From Dehalococcoidia bacterium (GTDB taxonomy: Bacteria; Chloroflexota; Dehalococcoidia; Dehalococcoidales; BS750m-G39): a stretch of DNA of 56,043 nucleotides. The stretch lies in NCBI GenBank assembly GCA_030608005.1, contig JAUWIX010000004.1:1-56043 (forward strand), given 5' to 3'. Position 1 is the first letter of the stretch, and each line of letters begins with the position of its first letter. Shown here piece after piece: positions 1-56,043 of this stretch. The translations under genes were made by a program, and so were the position numbers. The notes beneath the pieces were generated by a model. That model did no database searches. It was not told the DNA's origin and saw nothing but the letters and a program-made list of their open reading frames with translations.

Positions 1-310
1 GTTTTACAAGCACTTCAGCAATACACTAATGTAGCAGAGCAAATAGGAGAAGCGGTTGTGAAATTCCAAAAGGCTTTGGTTAGACCTGAGGTTTTACAAG
101 CACTTCAGCAATACACTAATGTAGCAGAGCAAATAGGAGAAGCGGTTTTGAAATTCCAAAAGGCTTTGGGTAGGTCTGAAATTCTACAGACAGTTCAGCA
201 ATTAGGTGAACGGTATCAAGGAATGGCTGAAGTACTACAAAGGTTACAACCAAATTCTGAAGTTCTTAAGGCAGTTCAGCAATGGGGTGAAGAGTACCGT
301 AGGTTGATAA
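1..310 (+). repeat. In-frame 90-bp (30-aa) tandem repeat inside alaS, with two further degenerate units
   Basis: 1-90 and 91-180 match at 85/90 nt; 181-261 and 262-~310 repeat the xLQxxQQ..E pattern at protein level. Confidence 0.92.
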
Positions 311-1836
311 AGATTCCAGGCGAAGATGTATTTAAGCTATATGATACCTATGGCTTCCCCGTGGAGCTAACCGAGGAGATTGCAGCTAATCATGGCTTTT
401 CAGTAGATTTAGACGGCTTTGAGAGAGAGATGGAGAGACAGCGGGAGAGAGCAAGAGCAGCTTGGCCTAAGACTGAGATTAAAGATTTGAGAATTACAGG
501 ACTCGAAGTTATACGCAATGGTAAGATTTTACAGAGAGTTACCTTTCCCAAGGTTAAGTTTGTTGGTTATAAGAATCTCAAACATAAGTCAGTTATTATT
601 AGCCTCTTGGCTGGTAATGACTCTGTAGGAACAGTTGACGAAGGACAAGAGGCAAACCTGATTTTAGAGTCCACTCCTTTCTATGGGGAGATGGGGGGAC
701 AGGTAGGGGATACCGGTGAGATAATCAGCCCATCAGGTAGATTTTCTGTTACCAATACTATTGGAGTTCCACCAGACATTATTACCCACCAGAGGTATGT
801 TATTATCCACCAGGGGTATGTTACCCAAGGCAGTTTAGCGGTGGGGGATGAGGTTGAGGCTATAGTGAATAGAGAGCGGCGGCTTGATATTGCTCGTAAT
901 CATACCGCCACCCATCTACTTCAGTCGGCGCTCCGTCAGGTATTGGGTGCGCATGTTCAGCAACGGGGTTCGCTGGTAGCCCCCGACCGACTTAGATTTG
1001 ACTTCTCCCACCTCAAGGCGCCGACCAGGAAGCAGATAGCTGAGGTGGAGCGAATCGTCAACGAAAAGATTCGCCAGAACCTGAAGGTATATGATGAGGA
1101 CATCCTCTATAAAAAGGCTATAGAGGAAGGGGCTATTGCCCTGTTTGATGAAAAATATGGCGATGTAGTTCGGGTAGTGAAAATTGGCGAACCGAGAATT
1201 AGTGCTGAGCTTTGTGGCGGCACCCATGTCGCTGCCACCGGAGAGATAGGTCTGTTTCTTATTATTAGCGAAAACAGCATTGGTGCCGGCTTGCGCCGCA
1301 TTGAAGCAGTTGCTGGCAGAGGAGCAGAGGCATTTATCGCTCAGCGTTTATCAGATTTACAGGATATTGCCCAATCTCTAGGAGCTTCGCCAGAAGAGAC
1401 TCAGGATAAGGTCTCTAGCCTGGTCGCCGAGCTGGAGAAGGAGCGCAGACAAAGTCTGGCTCTGGAAAGGGAACTGGCTAAGAGAATAGCCGAGTCTTTA
1501 CTAACTCAGGCTGAGGTTATTAATGGAGTAACCGTGCTAGTAGCCAGGGTGCCATCTTTGCCGATGCCGTCCTTGCGAGACATGAGCGATTTGCTTAGGG
1601 ATAGGCTGAGAAGTGCTGTGATAGTCCTGGGAACAGTCTATGAAGACAAGCCTGCTTTTCTAGCCGCAGTAACCCCTGACTTGGTGGCTAAAGGCTATGA
1701 TGCTGGAGAAATAGTGAAACAGGTAGCCAGGGTAACCGGGGGCAGTGGTGGGGGTAAAGCAAGATTAGGTCAGGCAGGGGGTAAAGATAAAAATAAACTA
1801 GATGAGGCTCTCAAGTTGGCGAAAAGCTTAATATAG
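1..1836 (+). CDS. alaS: Alanine--tRNA ligase, C-terminal part (5' end lies outside window), with repeat insertion
   Basis: Frame open from base 1; motifs FKLYDTYGFP, TPFYGEMGGQVGDTG, editing HTATH and ELCGGTH, C-terminal GGSGGG (DHHA1/C-Ala). Confidence 0.97.
   Translation, partial: VLQALQQYTNVAEQIGEAVVKFQKALVRPEVLQALQQYTNVAEQIGEAVLKFQKALGRSEILQTVQQLGERYQGMAEVLQRLQPNSEVLKAVQQWGEEYRRLIKIPGEDVFKLYDTYGFPVELTEEIAANHGFSVDLDGFEREMERQRERARAAWPKTEIKDLRITGLEVIRNGKILQRVTFPKVKFVGYKNLKHKSVIISLLAGNDSVGTVDEGQEANLILESTPFYGEMGGQVGDTGEIISPSGRFSVTNTIGVPPDIITHQRYVIIHQGYVTQGSLAVGDEVEAIVNRERRLDIARNHTATHLLQSALRQVLGAHVQQRGSLVAPDRLRFDFSHLKAPTRKQIAEVERIVNEKIRQNLKVYDEDILYKKAIEEGAIALFDEKYGDVVRVVKIGEPRISAELCGGTHVAATGEIGLFLIISENSIGAGLRRIEAVAGRGAEAFIAQRLSDLQDIAQSLGASPEETQDKVSSLVAELEKERRQSLALERELAKRIAESLLTQAEVINGVTVLVARVPSLPMPSLRDMSDLLRDRLRSAVIVLGTVYEDKPAFLAAVTPDLVAKGYDAGEIVKQVARVTGGSGGGKARLGQAGGKDKNKLDEALKLAKSLI
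781..822 (+). repeat. 21-bp in-frame tandem duplication in alaS (ITHQRYV / IIHQGYV)
   Basis: attacccaccagaggtatgtt followed directly by attatccaccaggggtatgtt (19/21). Confidence 0.85.
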
Positions 1837-1878
1837 GATTGATACCCATTATCTAAAACAACCAGAAGGGCTGAAGAC

Positions 1879-2493
1879 GTGGAGTTAAGCGACATTATAG
1901 GAATCGTAATTGGGGTAGTTGGTGCTATTCCTTCTTATATTATAGCGTGGAATAAATGGCGGAAGAGGAGTCCTAGTTTATCAGTGGGTAAATGGTTGCG
2001 GGAAACGCGACAGAGTTACCCCTTCCTATTGGGTATAGTTTTTTCAGCAGTAATGGTTATGCTTTTTGTCTGTCCATTTGGGGAAGGGAAACCGGAAATT
2101 ACTATTACCTCTCCACTAGACAATGCTTTAGTCTTTCAAGATATTACTGTTGAGGGTTATACTACTAAGGAGCTAAGTAAGGACGCATATCTATATATAG
2201 TGATTGAACGTGGAGGGCTGTGGTGGCCACAGTGCAGCGAGGTCGCAGTTGGATATTCTCAGACGACTAAGAAATACCAATTTCAAACTCCTGCTAGGAT
2301 TGGGCAAGAAGAAGAGATTGGGCAGACATTCATAATACGAGCTATTTTAGTTGATTCAGCAGTACACCAGTGCTTTCAAAGCTGGTTTCAGCAGCATACT
2401 ATCGGAGAAGACTGGCCTGGGATTCCAATAACCGAAGTAAGCCGTAGAGGGGAAACAGAGATTTGCCACAGTATCACCGTAACACGCCGATAG
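1879..2493 (+). CDS. Hypothetical membrane-anchored protein (2 N-terminal TM segments, probable Ig-like beta domain)
   Basis: 204-aa ORF; two hydrophobic stretches, then ITITSP..VEG pattern typical of Ig-like domain starts; lies between alaS and ruvX. Confidence 0.7.
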   Translation: MELSDIIGIVIGVVGAIPSYIIAWNKWRKRSPSLSVGKWLRETRQSYPFLLGIVFSAVMVMLFVCPFGEGKPEITITSPLDNALVFQDITVEGYTTKELSKDAYLYIVIERGGLWWPQCSEVAVGYSQTTKKYQFQTPARIGQEEEIGQTFIIRAILVDSAVHQCFQSWFQQHTIGEDWPGIPITEVSRRGETEICHSITVTRR

Positions 2494-2939
2494 ATAAGTT
2501 TATAAAGCCCAGAAGCCGCTGCCTGGGACTTGATATTGGTGATAAGAGGATTGGGGTGGCTCTCAGTGACTCTGAGGGCATATTAGCCAGCCCATTTACT
2601 ATTATCAACCGCAGGGACGAGAGCCTGGATATAGAGGCTATTACCGACATTATCAGCCAGAAGCAAGTGGGGCAAATTGTTGTCGGTTTGCCACGCTCTA
2701 TGGATGGCAGTCTGGGTGGGCAGGCAGAGAAGGTAAAAGAATTCACCCAGAAACTATGTAGCCATACTGAAGTTCCTGTTGAGTATAGGGACGAGCGTTT
2801 AACCACGGTATTGGCTAAACGCCTGATGCAGGCGGTTAAGACCAAGAAAACCAGGGAAAAAGCCAGGAGCGATGCTCAAGCCGCAGCTCTCATCCTGCAA
2901 GGTTATCTAGACGAAGGACATGGGCCAAAGTTACCATAA
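2463..2939 (+). CDS. ruvX: Holliday junction resolvase-like / pre-16S rRNA nuclease RuvX (YqgF)
   Basis: LGLDIGDKRIGVA, VVGLP, DERLTT, AAALILQGYLD; start codon uncertain (TTG overlapping upstream ORF). Confidence 0.93.
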   Translation: MPQYHRNTPIDKFIKPRSRCLGLDIGDKRIGVALSDSEGILASPFTIINRRDESLDIEAITDIISQKQVGQIVVGLPRSMDGSLGGQAEKVKEFTQKLCSHTEVPVEYRDERLTTVLAKRLMQAVKTKKTREKARSDAQAAALILQGYLDEGHGPKLP

Positions 2940-3053
2940 ATTGCCCTCGGCCGGTCATCTATTTTGTTGAATGTATCAGCTGGCATAAGCTTTTGATATA
3001 AGCAGCCCTTATCATTGGAAATGTGGCTATATTGGTATATGAGAGGAGTAGCT

Positions 3054-3557
3054 ATGCAGATAATTGATAAAGGGTTTGTGAGAGCGCCTAAAAGCTACAT
3101 CATACAGAGCTTGTTTGCCGTGGCGGCGGTAGCCATAATTTTATATTTTGTTGAGGTGCTAACCCACGCTGCTATCGTGGCTGCTCTTGGAGCCAGCGCC
3201 TTTATTGTTTTTGCCATGCCACATTCAATTACCGCCACACCAAGAAGGTTAATCGGTGGGCACACTATTGGAATAATCTGTGGCTCCCTGTGCTACTACG
3301 CTTTTCTCACCGGTCCTTTAGGGGAACTAGCTGCAAATTGGGAATTTAGCCTTTGGTTTGTTTGTGCTTTGTCAGTAGGGCTGTCCATCTTTCTAATGGC
3401 AATTACCAACACTGAGCATCCACCAGCATCAGCTACAGCCCTCGGTATTGTTGCCCATGGAGGGTCATATCAAATAGTTATTTTTGTCTTATTATGTGCC
3501 GTAAGCTTAGCTATTATCAGAAGATTGCTGAGGGGGTACCTAAGAGACTTGTATTGA
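3054..3557 (+). CDS. HPP family membrane protein
   Basis: GASAFIVF..P, PRRLIGGH, EHPPASATAL; ATG at 3054 after GAGGAG. Confidence 0.9.
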   Translation: MQIIDKGFVRAPKSYIIQSLFAVAAVAIILYFVEVLTHAAIVAALGASAFIVFAMPHSITATPRRLIGGHTIGIICGSLCYYAFLTGPLGELAANWEFSLWFVCALSVGLSIFLMAITNTEHPPASATALGIVAHGGSYQIVIFVLLCAVSLAIIRRLLRGYLRDLY

Positions 3558-3564
3558 GGTAAAT

Positions 3565-4686
3565 ATGGACTTCAATCTTAATGAACAAGAGAAGATGTTG
3601 CAGAGGATGGCAGGGGAGTTTGCCATCAAGCTAGTCGAGCCGCGAGCTGCTGAAATTGACTCCAGCGGGCAGTTTCCCTTTGACCTAGCTAAGGAAATAG
3701 GCGAACGGGGATACCAGGGGCTGCCCTATCCTGCCGAGTACGGAGGCAGTGAGGCTGGCTATACCAGTTATACTCTGGTGTTGGAGCAAATTTGCCAGGC
3801 ATCAATGACTGTTGGTGCCATTATGGCAATAAATACTGTCCCAGAGGAGGCAATATTTCGCTTTGGTAATGAGGAGCAGAAAAAGACCTTCCTGGCTCCT
3901 CTGGTTCAAGGTGAGTTGCTTGGCAGTATCGCCTTTACTGAAGCCGAGACAGGCTCAGACCCGGAAGCAATCGCTACCATCGCCAGGAAAAGCGGCGATG
4001 GCTATGTAATCTCCGGTCAAAAGCACTTTGTCGCTCTCGCCCCCGCAGCCGATTTAGCCCTGGTCTTTACCAGGCGTGAGGGAAAAGGGCTAAACGCTTT
4101 TATCATTGATACCTCCTCTTCAGGGTATAATGTCCGCGAGCCTTGTGAAACCATGGGGTTAAGGGGGTTAGGCACCTCGGTGGTGTATCTTGATGACCTT
4201 TATGTACCTCAGCAGAACCTGCTTGGAGAGGAAGGACAGGGCTTTGGAATCCTTCTTGAAGCTATAACCCTGGGACGGCTGGGGGTAGCGGTGGAGGGAG
4301 TAGCTGTTGCCCAGGCAGCGCTGGAACTGTCTATAGATTATGCTAAGCAGAGAAAAGCCTTGGGTAAACCGCTTGCCAGACTACCCACTATTCAGTGGCA
4401 CCTGGCTGAGATGGCGAGCAGGATAGAGGCTGGCAGGTGGCTGACATATCGGGCTGCCTTCCTCCGTGACCAGGGACTGGATATCAAATATGAATCTTCG
4501 GTAGCCAAGCTCTTTGCCTCTCAAATGACGGTTGAGGTCACCCGGATGGCAATGCAGGTTCACGGTTCATATGGTACTATGAAGACCATGCCCATAGAAC
4601 GGCTATACCGGGATGCTAAAATGACTGAGATATATGTGGGTATCTCCGAGATGCAGCGGAATATCATTGCTAATTATTTAATTTGA
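3565..4686 (+). CDS. Acyl-CoA dehydrogenase family protein
   Basis: AFTEAETGSD, GQKHFV, MGLRG, QVHGSYG, ERLYRDAKMTEIYVG. Confidence 0.95.
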   Translation: MDFNLNEQEKMLQRMAGEFAIKLVEPRAAEIDSSGQFPFDLAKEIGERGYQGLPYPAEYGGSEAGYTSYTLVLEQICQASMTVGAIMAINTVPEEAIFRFGNEEQKKTFLAPLVQGELLGSIAFTEAETGSDPEAIATIARKSGDGYVISGQKHFVALAPAADLALVFTRREGKGLNAFIIDTSSSGYNVREPCETMGLRGLGTSVVYLDDLYVPQQNLLGEEGQGFGILLEAITLGRLGVAVEGVAVAQAALELSIDYAKQRKALGKPLARLPTIQWHLAEMASRIEAGRWLTYRAAFLRDQGLDIKYESSVAKLFASQMTVEVTRMAMQVHGSYGTMKTMPIERLYRDAKMTEIYVGISEMQRNIIANYLI

Positions 4687-4862
4687 GGGGGAGTTTGAGA
4701 GGGGTTTCGCTTTCCTTTATAACCTATCCCCCTTACCCCCTTCCCTTACTAAGGGAAGGGGGAGTGAAAGCAAGAGAGGGGGCGAAGCCCCCTCTCTAAA
4801 ATCTCTTCCCCCTCTCCTTTTAAGGAGAGGGGGATTAAGGGGGGGAGGTTGATAAGCAATCT
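4687..4862. repeat. Modular hairpin element R1
   Basis: CCCCCTTCCCTT-act-AAGGGAAGGGGG hairpin, GAGGGGGCGAAGCCCCCTC hairpin, TCCCCCTCTCCTT/AAGGAGAGGGGGA hairpin, right terminus GGTTGATAAGCAATCT. Confidence 0.9.
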
Positions 4863-6030
4863 TAATAGCTTCCATTTAATACAAACCTGCCTCCATAGTA
4901 AAGCCCGGGCTGGAGAACTCCTGACGCCGCATGGCGTAGTCCCCACGCCGGTATTTCTACCCGTGGGGAGCCAGGGCGCAATTAAAACGCTGACCCCTGA
5001 AGAGGTTAAAGCTCTTGGGCTCGCTATGGTATTGGCTAACACCTACCATCTCTACCTGAGACCTGGCATAGGCATAATCGAGAAAATGGGAGGTTTGCAT
5101 AAGTTTATGAGTTGGGACCGGCCTATTCTTACTGACAGCGGTGGCTATCAGATATTTAGCCTGGCCCCGCTGCGCCAGGTCAACGATGAAGGGGTTATAT
5201 TCCGCTCTCACATTGATGGTAGCCAACATCATATTACCCCAGAGCTAATTATTCAGTTTCAGGAGACCCTTGGTGCTGATATTATTATGGCTCTAGATGA
5301 GTGTCCAGCATATTATGATAGCTTTGAAAAGGTAAACAGGGCAATGGACAGAACACATCGGTGGGCGGAGAGATGCCAGAAAGCTCAAAAACGCCATGAC
5401 CAGGCTCTATACGCTATTGTGCAGGGCGGCATCTTCCCTCAACTTCGGCGTCAATCGGCGGAATACCTTACTTCATTAGAATTTCCCGGTCACGCTATTG
5501 GCGGCTTGAGCCTTGGGGAACCCAAAGAGGTAACTCTAGCCATGATTGAAGAGACGGCGGCTTTGTTGCCGGAGAGTAAACCACGATATCTTATGGGGGT
5601 GGGCTCTCCAGAGGATATTATTGAGGCTGTAGCTAGAGGGATTGACATCTTTGATAGTGCCCTGCCTACCCGTGTAGCCCGAAATGGCGCCCTCTTTACC
5701 TGGCAGGGGAGGCGTAACATTGGAAATGCTGCCTATAGCCAGATGGAGCAGCCTATTGTTCCCGGCTGCGATTGCTATACCTGTCGTAATTTCTCAGCAG
5801 CTTATCTACACCACCTGTTCGGTTGTGACGAGCTATTAGCCTATAGATTAGCTACTATTCATAACCTGAGCTTCATAAGTAACTTAATGGGTAAAATAAG
5901 AAATGCCATTCAGGATGGCACCTTCCTCTCTTTTAAGGATAACTTCCTGACAAATTACCAGCCTACTGATGAGCAGATACGGCTCAGCCAAAAGCAGAAG
6001 TGGCTGGAAAGGCGCAACTTGAGCCAGTAG
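4849..6030 (+). CDS. tgt: tRNA-guanine transglycosylase (queuine tRNA-ribosyltransferase)
   Basis: TPVFLPVG, LANTYHL, TDSGGYQ, DECP, PRYLMGVG, zinc motif CDCYTC...H. Confidence 0.97.
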   Translation: MISNLNSFHLIQTCLHSKARAGELLTPHGVVPTPVFLPVGSQGAIKTLTPEEVKALGLAMVLANTYHLYLRPGIGIIEKMGGLHKFMSWDRPILTDSGGYQIFSLAPLRQVNDEGVIFRSHIDGSQHHITPELIIQFQETLGADIIMALDECPAYYDSFEKVNRAMDRTHRWAERCQKAQKRHDQALYAIVQGGIFPQLRRQSAEYLTSLEFPGHAIGGLSLGEPKEVTLAMIEETAALLPESKPRYLMGVGSPEDIIEAVARGIDIFDSALPTRVARNGALFTWQGRRNIGNAAYSQMEQPIVPGCDCYTCRNFSAAYLHHLFGCDELLAYRLATIHNLSFISNLMGKIRNAIQDGTFLSFKDNFLTNYQPTDEQIRLSQKQKWLERRNLSQ

Positions 6031-6044
6031 TTGATTAAACCCGG

Positions 6045-6278
6045 CTATATCTCCTCACCAACCGGGTCAACCCTCACCCCTCTGGAGATAGCCCAAGCAA
6101 TTCCAGCTTCAATATCCTTCTCCTCACCCTCAAGCTCCAGTTCTATCCAGCCTCTGTCCTCGGTGGCATCAGCCCGGTGAATATTGGTTGCCAGGTTGAA
6201 CTGCTGACCAATATTATAAATAATTGGCTCAGAGCTTACCTCTGGGCAAAAGGTAAGCATTACCCGCCGTTTTGCCAT
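6045..6278 (-). CDS. Stand-alone NIL domain protein
   Basis: 77 aa; EPIIY....F.L.TNIHRA...GWIELELEG pattern, similar to the NIL domain of the 8224-8634 product. Confidence 0.8.
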   Translation of the reverse strand: MAKRRVMLTFCPEVSSEPIIYNIGQQFNLATNIHRADATEDRGWIELELEGEEKDIEAGIAWAISRGVRVDPVGEEI

Positions 6279-7264
6279 TTCTGCCCCCTTTCTACCGGCA
6301 TTCCCATTTTATATAGGCGCTGCCCGATGAGCCTCGCTTCATTGATAATACCCTCAATGCTCTCTCTTACCGTGGGTATTTCATGTATTAATCCTACCAC
6401 CTGACCACAGGCAATAGTGGCATCATTGACATCACCGCTAATGTAGCTCCTTTTGCTTCTATCACCGCTTATCATCGGCAGGAGCTGTTCCAATGTAGCC
6501 CCTTTCTCTTCCATCTCCAGCACTCTTTGGGCGAAATCTGTCTTCATTACCCTGGCAGCATTTTTGATAGAACGCTCAATGATTAAGGTATCCGTTTCTC
6601 TAGCTTGTAGCAGCCACTGCACGATTTCGGGATGCAGGGCACATTCCTTGCTGACCATGAACCGAGTGCCCATAAGCACACCCTCAGCGCCCAGGGCTAA
6701 GGCAGCAATAAAGCCCCTGGCATCGGCAATACCTCCGCCGGCGATAACCGGGATGTTAACCGCACCTACAGAAATAGGGATAAGGACTAGGGAGGTTACA
6801 TCATCCATACCTGGGTGCCCAGCCGCCTCAAAGCCAACAATGGTTACTGCATCCACTCCCACTCGCTCCGCCGTTTTAGCATCTTTTACCCTTGCTACCT
6901 TGTGTATTATCTTCACCCCGGCATCCTTGAGTCGCTTCATATATGGCTCTGGGCTTCTCCCAGCGGTCTCAATAATCTTTACCCCTTCCTCAATGGCAAC
7001 ATCAATATACTCTTCGTAGTTTATCTGTTGCAAGGTTGGCAGCAAGGTGATATTTATGGCAAATGGTTTATCGGTCAGGCTTTTTGTCTTCTTAATCTCC
7101 TCTCGGAGTTCTTTGGCAGTGGAGAAGGTGAGTGCGGCAATAATGCCCAAGCCCCCAGCTTTAGAAACCGCTGCTACCAGCTCAGCCCGCGATAGCCATA
7201 GCATTGCCCCCTGGATTATAGGATATTCTATACCCAACATTTCGGTAATTCTGGTTCTAAACAC
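6260..7264 (-). CDS. Nitronate monooxygenase / FabK-like flavin oxidoreductase
   Basis: TRITEMLGIEYPIIQGAM, GFEAAGHPG, PVIAGGGIADARG, GVLMGTRF. Confidence 0.92.
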   Translation of the reverse strand: MFRTRITEMLGIEYPIIQGAMLWLSRAELVAAVSKAGGLGIIAALTFSTAKELREEIKKTKSLTDKPFAINITLLPTLQQINYEEYIDVAIEEGVKIIETAGRSPEPYMKRLKDAGVKIIHKVARVKDAKTAERVGVDAVTIVGFEAAGHPGMDDVTSLVLIPISVGAVNIPVIAGGGIADARGFIAALALGAEGVLMGTRFMVSKECALHPEIVQWLLQARETDTLIIERSIKNAARVMKTDFAQRVLEMEEKGATLEQLLPMISGDRSKRSYISGDVNDATIACGQVVGLIHEIPTVRESIEGIINEARLIGQRLYKMGMPVERGQKWQNGG

Positions 7265-7285
7265 AACCGCCCCCTATTCTATTAT

Positions 7286-7490
7286 AGATTGTTTACTAAC
7301 CCCTCACCCTTTATCCCTCTCCCCTTACATAAGGGGAGAGGGAAGAGATTCTAGAGAGGGGCTTCGCCCCTCTTAAACACCCCCAAACAAGATAAGGAGA
7401 GTCAAAGAGAGGCTTAGCCTCTCTTAAAAAATCATTTCCCCCTTCCCTTATTAAGGGAAGGGGGCAGGGGGATAGGTTGCTAAACAATCT
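7286..7490. repeat. Modular hairpin element R2 with complete terminal inverted repeats
   Basis: Left AGATTGTTTACTAACC and right GGTTGCTAAACAATCT (14/16 inverted match); two purine/pyrimidine hairpins and two GAGGGGCTTCGCCCCTC-type hairpins inside. Confidence 0.92.
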
Positions 7491-8220
7491 CTTCTATAGA
7501 CATTTGACAGAGCTTTACCTCACCCCAGAGTCCCACCTTATCATCCTTGATAATAATCATTCCCTTCAACCCATCAATACCCTGGGCGAATTCAATCCCA
7601 CTGGGGATATCGTTGGGCTGGGCAATCAGGTTGCCTATGGCAGTGGCGGCAGCATCAGCCAGAGCAGCTGATTTGGAAACCACTATAACTGCATCGGCTT
7701 TACCATAACTCAGAGAATGCCCCACTGTTCCAGAAGAGGTGCAAATGCCTAGCGGTGTATCCTGCCCATTGATTTCCAGACCAATCTTGCCAGTTAAGGG
7801 CGATTTTCCAGCGTAAATCCCTATTAGTCTTTTCCTCGAGCTCTTCAGATAGATATCGCCCCCGTTTTCTACAATAATCTCGGGGGAAAAGGCTAGAAGC
7901 TGGCTGCCAACAAACTCAGCTATAGCTCCAGCTACTGAAGCCATAGGACCAATTCCTACTTTCCTTGCTGATTCTGCCATCTCGCTTACAAGGGGAGGGG
8001 CATCATCACCGATGGTGACCGGCTCCAGAGAGGTGAGAAATGATGGATGTCGCTCAATATACCTTTCCAGGGTGTCACGATATTTCAATACTAGCTTAAG
8101 TGCTTTCCGCTTCAGGTTAGTCCGGGCGCGGATATATAAATCTGTCTCCTTTACCACCACATTGAAAGAGACTAAGTCTTTATCTTTAACCCAGTGGCGA
8201 TAGGCTCTTGGCTGATACAT
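7480..8220 (-). CDS. UPF0280 / ApbE-like family protein (COG2122)
   Basis: GPMASVAGAIAE, IVENGGDI, GICTSSGTVGHSLSYGKADA, ADAAATAIGN. Confidence 0.92.
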   Translation of the reverse strand: MYQPRAYRHWVKDKDLVSFNVVVKETDLYIRARTNLKRKALKLVLKYRDTLERYIERHPSFLTSLEPVTIGDDAPPLVSEMAESARKVGIGPMASVAGAIAEFVGSQLLAFSPEIIVENGGDIYLKSSRKRLIGIYAGKSPLTGKIGLEINGQDTPLGICTSSGTVGHSLSYGKADAVIVVSKSAALADAAATAIGNLIAQPNDIPSGIEFAQGIDGLKGMIIIKDDKVGLWGEVKLCQMSIEEIV

Positions 8221-8223
8221 GGA

Positions 8224-8634
8224 CTAGAAATGCACCTCCATAGCTCGTGGAGGGCAAGCCTTTATACATAGTCCACAAGCCACGCACTTTTCATTATGAA
8301 AGTCGACCTGCCTGGTTACGGGGTCAAGTTCAAAGGCGCCGGTGGGGCAAATAGTGATGCAGGCACCGCAATGGGTGCATCTTTCCTCATTGCGAATAAC
8401 ATTCTGGCTGAGTGATTGAATTCTCACCCCACTTTTAGTCAGATACCTGATACCTTTATCATATTCTTTCTGTTTCCCACTCAATTCCAATACCAGTAGC
8501 CCCTCCTCTTCAGGGGTAATTGAAGCTTTTAAAATATTAAATTCAAGGTCATAATCCTTAGCTAGCCGGCATACTATAGGATGCTCCACGACCCACTTTG
8601 GAAAATGTAGGACTATTCTCTTGGAAACAGCCAT
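8224..8634 (-). CDS. NIL domain plus 2[4Fe-4S] ferredoxin (Fe-S partner of aspartate-semialdehyde sulfurtransferase)
   Basis: N-terminal FNILKA NIL motif; CTHCGACITICP and CVACGLCIKACP. Confidence 0.92.
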   Translation of the reverse strand: MAVSKRIVLHFPKWVVEHPIVCRLAKDYDLEFNILKASITPEEEGLLVLELSGKQKEYDKGIRYLTKSGVRIQSLSQNVIRNEERCTHCGACITICPTGAFELDPVTRQVDFHNEKCVACGLCIKACPPRAMEVHF

Positions 8635-8665
8635 TTTTGTCTCCTTTCCCAGGACAGGGTGTTTG

Positions 8666-9871
8666 CTATTCTATGGGGCGTTCATTAAGTGGCTTAAGGG
8701 TTATGCCTGCTTCCACACCAGGTAGAGGTGCCACTGGCTCGGTTAGCAGGAACTTTCCACTCAGTATCCATCTCTTTAGAGTATTGGCAATTTCTACCGC
8801 CCTTGGGTAGCTGGACAGGGAGGCAGTAGGCACTTCTTTACCCTGGACTGTTACCCTTCCACTTTTTAATTGAGCATAACTGACTTCACCCAAGATGTCT
8901 GGTTTCAGATTGGGATAGGCATCAGAATAATCAACAATGGCGGAAAAAATCTCGGCATCAGTTACTGTAGTGTAGCCCAGGGTTTCTTCAGAGAGTATAG
9001 GAATAGGTACGCCGATTCCTACGGTTAGGGTGCAGCCATAGCCTAGCATGCTGGTTCCCATCAGCCATCTGGGGCTCATTTGCTTTAAATCGCCGATAAC
9101 AGAAAGTGCTCCTGCTCCTCTTTTGGGCACTCCCTTTTCGGTGCGAGGCACGTTCGGATTATGCTGAGTGCCATGCCAGGCGACAAAGCCTATTCCGCCG
9201 CCTAAGAATATCTTGGTGCCTATGCCAATGGTCTTGTAATAGGGGTCATTCAACAGTGGAGAGAGCTGTCCAGCGGTAGAATAATTAATATTACCTAGGT
9301 TTGCCCGTAACACGCCCATATAGGTATAGATTGTTTTACTTGAGGTATTTGCCGCCACATCATAATTCTGGTAAGCATTCCTGATATTAAATAGCACTGC
9401 CTCGTTGAGGTCTTTTATGTTAATCCAGGTCTCAAGCCGCTTCCTTGGATAGCAATCTGTGCCATAGGCGTTTGCCACCAGTCTGATATCCTTGCCAGCG
9501 ACAAGTTCCTCAATTACATGCCCACCCCCATAATTGAATTCGCCAGGATAGACTTTGTTTCTGGGGTCATCATCAGGGAGGGCATTGGCACCGATGAATA
9601 TATCTACTGCCGCCAACCCGGTATAAGCTGGGACATCATTAAGGTAGGCTCTGCCACCACCGAGCTTGATTCTTGGCTTAGAGTGTCCAATATTAAGATA
9701 GGCACCAGATGAACACATAGGACCGAAGGTGCCGGTGGTAACTACATCCACTTCCTGGGCTGCCTGCTTAATGCCCTTCTCTTTGGCAATATCTATTATC
9801 TCCTCAGCAGTAACTACTACCGCCTTTCCCTGCTTTATCTTCTCGTTTATTTCTGCGATTGTTTTTGCCAT
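8666..9871 (-). CDS. DUF39 homocysteine biosynthesis protein (L-aspartate semialdehyde sulfurtransferase), no CBS domains
   Basis: KTIAEINEKIK.GKAVVVTAEE, VDVVTTGTFGPMCSSG, YGGGHVIEELV, GQLSPLLNDP. Confidence 0.9.
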   Translation of the reverse strand: MAKTIAEINEKIKQGKAVVVTAEEIIDIAKEKGIKQAAQEVDVVTTGTFGPMCSSGAYLNIGHSKPRIKLGGGRAYLNDVPAYTGLAAVDIFIGANALPDDDPRNKVYPGEFNYGGGHVIEELVAGKDIRLVANAYGTDCYPRKRLETWINIKDLNEAVLFNIRNAYQNYDVAANTSSKTIYTYMGVLRANLGNINYSTAGQLSPLLNDPYYKTIGIGTKIFLGGGIGFVAWHGTQHNPNVPRTEKGVPKRGAGALSVIGDLKQMSPRWLMGTSMLGYGCTLTVGIGVPIPILSEETLGYTTVTDAEIFSAIVDYSDAYPNLKPDILGEVSYAQLKSGRVTVQGKEVPTASLSSYPRAVEIANTLKRWILSGKFLLTEPVAPLPGVEAGITLKPLNERPIE

Positions 9872-9880
9872 ATCTTCAAG

Positions 9881-9909
9881 ATGATAATATTAAACCGTAG
9901 GCTTGTCAA
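9881..9909 (-). promoter_or_regulatory. Sigma70-type promoter for the DUF39 operon
   Basis: TTGACA-N17-TATCAT on minus strand, 9 nt before the ATG. Confidence 0.7.
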
Positions 9910-9920
9910 TTTACCCATAG

Positions 9921-10152
9921 AGATTGGTTTATTAACCCCATCCCCCTTTATCCCCCTCCCTTAGATAAGGGAGGGGGAAAGAGAAGAAAGAGGGGGCTTC
10001 GCTCCCTCGAAGACTCCCCAATTAGGTATTTGGAGGCTTCGCCTCTCTGTGCCTCTCTGTTCTCTGGGGTGTTTAGGAGGGGCGCTAGCCCCTCTTAACA
10101 AAATACTTCCCCCTTCCCCTCCGAGGGGAAGGGGGTCAGGGGGATGGGGTCA
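9921..10152. repeat. Modular hairpin element R3
   Basis: Left terminus AGATTGGTTTATTAACC; hairpins TCCCCCTCCCTTA/TAAGGGAGGGGGA, GCTTCGC loops, GAGGGGCGCTAGCCCCTC, CCCCCTTCCCCTC/GAGGGGAAGGGGG. Confidence 0.9.
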
Positions 10153-10226
10153 ACGCCATAGAGAAACAAAATATAATAATCGGTGTCACCAATCTATCTG
10201 AACTAGCCCATTTTTTACTCCTTATG

Positions 10227-10255
10227 TTGAAGAACACCCCCTTATGAGCTATAAT
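10227..10255 (+). promoter_or_regulatory. Sigma70-type promoter for hicB (paralogue of the aspS promoter)
   Basis: TTGAAG-N17-TATAAT. Confidence 0.7.
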
Positions 10256-10277
10256 TAGCTATAAACAGGAGGTCAAT

Positions 10278-10511
10278 ATGCGCCATTCTATCAGGGCGTT
10301 TGTGCATAAGGGTGAGAACTATTATGTTGCCGAGTGCATGGAGATAGCGGTGGTCACCCAGGGTAAAACTCTGGATGAGACCATGGCAAATCTCCAGGAA
10401 GCTATTGCTCTGCATCTTGAGGGCGAGGACCTGGTAGATTTTGACCTTGCCCCTAACCCTTCCCTCCTAGTGACTCTCGAGTTGGAGCCCACGGTCTTAT
10501 TTCTACACTGA
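10278..10511 (+). CDS. hicB: HicB-family (UPF0150) antitoxin, orphan
   Basis: YVAEC....VVTQGKTLDE...NLQEAIALHLE; AGGAGG RBS; no hicA ORF seen adjacent. Confidence 0.85.
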   Translation: MRHSIRAFVHKGENYYVAECMEIAVVTQGKTLDETMANLQEAIALHLEGEDLVDFDLAPNPSLLVTLELEPTVLFLH

Positions 10512-10532
10512 TTAGTCTGCGGTCATTTATTA

Positions 10533-10629
10533 AGGGAGTTTTAGAGGGGCGAAGCCCCTCTTTTTAATATCCTTCCCCCTCTCCTTGAAAGGAGAGGGGG
10601 ATAAAGGGGGTAAGGTTGGTAAACAATCT
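10533..10629. repeat. Modular hairpin element R4
   Basis: GAGGGGCGAAGCCCCTC, TCCCCCTCTCCTT/AAGGAGAGGGGGA, right terminus GGTTGGTAAACAATCT. Confidence 0.9.
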
Positions 10630-10645
10630 CATTAGCCCCCGCAAG

Positions 10646-10674
10646 TTGAAGAGCCCCCTGTCATAAGCTATAAT
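10646..10674 (+). promoter_or_regulatory. Sigma70-type promoter for aspS-tig
   Basis: TTGAAG-N17-TATAAT, then AGGAGG RBS and TTG start. Confidence 0.72.
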
Positions 10675-10701
10675 CAGCTATAATCTATATAGGAGGCGAT
10701 T

Positions 10702-12498
10702 TTGCTCAAAAGTCATAGCTGTGGTGAGCTAAGTAGAAAGGATGTTGGTGCCGAGGTAACCTTGGCTGGTTGGGTAGACCGCCGCCGAGACCACGGGAGA
10801 CTGATATTCATTGACCTGCGAGATAGAGAGGGCGTAGTTCAGGTGGTGTTCAATCCAGAAACATCAGCCTCTTGCCATAAAGTAGCCAGTGAGATGCGTA
10901 ATGAATATGTGGTTACGGTCAGTGGTGAGGTTGCCCTTCGCCCCCCGGGAACCGAGAACCCTAAATTGCCCACCGGTGATATTGAGGTTATTGCTCATAA
11001 TACCGTTATACTTAATCCATCAAAGACTCCTCCTTTCTATATAAATGAAGACATTGAAGTGGAAGAAAACCTGCGGCTCAAGTATCGCTACCTTGACCTG
11101 CGCCGGGCTCGGATGAAGGAGAACCTGCTCCTTCGCCACCAGGCAGTGAAGTTTATTCGCGATTTTCTGGATGCTAGGGGGTTTATTGAGGTAGAAACAC
11201 CAATCCTGATTAAGAGCACCCCTGAGGGGGCTCGTGATTACCTGGTACCCAGTCGAATTCATCCGGGAAAGTTCTATGCCCTTCCCCAGTCGCCACAGCA
11301 ACTTAAACAGCTATTGATGGTAGCCGGGGTGGAGAAGTATTTTCAAATAGCCAGATGCTTTCGTGATGAGGATACACGGGCTGACCGTCAGCCTGAGTTC
11401 ACCCAGCTTGACTTGGAGATGAGCTTTGTCGAGGAGGAGGATATTTTGAACCTGATGGAGGAATTATTCACCTCTATGGTGGAGACGATTAAACCTGAAA
11501 TGCGGGTGCTCAAGCCTTTCCCTCGCCTTACCTATGCTGAGGCAATGGAGCGCTACGGTACGGATAAGCCTGACTTGAGATTTGGTCTGGAGATAGGAGA
11601 TTTAACAGACATTGCTGCTCAATCTGACTTCTCTATCTTTCGTTCTGCCATCGCTGATGGGGGTAAGGTGAAGGGCATATGCGCCCCTGGCTGTGGCAAT
11701 TATACCCGAAGCCAGCTTGAGGAACTAAATAGGCTGGCGCAGAGCCTGGGAGCTGGGGGCTTGGTCACTATGTCACTGGGCGCCGCTGGCGGCGGTTTGA
11801 ATGATTTAACCATTGAAATGGTAAAGTCTGTTGCTGCTAGATTTCTAACCCTAGACCAAATAAAGCAGATGGCACATCGTTTAGGAGCAGATATGGGAGA
11901 CCTTCTGCTTATTATTGCCGGCAAACCTGGGCTAGTTGATATGACATTAAGCGGACTGCGTCAGGAGGTGGGACAGCGGCTTAAGCTGGCTGCCCCTAAT
12001 CTATTCGCCTTCGCTTTTATTCAGAATTTTCCGTTACTGAGATGGGATGAAGAGGCAGGACGATGGGATTCAGAGCATCATCCCTTTACTGCACCTAGGG
12101 ATGAGGATGTGCCCTTGCTGGACAGCGCCCCGGGAAAGGTACGCGGCAAGCATTATGACCTAGTATGCAATGGGTATGAAATAGGTGGTGGTAGCCTTAG
12201 GATTTACACCAGTGAGCTTCAGAAGAAGCTCTTTAAGTTGCTGGGCTATAGTGATGAGGAGGTTGAGGAGCGCTTCGGGCACATGCTTGAGGCTTTTCAG
12301 TATGGGGCTCCACCTCATGGTGGCATAGCCCTGGGTATCGACCGCATTGTGATGCTACTGGCGGGGGAAGAAACCATCAGGGAAGTTATTGCCTTTCCCA
12401 AGAACCAGAGTGCTGCCGATTTAACCTTTAATGCCCCTTCACCGGTTAGCGAACAGCAGCTAGCTGAATTACATCTGCGTCTGCGGGAGGAAAGGTGA
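10702..12498 (+). CDS. aspS: Aspartate--tRNA ligase (likely non-discriminating Asp/Asn type)
   Basis: [42 protein letters not shown]; the DH and PG signatures are typical of ND-AspRS. Confidence 0.97.
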
Positions 12499-13793
12499 AA
12501 GTAACCAGAGAGAAAATAGAAAATAGCCAGGCATTTCTTAGAATTGAGATGGAGCCTGCTGAGGTAGAGGAATCCTTGGAGGATTCTTATCGCCGCCTGG
12601 CTAGGAAAACGAATATCCCCGGCTTTCGTAAAGGAAAGGTGCCACGAGCTGTGCTAGAACGCTATATAGGTAGAGATAGCCTCCTTGAGGATGCCCTAAA
12701 TAATCTGCTTCCTCAAGCTTATGAGAAGGCTATCAAGGAGCAAGAGATTGAAGCTATTGCCAGCCCATCTATTGAAATAGCTCAAACTGACCCTGTGGTA
12801 TTTAAGGCGACAGTGCCGCTAAAGCCTACAATTGAGCTTGGCGACTACCATAACATTCAACTTACCCCAGAACCTGTAGAACTAACCGAGAATGATGTCA
12901 ACACCGTAGTAGAGCAGCTACGCCGCCAGCATGCCACTTGGGAGTCTGTAGAACGCCCAGCAAACTTTGATGATTTGGTGGTGTTAGATATTGAAAGCCA
13001 TATTGAGGAAAAGCCGTTCATCAATCAACAGGGAGTTCAATATCAAATCCTCCATGACCACCCCTTCCCTGTGCCGGGGTTTGCCGAGCAGTTGCCTGGG
13101 ATGAAAGGCGGTGAGGAGAAAGAGTTCAAACTCCAACTCCCCAAAGATTATCCTAGAGGTGAGCTGGCAGAGAAGGAGGCTTGGTTTAAGGTAAGGGTTA
13201 CTGAAATAAAGCAGCAGCGGCTTCCCAAGCTAAACAAGGAATTTGCCCATCTGGTTAACCCCGAGTTCAAGACCCTGGCTTCACTGCGGAAACAAGTCTC
13301 TACTAACTTACGACTCATGGCTGAGGAGAGAGCCAGGAGAGAATTTGAGGAGCAGATAATTGACGCAGTGGTTGATATCAGCCAAGTAGAATTCCCGCCA
13401 GTTTTGGCTGAGATGGAAGTTGACCGACTCCTTGACCAACAGGCGAGGCAATTGCAGATGACTGGTAGAGGGCTGGAAGAATATCTTAGCAGGGTTAATA
13501 AAACAGAGGAGGAACTACGGGAAGAGCTGCGTCCATTAGCCACCAAGAGGGTTACCCGCTCCCTTGTGTTAGGCAGAATTGCCGAACAGGAAAAGATTGA
13601 GGTCGGTGATTCTGAGATAAGTGCTGAGCTGGAAAATATGGCGCAAACTGCCACCAAGAATAAGGATGAGGTGCAGAAACTTCTAAACTCTCCTCAAGCT
13701 CGTAGCTCAATTGAGCAATTGTTAACTACACGAAAAACTATACAGCGACTGGTAGAAATAGCTAGAGGTTCAACAGATGACCAGGAGAAATAA
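12495..13793 (+). CDS. tig: Trigger factor
   Basis: [10 protein letters not shown] ribosome-binding motif; FKBP-like PGFAEQL.GMK.GEEK. Confidence 0.96.
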
Positions 13794-15837
13794 TACCAAG
13801 ATTGTAAAGAGCCTTTGCCATATGTGTCTGAGCTGCTGTGGAATAGATGCCTATGTAGAAAAGGGCAGGCTAGTAAAGGTTACCCCTATGAAGGAGCACC
13901 CGGTCAATAGGTTATGTGTCAAGGCGCAGGCGATACCCGATTTGTTATATTCGCCAGAGCGGATTACTCATCCGATGAAAAAAGTGAATGGGACATGGCA
14001 CGAAATCTCTTGGGATGAAGCCTTTGATATTATCGGAGACAAGCTGGCTGGTATAAAGGGCAATTATGGAGCTAAGGCACTGGCGGTGCATTTGGGCGAG
14101 CCCCTGATAAGCACAGAGGTACCAAGGGTAGCCGCCAGATTCTGTAGCTTATATGGAACACCTAATTATACCTCAGGGGCTTCCCTTTGTTTTGCCGCCC
14201 GGGGGATAGGGCATGGTTTAACTCTGGGTAAACGAATGTTACCCTTGTTTCCAAGCTATGAAAATACCCGCTGTATAGTAGTCTGGGGGCATAACCCCCA
14301 CCAATCCAATGTAGGGGAGGAGACAAACATCCTTGCTGCTCAAAAGCGAGGAGCAAAGTTAATAGTGATTGACCCTAGGGTGACCCCTCTGGCTAAAAGG
14401 GCAGCTCTTCATATCCAAATTAGACCCGGAACTGATTGTGCCCTGGCACTGGGTTTAATACATGCAATCATAGCTGAGAAATTATATGATGCGAATTTTG
14501 TGAACAACTGGACCTTTGGTTTTGATAAGTTAAGGGAACAGGTCAAAAAATATAGCCCTGAAGTAGTGGAAAAGATTACCTGGGTTCCAGCCAAGGCAAT
14601 CAGGCAATTTGCCAGAATATATGCCACCAGTAAACCGGCAACTATCAGCCAAGGTGTCTCATTAGACCACTGCACTAATGGCGTGCAGAATAGCCGAGCT
14701 ATTTCAATCCTGATAGCCATCACTGGCAACCTTGATATACTTGGGGGGAATATCTATAACTTCCCATTGAGGCAGGCTAGTGTCAGGATAAAGGGGAGGG
14801 TTTCGGTTGAGGAGGCTATTGGAGCACACTACCCAATATTTGGCAAGTTTACCAGTGAGACAACATCCCTGCCAATAGCCAATGCTGTAATTACCGGAAA
14901 ACCATATCCGGTTAAAGCCCTCATAGTTCAAGGTTGTAATCCTGCCTTGACCTGGCCCAATAGCAGTAAGGTCAGGGAGGCGCTTGAGAGATTGGATTTG
15001 TTGGTGGTATCTGACCTGTTCATGACTGAAACAGCCAGGCTGGCTGACATTTTCCTTCCTGCTGTCGCCTTCCCGGAGAGAAAAATTATTAAGGATTATG
15101 TCTTTGGAGGACTGCCGTTAATTGCGATGGGCGGCAAGGTAATTGAGCCTCCGGCTGATTGCTTGGAGGATTGGCAAATATGGTCTGAGCTGGGCAGAAA
15201 AATGGGCTACGCTGACTATTTCCCCTGGCAGAGCGCCGGTGAGCTTTTTGCTTATCTGCTTGAGCCATCGGGTATTACCCCCGAACAGCTTGAGCAAAAT
15301 CCAGGTGGCATACTATATCACCAGCTTGACCGCCAGCGAAAATATGAGCAGGAAGGATTGGATACCCCATCGGGGAAGGTGGAGCTCTTCTCCCAGACAA
15401 TGGCAGACTATGGATATGACCCCTTGCCAACATTTACTGAGCCACAACAGAACCCGGTTGATAACCCCGGGCTTGCAGAGAGCTATCCCTTCACTCTGAT
15501 TACAGGCACTAGGGTAAATGCCTTCACCCACTCCCAACATCGCAATATTGCCCGACTTAGGAAGCTGGTTCCCCAACCTTTGGTTGAGCTCAATCCTGAT
15601 TCAGCAAAGAACCTGGGTATTACTGATGGAGACCAGGTAGTTGTTGAATCTCCAAAGGGGAGCATCAAGCTGCAAGCCAAAATTACTGCTGATATTCATC
15701 CCAAAGTGCTTAGCCTGCAGCATGGATGGAGTGAGGCTAATGCCAATATCCTGACTGATGATGAACAACTTGACCCCATTTCAGGCTATCCCGGGTTTAA
15801 AACTACTCCATGCCGGGTGAGAAAAGCTGGGGAGTGA
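13777..15837 (+). CDS. Molybdopterin (bis-MGD) oxidoreductase catalytic subunit, cytoplasmic
   Basis: CHMCLSCC...C [4Fe-4S], ISWDEA, GASLC (probable Cys ligand), IRPGTD, DLFMTETARLAD, C-terminal dinucleotide-binding domain; no Tat signal. Confidence 0.92.
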   Translation: MTRRNNTKIVKSLCHMCLSCCGIDAYVEKGRLVKVTPMKEHPVNRLCVKAQAIPDLLYSPERITHPMKKVNGTWHEISWDEAFDIIGDKLAGIKGNYGAKALAVHLGEPLISTEVPRVAARFCSLYGTPNYTSGASLCFAARGIGHGLTLGKRMLPLFPSYENTRCIVVWGHNPHQSNVGEETNILAAQKRGAKLIVIDPRVTPLAKRAALHIQIRPGTDCALALGLIHAIIAEKLYDANFVNNWTFGFDKLREQVKKYSPEVVEKITWVPAKAIRQFARIYATSKPATISQGVSLDHCTNGVQNSRAISILIAITGNLDILGGNIYNFPLRQASVRIKGRVSVEEAIGAHYPIFGKFTSETTSLPIANAVITGKPYPVKALIVQGCNPALTWPNSSKVREALERLDLLVVSDLFMTETARLADIFLPAVAFPERKIIKDYVFGGLPLIAMGGKVIEPPADCLEDWQIWSELGRKMGYADYFPWQSAGELFAYLLEPSGITPEQLEQNPGGILYHQLDRQRKYEQEGLDTPSGKVELFSQTMADYGYDPLPTFTEPQQNPVDNPGLAESYPFTLITGTRVNAFTHSQHRNIARLRKLVPQPLVELNPDSAKNLGITDGDQVVVESPKGSIKLQAKITADIHPKVLSLQHGWSEANANILTDDEQLDPISGYPGFKTTPCRVRKAGE

Positions 15838-15901
15838 GTTATAATTGTGTAATAGTGAGCACTTGCCTTGAACTATATAAAAGCTGGTGGGAGGACAAAA
15901 A

Positions 15902-16504
15902 ATGAATATCCAACCGATGAATGTAATACCTATGGTAATTGAGAGTGGTGCCAGAGGGGAGCGAGCCTTCGATATATACTCGCTCCTGCTGAGAGAGCGC
16001 ATTGTCATGTTGGGCATGCCGATTAATGACCAGGTGGCTAATGTTATTATTGCCCAGCTTCTCTACCTTGAGCGAGAGGACCCGGACAAAGACATAAGCC
16101 TTTACATTCACTGCCCTGGTGGCATCATTTCCAGTGGTCTCGCTATTTATGACACCATGCAGCTCATACGCCCTGATGTTTCCACCATTTGTGTTGGGCT
16201 GGCGGCTAGCATGGGGACTTTGCTTCTTTGTGCTGGGGCTAAAGGCAAACGCTATGCCCTACCTAACTCCACTATACACCTGCATCAGGCGTTTGGTGGT
16301 GCTCAGGGACAGGCAGCCGATGTAGAAATTGCTGCCCGAGAGATTATGCGTATGCAAGAGCTAATCCGGGGCATTTTATCTAAGCACACCGGTCAACCAC
16401 TGGAGAAAATAGTCCATGATACTGACCGGGATTTCTACCTTAACCCTGAGCAAGCGGTGGAGTATGGGATTGTGGATGAAATCCTCAGCAAGCCACAAAA
16501 ATAG
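15902..16504 (+). CDS. clpP: ATP-dependent Clp protease proteolytic subunit
   Basis: [22 protein letters not shown] (Ser), HLHQ (His), DTDRD (Asp). Confidence 0.97.
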
Positions 16505-16513
16505 CTATAGCTG

Positions 16514-17467
16514 CTAGTTATAAAGCTCTCGGTAGTGCTGAGCCAGTTCACCCAAGGTGGGGAAGCCCTGCCTTGTGCCCAGCTCGGCGATAGAGAGACG
16601 AGCTGCAATGTCACCTAGAAGTCCACATTCCCTCAGCCCCTTATCTTTAAGTAGCCCGTAGAGGAATCCGGCAGCAAAAGCATCTCCGGCGCCAGTAGTA
16701 TCCACTTCAGCCCCTATATCTCGGCTAGGGGGAATTACATATTCATTCTCGGCATCTCTGATATAGCCGACGGCGGTGGTTTTTCTAAGCCTGCTCCCTT
16801 TGCCCAGGGTAACCACAACATTCTGGCAGCCCTGCCTGAGACAGCTTTCTGCCCCGACGATAACATCCTCCCCGGTCAATTGCCGTATCTCATTCTGGTT
16901 AATGAACAGGATGTAGGTTCTGCCTAAGAGCGGGGCGAGAGTCTTGAGCCCCTTAATGGCATATAGTGCGCCCGGGGCAAAACTGAGCTTGACTGATAAA
17001 TCTAGCCTGTCTATCAATTCCAGCAATACCTTGAACTGCCTATCATCAGCAAAGGAAGAGAGATGAAGTATCCTTGCCTGATTTATATAGCTCAAGTCCA
17101 GGTCATCTATGGTGAGTAAATTATTGGCACCGGGTAGGACATAGAGGGAGCGCCTACCCAGCCTATCACTAAGGCATAATACCGAGCCAGTTTTTGCCCC
17201 GTGTTTAACCCTGATTTGACCGCTCTCCACCCCTACCGCTTGAAAATCCTGGAGCAATATTTTGCCTTCAGCGTCATCGCCAATAACGCCGCAAAAGCCG
17301 GCGCTTATCCCAAGTTTCGCCAAACCGTAGATGGTATTGGCGGCTGAGCCACCGGGAGACGATTCGGCCTCGTTTACCACCGCCTCCCCATCATCAAGGA
17401 TGCGCTCTACCTTATATATATGGTCTATATTCAGTGCCCCCAGCCCAACTACTTCAATATTAGACAT
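16514..17467 (-). CDS. PfkB family carbohydrate/nucleoside kinase
   Basis: PGGSAANT, VDTTGAGDAFAAGFL; ATG at 17467 (the upstream ORF extension is repeat-derived). Confidence 0.93.
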   Translation of the reverse strand: MSNIEVVGLGALNIDHIYKVERILDDGEAVVNEAESSPGGSAANTIYGLAKLGISAGFCGVIGDDAEGKILLQDFQAVGVESGQIRVKHGAKTGSVLCLSDRLGRRSLYVLPGANNLLTIDDLDLSYINQARILHLSSFADDRQFKVLLELIDRLDLSVKLSFAPGALYAIKGLKTLAPLLGRTYILFINQNEIRQLTGEDVIVGAESCLRQGCQNVVVTLGKGSRLRKTTAVGYIRDAENEYVIPPSRDIGAEVDTTGAGDAFAAGFLYGLLKDKGLRECGLLGDIAARLSIAELGTRQGFPTLGELAQHYRELYN

Positions 17468-17470
17468 ATG

Positions 17471-17560
17471 AACCCTATCCCCCTTAATCCCCCTTCCCCT
17501 TACCAAGGGGAAGGGGAAGGATAGTTTCTTTAGAGGGGCTTCGCCCCTCTAAAACTCCCA
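17471..17560. repeat. Modular hairpin element R5
   Basis: AACCCTATCCCCCTTAATCCCCCTTCCCCTT-acc-AAGGGGAAGGGG and AGAGGGGCTTCGCCCCTCT. Confidence 0.9.
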
Positions 17561-17707
17561 ATCTTGTTGTTATGCTTTTTATGCAGAGTGTCGTTTGAAG
17601 CGATTAGAGTGTGGCACTACCTACCGTGTGAAGCTAGTCTCTTACGCTGATAGGTGCTTTGTCTAGCAGAGGGTAGCCAAAGCAAATAAAATTTTGATCA
17701 TTGGGCA

Positions 17708-18250
17708 CTATCGTGTTCTTCCTTTCTCGCCCAATATGATATTAGTCCACCCCTCTAAGCTACGGTCTCCCTTTTGGTTCCATTGGGGTATCTTCAATTT
17801 CTTGGATAGTTCTTCTGTAGGCAACAGAATCAAACGTTGCATAAGAGGAGCAATAGATTTCTGTCTGGAGGTTTCTCTAATTTGAGGAAGACCGCAATCC
17901 GATGCAAAAGCCTTGACATCACGTATGGTGGGCAAAACGCTCTTCGTCTGTAGAGCATCGTAGAAAGCTGAGATAAGTTCATACTTCTGTGGTTCGGTCT
18001 CTTGGAGAAGCGCTAAGGTTTTCTCTATCAATGTTACAGTTTTTTTCTTAGTGGCTTTTCCCGTAATTGGGGTCTCTCTGGCTATCCTCGCACCAGTTGA
18101 TAACAGATGAGTTAGTTTTTTCATAAGGTCAGTTGATCGACTGGAATTTGCCAGAATTTCAAAAGGTTCTGGCCCGTACTTCCTTATGAGCCTTGCCAAA
18201 TCTACCAATAAATCTAACTCAGGGCGGTCTTTTTCAAGGGGGGTTTTCAT
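17708..18250 (-). CDS. Hypothetical protein, partner of ParA-like ATPase
   Basis: 180-aa ORF, start overlaps the ParA stop (ATGA); no recognised motif. Confidence 0.7.
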   Translation of the reverse strand: MKTPLEKDRPELDLLVDLARLIRKYGPEPFEILANSSRSTDLMKKLTHLLSTGARIARETPITGKATKKKTVTLIEKTLALLQETEPQKYELISAFYDALQTKSVLPTIRDVKAFASDCGLPQIRETSRQKSIAPLMQRLILLPTEELSKKLKIPQWNQKGDRSLEGWTNIILGEKGRTR

Positions 18251-19095
18251 AGTCCTATCCTATCCGCAAATTCCTTTGCGAAACTATGGAACTTTTGAGC
18301 TTGATCCCATCTAGAGTAAGATGTTCTAAATATTGGTTTACCCTCACGTGCTCCTTTGGGATATGACCTAGAATAGCTGACTTCCGCCTTAAACACATAC
18401 CATCCATGCTTTTTCGCCTCAGCCTTAACCTCTGCTTTGGATGTTGCCTCCTCAGGCACATATTGAGTGGTAGAATTAAAAACTATTCCGGCAAGTTCCA
18501 AGTTGTGGTCTTCATGATGCGCATGGAATTCAGCCATTGAGCGAACAAGTAATGGCAAGCCTATAGTAGATAAGTATTCTGGCTTAACAGGGACGAGTAT
18601 ATAATCACTCGTTAGATAGGCAGCCATCGTTAGAAACGACTCAGTAGGAGCGCAGTCAAGAAGGATGAGGTCATACTGGTCATCAATCTTTGACACGAAT
18701 TTAGCAAGTAACCCTTCCTTCTGGCCTGGGTTCATCAACGAGTAAGCTAGTTCCAGGCGTGAAGGTATTAGGTCAATGCGACTTCCGTCACGAAATGTTA
18801 CAACATTGTTTATCACATTAGCGAGGTCTAGTGCTTTTAGCCCCTTACTGTCTGGAGTTCGTGTGAGCTGTTCGAAAATATCCCAAACCGTTGGTCTCCC
18901 TTCGTCAAGAATTTGCTTTACCTTTGCTTGCCCTACAAGATACTGAGTCGCATTGAATTGAGGATCTAGATCGATTACCAGTACCTTTTTCGACCAATTA
19001 GGCATTGCAGTGAATTGCCACGCCAGATTAACGGCAAGTGTTGATTTCCCGACACCGCCTTTCATATTTATGAGCGAGACCTTCTTCGCCATCAT
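18247..19095 (-). CDS. ParA/Soj family ATPase
   Basis: Deviant Walker A KGGVGKST, DLDPQ, Walker B LLDCAP. Confidence 0.93.
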   Translation of the reverse strand: MMAKKVSLINMKGGVGKSTLAVNLAWQFTAMPNWSKKVLVIDLDPQFNATQYLVGQAKVKQILDEGRPTVWDIFEQLTRTPDSKGLKALDLANVINNVVTFRDGSRIDLIPSRLELAYSLMNPGQKEGLLAKFVSKIDDQYDLILLDCAPTESFLTMAAYLTSDYILVPVKPEYLSTIGLPLLVRSMAEFHAHHEDHNLELAGIVFNSTTQYVPEEATSKAEVKAEAKKHGWYVFKAEVSYSRSYPKGAREGKPIFRTSYSRWDQAQKFHSFAKEFADRIGL

Positions 19096-19118
19096 TAACC
19101 CCCTTTGAATACCCTATC

Positions 19119-19161
19119 CTAGACTTTCCATAAGTCTAGTCAATATCCCTTTTACTGTCAA
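19119..19161 (-). promoter_or_regulatory. ParA cassette promoter with overlapping palindromic operator
   Basis: TTGACA-N17-TAGACT; perfect inverted repeat CTAGACTT-N5-AAGTCTAG (19119-19139) overlaps the -10. Confidence 0.65.
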
Positions 19162-19245
19162 ATTATTCAGACGTTTGGTTAAACAAATAATCGACTCTAC
19201 GCTTTACGCTCTTCCCTTTATAAAGGACATATTCCTATAATAAAC

Positions 19246-20235
19246 TCACCCCAGCTTACCAGCCTCTTCTCTAACCAGGCGCCTTATTCTCTTATGAACC
19301 TCAATAACATCGTTTATATCTTTTCTGCCCGATAGCCAGTGAAAATAGCCCCCATCCCCTTTACCCCCCCATTTCTCTTTGTATTTCACTATTTTCTCCA
19401 CCCCCCCTCGATGACCTTTCTGCCACGCAGTTAATACCTCTGTCAGGTCACTGATGAGTGTAGAGGCTAAGCCCATAGTTGAATAGGGCAGGGCATACTC
19501 ATTAGCATTAAAGGCAATGGCTACCCCCCCCGCCTCCTCCACTGCCTGAAGCATCCTGAAATCGGTAATGCTATCTCCTACCACCACCCACTTAGATAAA
19601 GGCTGGTCATAGGCATTAGCAAATCTGGTTAAAGCGGCTACTTTACGCCGTCCCCCCATTGGCTTCACCTCTTTTATTGCCGCCCCCAGGTCGGTAGCCG
19701 GCAGTTTCTCCCAGAAGAAGTTATCCAGGCTTTGCTTAATTCGGTCATCATCAGCAACTGGGCGCATGGTCAGCATATCTTCCTCGGCCTGCTGTAGTAG
19801 TTGGGAGTCTTCTTGACATAAAGTTGCTCGGAACTTATTCAGGGGGAAGGGGGTGCAAGCAACATTATGGGCGTAAATACCTAATTTTTGGGTAATATGA
19901 ATGGCATATTGTTCGTAAGTGGTGGTGATACAAAATACTTTCCAGCCATTATACTGAAGCCAGGACACAAGCTTGGTTGCACCACCGATTAAGCCGGCTT
20001 CGGCAGCTAGAGTGGCGATGTTAGCCTCTGAAATATTATGGAGGATGAGGAAAGGCACTATAAGAGCTAGAGTATCCCCCGGCTCATAGTCTTCCCTTTC
20101 CTCCAGCGTCAGCAGGTCATCGTAGCGACTGATAACCTCAAAAATCCTATCGCCGTTGGGGAAAAGCTTCATTAACTCATAGGCATTATCCTGAGGTGAT
20201 AGTGGTCCTTCAAGGTCAAAACAGATAAAGTTCAT
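19246..20235 (-). CDS. HAD-like hydrolase of the mainly archaeal COG4030 (EhaR/AF1437-like) family
   Basis: FDLEGP (motif I variant), SRYDDLL, YEPGDTL.LIVPFL, VGDSITD (motif IV), AFNANEYAL; family assignment is from memory. Confidence 0.75.
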   Translation of the reverse strand: MNFICFDLEGPLSPQDNAYELMKLFPNGDRIFEVISRYDDLLTLEEREDYEPGDTLALIVPFLILHNISEANIATLAAEAGLIGGATKLVSWLQYNGWKVFCITTTYEQYAIHITQKLGIYAHNVACTPFPLNKFRATLCQEDSQLLQQAEEDMLTMRPVADDDRIKQSLDNFFWEKLPATDLGAAIKEVKPMGGRRKVAALTRFANAYDQPLSKWVVVGDSITDFRMLQAVEEAGGVAIAFNANEYALPYSTMGLASTLISDLTEVLTAWQKGHRGGVEKIVKYKEKWGGKGDGGYFHWLSGRKDINDVIEVHKRIRRLVREEAGKLG

Positions 20236-21058
20236 TTTTGTAAGCCCCTTTTAATTGTTCATCAATCTCGTCGGTCAGATTATACCCGCTAATAGGTTTT
20301 CCCTCGGCGTCAACCACTTTACCTGCCATAATCTTAACTTTGCCCTGGCTAAACGCCTTAATGGTAGCTATTATTAGCGGAAATTCTCTAGCCAATCCAT
20401 GTTTGCGGATGAGCTTGAACAGGCGGTTATTTTCGCCCTGCCTCTTTTTAATCTCTTCAAGAGGATGCCCCTCTATCTCCTGCCAATATCGGTCAAATGG
20501 GTTGCCTCTAATGGGGAAGGTGCAGTAGGTCGCCGGCGGTCCCTTGTCCAGCTCAGGGGTTACCAGGTGCATCATTACCCCTGTTTCCTCAGCCTGGTTA
20601 TCAATCAGTTGCCAGATTACCTCCTGCCAGGTTCCTTTAGGTCCGCGCGGAGCCGCCGGGTGAAGGTTAATCATATTGTATCTGTGGCACATCTCCTTGC
20701 CGACGATAAGCATGTAGCCAGCCAGGACGCACAGGTCAGCATGAAAGCCTCGTAGCCGATTCATCACCTCTCGGTCATAGTCAAGCCGCCATGTGGGCAA
20801 ACTCTCCCCTAGGTCTATAATAGGAATGCCTCTGTCGGCTTTAAACCTTCGGTAGGAAAAGCAGACGAGAGGCATGCCATAACTCTCAACCAGTTTGAGG
20901 AATAAATCGCTCTCTTGTGATTCACCAGACTCACGATTGTAGAAAACAAAGGCTATCTCAGCCTCAATCTCGCCCAGCGCGATGCCCCTCTGAACCACTG
21001 TCAGCAAATCCCTGGCTGCTTTATCCCTGCCTGTAGAAAACCAGCCAATTTTATACAT
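20216..21058 (-). CDS. Divergent PurN-like formyltransferase
   Basis: DLCVLAGYMLI, INLHP, GVMMHLVTPELDKGP keep the formyltransferase catalytic N/H/D. Confidence 0.8.
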   Translation of the reverse strand: MYKIGWFSTGRDKAARDLLTVVQRGIALGEIEAEIAFVFYNRESGESQESDLFLKLVESYGMPLVCFSYRRFKADRGIPIIDLGESLPTWRLDYDREVMNRLRGFHADLCVLAGYMLIVGKEMCHRYNMINLHPAAPRGPKGTWQEVIWQLIDNQAEETGVMMHLVTPELDKGPPATYCTFPIRGNPFDRYWQEIEGHPLEEIKKRQGENNRLFKLIRKHGLAREFPLIIATIKAFSQGKVKIMAGKVVDAEGKPISGYNLTDEIDEQLKGAYKNELYLF

Positions 21059-21061
21059 GGC

Positions 21062-21715
21062 TCACCGTTTATTAAGATTACTTTTTAGCCTTGCCCAGAC
21101 ACTAGCAAAATGAATGAAAGGGTTTGTCCTATGTCCCGAAATCTTGCCCTTTTCCAGAGCCTGGAGGAAGTCATCCTTGCCATTGAATTCAGGCATCTCA
21201 ACATAGGCGTTGCCTATCTCATGAGGGGTATGGGCATCACTGCCAGCACCTTTGGCGATACCATACTTCAAGGCAAAAGCTAGAGCTTTAGCCGAAGTCT
21301 GGAGGAGAAGATTTCGTGAATTGAATACTTCTATAATATCAATTTGTTCTGCTATTTCCTCCATTATGTTGCTACGTAATGCAGATTGGCGGAATATATC
21401 AAAAGGGTGTGGTATGCATACCAGGGCACCCTGAGCCCTGATCCGAGATATTGTCTGTTCCACAGATAGTCGGCTGGGTATGGTCTCTTCAAGGAACATG
21501 CCTATAATTTCGCCATGTGAGGTTAAGATTTCCTCAGCTACAATTACCGGAAAAGGCGATATCTCCCGCATCCTTAATGCTCCCTCAGCGGTACCATGGT
21601 CACAGATAGCAATGCAGTTTATCCCAACCTCAAGGCAACGACTGACTATCTTTTCTAAAGGTGTATTGCAATCCATGGAATATTTAGTATGAATGTGGAG
21701 GTCAGCTTTTAACAA
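21062..21715 (-). CDS. PHP domain metal-dependent phosphoesterase
   Basis: ADLHIHT.YS.D, ICDH, PHPF, GSDAH. Confidence 0.92.
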   Translation of the reverse strand: MLKADLHIHTKYSMDCNTPLEKIVSRCLEVGINCIAICDHGTAEGALRMREISPFPVIVAEEILTSHGEIIGMFLEETIPSRLSVEQTISRIRAQGALVCIPHPFDIFRQSALRSNIMEEIAEQIDIIEVFNSRNLLLQTSAKALAFALKYGIAKGAGSDAHTPHEIGNAYVEMPEFNGKDDFLQALEKGKISGHRTNPFIHFASVWARLKSNLNKR

Positions 21716-21721
21716 TTCAGC

Positions 21722-22282
21722 TCAACTAACCCTCTCTAGATATTCGCCAGTGCGAGTATCAACCTTAATAACATCCCCGTTGTTAATAAACAGAGGAACC
21801 TGGATGGTAATGCCGGTCTCCAGCTTGGCAGGTTTATTGCCGGCTGTGGCTGTATCCCTTTTAAAACCAGGTCCGGTATCAATCACCTGAAGCTCGACAG
21901 CAGTGGGCAGCTCCACACCTACCAGCTCGCCCTTATAGCTCGATACCTCCAGCGACATGCCCTCTTTTAAGTAGTTGAGGGTGTCACCTAGCTGACTGGC
22001 AGCGATGGGCATCTGCTCAAAGTTTTCCTCGTCCATAAAGTAGTGTAAGTCGCCATCGTTATAGAGGTATTGCATGGTGCGATAGTCTAGGCGTGCCCGG
22101 CTAAACCTTTCGCTAGCCTGAAAGGTTCGCTCAATAGTGTGACCGCCGCGGATATCACGGAGCTTAAGACGAACTACAGCGCTACCACGCCCTATCTTAA
22201 TATGCTGATAATCCAGAACTTGATACAGCTTTTCCTCCAGCTCAATGGTAATCCCTTTCCTTAGCTCACCGCTATCTATCAT
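21722..22282 (-). CDS. efp: Elongation factor P
   Basis: LRKG, HIKIGRGSAVVR, QYLY.DG, KPAKLETG, VPLFI, VDTRTGEY. Confidence 0.96.
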   Translation of the reverse strand: MIDSGELRKGITIELEEKLYQVLDYQHIKIGRGSAVVRLKLRDIRGGHTIERTFQASERFSRARLDYRTMQYLYNDGDLHYFMDEENFEQMPIAASQLGDTLNYLKEGMSLEVSSYKGELVGVELPTAVELQVIDTGPGFKRDTATAGNKPAKLETGITIQVPLFINNGDVIKVDTRTGEYLERVS

Positions 22283-22299
22283 GAAAAACTCCAAATTGT

Positions 22300-23376
22300 T
22301 TATTTTTTGGCTTTTGAAATTTCCCTGACTTTCCCATTTTCTATCACTACCAAATCCTCAACCCTCACCCCTCCCCACCCGGCAAGATAAATGCCAGGCT
22401 CAATGGTAAATACCATACCATCAACAAGGTGTTCTAACGAATTTGGACCAAGGCGTGGCTGCTCATGGGGGGCTAGCCCTACACCGTGACCTAAGCCATG
22501 ACCAAAGGCTTCACCATAGCCCGCCTGTTCAATAATTATCCTGGCTACCTCGTCAGCCTCGCCACCGCTCATTCCCTCCCTAATTATAGCCATTACCGCT
22601 AGCTGGGCTCCAAGAACGATATCATATACCTTATTGAAGGTATCGTCAGGAGTGCCAAGGCAGATAGTTCGGCTCAAGTCACTGCAATAACCTCCAACTC
22701 TGGCTCCAACATCAATTATTATCGGCTCACTAGAGTGGATAGCACGCGCCGAAGGTTTGGCGTGGGGCAGGGCAGAATTTGGTCCTGAGGCAACAATAAC
22801 ATCAAAGGGTATAGTCTCGCTGCCCCTTTCTCGTAAGAATTTCTCTATCTCCCAGGCTACTTCTCTCTCCCTCATGCCAATGTGAATCTTGTCCTGGATA
22901 TATTCAATAGCAGCATCGGTTATTTCTGCCGCTTTGATGATAAACTCGATTTCCTCAGGCTCCTTAATTGCCCTGAGGGATTCTACCATTCTATCTACCG
23001 GGATAAGCTTGAGCTTGGATTCGCCTTTATTCAGTATATCACATAACTGCCGATGCATGGCGAAGGTGATATGTTCAGCCTCAAATCCCAGCCTTTTTAT
23101 GTCTAACTCAGCTACCAGTCTGGGAAACCAGCCGCCTAAATCACCAGTTACTCGAAAAATCTCATAATCAGGGGCTTGTCTCTTGGCTTGCTCTATATAG
23201 CGAAAGTCAGTGGCTAAAATTGTGTTTTGGGCTGTAATCAGCAGAAAACCGGAAGAGCCATCAAAGCCAGAAAGGTAGCACCTATTCTCCGCTTGGGAGA
23301 TGAAGATGCTGTCAATCTCCTTTTCGCTTAGCCCTTGGCGCAACTTTTGTATTCTATTGCCTATTTTCAGATTCAT
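22300..23376 (-). CDS. Xaa-Pro aminopeptidase (M24)
   Basis: TDFRY, SALPH, GYCSDLSRT, FGHGLGHGVG, TIEPGIY, GVRVED. Confidence 0.95.
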   Translation of the reverse strand: MNLKIGNRIQKLRQGLSEKEIDSIFISQAENRCYLSGFDGSSGFLLITAQNTILATDFRYIEQAKRQAPDYEIFRVTGDLGGWFPRLVAELDIKRLGFEAEHITFAMHRQLCDILNKGESKLKLIPVDRMVESLRAIKEPEEIEFIIKAAEITDAAIEYIQDKIHIGMREREVAWEIEKFLRERGSETIPFDVIVASGPNSALPHAKPSARAIHSSEPIIIDVGARVGGYCSDLSRTICLGTPDDTFNKVYDIVLGAQLAVMAIIREGMSGGEADEVARIIIEQAGYGEAFGHGLGHGVGLAPHEQPRLGPNSLEHLVDGMVFTIEPGIYLAGWGGVRVEDLVVIENGKVREISKAKK

Positions 23377-24274
23377 CGTCTTTCTCCCGTGCTATTGGGT
23401 GAGCTGATAGGTATACCTTTCTCGCCTGACTTTTGGTTACATGGGTGTAAATCTGGGTGGAGGATAGCCTGGCATGACCCAGAAGCTCCTGGACCACCCT
23501 TAAATCAGCCCCTCCGTCAAGTAAGTGGGTGGCGAAGGTATGACGCAGCATGTGGGGATGAACCCTCTTATTTAGCCCAGCTCTTTTAGCATATTCCTGC
23601 AATATTCTTTGTACCCTTCGTTCCATAAGGCGCTGCCCATAGCGATTGAGGAACAGGGCATTACTTCTTTTTTCTGCCAAGAGTTTAGGTCTGCCCTGGC
23701 TGAGGTAATGGCGCAGTGCCTCGGCGGCTGGCTCGCCCATTAGCACCACCCTCTCCTTGGAGCCCTTTCCCCAGACACGGATTTCATTGGTATCAAGATT
23801 GATTTGCCCCAGATTTAGGCTTACCAGCTCGCTTACCCTCAGACCGGAGGCATAGAGTAGCTCTATCAAAGCTCGGTCACGCTGCCCCTGGGGTGTGGAT
23901 AAATCAGGGGCTTTCAGCAGTCGCTCTACCTCCTCTATGGTGAGAAAGGAGGGCAAGCGCTTGTCCAGCTTGGGTGAAGAGGTAGTGACTACCGGGCTGG
24001 CGGACACCACTCCCTCCCGTAGTAAGTAGCGGTAGAAGGAGCGGATAGCCGACAGCTTACGGGCAATGCTTGCCTTAACAAAACCCTGCTCCATAAGATA
24101 GGATAAGTAATCGCGCAAGGTATGTCTATCTACTTCCTTTAGCGAACCAATACCTTTGGTTCTAAGGAACTGAAAAAAGCCCAATAAATCAGTCTTATAG
24201 TTGCGCACAGTGTAGTGTGAAGCATTCCGCTCCACCTCAAGGTAATTTATGTATTTATTAAAAATTTCTTGCAT
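23354..24274 (-). CDS. xerC: Tyrosine recombinase XerC/XerD family
   Basis: LYASGLRVSEL, GKGSKER, HPHMLRHTFATH, LLGH..LSSTQIYT; dprA-topA-xerC context. Confidence 0.92.
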   Translation of the reverse strand: MQEIFNKYINYLEVERNASHYTVRNYKTDLLGFFQFLRTKGIGSLKEVDRHTLRDYLSYLMEQGFVKASIARKLSAIRSFYRYLLREGVVSASPVVTTSSPKLDKRLPSFLTIEEVERLLKAPDLSTPQGQRDRALIELLYASGLRVSELVSLNLGQINLDTNEIRVWGKGSKERVVLMGEPAAEALRHYLSQGRPKLLAEKRSNALFLNRYGQRLMERRVQRILQEYAKRAGLNKRVHPHMLRHTFATHLLDGGADLRVVQELLGHARLSSTQIYTHVTKSQARKVYLSAHPIAREKDDESENRQ

Positions 24275-24278
24275 AGAA

Positions 24279-25250
24279 TTATCCCACGCCCAGACGACAT
24301 TGGAAAACTATATGTTCGCCATTCCGCTTGTGATGAATGGAGAGCACCTTAAGGTCACTAGTCTCTGAACGTAATTTCTCCTTAAGCTGCTTTGTGGAAG
24401 GGCTTGCTTGTAGAATAAGATTAAAACTACTATCTGAAATTTCAGGATAAAAGGTGCTGTGGGGATTTCCTTCGGGATGCACCTCTGCCATAATCCTTAG
24501 ACGTGGTCGTACCGAAGCTCCTTCTATAATCTGAGACGCTGCTATTATAGTTTGATCTGTAATATGGGAGAGAGCTTCTTCAACTTGTTTAAGAGTTTCT
24601 GGGGGTATCGTTATTGCCTTTCTTTGTAAATGACCTCTTAGAACATTTAAAAACATTTGGTTAATAAGATGCTCTTTTGGCATCGTCTCGAAGAAAGAAC
24701 CATCAATTATAGAAACCTTTACTCTCTCATCATTCTTATAAGTTCTTACCAGATAAAATGCTCTTCTTTGATAAGCATAATAACTTTCAGTCTTAGCGAG
24801 TTCGCCATCTTTGATAGCGGCTATTCTCGAAACAAGGTTAGTGCCATTAATTACATCTATCTCCTCAAGGCTTTTATATTTAGTGGGAAGTGTTGAGTTA
24901 AAGGAGGCTATGCTTCCACTTTTTGAATCCTTTAACTCTAGCAAGCTTCCGCAGGTTAGTTTGTTCTCATAATTTATTGCCTTGAATAAAAAATCAGGGA
25001 ATTGTTCTGATTTTGAGTATAAAAGTCTTTCGTCTATTCCCTGGCTCTTAAGCCAGCTTTTATTTAGGTTGCTCCAGAAGTCGTGCTTATATTTTTGATA
25101 TGTGTCCCTTCGATTATCAATATAAGCCAGATTATTTCTACTTGCCTCTAAGACCATCTTCTCCAAAGGGGAGTGAAGAGTAAGCATTTTCTTCCTTAAA
25201 CTATTCGTTACTCCAATGAAAAGCTCTGTAATATCGGCAAATTCATACAT
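24279..25250 (-). CDS. Putative Type II restriction endonuclease (PD-(D/E)xK)
   Basis: FPDF...LLELKDS motif; overlaps the adjacent DNA methyltransferase; AT-rich; start uncertain (25250 or 25271). Confidence 0.6.
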   Translation of the reverse strand: MYEFADITELFIGVTNSLRKKMLTLHSPLEKMVLEASRNNLAYIDNRRDTYQKYKHDFWSNLNKSWLKSQGIDERLLYSKSEQFPDFLFKAINYENKLTCGSLLELKDSKSGSIASFNSTLPTKYKSLEEIDVINGTNLVSRIAAIKDGELAKTESYYAYQRRAFYLVRTYKNDERVKVSIIDGSFFETMPKEHLINQMFLNVLRGHLQRKAITIPPETLKQVEEALSHITDQTIIAASQIIEGASVRPRLRIMAEVHPEGNPHSTFYPEISDSSFNLILQASPSTKQLKEKLRSETSDLKVLSIHHKRNGEHIVFQCRLGVG

Positions 25251-26160
25251 CAAAAAGCCTCCCTTGCTCACTAATAGTTGCTTCCTCGACCGGCCAAATT
25301 TCTTTCAAATTTGGCGTGAAGCTATAGTAAGTGTAATAATGAAGAACACTATCGGCAGGTCTCAGCGATTTTAAACGCATTTTACTGATTCTGACATGCT
25401 CAGGGTCTATTTCTATGCCTATGGAGTTTCTCATTAATTGATGAGCAACAATCAAAGTAGTTCCTGTTCCAGCAAGGGGGTCAAAAACTGTATCTCCGGA
25501 TAGGGTAGAGGATAAAATTATCCTTAAAAGTAAAGCAACAGGTGATTGCTGTGTATGAACCCTGTTTCCCTTGCTATCTCTTAGTGCTTCGTCTCCTGCA
25601 AAATACCCTGATGTCAATTCTCTGATATCATCCCATATATCTGTAACATAAACTCCGTTAGTTCTTTCATACTTATACTCCGGCAAGAGTGGTAGGTCTA
25701 TGCGCAATTTATTAAATACTCTTGGCTTATATCCTTTAGTGGCATAAGCTATAATTTGATGTTGTTTAGAGAATCTAAATTCACTTGGAACTGCAGAGGT
25801 TTTCTTCTTCCAAATAATCAAATTCTGAAATGTCCAGCCTGTTTCCCTGAGCAGCTTTAATACTTGTTCAGCGTTCTTCTCTCTTTGCATGAAATAAATA
25901 GCTCCTCCCTCCACCGTCGCCTTGTAAACTTCTGACAAAATCTGTACTAACCAAGCCCAGTATGTATCATCAGACTGGTTATCATCAAAGAACCTGTATT
26001 CCTTACCTTGCCTATAAGGGGGGTCAAGAAAAGTAAGGTGAATATCGCTTATAGAGCCTTTGCTGAAGTATTCAAGGCAATCTCCCTCTAGCACTTGGCT
26101 ATATGTAGTTGTCCTACTTATTGTCATCTTTTGCTCTACCCTTAACTTACTTCCATTCAC
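25243..26160 (-). CDS. Site-specific DNA methyltransferase (N4-C/N6-A, beta class)
   Basis: Motif IV DPPY precedes motif I FDPLAGTGTT; GIEID. Confidence 0.93.
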   Translation of the reverse strand: MNGSKLRVEQKMTISRTTTYSQVLEGDCLEYFSKGSISDIHLTFLDPPYRQGKEYRFFDDNQSDDTYWAWLVQILSEVYKATVEGGAIYFMQREKNAEQVLKLLRETGWTFQNLIIWKKKTSAVPSEFRFSKQHQIIAYATKGYKPRVFNKLRIDLPLLPEYKYERTNGVYVTDIWDDIRELTSGYFAGDEALRDSKGNRVHTQQSPVALLLRIILSSTLSGDTVFDPLAGTGTTLIVAHQLMRNSIGIEIDPEHVRISKMRLKSLRPADSVLHYYTYYSFTPNLKEIWPVEEATISEQGRLFDV

Positions 26161-28267
26161 TATTTCGTGTCAATTTGCCTTTATACTCACATTTAGTGCA
26201 TTTTGCCCAGTTTCTCTGGTATGTGGTGAGGAGTCCACCACACTTGGGGCAGGGCTGGGGGAGGGGTCTAAGATTGGTGGCAAACTGGCAATCAGGGTAG
26301 TTGCTACAACCGTAAAAGGTGCGCTTCTTTTTGCTCCGCTTCTCCACCAGCTCACCACCACACTGCGGACATTTAACCCCAAGCTTGACCTGAAAAGATT
26401 TGGTATATTTGCACTCAGGGTAGCCACTACAGGCTAAGAACTTCCCAAAACGCCCGAATTTGACTACTATAGGCTTGCCACATTCAGGGCAAATTTCCTC
26501 GGTTAGCTCCTCTAACTTCACCTTCTCCATAAGCAGGGAGGCGTTCTGCAGGCTCTTGTCAAAGGGTGTATAGAAATCTTGAACCACCCCCACCCAATTC
26601 TTGTTTTCATTGGCTACCTTGTCTAGTTCCTCCTCCATATGAGCGGTAAATTCAATGTTAACGATGTCAGCAAAATATTTGTTGAGCAGGTCATTGACCA
26701 CTATACCTAGCTCCGTAGGCTGAAAGCTGCCGCCAGCCTTGGTGACATACTCCCGCTCCTGAATGGTGGACAGGATGGGAGCGTAGGTGCTGGGACGCCC
26801 GATACCCCATTGTTCCAACATCTTTATTAGTGTGGCTTCGGTAAAGCGTGGTGGGGGTTTGGTAAAATGCTGCTCAGGGAAAAGCCCCAGAAGCTCAAGC
26901 TTATTGCCCTTCTCTAACTGGGGAAGGGTAGAGATTCTCTTCCCTTCTTCAGCTTCATCTTTCCCCTCGGTATAGAGAACCATAAACCCGGGAAACCTGG
27001 TAACAGAGCTGGAAGCTCTTAGCAGATAGTTGGCTTTAGAATAGGGGCGTCTGGCTTGAATATCAACGGCGGTATTATCAAAAGTCGCTGCTGACATCTG
27101 GCTAGCCACCATTCGTTTCCAGATGAGCTGGTAAAGCTTAAATTGGGCATCGGTAAGGTGTGGTTTAAGCAGGGAGGGCTCCCGCCAGATTTTAGTGGGA
27201 CGGATAGCTTCGTGAGCCTCTTGCGCCCCCTTTACAGTTCTGGTGAAGGAACGGGCATGCGATGGAGCAAACTGAGAGCCATACTTATCAATAATAAATT
27301 CTCTGGTTTCAGCAATGGCTGAGCGGGCTACCCTGGTGGAGTCGGTACGCATATAGGTGATGAGCCCTACACTCCCCTCATCGCCTATAGGGAGACCCTC
27401 ATAAAGCTCCTGAGCCACACGCATAGTTAGTTTGGCGGTGAAGTGGAGTTTGCGCCATGCCTCCTGTTGTAGCGTGCTGGTTATAAACGGTGGCGCCGGC
27501 TGGCGGGTTACCTTTTTGGTGCTTACTTTGATAACCTTATAGCTGGCTTGTTTTAGCTCATCACCGAGTTCAGTCGCTTCTTCCTCGGTATGAATATCTA
27601 TCTTGGTGCCATCGGTAAGACCAATCAGCATGGCTCTAAAAGCTGTCACCTCGGCAGAGGGTGTTTTCTTGGCTAACTCAGCCTCAATAGTCCAGTACTC
27701 CACCGGGATAAATTTCTCAATTTCCCTCTCACGGTCAACAATAATCCTTAGTGCCACCGACTGAACTCTACCTGCTGACAGACCCCTCCTTACCTTCTGC
27801 CAGAGTAATGGGCTGAGCTTATAGCCTACCAATCTATCCAGGACACGCCTCGCCTGCTGGGCATTGACCAATTGCATATCTATAGAGCGAGGATGGTCAA
27901 AGGCACGCTTGATAGCTTCCTTGGTTATTTCGTGAAAGATGACACGGCGGTAGGGTATGCGGTTCCATTTTGTCACCTCGGCTAGATGCCAGGAGATAGC
28001 CTCCCCCTCGCGGTCTGGGTCTGTGGCTAGATACACTGTAGAGGCAGTTTTAGCTGCCTGTTTAAGCTCGTTTACAATCTTACTTTTCGCCCTCGGCACC
28101 ACATATTTAGGGGCAAAGCCCTTTTCAATGTTTACCCCTAGCTGGCTCCTGGGCAAGTCTCTTACATGACCCATTGAGGCTTTGAGGCTATAGTTACCGC
28201 CTAACAGCTTACTCAGCGTTCTGGCCTTAGCCGGCGACTCAACTATAACTAAATTTTTCTTCCTCGT
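26147..28267 (-). CDS. topA: DNA topoisomerase I (type IA); true start probably a non-canonical ACG at 28267
   Basis: NLVIVESPAK upstream of the first ATG, ATDPDREGE, SAGRVQS, LITYMRTD, GIGRPSTY, C-terminal zinc ribbons. Confidence 0.95.
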   Translation of the reverse strand, partial: TRKKNLVIVESPAKARTLSKLLGGNYSLKASMGHVRDLPRSQLGVNIEKGFAPKYVVPRAKSKIVNELKQAAKTASTVYLATDPDREGEAISWHLAEVTKWNRIPYRRVIFHEITKEAIKRAFDHPRSIDMQLVNAQQARRVLDRLVGYKLSPLLWQKVRRGLSAGRVQSVALRIIVDREREIEKFIPVEYWTIEAELAKKTPSAEVTAFRAMLIGLTDGTKIDIHTEEEATELGDELKQASYKVIKVSTKKVTRQPAPPFITSTLQQEAWRKLHFTAKLTMRVAQELYEGLPIGDEGSVGLITYMRTDSTRVARSAIAETREFIIDKYGSQFAPSHARSFTRTVKGAQEAHEAIRPTKIWREPSLLKPHLTDAQFKLYQLIWKRMVASQMSAATFDNTAVDIQARRPYSKANYLLRASSSVTRFPGFMVLYTEGKDEAEEGKRISTLPQLEKGNKLELLGLFPEQHFTKPPPRFTEATLIKMLEQWGIGRPSTYAPILSTIQEREYVTKAGGSFQPTELGIVVNDLLNKYFADIVNIEFTAHMEEELDKVANENKNWVGVVQDFYTPFDKSLQNASLLMEKVKLEELTEEICPECGKPIVVKFGRFGKFLACSGYPECKYTKSFQVKLGVKCPQCGGELVEKRSKKKRTFYGCSNYPDCQFATNLRPLPQPCPKCGGLLTTYQRNWAKCTKCEYKGKLTRNSEWK

Positions 28268-28268
28268 C

Positions 28269-29390
28269 CTAATCCACCTTTACCCGGTACGCCTCTCTTG
28301 CTTCCCGAGACAGAATATAATTCATAGCTCCTACCTGCTTTACCAAACCCTTGAGCTCCATCATAGCTAAAGTGCTGCTGACCGTTGATATAGGCAGACC
28401 GCTATTGCGGCAGACCTCATCAATATGGGTGGGCTCAGCACCCAGTTGCCTTAGCAACAGGGATTCGGTATCGGAGGCTGGTATAACCTCTTTAATCTCC
28501 ATCTGGTGAGCTACAGCAGTCAAATTCAATTCCTCTAAAATATCGGTGTAGTCACGAATTAGCTTAGCCCCTTCCTGGATAAGGTGGTTAGTCCCTCTGC
28601 TGGCTGGTGATAGAATACTACCCGGGACAGCGAACACCTCTCTATTTTGCTCCAGTGCCAGATGAGCAGTAATCATAGCCCCGCTAGTCTCACCAGCCTC
28701 AACCACTAACACCCCGAGGCTTAGCCCGCTCATAATCCGATTACGTCGGGGAAAGTTATCAGCCTTAGGTCTGGTGCCTAGCGGATACTCGCTTATCACT
28801 GCCCCTTGCTGAATAATATTGCGAGCTAGAGAGGCATTCTCACCAGGGTAAACGATATCCAGCCCAGAGGCAAATACAGCAATCGTCCTACCCTCTGCCT
28901 CCAGGGCACTGCGGTGGGCTACAGAGTCAATTCCTTTAGCCAAGCCGCTTACAATGGTGATTTTGTTTCGAGCTAAATCAGCCACTATCTCCTCTGCTGC
29001 CTGTCTGCCATAAACGGTAGCCCGGCGGGTGCCTACCACTGCCAGACACCACTCATCCTCGGGGAGCAGGGAACCCCTGACATAAAGTATGGGGGGATAA
29101 TCATATATCTCCTTGAGCCGAGATGGATAATCCGGGTCATGCCAGATAAGCGCCTTTACCCCGTAGCGGTCTAACTTTTCCATCTCCGCTTCCAGGGAAA
29201 TCTTGGGTCGCCAGTAGGTGATGGCATTTATTGAGCCGCTATCCAGTCCCGAGCGCTTTAGGTCAGCGGGGGTAGCTTGCCATGCCTCCTCCAGGCTACC
29301 AAAATAGCTTTCAAGCTGTGAGAGTTTGACCCTCCCAATGCGAGGTATAATACTAAAGCCTACCCAGTATTTAATGTCTTTATCAGTCAT
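28269..29390 (-). CDS. dprA: DNA-processing protein DprA
   Basis: VVGTR, IVSGLAKGID, FPRRNRIMSG, VVEAGETSG, VFAVPG, C-terminal wHTH. Confidence 0.96.
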   Translation of the reverse strand: MTDKDIKYWVGFSIIPRIGRVKLSQLESYFGSLEEAWQATPADLKRSGLDSGSINAITYWRPKISLEAEMEKLDRYGVKALIWHDPDYPSRLKEIYDYPPILYVRGSLLPEDEWCLAVVGTRRATVYGRQAAEEIVADLARNKITIVSGLAKGIDSVAHRSALEAEGRTIAVFASGLDIVYPGENASLARNIIQQGAVISEYPLGTRPKADNFPRRNRIMSGLSLGVLVVEAGETSGAMITAHLALEQNREVFAVPGSILSPASRGTNHLIQEGAKLIRDYTDILEELNLTAVAHQMEIKEVIPASDTESLLLRQLGAEPTHIDEVCRNSGLPISTVSSTLAMMELKGLVKQVGAMNYILSREAREAYRVKVD

Positions 29391-29399
29391 TTCCTAAGC

Positions 29400-29428
29400 A
29401 TTCTAGCATAGAGGCGAACTACTGACAA
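29400..29428 (-). promoter_or_regulatory. Sigma70-type promoter for the dprA operon
   Basis: TTGTCA-N17-TAGAAT with TG extension, 9 nt before the ATG. Confidence 0.6.
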
Positions 29429-29432
29429 TCGG

Positions 29433-29787
29433 GATTGTTTATCCACCTCACCCCCTTAATCCCCCTCTCCATGATATGGATATGTATTCCTATCATGAGG
29501 GGGAGGACTGTTTTAAGAGGGGCTTCGCCCCTCTTCGACCCTTCTTTAAACCTTATCTCATACCAAGAGGAAGGTAATATCTTTGAAAGGCTGTAGCCCT
29601 TCTTAGTAAAACCCCCACTTTTATTTAGGGGAAATATGAATCTTTAAGGGAAGTATGAAGGGGCGTTAGCCCCTTCAAAAAATACAATTCCCCTTCCCCT
29701 TACTAAGGGGAAGGGGATAAAGGGGATAGGGTTTCCAATTATCAAAAGATAAAAAGTGGAGAGCCGGAAAGAGGCGAAGCCTCTCTT
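29433..29787. repeat. Modular hairpin element R6 (long composite)
   Basis: Left terminus GATTGTTTATCCACC; long-loop hairpin shared with R9; several GCTTCGC/GCGAAGC hairpins; CCCCTTCCCCTTA/TAAGGGGAAGGGG. Confidence 0.88.
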
Positions 29788-29839
29788 AGCCAGCTCATTA
29801 GGAGGACGGAGCTTCTTATCTCAGAATCTCAGAATAGGG

Positions 29840-29928
29840 TGGCGGAGAGGGGGGGATTCGAACCCACGGTAGCCAAAGGCTACACGCGCTCTCCAGGCGC
29901 GCCTGATAGTCCACTCCAGCACCTCTCC
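29840..29928 (-). tRNA. tRNA-Ser(GGA)
   Basis: GGAGAGG acceptor stem, anticodon loop CT-GGA-GA, long variable arm, GTTCGAATCC, encoded CCA. Confidence 0.95.
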
Positions 29929-29940
29929 ACTCAGATGTTG

Positions 29941-30028
29941 CGGAGAGGGTGGGATTCGAACCCACGCTCCACTTTTAGCGGAGACCGCTTTTCGAGAGCG
30001 GCACCATAAACCACTCGGACACCTCTCC
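29941..30028 (-). tRNA. tRNA-Ser(CGA)
   Basis: GGAGAGG acceptor stem, anticodon loop CT-CGA-AA, long variable arm, GTTCGAATCC; CCA not encoded. Confidence 0.95.
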
Positions 30029-30059
30029 CTGGTTACACGGTAATTATACCATCTTTTGC

Positions 30060-31064
30060 TCAGGCTAGGGTATAGCTGAAATAAGCCCCAAGCAAGAATA
30101 GCGCTATCAGAGCCAGATTACACCAGCTTAGCCTGAGAAATCTTTTCGGTCTGAAGTGGAGCCCAGCTATAAATATCCCGGTCATCAATATGACCACCAG
30201 AGCAGTGGTGAGATGGCTCTCCGAGACCGAAGCCAGAATAGGACCCTGTAAATAAAGCAGGTCGTCTATGGGGATGACAGTCATATTAAATAGATTTGAG
30301 CCTATCATATTGGCAACAGCCATGTCCACTGCCCCCATCCTCATTGCGGCGAAGGAGACGGTGATTTCAGGCAGGGTAGTGGTGAAACCGAGGAGGAGGC
30401 TGCCGACAAAGCTTTGCCCCCACCCGGTAATGGCAGCTATCTCGTCTCCGATTATTGCCAGCCATGTTCCAGCGCCAATGATAAAGGCAGCCGCTATAGC
30501 GAAATAGAGGCATACCCTCCTCAGGGGTATCTCTCCATAATCTGGCTCGGCTCTCTGGTCACTTGCTTGGGGAGAAGGCTGCCGCTGTTCGGAGCGCAAG
30601 ATTTTCCACATAAAGACAAGATATAAAAGGATAATAATAGGGGTATACCACCCTATCCAGCCTATGCCCAAGGCTGAAAAGCGGCTGCTGATAAAGATAG
30701 AGACAGCAGCAACCACGACTAGAACCATGCTGAGCCACCCTGTCAATCGGTGAGTTGGGCTAACTGCACTCAACAGGGAGCCATTGTGGTAGGCAATATC
30801 AAGCAGTGCCAGGTTCAAAAGATTAAAGCTGTTGGCACCAAAGAGGTTGCCGATGGTTAAATCAGGAGCACCGACTAAGGTAACAGCACTTATCCCGGTG
30901 AAGAGCTCAGGCAGGGAGGTAACCAAGGCGAGGAGAACAACCCCTATCCACACTCCACCGAGCCCGCTCTTGCGGGCAATAATGTCTCCATACCTTGCTA
31001 TCGCCCGCCCCGAGAAGAAGATGATTAAGATGCATAAAATAAACTTTACCCATACCCAGACCAA
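30060..31064 (-). CDS. Ca2+/cation antiporter (CaCA) family membrane protein
   Basis: Alpha repeats TSLPEL...GNLFGAN and TTLPEI...ANMIGSN; TTG start at 31064 after AAGGGGG. Confidence 0.9.
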   Translation of the reverse strand: MVWVWVKFILCILIIFFSGRAIARYGDIIARKSGLGGVWIGVVLLALVTSLPELFTGISAVTLVGAPDLTIGNLFGANSFNLLNLALLDIAYHNGSLLSAVSPTHRLTGWLSMVLVVVAAVSIFISSRFSALGIGWIGWYTPIIILLYLVFMWKILRSEQRQPSPQASDQRAEPDYGEIPLRRVCLYFAIAAAFIIGAGTWLAIIGDEIAAITGWGQSFVGSLLLGFTTTLPEITVSFAAMRMGAVDMAVANMIGSNLFNMTVIPIDDLLYLQGPILASVSESHLTTALVVILMTGIFIAGLHFRPKRFLRLSWCNLALIALFLLGAYFSYTLA

Positions 31065-31239
31065 GGTGTGCCCCCTTGCCAAAGCCACTTTATTGGCATC
31101 GCAGGGAAATGTCAATATTGGCTTCTTTCACCACGGACGAACTTTTGTTATAATGACATAGTTTTTGTCTCTACCTGCTTTTTGTGATATAAGAGAGACT
31201 TTGGGCTGACCCTCACCATGATACGGAGGAGGTATTTGA

Positions 31240-33981
31240 TTGCTGAACGGGACTAGATGGTATCAGCTATCAGCAGAACAGACTTTTGAAGCCTTAGAAG
31301 CTAGTAATGTTGGGCTCACCTCCAGCGAGGCAAAAGCCAGGCTGGCAAAATATGGTTACAACGAACTGAGGTTCAAGAAGAGGGGAGCTCTCGTCCGCTT
31401 CCTACTTCAGTTTCATAGCCCCTTAATATATGTCCTGCTTGCTGCTTCCCTTGTTTGCACTATTCTAACTATTATTAAACCTGAGACGGATATGTGGCCA
31501 GATGTGGCAGTTATTCTGGGATGTGTCTTCCTCAATGTGATAATAGGTTTCATTCAGGAGGGGAAGGGTGAAGCTGCTCTGGAAGCGCTGAAGAAGATGA
31601 TGGTGCCGGAGTGCACTGTGCTCCGGGATGGAGAGAAGAAGGTCATACCGACACGGGAATTGGTCCCCGGCGATGTGGTTATACTGGAGGGTGGTGATAA
31701 GGTGCCAGCAGATTTGCGCTTATTCTTTACCAAAAATGTGAGCGCAGATGAGGCAGCCCTTACCGGAGAATCGGTACCGGTGACCAAGAACAGTGACCCT
31801 ATTTCGAGGCCAAATCTATCACCTGGCGACCAGCGCTGTATTTCCTTCGGTGGTACCTTCATTACCGCTGGCTCGGCACAGGGGATTGTAGTAGGCACTG
31901 GAGAGCAAACAGAGTTCGGCAAAATCGCCGAACTCATGAAAGAGACCCGTAAAATCATCACCCCCCTAATGAGGAAGATAGCCGACTTCACTAGATTTTT
32001 GATTATTGCCATCCTTGCCCTTGCCGCGGTTAATTTTATACTAGCATTAGTATTTAAATATGACCTCGTGTATGCCTTCCTTGCCTCAGTAGCCCTTGCT
32101 GTTGCCGCAATACCTGAGATGCTACCCGCCATAGTAGCTGCGATTTTAGCCCTGGCTGCAGTGGCTATGTCAAAGAGAAACGCACTGATAAGGAAATTAC
32201 CGGCGGCGGAAACACTGGGCTGTGCTACAGTTATATGCTCAGATAAGACAGGCACCCTCACCAAAAATCAAATGACCGTAGTGTATATCCACTCTGGAGG
32301 GAAAGACTATAAAGTGGGCGGTGTCGGCTATGACCCCAGAGGAGAGTTTATTCTGGGGAACAAAGGAATCAACCCAGAGAACCAGGAGTTAGTTGAAACC
32401 TTAAGAGCAGGTTACCTCTGTAATAATGCAACTCTAGCCGAGGGTGAAGAGGGATATAATATTGTAGGCGACCCTACCGAAGGGGCTTTGGTGGTCTCAG
32501 CAGCTAAAGCTGCCATTACCCAAAAGCTTCCCCGATTGGATGAGATACCCTTCGAGCCTGCGCAACAATATATGGCTACCCTGCATCAGGGCAAGGTGGA
32601 AAATGTTATCTATGTGAAGGGCTCACCGGAGAGGGTGTTACGGATGTGCCAGAGCCAGTTAATTGATGGAAGTGTTGAGTCTTTAAGAAGTGATGAGATA
32701 TTGGCAAGGGTAGACGAGATGGCAAGAGACGCCTTACGAGTGCTCGGTATGGCTTATAAGTATGTGGACAGGGAGAAAACATCACTCATTGCTAAAGATT
32801 TGGGTGGGCTAGTTTTCCTCGGGCTCCAGGGGATGATAGACCCACCTCGGGAAGAGGCGATTGAGGCAGTCAAGGATTGTAAGACGGCAGGGATAAGGAC
32901 AGTAATGATAACCGGTGACCATGCTCAGACGGCAAAAGCTATTGCCCAGCAGCTAGGCATTGGCGGAAGCAGTGATAAGGTATTGACCGGGGAAGAGCTG
33001 TCAAGAATGAGCGACGATGAGCTATATGAAGTTGTGGACGAGGTCTCGGTTTATGCCAGGGTTGCTCCGGAGCACAAGTTGAGAATAACAAAGCAGTTGC
33101 AGAGAAGGGGACACATCGCTGCCGTCACTGGCGATGGGGTAAACGATGCTCCAGCGCTGAAGGCAGCCGATATCGGCGTTGCCATGGGGATAACGGGAAC
33201 CGAGGTGAGCAAGGAAGCCGCTGATATGGTTTTGACTGATGATAACTTCGCCAGCATAGTGGGGGCAGTGGAGGAAGGCAGACACGCCTGGAAGAACCTG
33301 GAAAAGGCAATCCTGTATACCCTTCCCACCAATGGGGGGCAGGCGCTACTGGTAATGGGAGCAGTATTACTGGCACCATTTATACCTCTCTTTGCCCTGC
33401 GCCTTCCCTTGGAGCCAATACACATCCTGTGGGTGAATCTGGCTGACTCTATATTTCTCACCTTGCCCCTGATGATGGAGCCCAAGGAAAAGGGATTACT
33501 GGAAGGCTCCCCGCGTAACCCTAAGGAAAAAATAGCCAATCGCCTATTTTTTGAGAGAGTCGGGTTGGTGTCGGTGGTAATGGCAGCTTCGGGCTTTATC
33601 GTATATTGGATATACGGGCATCTAGCCTTTGAAACGCATACCTCTAATATGGACTTAGTATTAACGCAGGCGCAAACAGCAGCCTTCATGGCGGTCAAGC
33701 TGTTACATATAGGCTTCATCTTTACCGCCAGGTCAGTAATGAAATCGGCATTTACCTTTAACCCCTTCTCCAATAAATGGGTGCTGATGGGTATTGCGGT
33801 AACCATAATTACCCAGCTTATGATAACCTATATCCCCGTTGTTAATGTTATATTTAGAACAGCACCCTTCCCTGCCGAGTGGTGGCCACTCATAATTTTA
33901 GCTCTATTCCCTGGATTCCTTGTAGTTGAGCTGGAGAAGTTCTTGCGAAGGCGATTTGGGAAAAGGAAGTCGTTGATATAG
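31240..33981 (+). CDS. P-type cation-transporting ATPase (P2 type, Ca2+-like)
   Basis: TGES, IPEMLP, CSDKTGTLT, KGSPE, TGDGVNDAPALK. Confidence 0.96.
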   Translation: MLNGTRWYQLSAEQTFEALEASNVGLTSSEAKARLAKYGYNELRFKKRGALVRFLLQFHSPLIYVLLAASLVCTILTIIKPETDMWPDVAVILGCVFLNVIIGFIQEGKGEAALEALKKMMVPECTVLRDGEKKVIPTRELVPGDVVILEGGDKVPADLRLFFTKNVSADEAALTGESVPVTKNSDPISRPNLSPGDQRCISFGGTFITAGSAQGIVVGTGEQTEFGKIAELMKETRKIITPLMRKIADFTRFLIIAILALAAVNFILALVFKYDLVYAFLASVALAVAAIPEMLPAIVAAILALAAVAMSKRNALIRKLPAAETLGCATVICSDKTGTLTKNQMTVVYIHSGGKDYKVGGVGYDPRGEFILGNKGINPENQELVETLRAGYLCNNATLAEGEEGYNIVGDPTEGALVVSAAKAAITQKLPRLDEIPFEPAQQYMATLHQGKVENVIYVKGSPERVLRMCQSQLIDGSVESLRSDEILARVDEMARDALRVLGMAYKYVDREKTSLIAKDLGGLVFLGLQGMIDPPREEAIEAVKDCKTAGIRTVMITGDHAQTAKAIAQQLGIGGSSDKVLTGEELSRMSDDELYEVVDEVSVYARVAPEHKLRITKQLQRRGHIAAVTGDGVNDAPALKAADIGVAMGITGTEVSKEAADMVLTDDNFASIVGAVEEGRHAWKNLEKAILYTLPTNGGQALLVMGAVLLAPFIPLFALRLPLEPIHILWVNLADSIFLTLPLMMEPKEKGLLEGSPRNPKEKIANRLFFERVGLVSVVMAASGFIVYWIYGHLAFETHTSNMDLVLTQAQTAAFMAVKLLHIGFIFTARSVMKSAFTFNPFSNKWVLMGIAVTIITQLMITYIPVVNVIFRTAPFPAEWWPLIILALFPGFLVVELEKFLRRRFGKRKSLI

Positions 33982-34002
33982 ATATAACAGCCTATCCATT
34001 TG

Positions 34003-34031
34003 TTGCCAAATAATTTGCCATAGGGTATTAT
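34003..34031 (+). promoter_or_regulatory. Promoter for tRNA-Arg (and probably the por operon)
   Basis: TTGCCA-N17-TATTAT, 8 nt before the tRNA. Confidence 0.65.
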
Positions 34032-34039
34032 AGGTATTG

Positions 34040-34112
34040 GCCCCTGTAGCTCAGGTGGATAGAGCACCAGCCTCCGGAGCTGGGTGCGAGCGTTCAAGTC
34101 GCTCCAGGGGCG
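34040..34112 (+). tRNA. tRNA-Arg(CCG)
   Basis: GCCCCTG/CAGGGGC acceptor stem, CCAGC-CTCCGGA-GCTGG anticodon arm, GTTCAAGTC T-loop. Confidence 0.93.
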
Positions 34113-34137
34113 CTTTTGTGATAGCTAGGAGACCGAG

Positions 34138-34707
34138 TTGAGAGATACTAACCGACTTATTGAGATTAGATGGCATGGTCGTGGTGGGCAGGGTGCAGTT
34201 ACCTCCGCAGAACTGGTGGCGCAGGCAGCAATAAGCGAAGGTAAGTATGCTCATGCCTTCCCCAGCTTTGGTCCTGAGAGGAGAGGGGCACCAGTATTGG
34301 CTTTTGTCAGAATAAGTAGCCAGCAACCTATCAGGATAAGGGCTGAGATAGCCCAACCTGATATAGTGGTAGTGCTTGACCCTAGACTGCTTCGCATTGT
34401 GAATGTTGCCTCAGGACTTAAGGAAAACGGACTGCTGGTAATTAATACCAGAAGGTCGTTTCAGGACATTGAAGCTGAGCTTAAAGCTAAATGTAAACTA
34501 GCTAGAGTTAATGCCACAAGTATCGCTAGGGAGATTTTAGGGCTTCCTATTACTAATACTACCATGATTGGAGCTCTAGTTAGAGCCACCGGGGTAGTCG
34601 AACTGGAATCCTTGCTTGAACCCTTGAGACACCGCTTTGGTCGCCTGGCGGAAAGAAATATCAAGGCTATGCAAAAGGCATATGAGGAAACCTTAGTGAA
34701 GGAGTAA
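34138..34707 (+). CDS. porG: 2-oxoacid:ferredoxin oxidoreductase gamma subunit
   Basis: EIRWHGRGGQGAVT, FGPERRGAPV, PITNTTMIGA. Confidence 0.93.
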   Translation: MRDTNRLIEIRWHGRGGQGAVTSAELVAQAAISEGKYAHAFPSFGPERRGAPVLAFVRISSQQPIRIRAEIAQPDIVVVLDPRLLRIVNVASGLKENGLLVINTRRSFQDIEAELKAKCKLARVNATSIAREILGLPITNTTMIGALVRATGVVELESLLEPLRHRFGRLAERNIKAMQKAYEETLVKE

Positions 34708-34721
34708 AAAGTCGTTTATCA

Positions 34722-34972
34722 AGGGTAGATTGAAGGGGCTAATACAGGGTCCCCACAAAAACCTTGTTTTTGTGGGGTGAAAATCCCCTTCAAAAGTAAT
34801 CCCTCCCTCTCCTTACTCTGGAGTAATAATTAAGGGGAGTTTTAGAGGGACTACGCCCCTCTAAAGAAATTACCTTCCCCTTATCAAGGGGAAGGGGGAT
34901 AAAGAAGGGGAAGGGGGATAAAGGGGGATAGGGTTACCAAATAAAAAACCTAAAAGGGGGTGAGGTTGACCC
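34722..34972. repeat. Modular hairpin element R7 with nested palindrome and 19-bp tandem duplication
   Basis: Flanked by AAGGAGTAA direct repeats (34699-34707, 34976-34984); AAGGGGAAGGGGGATAAAG twice (34886-34923). Confidence 0.88.
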
Positions 34973-34989
34973 CCAAAGGAGTAAGCCAA

Positions 34990-35283
34990 TTGACTAAGCC
35001 GGAGGGTATGCTGACCTGGAGAGACCTGGAAATCGGCTCAATAGTAGTCGAGCCAGGGAATGCCAGCCAGTACCAGACTGGCGATTGGAGGTCAGAAAGA
35101 CCAATCTTTGACACCAATAAATGTATAAAGTGTGGCATTTGCTATATTTTCTGCCCCGAGGGATGCGTTGAACAAAATGCTGAGGGGTATTTTGAAGCCG
35201 ATTTATTCTACTGCAAGGGGTGTGGCATTTGCGCCCGCGAGTGCTGGACCAAAGCCATTACCATGGTGCCAGAGGAGGAGTGA
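34990..35283 (+). CDS. porD: 2-oxoacid:ferredoxin oxidoreductase delta subunit (2[4Fe-4S])
   Basis: TGDWRSERP, CIKCGICYIFCP, CKGCGICARECW; TTG start after AAGGAG. Confidence 0.93.
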   Translation: MTKPEGMLTWRDLEIGSIVVEPGNASQYQTGDWRSERPIFDTNKCIKCGICYIFCPEGCVEQNAEGYFEADLFYCKGCGICARECWTKAITMVPEEE

Positions 35284-36458
35284 TGGCAAAAAGGATAGGC
35301 ATTGAGGTTTCGCTGGCAATCGCTGAGGCAGCTAAACTAGCCGATGTTGATGTTGTGGCTGCCTATCCCATTACTCCACAGACTCACATTGTGGAACACC
35401 TGGCTGAGCTGGTAGCCAATGGCGAGTTGGATGCAGCCTATATTCCAGTCGAATCCGAGCACTCAGCCATGAGCGCCTGCCTGGGAGCATCAGCCGCCGG
35501 GGCTCGAACCTTTACCGCTACCGCCGGTCAGGGGCTTGAGCTGATGCATGAGGTGCTGTATGTTGCCTCATCAATGCAGTTACCAGTAGTTATGGCGGTG
35601 GCTAACCGAGCATTATCAGCGCCACTAAGCGTCTGGGGTGACCACTCTGATGTTATGGCTGTCCGTGATACCGGCTGGATTCAGCTCTTTGTGGAAAATG
35701 GGCAGGAGGCGGTGGATAATGTCCTGTGTGCCTTCCGCATTGGCGAAGACCCCAGGGTCTTGCTTCCAGTGATGATTCACCTGGATGGATTCCACTTGAC
35801 CCACATGATTGAACCACTGCTTTTCCCAGAGCAGAGCCAGGTTGATAAATTTATCCCTCCATATCAGCACCCCATGCCCCTACACCCGGATAGACCAGTA
35901 ACTATGGGGGCTTTCGCACCACCTATCATATACTTTGAGACAAAGAAGGCGCAGGAAGTAAATTTAGAAGCAGCCAAAGAGGTAATCCTCCAGTGCTGGG
36001 ATAACTTTGGCAAAACCTTCCAGCGATATTACTCTCCAGTAGAATGCTACCGCAGTGAAGATGCCAGGGTGCTGCTATTGACCATGGGCAGCTTTAGTGA
36101 GACGGCAATGACGGCTATAGACAAGATGAGGGGAGAGGGCAGAGAGGTGGGATTGCTCAGACTCCGCTTATGGCGTCCCTTCCCCTTTGACGAAATTCGC
36201 CAGGCGGTCGGAAATGCCGAGGTTCTCATCGTTCTGGATAGGGCGCTCTCCTTTGGTGGTCCCGGAGGCCCAGTTTGCTCTGAGGTCAGGTCAGCCTTAT
36301 ATAGTGAGGACAAGAGGCCAAAGGTCATAGGCTTCGTCGGGGGATTGGGGGGCAGGGATATTACCCCGGCGGGGTTTGAGGAAATAGTCGATAGAGGCAT
36401 AGAAATCTCACAAAAGGGAAGTGACCAGGAATTTGAAATATTCGGAGTGAGAGAGTAA
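35283..36458 (+). CDS. porA: 2-oxoacid:ferredoxin oxidoreductase alpha subunit
   Basis: AAYPITPQT, ESEHSAMS, NRALSAP. Confidence 0.95.
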   Translation: MAKRIGIEVSLAIAEAAKLADVDVVAAYPITPQTHIVEHLAELVANGELDAAYIPVESEHSAMSACLGASAAGARTFTATAGQGLELMHEVLYVASSMQLPVVMAVANRALSAPLSVWGDHSDVMAVRDTGWIQLFVENGQEAVDNVLCAFRIGEDPRVLLPVMIHLDGFHLTHMIEPLLFPEQSQVDKFIPPYQHPMPLHPDRPVTMGAFAPPIIYFETKKAQEVNLEAAKEVILQCWDNFGKTFQRYYSPVECYRSEDARVLLLTMGSFSETAMTAIDKMRGEGREVGLLRLRLWRPFPFDEIRQAVGNAEVLIVLDRALSFGGPGGPVCSEVRSALYSEDKRPKVIGFVGGLGGRDITPAGFEEIVDRGIEISQKGSDQEFEIFGVRE

Positions 36459-36584
36459 AATAATCAACTTAACATAACTCGAGAAACAATTTTCCTATCT
36501 GGCTAAATAGGAATTGTCTCCCCCAAAAAAAATAATTGGAATTTTTATAGCTAATAAAATAGGATTTGTTTCTTAAAACAAAAA

Positions 36585-37505
36585 ATGGAAAAGTATGCTG
36601 TCTTCGTCCCCAAATTAGTAACCAAAAGGGAAAACTTTGCCCCTGGGCACCGGGCTTGTATCGGCTGTGGTGAGGCTCTGGCAGTGAGGCTTGCCTGCAA
36701 GCCACTGGGGCAGAGGGTGATAATAGTTACCGCCACCGGGTGTATAGAGATAATCTCGTCACAGCTCCCCTATACCTCCTGGCGCGTTCCCTGGATTCAT
36801 ACCCTATTTGAGAATACGGCAGCCGTGGCTTCTGGCATAGAATCGGGGCTGAAGATACTGATGAAGAAGGGCAGAATTGCTCAGCAGGAAATTAAAGTAG
36901 TAGCCATGGCTGGAGATGGTGCCACCAGCGATATTGGGCTCCAGGCGCTATCTGGAGCCATGGAGAGGGGGCATGACTTCCTCTATATCTGCTTTGACAA
37001 TGAAGCCTATATGAATACCGGGGTTCAAAGGTCTTCGGCTACCCCCTTTGGTGCTTCTACTACCACCTCCCCTGCCGGCAGGGTGAGCATCGGGCAGGTT
37101 ACCTGGAAGAAGGATATGCCAGCCATTGCTGCTGCCCATGACATCCCCTATGTAGCTACTGCCTGCCCCAGCTACCCCTTTGACCTGATGGATAAGGTGG
37201 CAAAGGGGGCAGCGACCCCAGGTCCAGCTTATGTCCACATCCTATCTCCTTGCCCTACCGGGTGGAGATTTGCTCCCGATTTAACCGTCAGACTCGGTCG
37301 TCTGGCAGTAGAGACAGGGATATTCCCCCTGTATGAAGTGGAGAATGGTACCTATAGACTAAATTTCGATTTCCCCAAACTTAGACCGGTTACGGACTAC
37401 ATGAAGCTGCAAGGGAGGTTCAGGCACCTGTCTGAGGATGTAATAAATAAGATTCAGCAGAGGGTAAATAGGGAATATGCTAAGCTTCGGGAGAAAGTAA
37501 AGTGA
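36585..37505 (+). CDS. porB: 2-oxoacid:ferredoxin oxidoreductase beta subunit (TPP-binding)
   Basis: GHRACIGCG, GDG...DNEAYMNTG.QRS, SPCPTGW. Confidence 0.95.
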   Translation: MEKYAVFVPKLVTKRENFAPGHRACIGCGEALAVRLACKPLGQRVIIVTATGCIEIISSQLPYTSWRVPWIHTLFENTAAVASGIESGLKILMKKGRIAQQEIKVVAMAGDGATSDIGLQALSGAMERGHDFLYICFDNEAYMNTGVQRSSATPFGASTTTSPAGRVSIGQVTWKKDMPAIAAAHDIPYVATACPSYPFDLMDKVAKGAATPGPAYVHILSPCPTGWRFAPDLTVRLGRLAVETGIFPLYEVENGTYRLNFDFPKLRPVTDYMKLQGRFRHLSEDVINKIQQRVNREYAKLREKVK

Positions 37506-37972
37506 GCACAGAAGTCGAACAAATGGAAGAGAGGGTAGAGTCAATATTGGATAATTACCAGCGTGAGAAGGGAATGCTGGTATCCATGTTGCAGGATATC
37601 CAAGCGGAATACAATTATCTACCCGGAGAAGCCTTAGTACAGGTTAGCCGAGGTTTAGATGTTGCCCTAAGTCAGGTCTATAGTGTAGCCACCTTTTTTA
37701 AGGCTTTCAGTTTAAAACTGAGGGGACGTCACCTAATCAATGTCTGCCTCGGCACTGCCTGCCATGTTAGGGGTGCAGTTAGAATCCTGGAGGAGATGGA
37801 GCGGAAGCTTGGCATCAAACCGGGAGAAACAACCGAAGACCTTAAATATACCCTGGAGACAGTTAACTGCGTTGGAGCCTGTGCTCTAGGCCCTATAGTA
37901 ATAATTGATGGTAAATATTCAGGGCAGATGAAGAGCAACAAGGTAAAACCTTTATTGGAAAGCTACGAGTAA
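37502..37972 (+). CDS. NuoE/HydC-like [2Fe-2S] subunit
   Basis: [24 protein letters not shown]. Confidence 0.93.
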
Positions 37973-37974
37973 TT

Positions 37975-39849
37975 ATGGGAAAGGAACAAGCATTGAACAG
38001 GCTAAGCTCGCCACATGAGCTAGAGGCTTTAAGAAAATCAATAATTGAAAAGAGGGACCCTAATAAGTTCTGCGTAACCATATGTGGCGGCACCGGTTGC
38101 CAAGCCTGTGGCTGTGAGAGTGTAGCCGCCGCTTTCGAACAGGAAATCAAGCAGCGGGGACTGAAAACTAAGGTGGATATGAAAGTTACCGGGTGCCACG
38201 GTTTCTGCGAACGGGGACCACTTATAGTTATTAAACCGGAGAACATTTTCTATCAGCGGACAAGTGTAGAAGATGTTCCCGAGATAATCTCGGAGACTAT
38301 CATTAAAGGCAATATTATTGATAGATTACTCTATATTGACCCAAATACTGGTGGGAAAATAACCTACGAGCATGAAGTGCCATTCTATAAGAAGCAGAAC
38401 CGGCTCGTCTTTGGCAATAACGGCAACATTGACCCTACCATAATAGATGACTACCTTGCTGTTGGTGGTTACTCTGCTTTGAGCAAAGCCCTTTATAAGA
38501 TGTCTCCAGAGGAGATAATTGAAGAGGTCAAAAAAGCTGGCTTGCGGGGGCGTGGTGGTGGGGGATTCCCCGCCGGCGTCAAGTGGGAAACCTGCCGTCG
38601 GGCACCTGGCGACACCAAGTATATCATATGTAATTGTGATGAGGGAGACCCCGGGGCTTATATGGATAGGAGCTTGATGGAGGGAAATCCTCATAGCGTT
38701 CTGGAAGGAATGATAATAGGAGCTTATGCTATCGGAGGTCACGAGGGCTATATCTATGTCCGTAACGAGTATCCTCTAGCTGTAAAACATGCACAGATAG
38801 CCATTAAACAAGCCGAGGAGTATGGACTTCTAGGGAAAAACATCCTGGGCTCCGGGTTTGACTTCAGCATCAAAATAAATAGGGGTGGTGGGGCTTTTAT
38901 CTGTGGCGAGTCAACGGCACTGATGGCTTCGCTGGAAGGCAAAGTAGGCGAGCCCAGGGCAAAGTATGTTCACACTGTGGAGAAGGGCTTGTGGGAACAG
39001 CCTACCAATCTCAACAATGTGGAAACCTGGGCTAATGTCCCGCTAATAATCAAAAACGGTGCTGATTGGTATTCAACAATAGGCACTGAAGGCAGCAAGG
39101 GAACCAAGATTTTCTCACTGGTGGGTAAGATTAATAACACCGGCCTAGTAGAAGTCCCGATGGGAATAAGCTTGAAGGAGATTATCTATGATATAGGTGG
39201 CGGTATTCCCGGGGGTAGAAAATTCAAGGCGGTGCAGACTGGTGGTCCCTCAGGTGGCTGCATCCCTGAAAGTTTGCTTGACCTGCCGGTGGATTTTGAC
39301 CAACTCACCAAGGTTGGCTCGATGATGGGCTCCGGCGGAATGATTGTGATGGATGAGGATACCTGTATGGTGGATATAGCCAAGTACTTCATCGGCTTCC
39401 TCCAGGGTGAGTCGTGTGGCAAATGTATTCCTTGCCGCGAGGGGTTAAAAAGGATGGGTGAGATACTAACCGACATCACTGAGGGGAGGGGGAAAGATGG
39501 AGATATTGAACTACTTGAGCGCTTGTCGGCCACAATTATAGATAGCTCCCTATGCGCTTTGGGCAGTACTGCTCCCAATCCCGTCTTAACTACTATACGC
39601 TATTTCAGGGATGAGTATGAAGCCCATATTAGAGATAAGAGATGCCCAGCCGGTGTCTGCAAGGAATTAGTTACCTATCTCATTGATGAGGAGAAGTGCC
39701 CTGGATGTAGGCTATGCGTGAAGGCCTGCCCTGTAGAAGCAATAACCTTTATGGGGAAGAGGAAGCCGGTTGTCTTAGACCAAGAGAAGTGCATCAAGTG
39801 TGGCTCTTGCTATGATGTGTGTAAGCTCGATGCTGTAATAAGGAAGTGA
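37975..39849 (+). CDS. NuoF/HydB-like FMN/NADH-binding subunit with extra Fe-S domains
   Basis: N-terminal thioredoxin-like CGGTGC...GCHGFC; [33 protein letters not shown]; C-terminal 2[4Fe-4S]. Confidence 0.95.
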
Positions 39850-39861
39850 AGGCAGGGAGAA

Positions 39862-40575
39862 ATGGTTACACTGACAATTGATGGTCGAGAGGTTCAAGCA
39901 GAAGAGGGGACAACCATATTGGAGGCGGCTAGAGAGAATAATATCTACATACCCTCTCTTTGCTATCATGAAGAGGTGACACCATATGGGGCTTGCCGAC
40001 TTTGCCTGGTTGAAATCGCTAGAGATGGAAGGCAAAGACTAGTAGCCTCTTGCCTCTACCAGGTAGAGGAAGGGCTTATGGTGAAGACCAACTCCGAAAG
40101 GATTATAGATAATCGCAGAATGATAATGGAGTTGCTGCTTGCCAGGTGCCCTAACAACAAGGTAATACAGGATTTAGCTAGGCAGCTAGGTGTTGAGGAA
40201 ACAAGCTTTAAGCTAGAGGATAATCAATGTATCCTCTGTGGGTTATGTGTTAGGGTCTGCCAGGAGGTTGTGGGTGTCTCAGCAATTAGCTTAGTTAATC
40301 GGGGCGTTGATAGAGAGATGGCTACCCCCTTTTATGAGCATTCAGAGGCTTGTATTGGTTGTGGTTCTTGCGCTTACGTCTGCCCTACCGGTGCTATAAC
40401 GGTAGAGGATGTTGGAGATAAAAGAAGAATAACTATGCCTACTTGCCAAATGGAGTTTAAGTTAAAACAGTGTAACACCTGCGGTAAGTACTGGGCTCCG
40501 GAAAAACAGCTAGACTACATAATCAAAAAGGCGGATTTAGCCCCTGACACCTTTGATAACTGCCCTGACTGCTGA
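39862..40575 (+). CDS. Short NuoG/HydA-N-terminal-like Fe-S protein with no catalytic domain
   Basis: IPSLC..GACRLC..ASC [2Fe-2S]; CILCGLCVRVC and CIGCGSCAYVCP; terminal CNTC..CPDC. Confidence 0.9.
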   Translation: MVTLTIDGREVQAEEGTTILEAARENNIYIPSLCYHEEVTPYGACRLCLVEIARDGRQRLVASCLYQVEEGLMVKTNSERIIDNRRMIMELLLARCPNNKVIQDLARQLGVEETSFKLEDNQCILCGLCVRVCQEVVGVSAISLVNRGVDREMATPFYEHSEACIGCGSCAYVCPTGAITVEDVGDKRRITMPTCQMEFKLKQCNTCGKYWAPEKQLDYIIKKADLAPDTFDNCPDC

Positions 40576-40590
40576 GATTAGCCCTCCAGT

Positions 40591-40619
40591 TTGACCCAAA
40601 ATAAATGCTTTGCTATACT
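40591..40619 (+). promoter_or_regulatory. Promoter for tRNA-Pro
   Basis: TTGACC-N17-TATACT with TG extension. Confidence 0.7.
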
Positions 40620-40627
40620 TCCCGCTG

Positions 40628-40703
40628 CGGGGTGTAGCGCAGAGGGTAGCGCGCATGGTTTGGGACCATGAGGTCGGAGGTTCAAATCCTCTCACCCCGA
40701 CCA
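40628..40703 (+). tRNA. tRNA-Pro(TGG)
   Basis: CGGGGTG/CACCCCG acceptor stem, CATGG-TTTGGGA-CCATG anticodon arm, GGTTCAAATCC, CCA end. Confidence 0.96.
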
Positions 40704-40821
40704 TAGATAGGAAATTAAGAGGTTAGACCTCCTTCCTTTATCTTCTTCTCCGTCCTGAAGTTCTTATCACCTTATCATTTTCTACAAAATTTAGTATAGA
40801 GCCAACCGGGGGTTGGGATGC

Positions 40822-40850
40822 TTTACAGGGAATATTGATTATGGTATACT
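40822..40850 (+). promoter_or_regulatory. Promoter for the nusA-infB operon
   Basis: TTTACA-N17-TATACT with TG extension. Confidence 0.7.
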
Positions 40851-40876
40851 TATTTTAGATAAAGGCTGAGTTAGCT

Positions 40877-40901
40877 AAGTGGGTTTCATTCCCACTTTTT
40901 T
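40877..40901 (+). terminator. Leader hairpin plus U-tract (rimP/nusA-leader-like attenuator)
   Basis: AAGTGGG-tttcatt-CCCACTT followed by T run, between promoter and nusA. Confidence 0.65.
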
Positions 40902-40943
40902 AATTGTGAGTAAGAATAACAGGGTCGGAGGTCTTAATCTCAG

Positions 40944-42353
40944 ATGAAGAGCGAATTTATGCTCGCTATAACTCAGCTCTCGGCAGAGAAGAACCTGCCC
41001 AAGGAGGTGGTTATTGCTGCGGTAGAGGCAGCGCTGGTATCGGCTTATAGGAAAGACAATTTTGCCCCCAACCAAAATATTTCGGTCAAGATTGATCCCG
41101 CTACTGGTGGGGTTGAAGTGTGGGCGGAGAAAACTGTAGTTGAGCAACCTTTAGATATACGCCGAGAAATATCACTAAGCGAGGTGAGCAAGATTAAACC
41201 AGATGCACAGATTGGTGAGACTATTAAGGTAGAAGCCACCCCGCGCAACGCTGGGCGCATTGCAGCTCAAACGGCAAAGCAGGTTATTCTCCAGCGCCTT
41301 CATGAGGCAGAGCATAGCGCCATATTTGAGGAATATTCTGATAAGGAGGGTGATATTGTCGCTGGGTTGGTGCAACGCATTGAGCCTAGGCAGATCTTTA
41401 TCGATTTGGGTAGAGCAGAGGCAATACTCCCCGCTGCTGAACAGGTGCGCAATGAGAGATATCGTGCCGGTCAAAGGCTTAAGGTTTATCTTCTAGAGGT
41501 GGCTCGGACCAGCAGAGGACCTCAGGTAGTGGTGTCACGCTCTCACCCAGATTTACTTCGTCGGCTTTTTGAGCTGGAGGTTCCTGAGGTTCTTAGCGGG
41601 ATAGTGGAGTTGAAATCTATCGCCCGTGAGGCTGGCTATCGGAGTAAGGTAGCGGTGTCAGCACGCCAGGATGGCATTGACCCGGTTGGTTGCTGTGTTG
41701 GACTTCGTGGTATCAGGATACAAAATATTATGAGAGAGTTAAATGGCGAAAAACTAGATGTCGTTACCTGGAGCCCAGATGCCCCGGTCTTCGTTGCTAA
41801 TGCCCTTAGCCCGGCACAGGTATTAAGTGTGGAGCTGGATGAGGGCGATGGGATAGCTACTGTGGTTGTCCCTGATAGGCAACTCTCATTAGCCATCGGT
41901 AAGGAGGGGCAGAATGCTAGATTGGCAGCTAAGCTCACCGGGTGGCGGATTGACATTAAGAGCGCCTCAACCGCCGAGGAAGAAAGGTTGGCGAAAGCCG
42001 AGCCTTTACCTGAGCTAGGGGGGGAGGCTGTAGTTGGTGAAGAGCTTCCTGCTGAATTACCTGCTGTTGAGGAGCCTGCCTTAGCCTCTGCAGAGGCAGC
42101 GGCTGAGCCTCTGCTCACTCTTGATACCACGCTTATTTCTCCTGAGACTTTTCTGGAACCGAAAGCAATATTAGAGAAACCTCAGCTCCGGTTTGCTGAG
42201 GATGTTTTAGTATCTGGGCCGACTAAGCCTGTGGCTAAATCGAGGATGAAGAAAAAGAAGAGCGCTCACGAGCGGGGTGCTGATGAGGGCATCAGGCTCG
42301 GGAAACAGCGCCAAAAGTCAGAAATTTTTGATGAGGAGGAAGAGGAGTATTAA
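40944..42353 (+). CDS. nusA: Transcription termination/antitermination factor NusA
   Basis: GRIAAQTAKQVI, LFELEVPE, AREAGYRSK, SLAIGKEGQNARLAAKLTGWRIDI; acidic low-complexity tail. Confidence 0.97.
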   Translation: MKSEFMLAITQLSAEKNLPKEVVIAAVEAALVSAYRKDNFAPNQNISVKIDPATGGVEVWAEKTVVEQPLDIRREISLSEVSKIKPDAQIGETIKVEATPRNAGRIAAQTAKQVILQRLHEAEHSAIFEEYSDKEGDIVAGLVQRIEPRQIFIDLGRAEAILPAAEQVRNERYRAGQRLKVYLLEVARTSRGPQVVVSRSHPDLLRRLFELEVPEVLSGIVELKSIAREAGYRSKVAVSARQDGIDPVGCCVGLRGIRIQNIMRELNGEKLDVVTWSPDAPVFVANALSPAQVLSVELDEGDGIATVVVPDRQLSLAIGKEGQNARLAAKLTGWRIDIKSASTAEEERLAKAEPLPELGGEAVVGEELPAELPAVEEPALASAEAAAEPLLTLDTTLISPETFLEPKAILEKPQLRFAEDVLVSGPTKPVAKSRMKKKKSAHERGADEGIRLGKQRQKSEIFDEEEEEY

Positions 42354-42627
42354 TCCTGTTTCGGTCAAGCATATACCCCAGCGGACTTGTGTGGCTTGCG
42401 GTAAGGTAAGACCTAAGCGGGAGCTAATCCGTTTGGTTCGAATTTCCGGCGGTGGTATGGAGGTTGATGCTGGTGGAAAGCGGGTAGGGCGTGGTGCTTA
42501 CCTATGTCGAGCACCAGAGTGTTGGGAGATTGGACTGAAGAAGGGTCGGCTAGAACATGCCCTGCGCACCACTCTTACCCAGGATAATCGGGAGCAGCTT
42601 ATCGGATATGGGAAGGAACTGGGATAA
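42331..42627 (+). CDS. ylxR: YlxR (DUF448/RnpM) RNA-binding protein
   Basis: [21 protein letters not shown]; in-frame ATG at 42331. Confidence 0.92.
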
Positions 42628-42638
42628 GGAGCGATTTA

Positions 42639-44405
42639 GTGGCAAAAGAGAGTAAATCAGGTGAACCGGGGGCAAACCTGATTGAGATTCCTCACTCTGT
42701 AGCGGTGAGGCAATTGGCCGACCTTTTGCAGGTTAGTGCCATAGATATTATCAAACAACTGATGAGAAATGGCATTTTTGCCAATATTAACCAGGTCATT
42801 GATTATAAGGCGGCAGCCGGAGCGGTTGCTGCCCTTGGTTATGAAGCCCAACTGAAGCCCTTAGCCACTATTGGCGGGAGTAGGAGGTATCGGCCTCGGG
42901 AGGAGGAACTTAGTGGTCTGCGACCACGTCCTCCGGTAGTTACTATTATGGGGCATGTCAATCACGGCAAGACTAGACTTTTGGATGCTATCCGGCAAAC
43001 CAATGTAATGGCTACCGAGGCTGGTGGTATTACCCAGCATATTGGTGCCTATCAGGTAGAAGTCAATGGGCAAAAGATTACCTTCTTGGATACCCCCGGT
43101 CATGAAGCCTTTACTGCTATGCGAGCTCGTGGAGCACAGGTAACTGACATCACCATTTTGGTGGTGGCTGCTGATGATGGGGTGATGCCGCAGACTTTAG
43201 AGGCTATTGACCATGCCCAGGCTGCTGGAGTGCCAATGGTGGTGGCTATTAATAAGATTGATAAGCCCGAGGCTAACCCTGAGCTTGTTAAGCAACAGCT
43301 AGCTGATGCTGGTTTGCTTATCGAGGAGTGGGGGGGCGATGTAGTCTGTGTTTCCATTTCAGCTAAGCAGAAGATAGGCATCTCCGAGCTACTGGAAAAT
43401 CTTCTGGTGGTAGCCGAGATGGAGGACCTTAGGGCAGACCCGTCTCGACCGGCAGTAGGGGTGGTTATCGAAGCTGAGCTGGACAAGAGTAAGGGACCAT
43501 TGGCCACGGTACTTATTCAAACCGGAACCTTAAAGCTTAGTGATACGGTGGTAGTTGGTGACACCTGGGGTAGGGTAAGGGCTATGTTTAATGATATGGG
43601 TAAGCGGGTGAGGAGAGCTGAGCCAGCCATGCCGGTTGAAGTCCTTGGTCTAGATAGTGTGCCTAAAGTGGGTGATACCCTAACCTCAGTGGCTAGCGAA
43701 CGCCAGGCCCGGGCTTTAATACAAAAGCGCCAACAGCCATCCTTATTGCCCAAGGCAGTTAGCCTTGATAATCTCTTTGCCCAAATAAGTGCTGGACAGG
43801 TAAAAGAGCTCAATGTTGTTCTCAAAACCGATGTTCAAGGCAGTATTGAGCCGATAAGAAGTTCTCTGGAAAGGCTGGCGACGGAGCAAGTCCAGGTCAG
43901 AATTATCCATAGTGGCAGTGGCAATATTACCGAGAGTGATGTTATGTTAGCTGTTGCCTCTAAGGGGCTGGTTATTGGTTTTGGTACCGACATTGAAGCC
44001 GGGGCACGGCGTTTGGCTGAGGTAGAAGGCGTTGACATCCGCTCCTATGATGTGATTTACCAAGTGGTGGATGATGTGGATAAGGCACTCAAAGGCTTGT
44101 TGGAGCCAGTTTATGCTGAGGTTATTGATGGCAGGGCTGAGGTAAGGGCAATCTTTTCCAGTGGCAGGAAGGAAAAGGCAGCCGGTGTCTATGTTACCGA
44201 GGGCAAGGTGAGTCGGGGTGCCTCAGTCAGGGTGCGGCGTGGGGAGCAGATAGTATCTGAATCTGTGGTTAGCAGCCTGAGGCGTTTCAAGGATGATGTT
44301 AAGGAGGTAACCTCTGGCTATGAGTGCGGGGTGGGTATCAAAGATTTTAACGACTTTCAAATTGGCGATATATTGGAACTTTTCAGGAGAGAGAAGGCTG
44401 GCTAA
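42639..44405 (+). CDS. infB: Translation initiation factor IF-2 (short N-terminus)
   Basis: [40 protein letters not shown]. Confidence 0.97.
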
Positions 44406-44417
44406 GGGGCAATAATT

Positions 44418-44786
44418 ATGGCACATCGCATCGAGCGGGTGAATAATCTTATTCGCCACGAAATTAGTGAATTGCTTCAACGCCAAGTCAAAGACCCAAG
44501 ACTCGCCAATTTTGTTGCTGTGACCGAGGTTTCCACCTCTCCCGACCTGCGATATGCTAAGGTATTCGTAAGTTGTATGGGCAGCGAGGAGGAAAAACGA
44601 GAGGCGCTAAGTGGACTGATTGCTGCCTCAGGTTTTTTCCGTAACCGGCTGGCTAAGCGTCTGAGACTGCGCCGTATCCCTGAGCTAAGCTTTCACTGGG
44701 ATGATTCTATCCAGCGGGGGGCTCACCTCTTGCAGTTGATTGATAAGGTTAGTGACAATAGCACTCCAGACCGGCATAGTGGTTGA
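44418..44786 (+). CDS. rbfA: Ribosome-binding factor A
   Basis: KDPRL, SPDLRYAKVF, LRRIPELSF..D. Confidence 0.95.
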   Translation: MAHRIERVNNLIRHEISELLQRQVKDPRLANFVAVTEVSTSPDLRYAKVFVSCMGSEEEKREALSGLIAASGFFRNRLAKRLRLRRIPELSFHWDDSIQRGAHLLQLIDKVSDNSTPDRHSG

Positions 44787-45697
44787 CTGTGGATGGCATA
44801 CTAAATATCAATAAGCCCTGGGGCAAGACTTCCTTCAGTATTGTCTCCCTGGTGAAGCGGCTGAGCGGGGAGAGGCGCGTTGGGCATGCTGGTACCCTCG
44901 ACCCGGCAGCTACGGGTGTTTTACCTGTTTGCCTAGGTCAGGGGACGCGTATTATCCAATTTTTACTAGATGCTACCAAGGCTTATCGGGCTCAGATTGA
45001 ATTTGGTGTGGCTACGGACACCTATGATGCCACTGGTAGCATCACCAGTAAGGGAGACCCCTCTGGGATTAGCCGAGAGCGATTGCTGTCAGCACTCGCT
45101 TTATTCACGGGCGAAATCCAGCAGACTCCTCCAATGTATAGTGCTGTGAAGCATGGTGGTAAGCCACTTTATGAATTGGCACGCTCCGGTATCGAGGTTG
45201 AGAGGAGAAGCAGGCTGACTTGGGTCTATCACTTGGAGCTTATAGACTGGCAACCGCCTGTAGCTACTATAGAGGTGGAGTGTGGTAAGGGCACCTATAT
45301 CCGCGCAATAGCTCATGATTTAGGGCAACTTCTGGGTTGTGGCGCTAATTTGAAGAGCCTGAGCCGCTTGAGGTGTGGCTTGTTCGGTATTGAGGACGCA
45401 GTTTCAGTGCCCCAGCTTGAGGATGCCTTCCGCTATGGCTACTGGCAACACCTTGTCTATCCTATAGATATTGTGCTTTCCCATTGGGCGGCTATGGTGG
45501 TCGGTGATGCCACTGAAAAAGATATAAGGAACGGGCGCCCTTTGGTCTTTGAGAGGGATGATAGTTTGCCCAGGTCTTCTTATGGTGATCACTGCCGTGT
45601 CTATACCCGTGATGGTCGCTTTTTGGGTGTGCTATGCTTCAACTCAGAAGGGGGGCAGTGGCAACCGGAGAAGGTTTTTAGAGGGAGAGTAGAGTAA
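44783..45697 (+). CDS. truB: tRNA pseudouridine(55) synthase
   Basis: VGHAGTLDP.ATGVL, PPMYSA, CGKGTYIR. Confidence 0.96.
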   Translation: MTVDGILNINKPWGKTSFSIVSLVKRLSGERRVGHAGTLDPAATGVLPVCLGQGTRIIQFLLDATKAYRAQIEFGVATDTYDATGSITSKGDPSGISRERLLSALALFTGEIQQTPPMYSAVKHGGKPLYELARSGIEVERRSRLTWVYHLELIDWQPPVATIEVECGKGTYIRAIAHDLGQLLGCGANLKSLSRLRCGLFGIEDAVSVPQLEDAFRYGYWQHLVYPIDIVLSHWAAMVVGDATEKDIRNGRPLVFERDDSLPRSSYGDHCRVYTRDGRFLGVLCFNSEGGQWQPEKVFRGRVE

Positions 45698-45786
45698 GAG
45701 AGGGGCTTCGCCCCTCTCTAAAAACTCCTTCCCCCTCTCCAAGAATGGAGAGGGGGATAAAGGGGGCGAGGTTGACAAACAATATC
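45682..45786. repeat. Modular hairpin element R8
   Basis: AGAGAGGGGCTTCGCCCCTCTCT, TCCCCCTCTCCA/TGGAGAGGGGGA, right terminus GGTTGACAAACAATAT. Confidence 0.9.
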
Positions 45787-45858
45787 TTTAACAGGTCTTG
45801 ACAGCTTGCGTATAATAGGGGTATAGTTCAGCTGATACTAATAAGGAGGTGATTTGAA

Positions 45859-45999
45859 TTGCAAGCATATTGCTTTAAGTGTAGAAAGAAGGTAGATATA
45901 AAGAATCCCCAAAGGGTTACTCTGAAGAATGGGAGGCCAGCTACGCAAGGGGTTTGCCCTGTATGTGGAACTAAAGTATTTAGAATTGGTCAGGGCTAA
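45859..45999 (+). CDS. 46-aa zinc-ribbon protein (DUF5679-like), absent from the ORF track
   Basis: TTG start after AAGGAGGTGA; MQAYCFKCRKKVDIKNPQRVTLKNGRPATQGVCPVCGTKVFRIGQG. Confidence 0.85.
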   Translation: MQAYCFKCRKKVDIKNPQRVTLKNGRPATQGVCPVCGTKVFRIGQG

Positions 46000-46230
46000 T
46001 CGGTAATTGATTTGACGACAGGTAAGTAAATCCTCTTCAGTATGAGCATCAGAGTTTGGTTCGTTGTGCCAAGGAGGAACTTTACCTATTGAGCAGCCTT
46101 TTTGGCACCGCTCTTGGTAAGGTGTTATTGGTAGCAGGGCTTCTTCTAGGCAAAATAGGTATTGTGTGGTGCGGCTAGTTTTATGCTTTTTTTCATAGGT
46201 TCTACTGTTGGAAAGGAGGGCAATTAAACC

Positions 46231-47325
46231 TTGGGCAAGATAAACGTAGCCATAATAGGTGTAGGTAATTGTGCCTCTTCCCTAGTTCAGGGCGTCTACT
46301 ATTATGGGAAAGCGAAAAAGAATGAATTTGTGCCCGGACTTATGCATGTCGATCTTGGGGGTTATCATATCAGTGATATTAACTTCGTGGCTGCCTTTGA
46401 TATTGATAAAAACAAGGTAGGCAAGGTTCTAGCCCAAGCAATTTTTGCCCCGCCCAATAATACCTTTAAATTCTGTGAAGTGCCGACTACAGGGGTTAAG
46501 GTTCAGCGGGGCATGACCCATGATAGCCTGGGTAAGTATCTATCTCAGGTAATAGAGAAGGCGCCAGGCTCAACCGTTGATATAGTTAAAATCCTGAAAG
46601 AGACCCAAACCGATGTGGTGATTAATTACCTGCCTGTCGGTAGTGAAGAGGCAACCAAGTGGTATGTTGAGCAGGTGCTAACAGCTGGCTGCGGCTTTAT
46701 CAACTGCATCCCAGTTTTTATTGCCCGGGAGAAGTATTGGCAACAGCGTTTCGAGCAAAGTGGGCTTCCCATTATCGGCGATGATATAAAATCTCAAGTG
46801 GGAGCTACTATTGTCCATCGTGTCCTTACCAGACTGTTTAGAGACCGTGGCGTTAAACTGGAACGAACCTATCAATTGAACTTTGGTGGTAACACCGACT
46901 TCTATAATATGCTAGAGAGGGAACGACTTGAGTCTAAGAAGATATCTAAGACTAACTCTGTCACCTCTCAGCTAGATTACCAGCTTGACCCTGATAATAT
47001 CCATGTAGGTCCCAGTGATTACGTCCCCTGGCTTAAGGACCGCAAGTTTTGCCATATTAGGATGGAGGGACGAACCTTTGGTGATGTTCCTCTCAACCTG
47101 GAGTTGAAACTTGAGGTGTGGGATAGCCCTAACTCGGCAGGGGTGGTTATTGATGCTATAAGGTGCTGTAAACTTACATTAGACCGTGGACTTAAAGGAG
47201 CTCTGGTGGCTCCCTCTGCCTACTTTATGAAATCACCACCGGTTCAATATACTGATGACGAAGCTCGCCAAATGGTGGAAGAGTTTATTGCTAGTGCTCA
47301 GCAGGTGGAGAGCACACCCGTTTGA
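46231..47325 (+). CDS. ino1: Myo-inositol-1-phosphate synthase
   Basis: [45 protein letters not shown]. Confidence 0.95.
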
Positions 47326-47358
47326 TTATGTCTCCACGGAGGTTTTAGGCATCTACCG

Positions 47359-48531
47359 GTGAAGATAGCATTGGTCTCCCCTTATGGTTTTGCTTATCCC
47401 GGCGGTGTTACCCTTCATATTTCCTATCTCGAGCGCTACTTTACCAGGATGGGTCATGAGGTTAAGGTCATTGCCCCCGCCTCTAAGGGTGTTTCCAGCT
47501 TTGGTGAGAGGTTCATACCTATAGGTAGACCCCGCCCCATTCCTACCAGCGGTTCCATTGCTCGGATTACTATTTCACCATGGTTATCCTCTAGAATAAA
47601 AGCCGTCCTTAGCCAGGAAAAGTTTGATGTTATCCACCTTCATGAGCCTCTAATGCCAATGTTATGTACTACTGTGCTCCGCTTGTCGCAAACAGCTAAT
47701 ATAGGAACCTTTCATGCTTGTCATGGCAGACCTGGGTATAATTTCGCTAAACCCGTTGGCAGATGGATTTTGAGGAGGTGGTTCCGCAAGCTTGATGGCA
47801 AGATTGCGGTGTCCAAACCAGCCATGGAGTTTGCTCGTGGGCACTTCCCCGGATACTACAATATTATCCCTAATGGTGTGGATTTAGACCATTTTTCCCC
47901 TGATGTATCTCCAATCGATGAATTCTGTGATGGCAAGCTCAATATCCTGTTTGTTGGTCGTCTGGAGAAGCGAAAAGGCTTGAACTATCTACTTGAAGCT
48001 TTTAAGCAGGTTAAACAGGAAATTCCAAATTCCCGACTTATTATCGTTGGTCCTGGCACCAGGCTGCGGCATAAGTATGAGAAGCTGGTTGCGAGGAGCG
48101 GTTTAAAGGACGTCGTCTTTGCTGGCTTTGTATCTTACGATGAATTACCGAGATACTATAAAACAGCCGATGTTTTTTGTGCTCCAGCCACAGGGCGGGA
48201 GAGCTTCGGCATTATTTTGCTTGAGGCTATGGCTGCAGGTAAGCCGATTGTCGCCTCAAATATAGAAGGTTATGCCAGCGTAGTAACCCATGGTGTTGAT
48301 GGGTTATTAGTGCCGCCGAAAGATAAGGAAACATTAGCCCAGGCTCTAATTTCTGTTTTGACCGACCAGTCACTTCGGCAGGAGATGGGAGCCAAGGGGA
48401 GGGTTAAAGCCTTGGAGTATAGCTGGGAACATATTGCCCAAAATGTTTTAAATTATTATGTTAGGGTGCTTGGTGAGCCACCGTGGAGGAAGCAGTTTCC
48501 AGAATTTAAAGCGATGTCAATCTCGGTTTAA
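47359..48531 (+). CDS. GT4 glycosyltransferase, PimA-like (phosphatidylinositol mannosyltransferase)
   Basis: SPY...PGGV..H, HLHEP..P, RKG, GRESFGIILLEAMAAG. Confidence 0.85.
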   Translation: MKIALVSPYGFAYPGGVTLHISYLERYFTRMGHEVKVIAPASKGVSSFGERFIPIGRPRPIPTSGSIARITISPWLSSRIKAVLSQEKFDVIHLHEPLMPMLCTTVLRLSQTANIGTFHACHGRPGYNFAKPVGRWILRRWFRKLDGKIAVSKPAMEFARGHFPGYYNIIPNGVDLDHFSPDVSPIDEFCDGKLNILFVGRLEKRKGLNYLLEAFKQVKQEIPNSRLIIVGPGTRLRHKYEKLVARSGLKDVVFAGFVSYDELPRYYKTADVFCAPATGRESFGIILLEAMAAGKPIVASNIEGYASVVTHGVDGLLVPPKDKETLAQALISVLTDQSLRQEMGAKGRVKALEYSWEHIAQNVLNYYVRVLGEPPWRKQFPEFKAMSISV

Positions 48532-48636
48532 GCAAAAGGTGGAGGTAGTTCGGTTAATACCGTTTCAGGAAAATTACGGTCTAAAGCAAAGTTATCCAGA
48601 GTTCGTAGCGCTATAGCCTATCGCCTTACTGAACCA

Positions 48637-49185
48637 GTGGTGCGGGTTTTGGTCAGGACACCGGTAACACCCGGCGTCATAACCTGGCTTGGTTTTATAC
48701 TAGCCCTTGGCGCTGCGGCACTTGTTATTACCGCACACCTTTTTGCCGCTGGCTGGGTGGTGATTATTGCTGGTTTTTTTGATATCCTGGATGGGGCACT
48801 GGCTCGTCGCATTGAGCAAGCTACCCCTTTTGGCGCTGTCCTTGACTCCACACTCGACCGTTTATCCGAGGCGGTGCTGCTACTTGCTATTTTAGTGTTA
48901 TACCGCGGGGAACCATGGGTGGTTTTGCTGGTTTTCCTTGCCTTGCTTGGCTCTCTGTTGGTGAGCTATATCAGAGCTAGAGCAGAGGCAGTAGGCTTGG
49001 AGTGTCAGGTGGGATTATTCACTCGACCAGAGAGGGTTGTTGTGCTGGCGTTAGGTCTTTTACTAAGTCACATTGCCAATGCCTTAATTATTGCCCTGAC
49101 TATTATAGTGGTATTCAGCTTTTTCACCGCTAGTCAGAGGTTAGTTTATGTGTGGCAGCAAAGAGAAAAACCGTGTAGCTATTAG
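48637..49185 (+). CDS. CDP-alcohol phosphatidyltransferase (PIP synthase-like); start uncertain
   Basis: DILDGALAR...FGAVLDSTLDR motif, SYIRARAE, RPER. Confidence 0.9.
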   Translation: MVRVLVRTPVTPGVITWLGFILALGAAALVITAHLFAAGWVVIIAGFFDILDGALARRIEQATPFGAVLDSTLDRLSEAVLLLAILVLYRGEPWVVLLVFLALLGSLLVSYIRARAEAVGLECQVGLFTRPERVVVLALGLLLSHIANALIIALTIIVVFSFFTASQRLVYVWQQREKPCSY

Positions 49186-49244
49186 CCGCTTTTATTTATA
49201 GTGCTGTTTATGTTATAAGAAAAGTAAAGCTTAGAGGAGGAATA

Positions 49245-50528
49245 ATGCCGGTTATTGCTATTATTGGGGCTCAATGGGGAGATGAAGGGAAGGGCAAGGT
49301 GGTTGACCTGCTTGCTCAGAAAGCAAGGGTGGTAGTCCGTTTTTCCGGCGGTGATAATGCTGGGCATTCCGTGGTTAACCCCTATGGTGAGTTTGGTTTG
49401 CACCTTATCCCCTCTGGCATTTTTTCTCCCCAGGTTGTTTGCATTATTGGTAATGGTGTGGTGATTAACCCCAGAGTGCTAATTGATGAGATAGAGCTGC
49501 TTAACCAGCGTGGTGTGGATACCTCAAGGCTATTCATCAGTGACCGGGCTAACCTGGTTATGCCCTATCATATCCTCCTTGATGGTTTGGAGGAGGAGGC
49601 GCGAGGTGGCAAGGCACTGGGTACAACACGCAAGGGTGTAGGTCCTGCCTTTGCTGATAAGGCAGCTAGGTTGGGTATTAGAACCGGCGACCTTTTAGAT
49701 AAAGAGGCGTTGATAGAGCGACTCCGTTCTATCCTTGACTACAAGAACACTATTTTGACCAAAATTTATGGGGTAAGCCCGCTATCACTGGATGAAGTCT
49801 ATGCTCAGTATTGCCGGTATGGAGAGCGTCTGGCGCCTTATATTCGGGAGACAACTATAATGCTGGAGGAGGCATTGAGCCGGGGGGAGCTGGTCCTGTT
49901 AGAGGGTGCTCAAGGAACTTTACTTGACCCCGATTTCGGCACTTATCCCTATACTACCTCGTCCTCACCGCTGGCGGGGGGAGGTTGCTTGGGTGCCGGT
50001 CTGGGTCCTACCAGGATTAATCGCATTCTAGGTGTGTTTAAGGCTTACTGCACCAGGGTGGGCAGTGGTCCGATGCCCACTGAACTGAGGGATGAAACCG
50101 GCGACCTGATTCGGGAAAGGGCTCATGAGTATGGCACTACTACCGGCAGGCCTCGCCGCTGCGGCTGGTTTGATGCTGTTGCCGCTCGCTTTAGCACCAG
50201 GATTAATGGCTTTACCGGGGCGGCAATTACCCGCCTTGATATCCTTGATATCTTGCCTCGTCTGAAGATATGTGTAGCCTACCAACTGGATGGGCAGACA
50301 ATTGATTATTTCCCGGCCAGCGTAGCTGCCCTAGCCAGATGTCAACCTATCTATGAGGAGCTACCCGGGTGGCAGGCTGCTACCACCGATATTAGAAAGT
50401 ATGAGCATTTACCCCTTGAGGCTCGCCAGTATGTAGCCCGACTGGAAGAGCTTATTTCCTGCCCGGTTAACCTTATCTCTGTGGGAGCAGGGCGAGAGCA
50501 AACCATCGAGAAGGTGCCTATCTTATAG
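49245..50528 (+). CDS. purA: Adenylosuccinate synthetase
   Basis: GAQWGDEGKGK, EGAQG, GTYPY.TSS, EYGTTTGRPRRCGW. Confidence 0.97.
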   Translation: MPVIAIIGAQWGDEGKGKVVDLLAQKARVVVRFSGGDNAGHSVVNPYGEFGLHLIPSGIFSPQVVCIIGNGVVINPRVLIDEIELLNQRGVDTSRLFISDRANLVMPYHILLDGLEEEARGGKALGTTRKGVGPAFADKAARLGIRTGDLLDKEALIERLRSILDYKNTILTKIYGVSPLSLDEVYAQYCRYGERLAPYIRETTIMLEEALSRGELVLLEGAQGTLLDPDFGTYPYTTSSSPLAGGGCLGAGLGPTRINRILGVFKAYCTRVGSGPMPTELRDETGDLIRERAHEYGTTTGRPRRCGWFDAVAARFSTRINGFTGAAITRLDILDILPRLKICVAYQLDGQTIDYFPASVAALARCQPIYEELPGWQAATTDIRKYEHLPLEARQYVARLEELISCPVNLISVGAGREQTIEKVPIL

Positions 50529-50878
50529 GCTGTTTATCAACCTATCCCCCTGACCCCCTTCCCTTAATAAGGGAAGGGGGAATCTAGGTAAGAGAGGGGC
50601 GGAGCCCCTCTCTATAATCTCTCCCTCCTTTCCCTTTGATAATGAGCCTAACTTAATAGGGTGTTTAAGAGGGGCGCTAGCCCCTCTTCTATAAATACTT
50701 TCCCTCTCATGGTAGGAATACATATCCATATCATGGAGAGAGTAAATACGGAAGGAGAGTCAAAGAGAGGCGAAGCCTCCCTTATATAATTAATTCTCCC
50801 TTCCTTATCAAGGGAGGGAGATAAAGAGGGAGGGTTACCGAATAGAAACTTAAAGGGGGTGAGGTTAAGTGAAAATCT
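50527..50878. repeat. Modular hairpin element R9 (long composite) filling the whole purA-dapA convergent gap
   Basis: Left AGGCTGTTTATCAACC begins in the purA stop; right end ...AAAATCT abuts the dapA stop; hairpins with GGA, GCTA and GAA loops. Confidence 0.9.
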
Positions 50879-51769
50879 CTATACCGGCAAATCAATCTTG
50901 TAGTTTTTCAGTGTATCCCTGATGATGGAGGCTGATTTTTCATCAGCCTCGGTGAGGGGAAGGCGTGGCTTCCCTACATAGAAGCCGATATGGTTAAGGG
51001 CATATTTGACCGGAATAGGGTTGGAGATAATAAATAGGGCATCGATTAGGGGCAGGAGGCGGCGGTGTATGCTGGCGGCTTCGTCTATTTCGCCTGAAGT
51101 AAAGCTATCAATCATCTCCTTGATTTGGTTGCCAACAAGGTGTGAGGCAACGCTAATGACACCATAGCCCCCCAGGGCTAGTATGTGGAAGGTATCGCTA
51201 TCATTGCCACTCCAGACGATGAAATCTTCCCTTGCCTCGCTGATAATCTTGGAAATCTGCCCCAGATTACCACTGGCTTCTTTCACCCCGATGATGTTGT
51301 CTATGTGGCTTAATTTGATAGTGGTGTCGGCTGAAAGGCTGATAACGGTGCGTGACGGCACATTATAAAGTATGCAGGGCAGATTGGTTCCCTGAGCGAT
51401 AGTCTTGAAGTGTTGGTATAGGCCTTCTTGAGTAGGTTTGTTATAGTAGGGGACTACCAATAGGCAGGCATCAACTCCGATCCGCTCAGCTTTTTCGGTT
51501 GCTTCCATGGCTTCAGCGGTGCTGTTACTACCGGTATACGCGATTACTGAACCTCGTTCACCGACTGCTGATTTCACCTCAGTCAGAAGGCGTACTTCCT
51601 CCTCTCGGAGTAGGGTAGGAGATTCTCCGGTTGTGGCCACAAGCACCAAGCCTTCACTTCCTGAGTTGAGTAAGGCTAAGGCTAACTTCTTGGCTTGGTC
51701 ATAATTAACCGCCCCTTTTTCGTCGAAGGGGGTTACCATTGCTGTCAATAATCGTCCTAGTTTTTTCAT
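50879..51769 (-). CDS. dapA: 4-hydroxy-tetrahydrodipicolinate synthase
   Basis: TAMVTPF, TTGESPTL, PYYNKP, LYNVPSRT, GVKEASG, NPIPVK. Confidence 0.96.
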   Translation of the reverse strand: MKKLGRLLTAMVTPFDEKGAVNYDQAKKLALALLNSGSEGLVLVATTGESPTLLREEEVRLLTEVKSAVGERGSVIAYTGSNSTAEAMEATEKAERIGVDACLLVVPYYNKPTQEGLYQHFKTIAQGTNLPCILYNVPSRTVISLSADTTIKLSHIDNIIGVKEASGNLGQISKIISEAREDFIVWSGNDSDTFHILALGGYGVISVASHLVGNQIKEMIDSFTSGEIDEAASIHRRLLPLIDALFIISNPIPVKYALNHIGFYVGKPRLPLTEADEKSASIIRDTLKNYKIDLPV

Positions 51770-51773
51770 TTCC

Positions 51774-52802
51774 CTAACTCCCGGGATGTATCCAATCCCT
51801 TTTAATCATTTCTTCAGCAATCTGGACTGTATTTAGAGCAGCTCCCTTGCGCAGGTTGTCAGCAACAACCCACATAACCAAGCCATTGGGGTGAGAGGCA
51901 TCTCGGCGAATACGTCCGACAAAGACTTCGTCAGTGCCAGCCGCTGACCAGGGCTGGGGATAAAGGCTGATAGTTGGGTCATCTAATACCTTGACCCCCG
52001 GAGCCTGGGCGAGGATACGTCGTGCCTCATCGGGAGATATAGGCTGGGAGAATTCTATATGGAGCGCCTCGCTGTGTCCTATAAATACCGGTGCTCGAAC
52101 ACAGGTCGCTGAAATGGCTATATCATCAGCATGCATTATCTTCCTTGTTTCTTCCACCAGCTTCCACTCTTCTTTAGTGTAGTCGTTATCCAGAAAAACA
52201 TCTATCTCTGGCAGTAAATTAAAGGCTATCTGGTGAGGGTAAACATGTGGGGCAGTGGTTTGTCCCTCCAATACCTGCTTGGCTTGTTCTGTTAGCTCCT
52301 CTACTGCTGCTGAACCAGTGCCTGATACCGCCTGGTAGGTAGCAGCAGTAATGCGCTTGATGGGATTAACCCTATGCAAGGGGTCTATAGCCACTACCAT
52401 TTGAATGGTGGAGCAATTTGGGTTAGCTATAATCCCCTTATGCCATTTAATGTCTTTGGGGTTGACCTCAGGTACCACTAAGGGGACCTTGGGGTCCATT
52501 CTAAATGCTGAGCTATTATCAACAACTACGGTTCCTGATTTGGCGGCTATAGGTGAGAAGTAGCGGCTAACCTCAGCCCCCGCTGAGAAGAGGGCAATAT
52601 CTATTTCTTTGAAGGACTCAGGGACAGTCTCTTTGACCACAATCTCGCGGTGACCGACAAACAGCTTCTTGCCTGCTGAGCGGTCTGAGGCTAGAAGATG
52701 AATTGAGTCCATAGGGAAGCTACGTTGCTCTAATACCTTAATGAACTCCTGTCCTACTAACCCAGTGGCACCAACGATAGCCACTTTATATCCCTTCATC
52801 AC
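51774..52802 (-). CDS. asd: Aspartate-semialdehyde dehydrogenase
   Basis: GATGLVG, DNSSAFRM, IANPNCST, YQAVSGTG, DNLRKGAALN. Confidence 0.97.
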   Translation of the reverse strand: MMKGYKVAIVGATGLVGQEFIKVLEQRSFPMDSIHLLASDRSAGKKLFVGHREIVVKETVPESFKEIDIALFSAGAEVSRYFSPIAAKSGTVVVDNSSAFRMDPKVPLVVPEVNPKDIKWHKGIIANPNCSTIQMVVAIDPLHRVNPIKRITAATYQAVSGTGSAAVEELTEQAKQVLEGQTTAPHVYPHQIAFNLLPEIDVFLDNDYTKEEWKLVEETRKIMHADDIAISATCVRAPVFIGHSEALHIEFSQPISPDEARRILAQAPGVKVLDDPTISLYPQPWSAAGTDEVFVGRIRRDASHPNGLVMWVVADNLRKGAALNTVQIAEEMIKRDWIHPGS

Positions 52803-52807
52803 CCCTC

Positions 52808-53602
52808 CTATAAACCGAGCAGGGTATCTAGACCGTAAATTAGCCCTTTATGCTTAACCACTTCCTTAATAGCAAGCATAACGCCAGGCATATAGCACTG
52901 TCGACTGATAATATCGTGCCGGATGCTCAGTGTTTGCCCTGCTCCTCCCAGGAGCACCTCCTGGTGTGCCAGGAGACCGGGCAGGCGCACACTATGAATG
53001 GCGATACCTTCAACTTGCTCTCCCCGACTAGCTGAGGTCTTACCTTGTTGTGGGGTGAAGAATGATTTACCTCTAGCTTGAGCCATTGCTCTGGCGGTAG
53101 ATAGAGCAGTGCCTGAAGGCGAGTCAGCTTTCAGGTGGTGGTGTAGCTCTATAATCTCGGCGAAGTCAAAGTATTTGGCAGCTACCTTGGCTAGGTGTAT
53201 CATTAGCACTGCGCCTAGAGCAAAGTTTGGCGCTACCGCTGCCCCAACCTGGTGAGCTTCTGCCAGGCGGTCAATCTCGTTGATGTTGTCAGTGGTTAAG
53301 CCAGTGGTTCCTATTACCAAGTTAACACCATGTTCGGTTGTCATGCGCACTGCTGGCATGGTGGCTTGAGCGGTGGTGAAGTCTACCAATACATCTGGCT
53401 GGCAGGCGGTGAGGATGTAATCCAGGTTTGAGGAAAAGGGCACAGTGCCAGAGCCATCGGGCAACGGTAGGCGTTCCTCAGTAGCCTTTAAGTCTACAGC
53501 ACCTACTATTTGCATGTCGGGCTCATGGCATAGGGCATTGACCACCTCTTGCCCCATTCTACCCAATGCACCATGAACTGCTACCCTTATTGACTTCATC
53601 AC
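52808..53602 (-). CDS. dapB: 4-hydroxy-tetrahydrodipicolinate reductase
   Basis: GALGRMG, VIGTTG, EIIELHHHLKADSPSGTA, HSVRLPG. Confidence 0.96.
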   Translation of the reverse strand: MMKSIRVAVHGALGRMGQEVVNALCHEPDMQIVGAVDLKATEERLPLPDGSGTVPFSSNLDYILTACQPDVLVDFTTAQATMPAVRMTTEHGVNLVIGTTGLTTDNINEIDRLAEAHQVGAAVAPNFALGAVLMIHLAKVAAKYFDFAEIIELHHHLKADSPSGTALSTARAMAQARGKSFFTPQQGKTSASRGEQVEGIAIHSVRLPGLLAHQEVLLGGAGQTLSIRHDIISRQCYMPGVMLAIKEVVKHKGLIYGLDTLLGL

Positions 53603-55800
53603 CTAGCCCCTTTATTATAGTAACCCCGTTTATTCTGTGGAGAGCGAACCTCCCGCCGCGTCTTAAATGGGTAGTCTTTAGATAGTGAATCTTCTACCCT
53701 AGCCCCGGGCACCTGAGAAAGCTTTTCAAACACAGCCCGTCGTGATAGGTTTATCCTACCAAGCTCATCAATGTTAATTACCTTAACCGTAACTTCATCG
53801 CCAACTTTAACTATATCCTCAACCTTGGATACCCGATAGTCAGCCAGTTCACTGATGTGAACCAAGCCTTCTTTGCCCGGAGAAATCTCTACCATAGCGC
53901 CGAAGTTCAGCAGGCGGGTCACCTTTCCAGTATAGATGCTGCCAAGTTCTACCTCTTTAGTTAGACCTTCAATAATCTCAATAGCCTTGCGGGCTGCCTC
54001 TTCATTGGGTGAGCCGATAATCACTGTGCCATCATTGTCAATATCAATGCTTGCTTTAGTTTCATTAATAATTGACCTGATTGTTTTACCCCCAGTGCCG
54101 ATGACAGCGCCAATTTTGTCCGGGTCAATAGTTATTTTATACATTCTTGGCGCATAGTGGCTGAGTTCAGGTCGACTGGAGCTGATGGTCTGCTGCATTG
54201 TTTCCAGGATGGACAGGCGAGCCTGGTGGGCTTGATTTAGCGCCTTTCCCAGAATTTCCGTACTTACGCCTTTGAGCTTGATATCTAGCTGTAAGGCACT
54301 GATACCGTTAGCTGTCCCGGCTACCTTAAAGTCCATATCCCCATAGGCATCCTCTATGCCCTCGATGTCAGTTAGAATAACATACTTCCCATCCTCACCA
54401 GTGACCAACCCCATAGCTACCCCGGCTACTGCTGCCGTGGTCGGTATTCCGGCATCCATTAGGGATAGGCTTGAGGCGCAGACACTAGCCATAGAGGTAC
54501 TGCCGCTGGAGCTTAGAACCTCTGAGACAAGGCGGATGGTGTAAGGGAAGTCCTCATCCTTAGGTAGCACCGGGGCAATAGCTCGCTCCACCAAAGCCCC
54601 ATGTCCAATTTCACGCCGACCGGGTGTTCCTACGCGTTTCACCTCGCCACCGGAGAAGGGGGGGAAATTGTAGTGGTGGATGAAGCGTTTAGTCTCCTCT
54701 ATGCCCAGTCCATCAAGCGGTTGCTTTTTCCCGATAGAGCCCAAGGTGGTGATGGCTAGAACCTGGGTCTGACCTCTGGTGAATAGGGCTGAGCCATGGG
54801 TGCGAGGCAGAAGTCCTATTTCGCAACTGATGGGTCGGACATCGGTCAGACCACGTCCATCAATACGCTGTTTCTTATCAAGGAGGTTACCTCTTATTTC
54901 ACCCCTGACCTTTGACTCTAGAGCGGCGATTATATCTTTTTCAGGGAATGACTCGCCCAAACTCTCTATAAGCTCACTCTTTAGATTGCTGAGCGCTTGC
55001 TCGCGCTGTAACTTTTCTGGCTGGCTCAGGGCTTGGGCAAGCTTATCATCAACCATTGGTGAAATTGCTGAGATTGCCTCAGGGTCAACCTCGCTTATAG
55101 GGGCTTCCACCTTAGGTCTGCCCCAAGCCTGCTGGAGCTGCTCTTGGAGTTGGATAATATCTTGATTTGCCTGGTGACCAAATTCTATTGCCTGTAGAAT
55201 AATATCTTCCGAAGCCTCTTTGGCTCCTGCCTCTACCATTACTATCGCTTGCTTGGTGCTAACCACAACCAGGTCAAGCTGGCTGCTTTCAAGCTGGGCT
55301 AAGGTTGGATTTAGTATTAGCTTGTCGTTGATATAGCCCACGTGAACTGCGCTCACTGGACCATCAAATGGTATTGGTGAGATTGATAGGGCAGCCGAGC
55401 CACCGATAACTGCTAGGATGTCGGGGTCGTTTTCCTGGTCAGCGGAAAGGACGGTAACTATAAGCTGAATGTCATTACGCCATCTCTTAGGTAAAAGCGG
55501 ACGCAGCGGGCGGTCAGTAAGTCGGCTAGCTAAAGTTGCCTCTTGGCTGGGGCGCCCCTCCCTTCTGATAAAGCCGCCCGGAATTTTACCGGCAGCATAA
55601 AGCCTTTCTTCATAGTCAACGGTTAGTGGCAGAAAATCTATCCCCTCTCGTGGCTTATCACTGGCGCAAACAGTAACCAGGACTACGGTATCTCCATAGC
55701 GGGTGGTTACTGCTCCGCTCGCCTGTCCGGCGAGCTTTCCTGTGTCTATGATGAGCCTTCTACCGCCAACCTCACACTCAAAAGAATTAGATGATATCAA
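53599..55800 (-). CDS. pnp: Polyribonucleotide nucleotidyltransferase (PNPase)
   Basis: FLPLTVDY.E, RIDGR, RREIGHG, GDMDFKVAG, KH and S1 domains; TTG start at 55800 after GGAGGGG. Confidence 0.97.
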   Translation of the reverse strand: MISSNSFECEVGGRRLIIDTGKLAGQASGAVTTRYGDTVVLVTVCASDKPREGIDFLPLTVDYEERLYAAGKIPGGFIRREGRPSQEATLASRLTDRPLRPLLPKRWRNDIQLIVTVLSADQENDPDILAVIGGSAALSISPIPFDGPVSAVHVGYINDKLILNPTLAQLESSQLDLVVVSTKQAIVMVEAGAKEASEDIILQAIEFGHQANQDIIQLQEQLQQAWGRPKVEAPISEVDPEAISAISPMVDDKLAQALSQPEKLQREQALSNLKSELIESLGESFPEKDIIAALESKVRGEIRGNLLDKKQRIDGRGLTDVRPISCEIGLLPRTHGSALFTRGQTQVLAITTLGSIGKKQPLDGLGIEETKRFIHHYNFPPFSGGEVKRVGTPGRREIGHGALVERAIAPVLPKDEDFPYTIRLVSEVLSSSGSTSMASVCASSLSLMDAGIPTTAAVAGVAMGLVTGEDGKYVILTDIEGIEDAYGDMDFKVAGTANGISALQLDIKLKGVSTEILGKALNQAHQARLSILETMQQTISSSRPELSHYAPRMYKITIDPDKIGAVIGTGGKTIRSIINETKASIDIDNDGTVIIGSPNEEAARKAIEIIEGLTKEVELGSIYTGKVTRLLNFGAMVEISPGKEGLVHISELADYRVSKVEDIVKVGDEVTVKVINIDELGRINLSRRAVFEKLSQVPGARVEDSLSKDYPFKTRREVRSPQNKRGYYNKGAR

Positions 55801-55822
55801 ATAACCCCTCCCTGCTGAATCT

Positions 55823-56043
55823 TTACTTGCGTAGCCCGAGCCTGGCAATTAGACTGCGATATCGACCAACATCCTCTCTGCTCAGGTAGGCTAGTAGCCT
55901 TCTTCTGTGTCCTACCAGCTTAAGCAGCCCACGTTGCGTGTGATAATCATGCCGATTAGCCATCATATGCCCTGTCAATTGGTTTATCCTTTCTGTGAGC
56001 AAGGCTATCTGAACTTCAGTCGAGCCTGTGTCTCCTTCACGGA
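55823..56043 (-). CDS. rpsO: 30S ribosomal protein S15 (5' end outside window; absent from the ORF track)
   Basis: Minus strand reads ..[48 protein letters not shown]...LIARLGLRK*. Confidence 0.96.

Follow-up and report, generated by a model that had tools for sequence, protein, structure and literature searches.

The window (the whole stretch of DNA analysed, 56,043 nucleotides of contig JAUWIX010000004.1 from a Dehalococcoidia bacterium) contains nine loci that a preliminary description, made from the sequence alone, had regarded as built from shared parts; when each locus was read, those parts were found in every one. They are components of a basic unit of approximately 100 nt in the order leader (AAGGGGAGTTTA), hairpin A, A/T-rich spacer of about 12 nt, hairpin B, a G-run 3′ of hairpin B (TAAAGGGGG) and terminus (GGTTnnTAAACAATCT; consensus (G/T)GAGGTTGnTAAACAATCTC). 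Hairpin A has a G/C stem of 8-10 bp with a loop of GAA or TTC; the stem of hairpin B is 12 bp long, with only pyrimidines in its 5′ arm and only purines in its 3′ arm, and hairpin B is nearly the same sequence as its own reverse complement. Within the window, the hairpin A pattern GAGRGGC-N3-GCCYCTC (up to one mismatch) has ten matches versus 0.04 expected from shuffles, and the terminus GGTTNNTAAACAATCT (up to two mismatches) has eight versus 0.41 expected, seven of them at the loci; the eighth, at 46831, is probably a chance occurrence.

Units occur either alone or as inverted dimers with their termini facing outward. The dimer at 4687..4863 consists of a leftward unit (4711-4805) and a rightward unit (4767-4863) with one central hairpin A in common; a degenerate leader and a hairpin A remnant (4687-4710) come before the dimer, and the left edge of the locus supplies the TGA stop codon of an acyl-CoA dehydrogenase gene. 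A full dimer with two A hairpins occupies 7284..7492 (leftward unit 7284-7383, rightward unit 7395-7492), and its perfect terminal inverted repeats are the true inverted pair reported previously, 7286-7301 on the minus strand and 7475-7490 on the plus strand, both with zero mismatches. The termini pair in its DNA fold (-55.3 kcal/mol, z -8.7), and the stop codon of the orf at 7480-8220 (minus strand) sits in the right terminus. The dimer at 9922..10154 has a wider centre, with an extra A-like hairpin between the leftward unit (9922-10020) and the rightward unit (10065-10154), the terminus of which is degenerate. Two complete single units are on the plus strand: 10533..10631, which at 90.2 bits is the genome's best copy (z -4.3), upstream of a promoter-like site of aspS (10646-10674), and 45689..45788 (z -6.5), which has replaced the last codons of truB and ends 12 nt upstream of the -35 box of a promoter-like site of ino1.

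The single unit at 17467..17559 (minus strand), with a truncated terminus, adjoins the start codon of a ribokinase-like gene (16514-17506, minus strand). What had been described as one locus at 29433-29787 is two separate units and an extra A-like hairpin: a single minus-strand unit (29431..29542) with an enlarged loop and an insert (29470-29500) in hairpin B, followed on the plus strand (29647..29788) by a single unit (29647-29742) and the lone hairpin (29758-29788). Between porC and the next por gene, a composite insert (34708..34975, plus strand) comprises a left terminus-like end, a hairpin that does not belong to the family (34735-34790), a rightward unit (34833-34945) with B arm and G-run duplicated, and a second terminus module (34950-34975), and is flanked by a 9-bp direct repeat, AAGGAGTAA, at 34699-34707 and 34976-34984. 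The cluster between the convergent genes purA and dapA (50525..50879) contains a leftward unit (50525-50618) whose terminus, at the left end of the cluster, overlaps the purA stop codon, a partial rightward unit (50658-50708), a rightward unit (50753-50849) and an extra terminus module (50851-50879).

An nhmmer profile built from 14 units of the window recovered there exactly these loci and nothing else. Run against the whole genome (G000; 1,119,275 nt, only 87% complete, and repeats break assemblies), it gave 333 matches with E-values as low as 5e-26, corresponding to 287 non-overlapping units (24,483 nt) at 192 loci, or 2.2% of all DNA and approximately 15% (about a seventh) of intergenic DNA. 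The spacing of one locus per 5.8 kb agrees with the one per 6 kb first estimated. The units are non-coding, multi-copy and intergenic, with 90% of their bases outside crude ORF-based genes, although such genes make up 87% of the genome. Unit density is equal in all gene contexts, at 1.3-1.6 per kb of spare intergenic DNA.

Throughout the genome, 69 junctions join units with outward termini (<>) versus seven of the opposite kind (><), and in 43 of the 69 a single hairpin A is common to both units; the corresponding counts in the relative G010 are 11 and zero. The commonest complete element is an inverted dimer of about 157 nt around one common hairpin A, a palindrome that reads alike on both strands and is the commonest complex form. 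Modular assembly from shared parts is therefore upheld, but free combination of the parts is not: there is one ordered unit, single or mirrored into a dimer. Hairpin B closely resembles its own reverse complement. Once an element has inserted, its palindromic modules may have undergone slippage or recombination that gave rise to half elements, short forms centred on hairpin B and duplicated modules, which would account for the combinatorial appearance.

The stems keep their pairing while the arms vary, as was also noted initially. The arms of hairpin B pair with each other at 11.82 of 12 positions, versus 9.95 with arms from other copies (arms dealt among copies in 1000 shuffles, maximum 10.32). 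Variation is by compensatory CG/TA changes, strictly Watson-Crick with almost no G-T; among 1140 cells of hairpin B there are 12 T-G pairs versus at least 14 non-pairs, making G-T pairs about as rare as mismatches. The near-absence of G-T pairs points to a constraint on DNA rather than RNA, so that the proposed selection on structure stands but the level at which it acts appears to be that of DNA.

The preliminary description had suggested comparing filled with empty orthologous sites, and the comparison favours mobility: some genera carry an insert at orthologous junctions where others have none. Between acdh and tgt (4687..4863), G001 and G010 have no insert, G007 shows the same form and G004 a single unit; the site upstream of fabK (7284-7492) is occupied in G007 but empty in G009. 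G010 has 22 nt in place of the block 9921-10631, lacks the unit 17467..17559 that is present in G007, and has 17 nt between dprA and a tRNA gene, versus a unit-bearing spacer in G000. The porC-porD site is empty in all four relatives compared (G001, G007, G009 and G010). Between truB and ino1, filled in G000, one of 16 relatives (G004) has unit matches, though their form differs; between purA and dapA, some unit matches in seven of 16, with zero to four units in differing orientations, and the gap in G018 is only about 23 nt.

Flanking direct repeats vary in length (5-9 bp) at some inserts; TTCTAT is found on both flanks of the insert at 7284-7492 and TATTTA on those of the G004 insert. Perfect 5-bp repeats flank three of 21 complete dimers, versus about 0.02 expected (permutation p 0.0008), and at most copies (18 of the 21 dimers) such repeats are absent or decayed; a diagonal scan gave only a weak signal, and flanking bases have been lost at several inserts. 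Gene ends are truncated by elements, the termini of which supply their stop codons. The units behave like a small parasitic mobile element that related bacteria have gained and lost at the same sites. With moderate confidence, the loci may be assigned to a MITE-like, non-autonomous, palindrome-rich DNA element family native to the small-genome Dehalococcoidia. The complete element would be two inverted units with outward termini and terminal inverted repeats, moved in trans by a transposase encoded outside the assembly and integrated at A/T-rich sites; copies would persist wherever spare intergenic DNA exists, subject to an orientation filter.

No mobiliser is visible, as had been stated for the window, either there or in the assembled genome, where none of eight transposase families tested was detected; the genes between inverted termini in G000 are housekeeping genes, and in four relatives the unit termini do not bound any of the few IS copies. 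The RAYT/HUH enzymes put forward as candidate movers fared poorly: a survey of 30 genomes of the family, which include several at 90-97% completeness and one assembled into nine contigs, found no Y1_Tnp (Y1/RAYT), and units flank only one of 30 Y1 loci fetched from the order. At that locus, in G030, a Y1_Tnp gene (116.8 bits) lies exactly between an inverted pair of units. This gene has IS200-like end hairpins of its own, HUH and Tyr motifs that are altered as judged by eye, and a 13-nt tandem triplication; it looks like an IS inserted into a dimer.

RAYT is a Y1 HUH enzyme, and REPs are 20-40 nt long. The units share with REP, BIME and REPIN elements their extragenic palindromes, favoured inverted doublets, compensatory stem evolution and high copy number, and might be of that kind, with dimers as the mobile form and a Y1/RAYT-type enzyme that is lost, unassembled or phage-borne. 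Preference for the inverted dimer, the lack of clear target duplications at most copies and the position of the G030 gene would agree, as would the strict Watson-Crick upkeep expected if the folded single strand of either strand is read; such compensatory upkeep is not needed by a DDE transposase and is more characteristic of enzymes that recognise hairpins in single-stranded DNA. This origin nevertheless seems improbable, given the Y1 survey, the likely IS nature of the G030 gene and the short direct repeats on the flanks of several inserts. Moreover, the unit is three to five times longer than a REP, has two distinct hairpins, a G-run, terminal inverted repeats and some target duplications, and, as reported at the outset, has no GTAG foot conserved in its consensus.

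Correia elements of Neisseria, ERIC/RU of enterobacteria and RUP of pneumococci are bacterial MITEs with internal structure that are moved in trans. The element family resembles them in being non-coding, multi-copy and intergenic, 100-250 nt long, with terminal inverted repeats, long hairpin folds, short flanking direct repeats and effects on neighbouring genes through stop codons, terminators or ribosome-binding sites. Unlike them, it has flanking repeats of variable length and two internal hairpins preserved through compensatory changes, no parent IS was found whose ends match, and the units are conserved class-wide, whereas the range of each of those MITEs is a single species or genus. The BOX elements of Streptococcus pneumoniae, which consist of boxA-boxB(n)-boxC modules and for which no dedicated transposase is known, likewise combine variable numbers of modules, strong folding and intergenic placement; their sequences are unrelated, however, and here one ordered unit is mirrored into dimers, and slippage between its palindromic modules can account for their variable numbers. 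General reviews are available (PMC3184786, PMC2229807, PMC10969869).

Single units between tandem genes have the terminus towards the downstream gene start in a ratio of 51:17 in G000 (p 4e-5), and 19:4 are co-oriented in G010 (p 0.003), a bias that does not follow the GC-skew arms. Intact termini face a gene start in 95 of 133 cases (median distance 57 nt) and a stop codon in 38. In four phage-like contigs, a unit lies between a stop codon and the next ATG, and the G-run with GAGGT is at the expected ribosome-binding-site position, 5-8 nt before the ATG; this and the stop codons from termini are side effects on genes. Together with the pairing of an anti-SD-like C-run with an SD-like G-run in hairpin B, the co-orientation, the termini that face gene starts and the arrangement in the phage-like contigs would suit cis-regulatory RNA leaders of the GA-cis type, transcribed along with the downstream gene and controlling its translation or stability, for instance by hiding or presenting Shine-Dalgarno-like G-runs, and multi-copy because many genes use them.

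GA-cis (Rfam RF02987), an RNA motif reportedly from the screen of Weinberg et al. 2017, is the nearest described entity to the units. The main text of that paper does not mention it. Over its whole length, the model aligns with leader, hairpin A (core GGGGCGAAGCCCC identical), spacer, hairpin B and GAUA, which tempers the initial suggestion that the family is undescribed; all window copies score below threshold (best 29.7 versus 34.7 bits, unit 10533..10631). One G010 copy passes with 36 bits, none of 14 control genomes matches, and none of 151 genomes in a class sample passes. The units do not form the outer stem of the model, which lacks their G-run, terminus and dimers and describes an RNA, whereas their pair statistics point to DNA. 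RNA leaders are unlikely for other reasons as well: the commonest complex form is alike on both strands, 38 of the 133 termini face stop codons, 14-15 loci lie between convergent genes, the neighbours are unrelated housekeeping genes, orthologues in sister genera have no unit, and unit density simply tracks spare intergenic length.

For the mobile element family, the orientation bias may instead reflect transcription. Read from the terminus inward, hairpin B and the U-rich tract that follows look like an intrinsic terminator: the 10 nt beyond hairpin B contain five or more U in 48 of 97 units, and in none of the 97 when they are read the other way. We propose that single units are therefore retained mainly with the terminus towards the downstream gene start. 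U-tract strength is the same in co-oriented and anti-oriented copies (4.33 versus 4.17, p 0.99), which weakens the case for a terminator-based filter. Spacers with anti-oriented single units are longer than those with co-oriented ones (median 293 versus 108 nt; n=12 and 39).

The one-way terminator look and the conserved palindromy at the DNA level could also belong to structural DNA sites maintained by selection in the host and copied by ordinary recombination instead of transposition, whether they bind proteins, insulate transcription in one direction, or form G-quadruplexes or triplexes. Of 99 units, 52 have a canonical G4 motif on just one of their strands, and 117 of the 181 G4 motifs of the genome are at units. 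Units of G000 are as similar to those of G010 (0.761) as to each other (0.773), and the best copies are 85-90% identical across class-level distances. Such sites are nonetheless very doubtful, since occupancy turns over almost completely between genera, as would not be expected of a fixed local role, elements truncate gene ends and carry terminal inverted repeats and flanking direct repeats, and units occur in none of ten closed genomes of close relatives (family f10).

The copies are old: pairs of them are on average 63% identical, nearest neighbours have a median identity of 82%, and only two of the 4851 unit pairs reach 95%, so the earlier view of a still-spreading family is not borne out. 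The family was found in all 24 sampled genomes of the same taxonomic family and has a match in 10 of 16 other families of the order; across the class it is patchy, with a match in 26 of 301 genomes sampled, 21 of which are outside the order.

All nine loci that the preliminary description had grouped by shared parts were read, and all are built of one ordered unit of about 100 nt, of which 10533-10631 is the clearest example. The 5′ part of the unit is a leader (AAGGGAGTTTTA), and hairpin A (AGAGGGGC-GAA-GCCCCTCT) comes next. About 12 nt of A/T-rich spacer separate it from hairpin B (TTCCCCCTCTCC-loop-GGAGAGGGGGA), after which stand a G-run (TAAAGGGGG) and, as the last part, a terminus (TAAGGTTGGTAAACAATCT); in an alignment of 14 units from the window the order of parts is identical in every copy. 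Hairpin A matches the window 10 times versus 0.04 expected, and the terminus 8 times versus 0.41 expected. The long loci are two or more units in inverted arrangement with their termini outward, as at 7284-7492, where the inverted pair of termini reported earlier is exact (7286-7301 and 7475-7490); the termini of the dimer pair in the fold. Fold z-scores are -4.3 to -6.5 for single units and -8.7 for the dimer. The family resembles MITEs in being short (below about 500 bp, with units of about 100 nt and dimers of 153-254 nt), non-coding and multicopy, and in having terminal inverted repeats, with GGTTnnTAAACAATCT at both dimer ends and inverted termini of the form GAGATTGTTTAnnAACC ... GGTTnnTAAACAATCTC.

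Throughout the source genome, junctions with termini outward outnumber junctions with termini inward by 69 to 7, and in 43 of the 69 outward junctions 20-40 nt belong to both units, which thus have one central hairpin A in common. The parts had been thought to combine in different numbers and orientations; the varied look of the loci is real, but free combination of parts does not hold, since one unit is mirrored with local changes. The combinatorial look is unit mirroring plus local duplication and deletion of palindromic modules. Two units have in hairpin B a 51-nt segment (29454-29504 and 50701-50751, 86% complementary) with an inserted palindrome of some 29 nt in the B loop, and they appear to form a subfamily with an enlarged hairpin B. 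There is also a second type of palindromic repeat, with arms CTTCCCACCCACCC and GGGTGGGTGGGGG around A-like hairpins. At the ortholog of window 9920-10640 in the relative G001 (L192, contig C43), it takes the site held by the main family in the source genome, and in the source genome itself it often abuts unit leaders upstream of single units (e.g. C13:54280, C27:28679 and C10:82, by contig and position).

The window is contig 7 of an assembly of 1,119,275 nt in 38 contigs that is 87% complete. An nhmmer profile of the window units gave 333 matches on 36 of the 38 contigs, corresponding to 287 non-overlapping units that occupy 24,483 nt (2.2% of the genome) at 192 loci, among them 116 single units and 50 dimers with termini outward. 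Only 9.7% of the unit bases lie inside genes, though crude ORF-based genes cover 87% of the genome, which puts the share of units in the non-coding DNA at about 15%. That a single repeat family should take this share of scarce intergenic DNA is notable in streamlined genomes of uncultured Dehalococcoidia (0.8-2 Mb). A 103-nt unit was matched in 35 of 41 related genomes, all of 0.8-2 Mb, including 24/24 of the same family and 10/16 of other families of the order; ten genomes of one family (f10), most of them closed (single-contig) assemblies, hold no units. Sampling the class evenly gave matches in 26 of 301 genomes, 21 of them outside the order, and some matches are 85-90% identical. An exact-pattern scan of public genome contigs found at least 116 stretches, and the labels among the 80 matches listed are nearly all Dehalococcoidales, Dehalococcoidia or Chloroflexota MAGs. 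Judged by its relatives and its genes, the window probably stems from a bacterium of this group as well. In four metagenome DNA runs from one study (X1-X4), contig depth over window 3500-19500 is about 10-40 times higher in unit-holding bins than in neighbouring bins (e.g. 424 vs about 12), and contigs end at units, with chimeric joints; the repeat is evidently very abundant in those metagenomes and causes assembly breaks. The family is a practical problem for this reason, and it has practical use as well, as a lineage marker linking phage-like contigs to hosts.

Gene order is conserved across the taxonomic family, which makes junctions comparable, and filled and empty alleles were both found across genera at seven junctions of the window. 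Between truB and ino1, units match in the source genome and in one of 16 relatives; G009 (90% identical) and G001 have a short unrelated spacer there, and the palindrome at this point in G004 is of another build. Between porC and the next por gene, the source genome has a 268-nt insert where four of four relatives are empty; the insert is flanked by a 9-bp direct repeat (AAGGAGTAA), which restores the porC stop codon and the ribosome-binding site of the next gene. The junction of acdh and tgt is empty in G001 and G010, and holds the same dimer in G007 and a single unit in G004. The site of 7284-7492 is empty in G009, and TTCTAT stands on both flanks in the source genome and G007. In G010, only 17 nt separate dprA from the tRNA gene, and 22 nt stand in place of 9921-10631. 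The purA-dapA spacer is shortest in G018, at about 23 nt, and fullest in the source genome, with four units; units match in 7 of 16 relatives, in varied orientation. Gain and loss at orthologous sites, another trait of MITEs, are well supported. Inserts compared with empty sites show direct repeats of 6, 6 and 9 bp, and most copies are without any; perfect 5-bp flanking repeats (GAAAT, ATACA, TAAGG) occur at three of 21 complete dimers in all the DNA analysed versus about 0.02 expected (permutation p 0.0008) and reach 6-8 bp when terminal bases are included, and the diagonal signal in a per-position scan is weak. Target duplication of no fixed length is supported.

This turnover does not show that the elements are still spreading in the source genome, as had been proposed: the copies are old. 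Among 99 full units of the source genome, pairwise identity averages 63%, the nearest-neighbour median is 82%, and only 2 of 4851 pairs are at least 95% identical. At equal sample size, units of the source genome are about as similar to those of G010 (0.761) as to each other (0.773), and identical hairpin-A variants are found in both genomes, indicating that the family and its subfamilies predate the genera while the insertion sites are not shared.

The claim that stems stay paired while their arms vary held up in both hairpins. In 85 of the 99 full units, the stem of hairpin A is perfect over 7 bp or more, and the 5′ arm occurs as GAGGGGC (44), GAGAGGC (20), AGGGGGC (7), AAGGGGC (6) and other variants, each matched by the 3′ arm; hairpin B reaches 10 pairs or more in 93 of the 99 and comes with 23 different arms. 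Own arms pair at 7.96 of 8 positions in hairpin A and 11.82 of 12 in hairpin B, versus 7.26 and 9.95 for arms dealt from other copies, and no shuffle reached the observed values. Seven positions of hairpin B alternate between C-G and T-A, and T-G pairs fill only 12 of 1140 cells, making them about as rare as outright mismatches. Since a selected RNA would be expected to tolerate G-U, the constraint on the hairpins probably acts on the DNA, or on both strands. The 5′ arm of hairpin B is always pyrimidine and the 3′ arm always purine. Taken together with the G-run and the terminal GGG, this purine arm gives a canonical G-quadruplex motif in 52 of the 99 units, on a single strand only; 117 of the 181 such sequence motifs of the source genome fall at units. 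In the cell, the units may take the form of a hairpin, a triplex or a quadruplex.

The scarcity of T-G pairs also counts against the reading of the units as cis-regulatory RNAs, for which an Rfam model speaks and which is improbable. At the gathering score, Rfam finds only four tRNAs in the window. Under relaxed thresholds, the best match to fall on a unit, tRNAs apart, is GA-cis (RF02987), an RNA motif model that aligns over all of its 88 positions with the leader, hairpin A, spacer and hairpin B, scoring 29.7, 24.4 and 23.0 bits in the window, below the curated gathering score of 34.7. The best copy in the source genome scores 32.1 bits. In the 41 relatives, 15 matches are listed at E ≤0.001, one of which, an ordinary unit in G010, passes at 36.0 bits; there was no match in 14 control genomes and none at threshold in 151 genomes of the class. 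The model treats the repeat as RNA and leaves out the terminus and the dimers, and what it describes is probably a sister subfamily among repeats of this kind. GA-cis reportedly comes from the 2017 screen of Weinberg et al. The main text of that study does not name it, and in the Rfam 15 paper it figures only as a table entry. No account of such repeats in Dehalococcoidia was found in the literature, on which supplements, outside the search, may bear, and annotated phage and plasmid collections gave no unit match. The suggestion that the family is undescribed thus stands insofar as the window copies miss the GA-cis threshold, and is weakened by the full-length match and the one pass in G010; a probable overlap with this little-characterised motif is a caveat on newness.

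With respect to genes, 54 loci of the source genome lie in 113 divergent spacers versus about 14-15 in 115 convergent ones. Counted per kb of spare intergenic DNA, density is 1.3-1.6 in every gene context, and so the divergent enrichment disappears and promoter targeting was rejected. A promoter inside the unit was also rejected, the scanner threshold being reached by only 1 unit in 4000-18500. Where a single unit lies between tandem genes, its terminus is toward the downstream gene in 51 cases versus 17 (p 4e-5). In 400 kb of G010, an independent genome, the counts are 19 versus 4 (p 0.003), with 11 dimers having termini outward, none having them inward, and no locus in 50 convergent spacers. 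The bias tracks gene direction; it does not follow the GC-skew arms, and there is no sign of replication-strand bias. The 133 intact termini comprise 95 that point to a gene start, at a median distance of 57 nt, and 38 that point to a stop codon (median -2 nt); for three genes, comparison of sites shows the last codons replaced by the element, which provided the stop. Read from the terminus inward, 48 of 97 units have at least five U in the 10 nt after hairpin B, the shape of an intrinsic (rho-independent) terminator, versus 0 of 97 read the other way, and a one-way terminator is a plausible cause of the orientation rule. As for a role as terminators at 3′ ends, there is no enrichment between convergent genes (about 15/115 in the source genome, 0/50 in G010). 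Anti-oriented single units lie in longer spacers (293 vs 108 nt, n = 12 and 39); their U-tracts are no weaker (p 0.99, n = 12 and 39), and weaker terminators in these units were dismissed. That the units are structural sites of the host is improbable: DNA-level pairing and the one-way terminator look speak for it, and gain and loss at orthologous sites against it.

The preliminary description noted no visible mobiliser and proposed that the enzyme is encoded elsewhere. The window encodes only housekeeping functions plus an XerC/D-type recombinase and a methyltransferase, and none of eight Pfam transposase families tested was found in the source genome, in agreement with that statement. The proposed RAYT/HUH mover fared less well: Y1_Tnp (PF01797; RAYT and IS200-type HUH transposases) was found in none of the 30 genomes of the family, the source genome included, of which several are 90-97% complete and one consists of 9 contigs. 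Across the order, 47 of 301 genomes have Y1_Tnp, and units flank only one of 30 fetched loci. In this one (L125, contig C89 of G030), a Y1 frame of 136 codons (Pfam, 116.8 bits) lies exactly between an inverted unit pair (1276-2133). It was rejected as the family mover, being a lone case among 30 loci with its own IS200-like end hairpins and with HUH and tyrosine motifs that are altered (judged by eye); the locus also has a 13-nt tandem triplication (1843-1885). It reads as an IS200/IS605-type insertion sequence that landed in a dimer. Classic REPs carry a conserved 5′ GTAG-type foot, and none is conserved in the unit consensus with its flanks, as had been remarked. The prevalence of inverted doublets is a trait common to REP/REPIN elements and this family; however, REPs are imperfect palindromes of 20-40 nt and the unit has about 100 nt and two hairpins, and no cognate RAYT flanked by repeats was found. 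It is unlikely, accordingly, that the units are REPINs mobilised by a RAYT.

Among other transposases, scans of the source genome and G010, G002, G008 and G001 found DDE_Tnp_1 in G010 only (2 copies), rve in G008 only (1 copy), IS110-type genes in G010 and G008 (2 each), and no DDE_3, IS256, TnpB Zn-ribbon or ISL3. None of the relatives' DDE_Tnp_1, rve or IS110-type genes is bounded by family termini, and they were rejected as parents; no insertion sequence or transposase with the same ends, as a MITE parent would have, was found, the copies in G010 and G008 being without family ends. No coding element bounded by the termini was found in the source genome or at the fetched loci: the genes between inverted termini in the source genome (RimI-, NuoD-, fumarate-hydratase-, spermidine-synthase- and GTP-cyclohydrolase-like, by eye) were set aside as ordinary genes. 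Those at other loci encode a CAP-domain protein, a 77-aa DUF7387-like ORF and a 181-aa ORF without Pfam match. The last (L061, a public Dehalococcoidales contig, 2283-2828; also L179 and L180) looks by eye like a PD-(D/E)xK nuclease; inverted units flank it in one contig and a unit adjoins it in G004. It was rejected as the mover because it occurs in only 2 of 41 relatives and is absent from the source genome. Among the loci covered, no nuclease or transposase was found to be consistently flanked by units, the L125 Y1 gene and the 181-aa ORF being isolated cases. A mover could be hidden by MAG incompleteness together with loss of short repeat-flanked contigs.

Units also occur on ten IMG/VR contigs. 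Genes for portal, major capsid and adaptor proteins were found on one that was scanned (L232), and the ORFs of three more (L235, L237, L238) are laid out alike. The source genome has a homologous module on its contig 25 (L240, about 3.0-11.1 kb), with unit clusters on either side and ordinary genes after. This phage-like head module comprises a late-activator-like gene, portal, major head protein and adaptor, with no terminase or tail gene among the ORFs scanned, and could be a cryptic prophage, a capsid-forming island or a GTA-like cluster. In the four IMG/VR contigs, the space from the adaptor stop codon to the next ATG is taken up by a unit, which places the G-run and GAGGT 5-8 nt before that ATG; the module of the source genome has no unit after the adaptor gene, another instance of variable occupancy. 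Phage-like contigs are a possible vehicle for spread of units between orders.

On this evidence, the family is fairly probably an old, class-wide, MITE-like non-autonomous element, modular and palindromic, with orientation-dependent survival and a mover that was not found. Alternatively, and with rather little probability, it spreads without a dedicated transposase: palindromic, G-quadruplex-prone modules would stall or fold during replication, host template switching or microhomology repair would copy them into A/T-rich sites, and unit-bearing phage-like capsid islands may ferry them between orders. Such spread would explain the variable flanking repeats of 5-9 bp and the small deletions at insertion sites, the strict DNA-level palindromy, and the absence of a mover from 30 streamlined genomes despite turnover between genera. 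On present evidence, the family is not a new kind of system. As a repeat that alters gene ends, splits operon genes and stands, strongly oriented, before many housekeeping genes, it is a plausible source of regulatory differences between syntenic genera, and its missing mover and DNA-level hairpin upkeep make it a reasonable test case for the persistence of small palindromic elements.

Several other features of the window deserve mention. Between two units is a 77-aa ORF (10278-10511) with a weak, sub-threshold match to DUF7387 and, by eye, a likeness to HicB antitoxins; TTGAAG-17-TATAAT is found before it (10227-10255) and at a promoter-like site of aspS (10646-10674), and the block 10155-10700 is wholly missing in G010. 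Adjoining the unit at 17467-17559 is a 1.78-kb segment (17462-19244) that encodes a ParA-like ATPase (18247-19095, minus strand) and a 180-aa ORF without family match; it is absent from G010 (gap of 0 nt), and G007 has the unit and 146 nt only. In the 5′ part of an alanine--tRNA ligase-like ORF that runs off the window start (1-300), two 90-nt copies stand in tandem (1-90 and 91-180, 94% identical), and a 41-nt sequence also occurs twice (175-215 and 256-296). The stretch 24001-26160, with G+C of 0.39 versus about 0.48 elsewhere, contains genes for an adenine-specific DNA methyltransferase-like protein (25243-26160, minus strand) and a 330-aa ORF without family match (24279-25271, minus strand), lies beside the XerC/D-type recombinase gene (23354-24274, minus strand), and may be a small acquired restriction-modification island.
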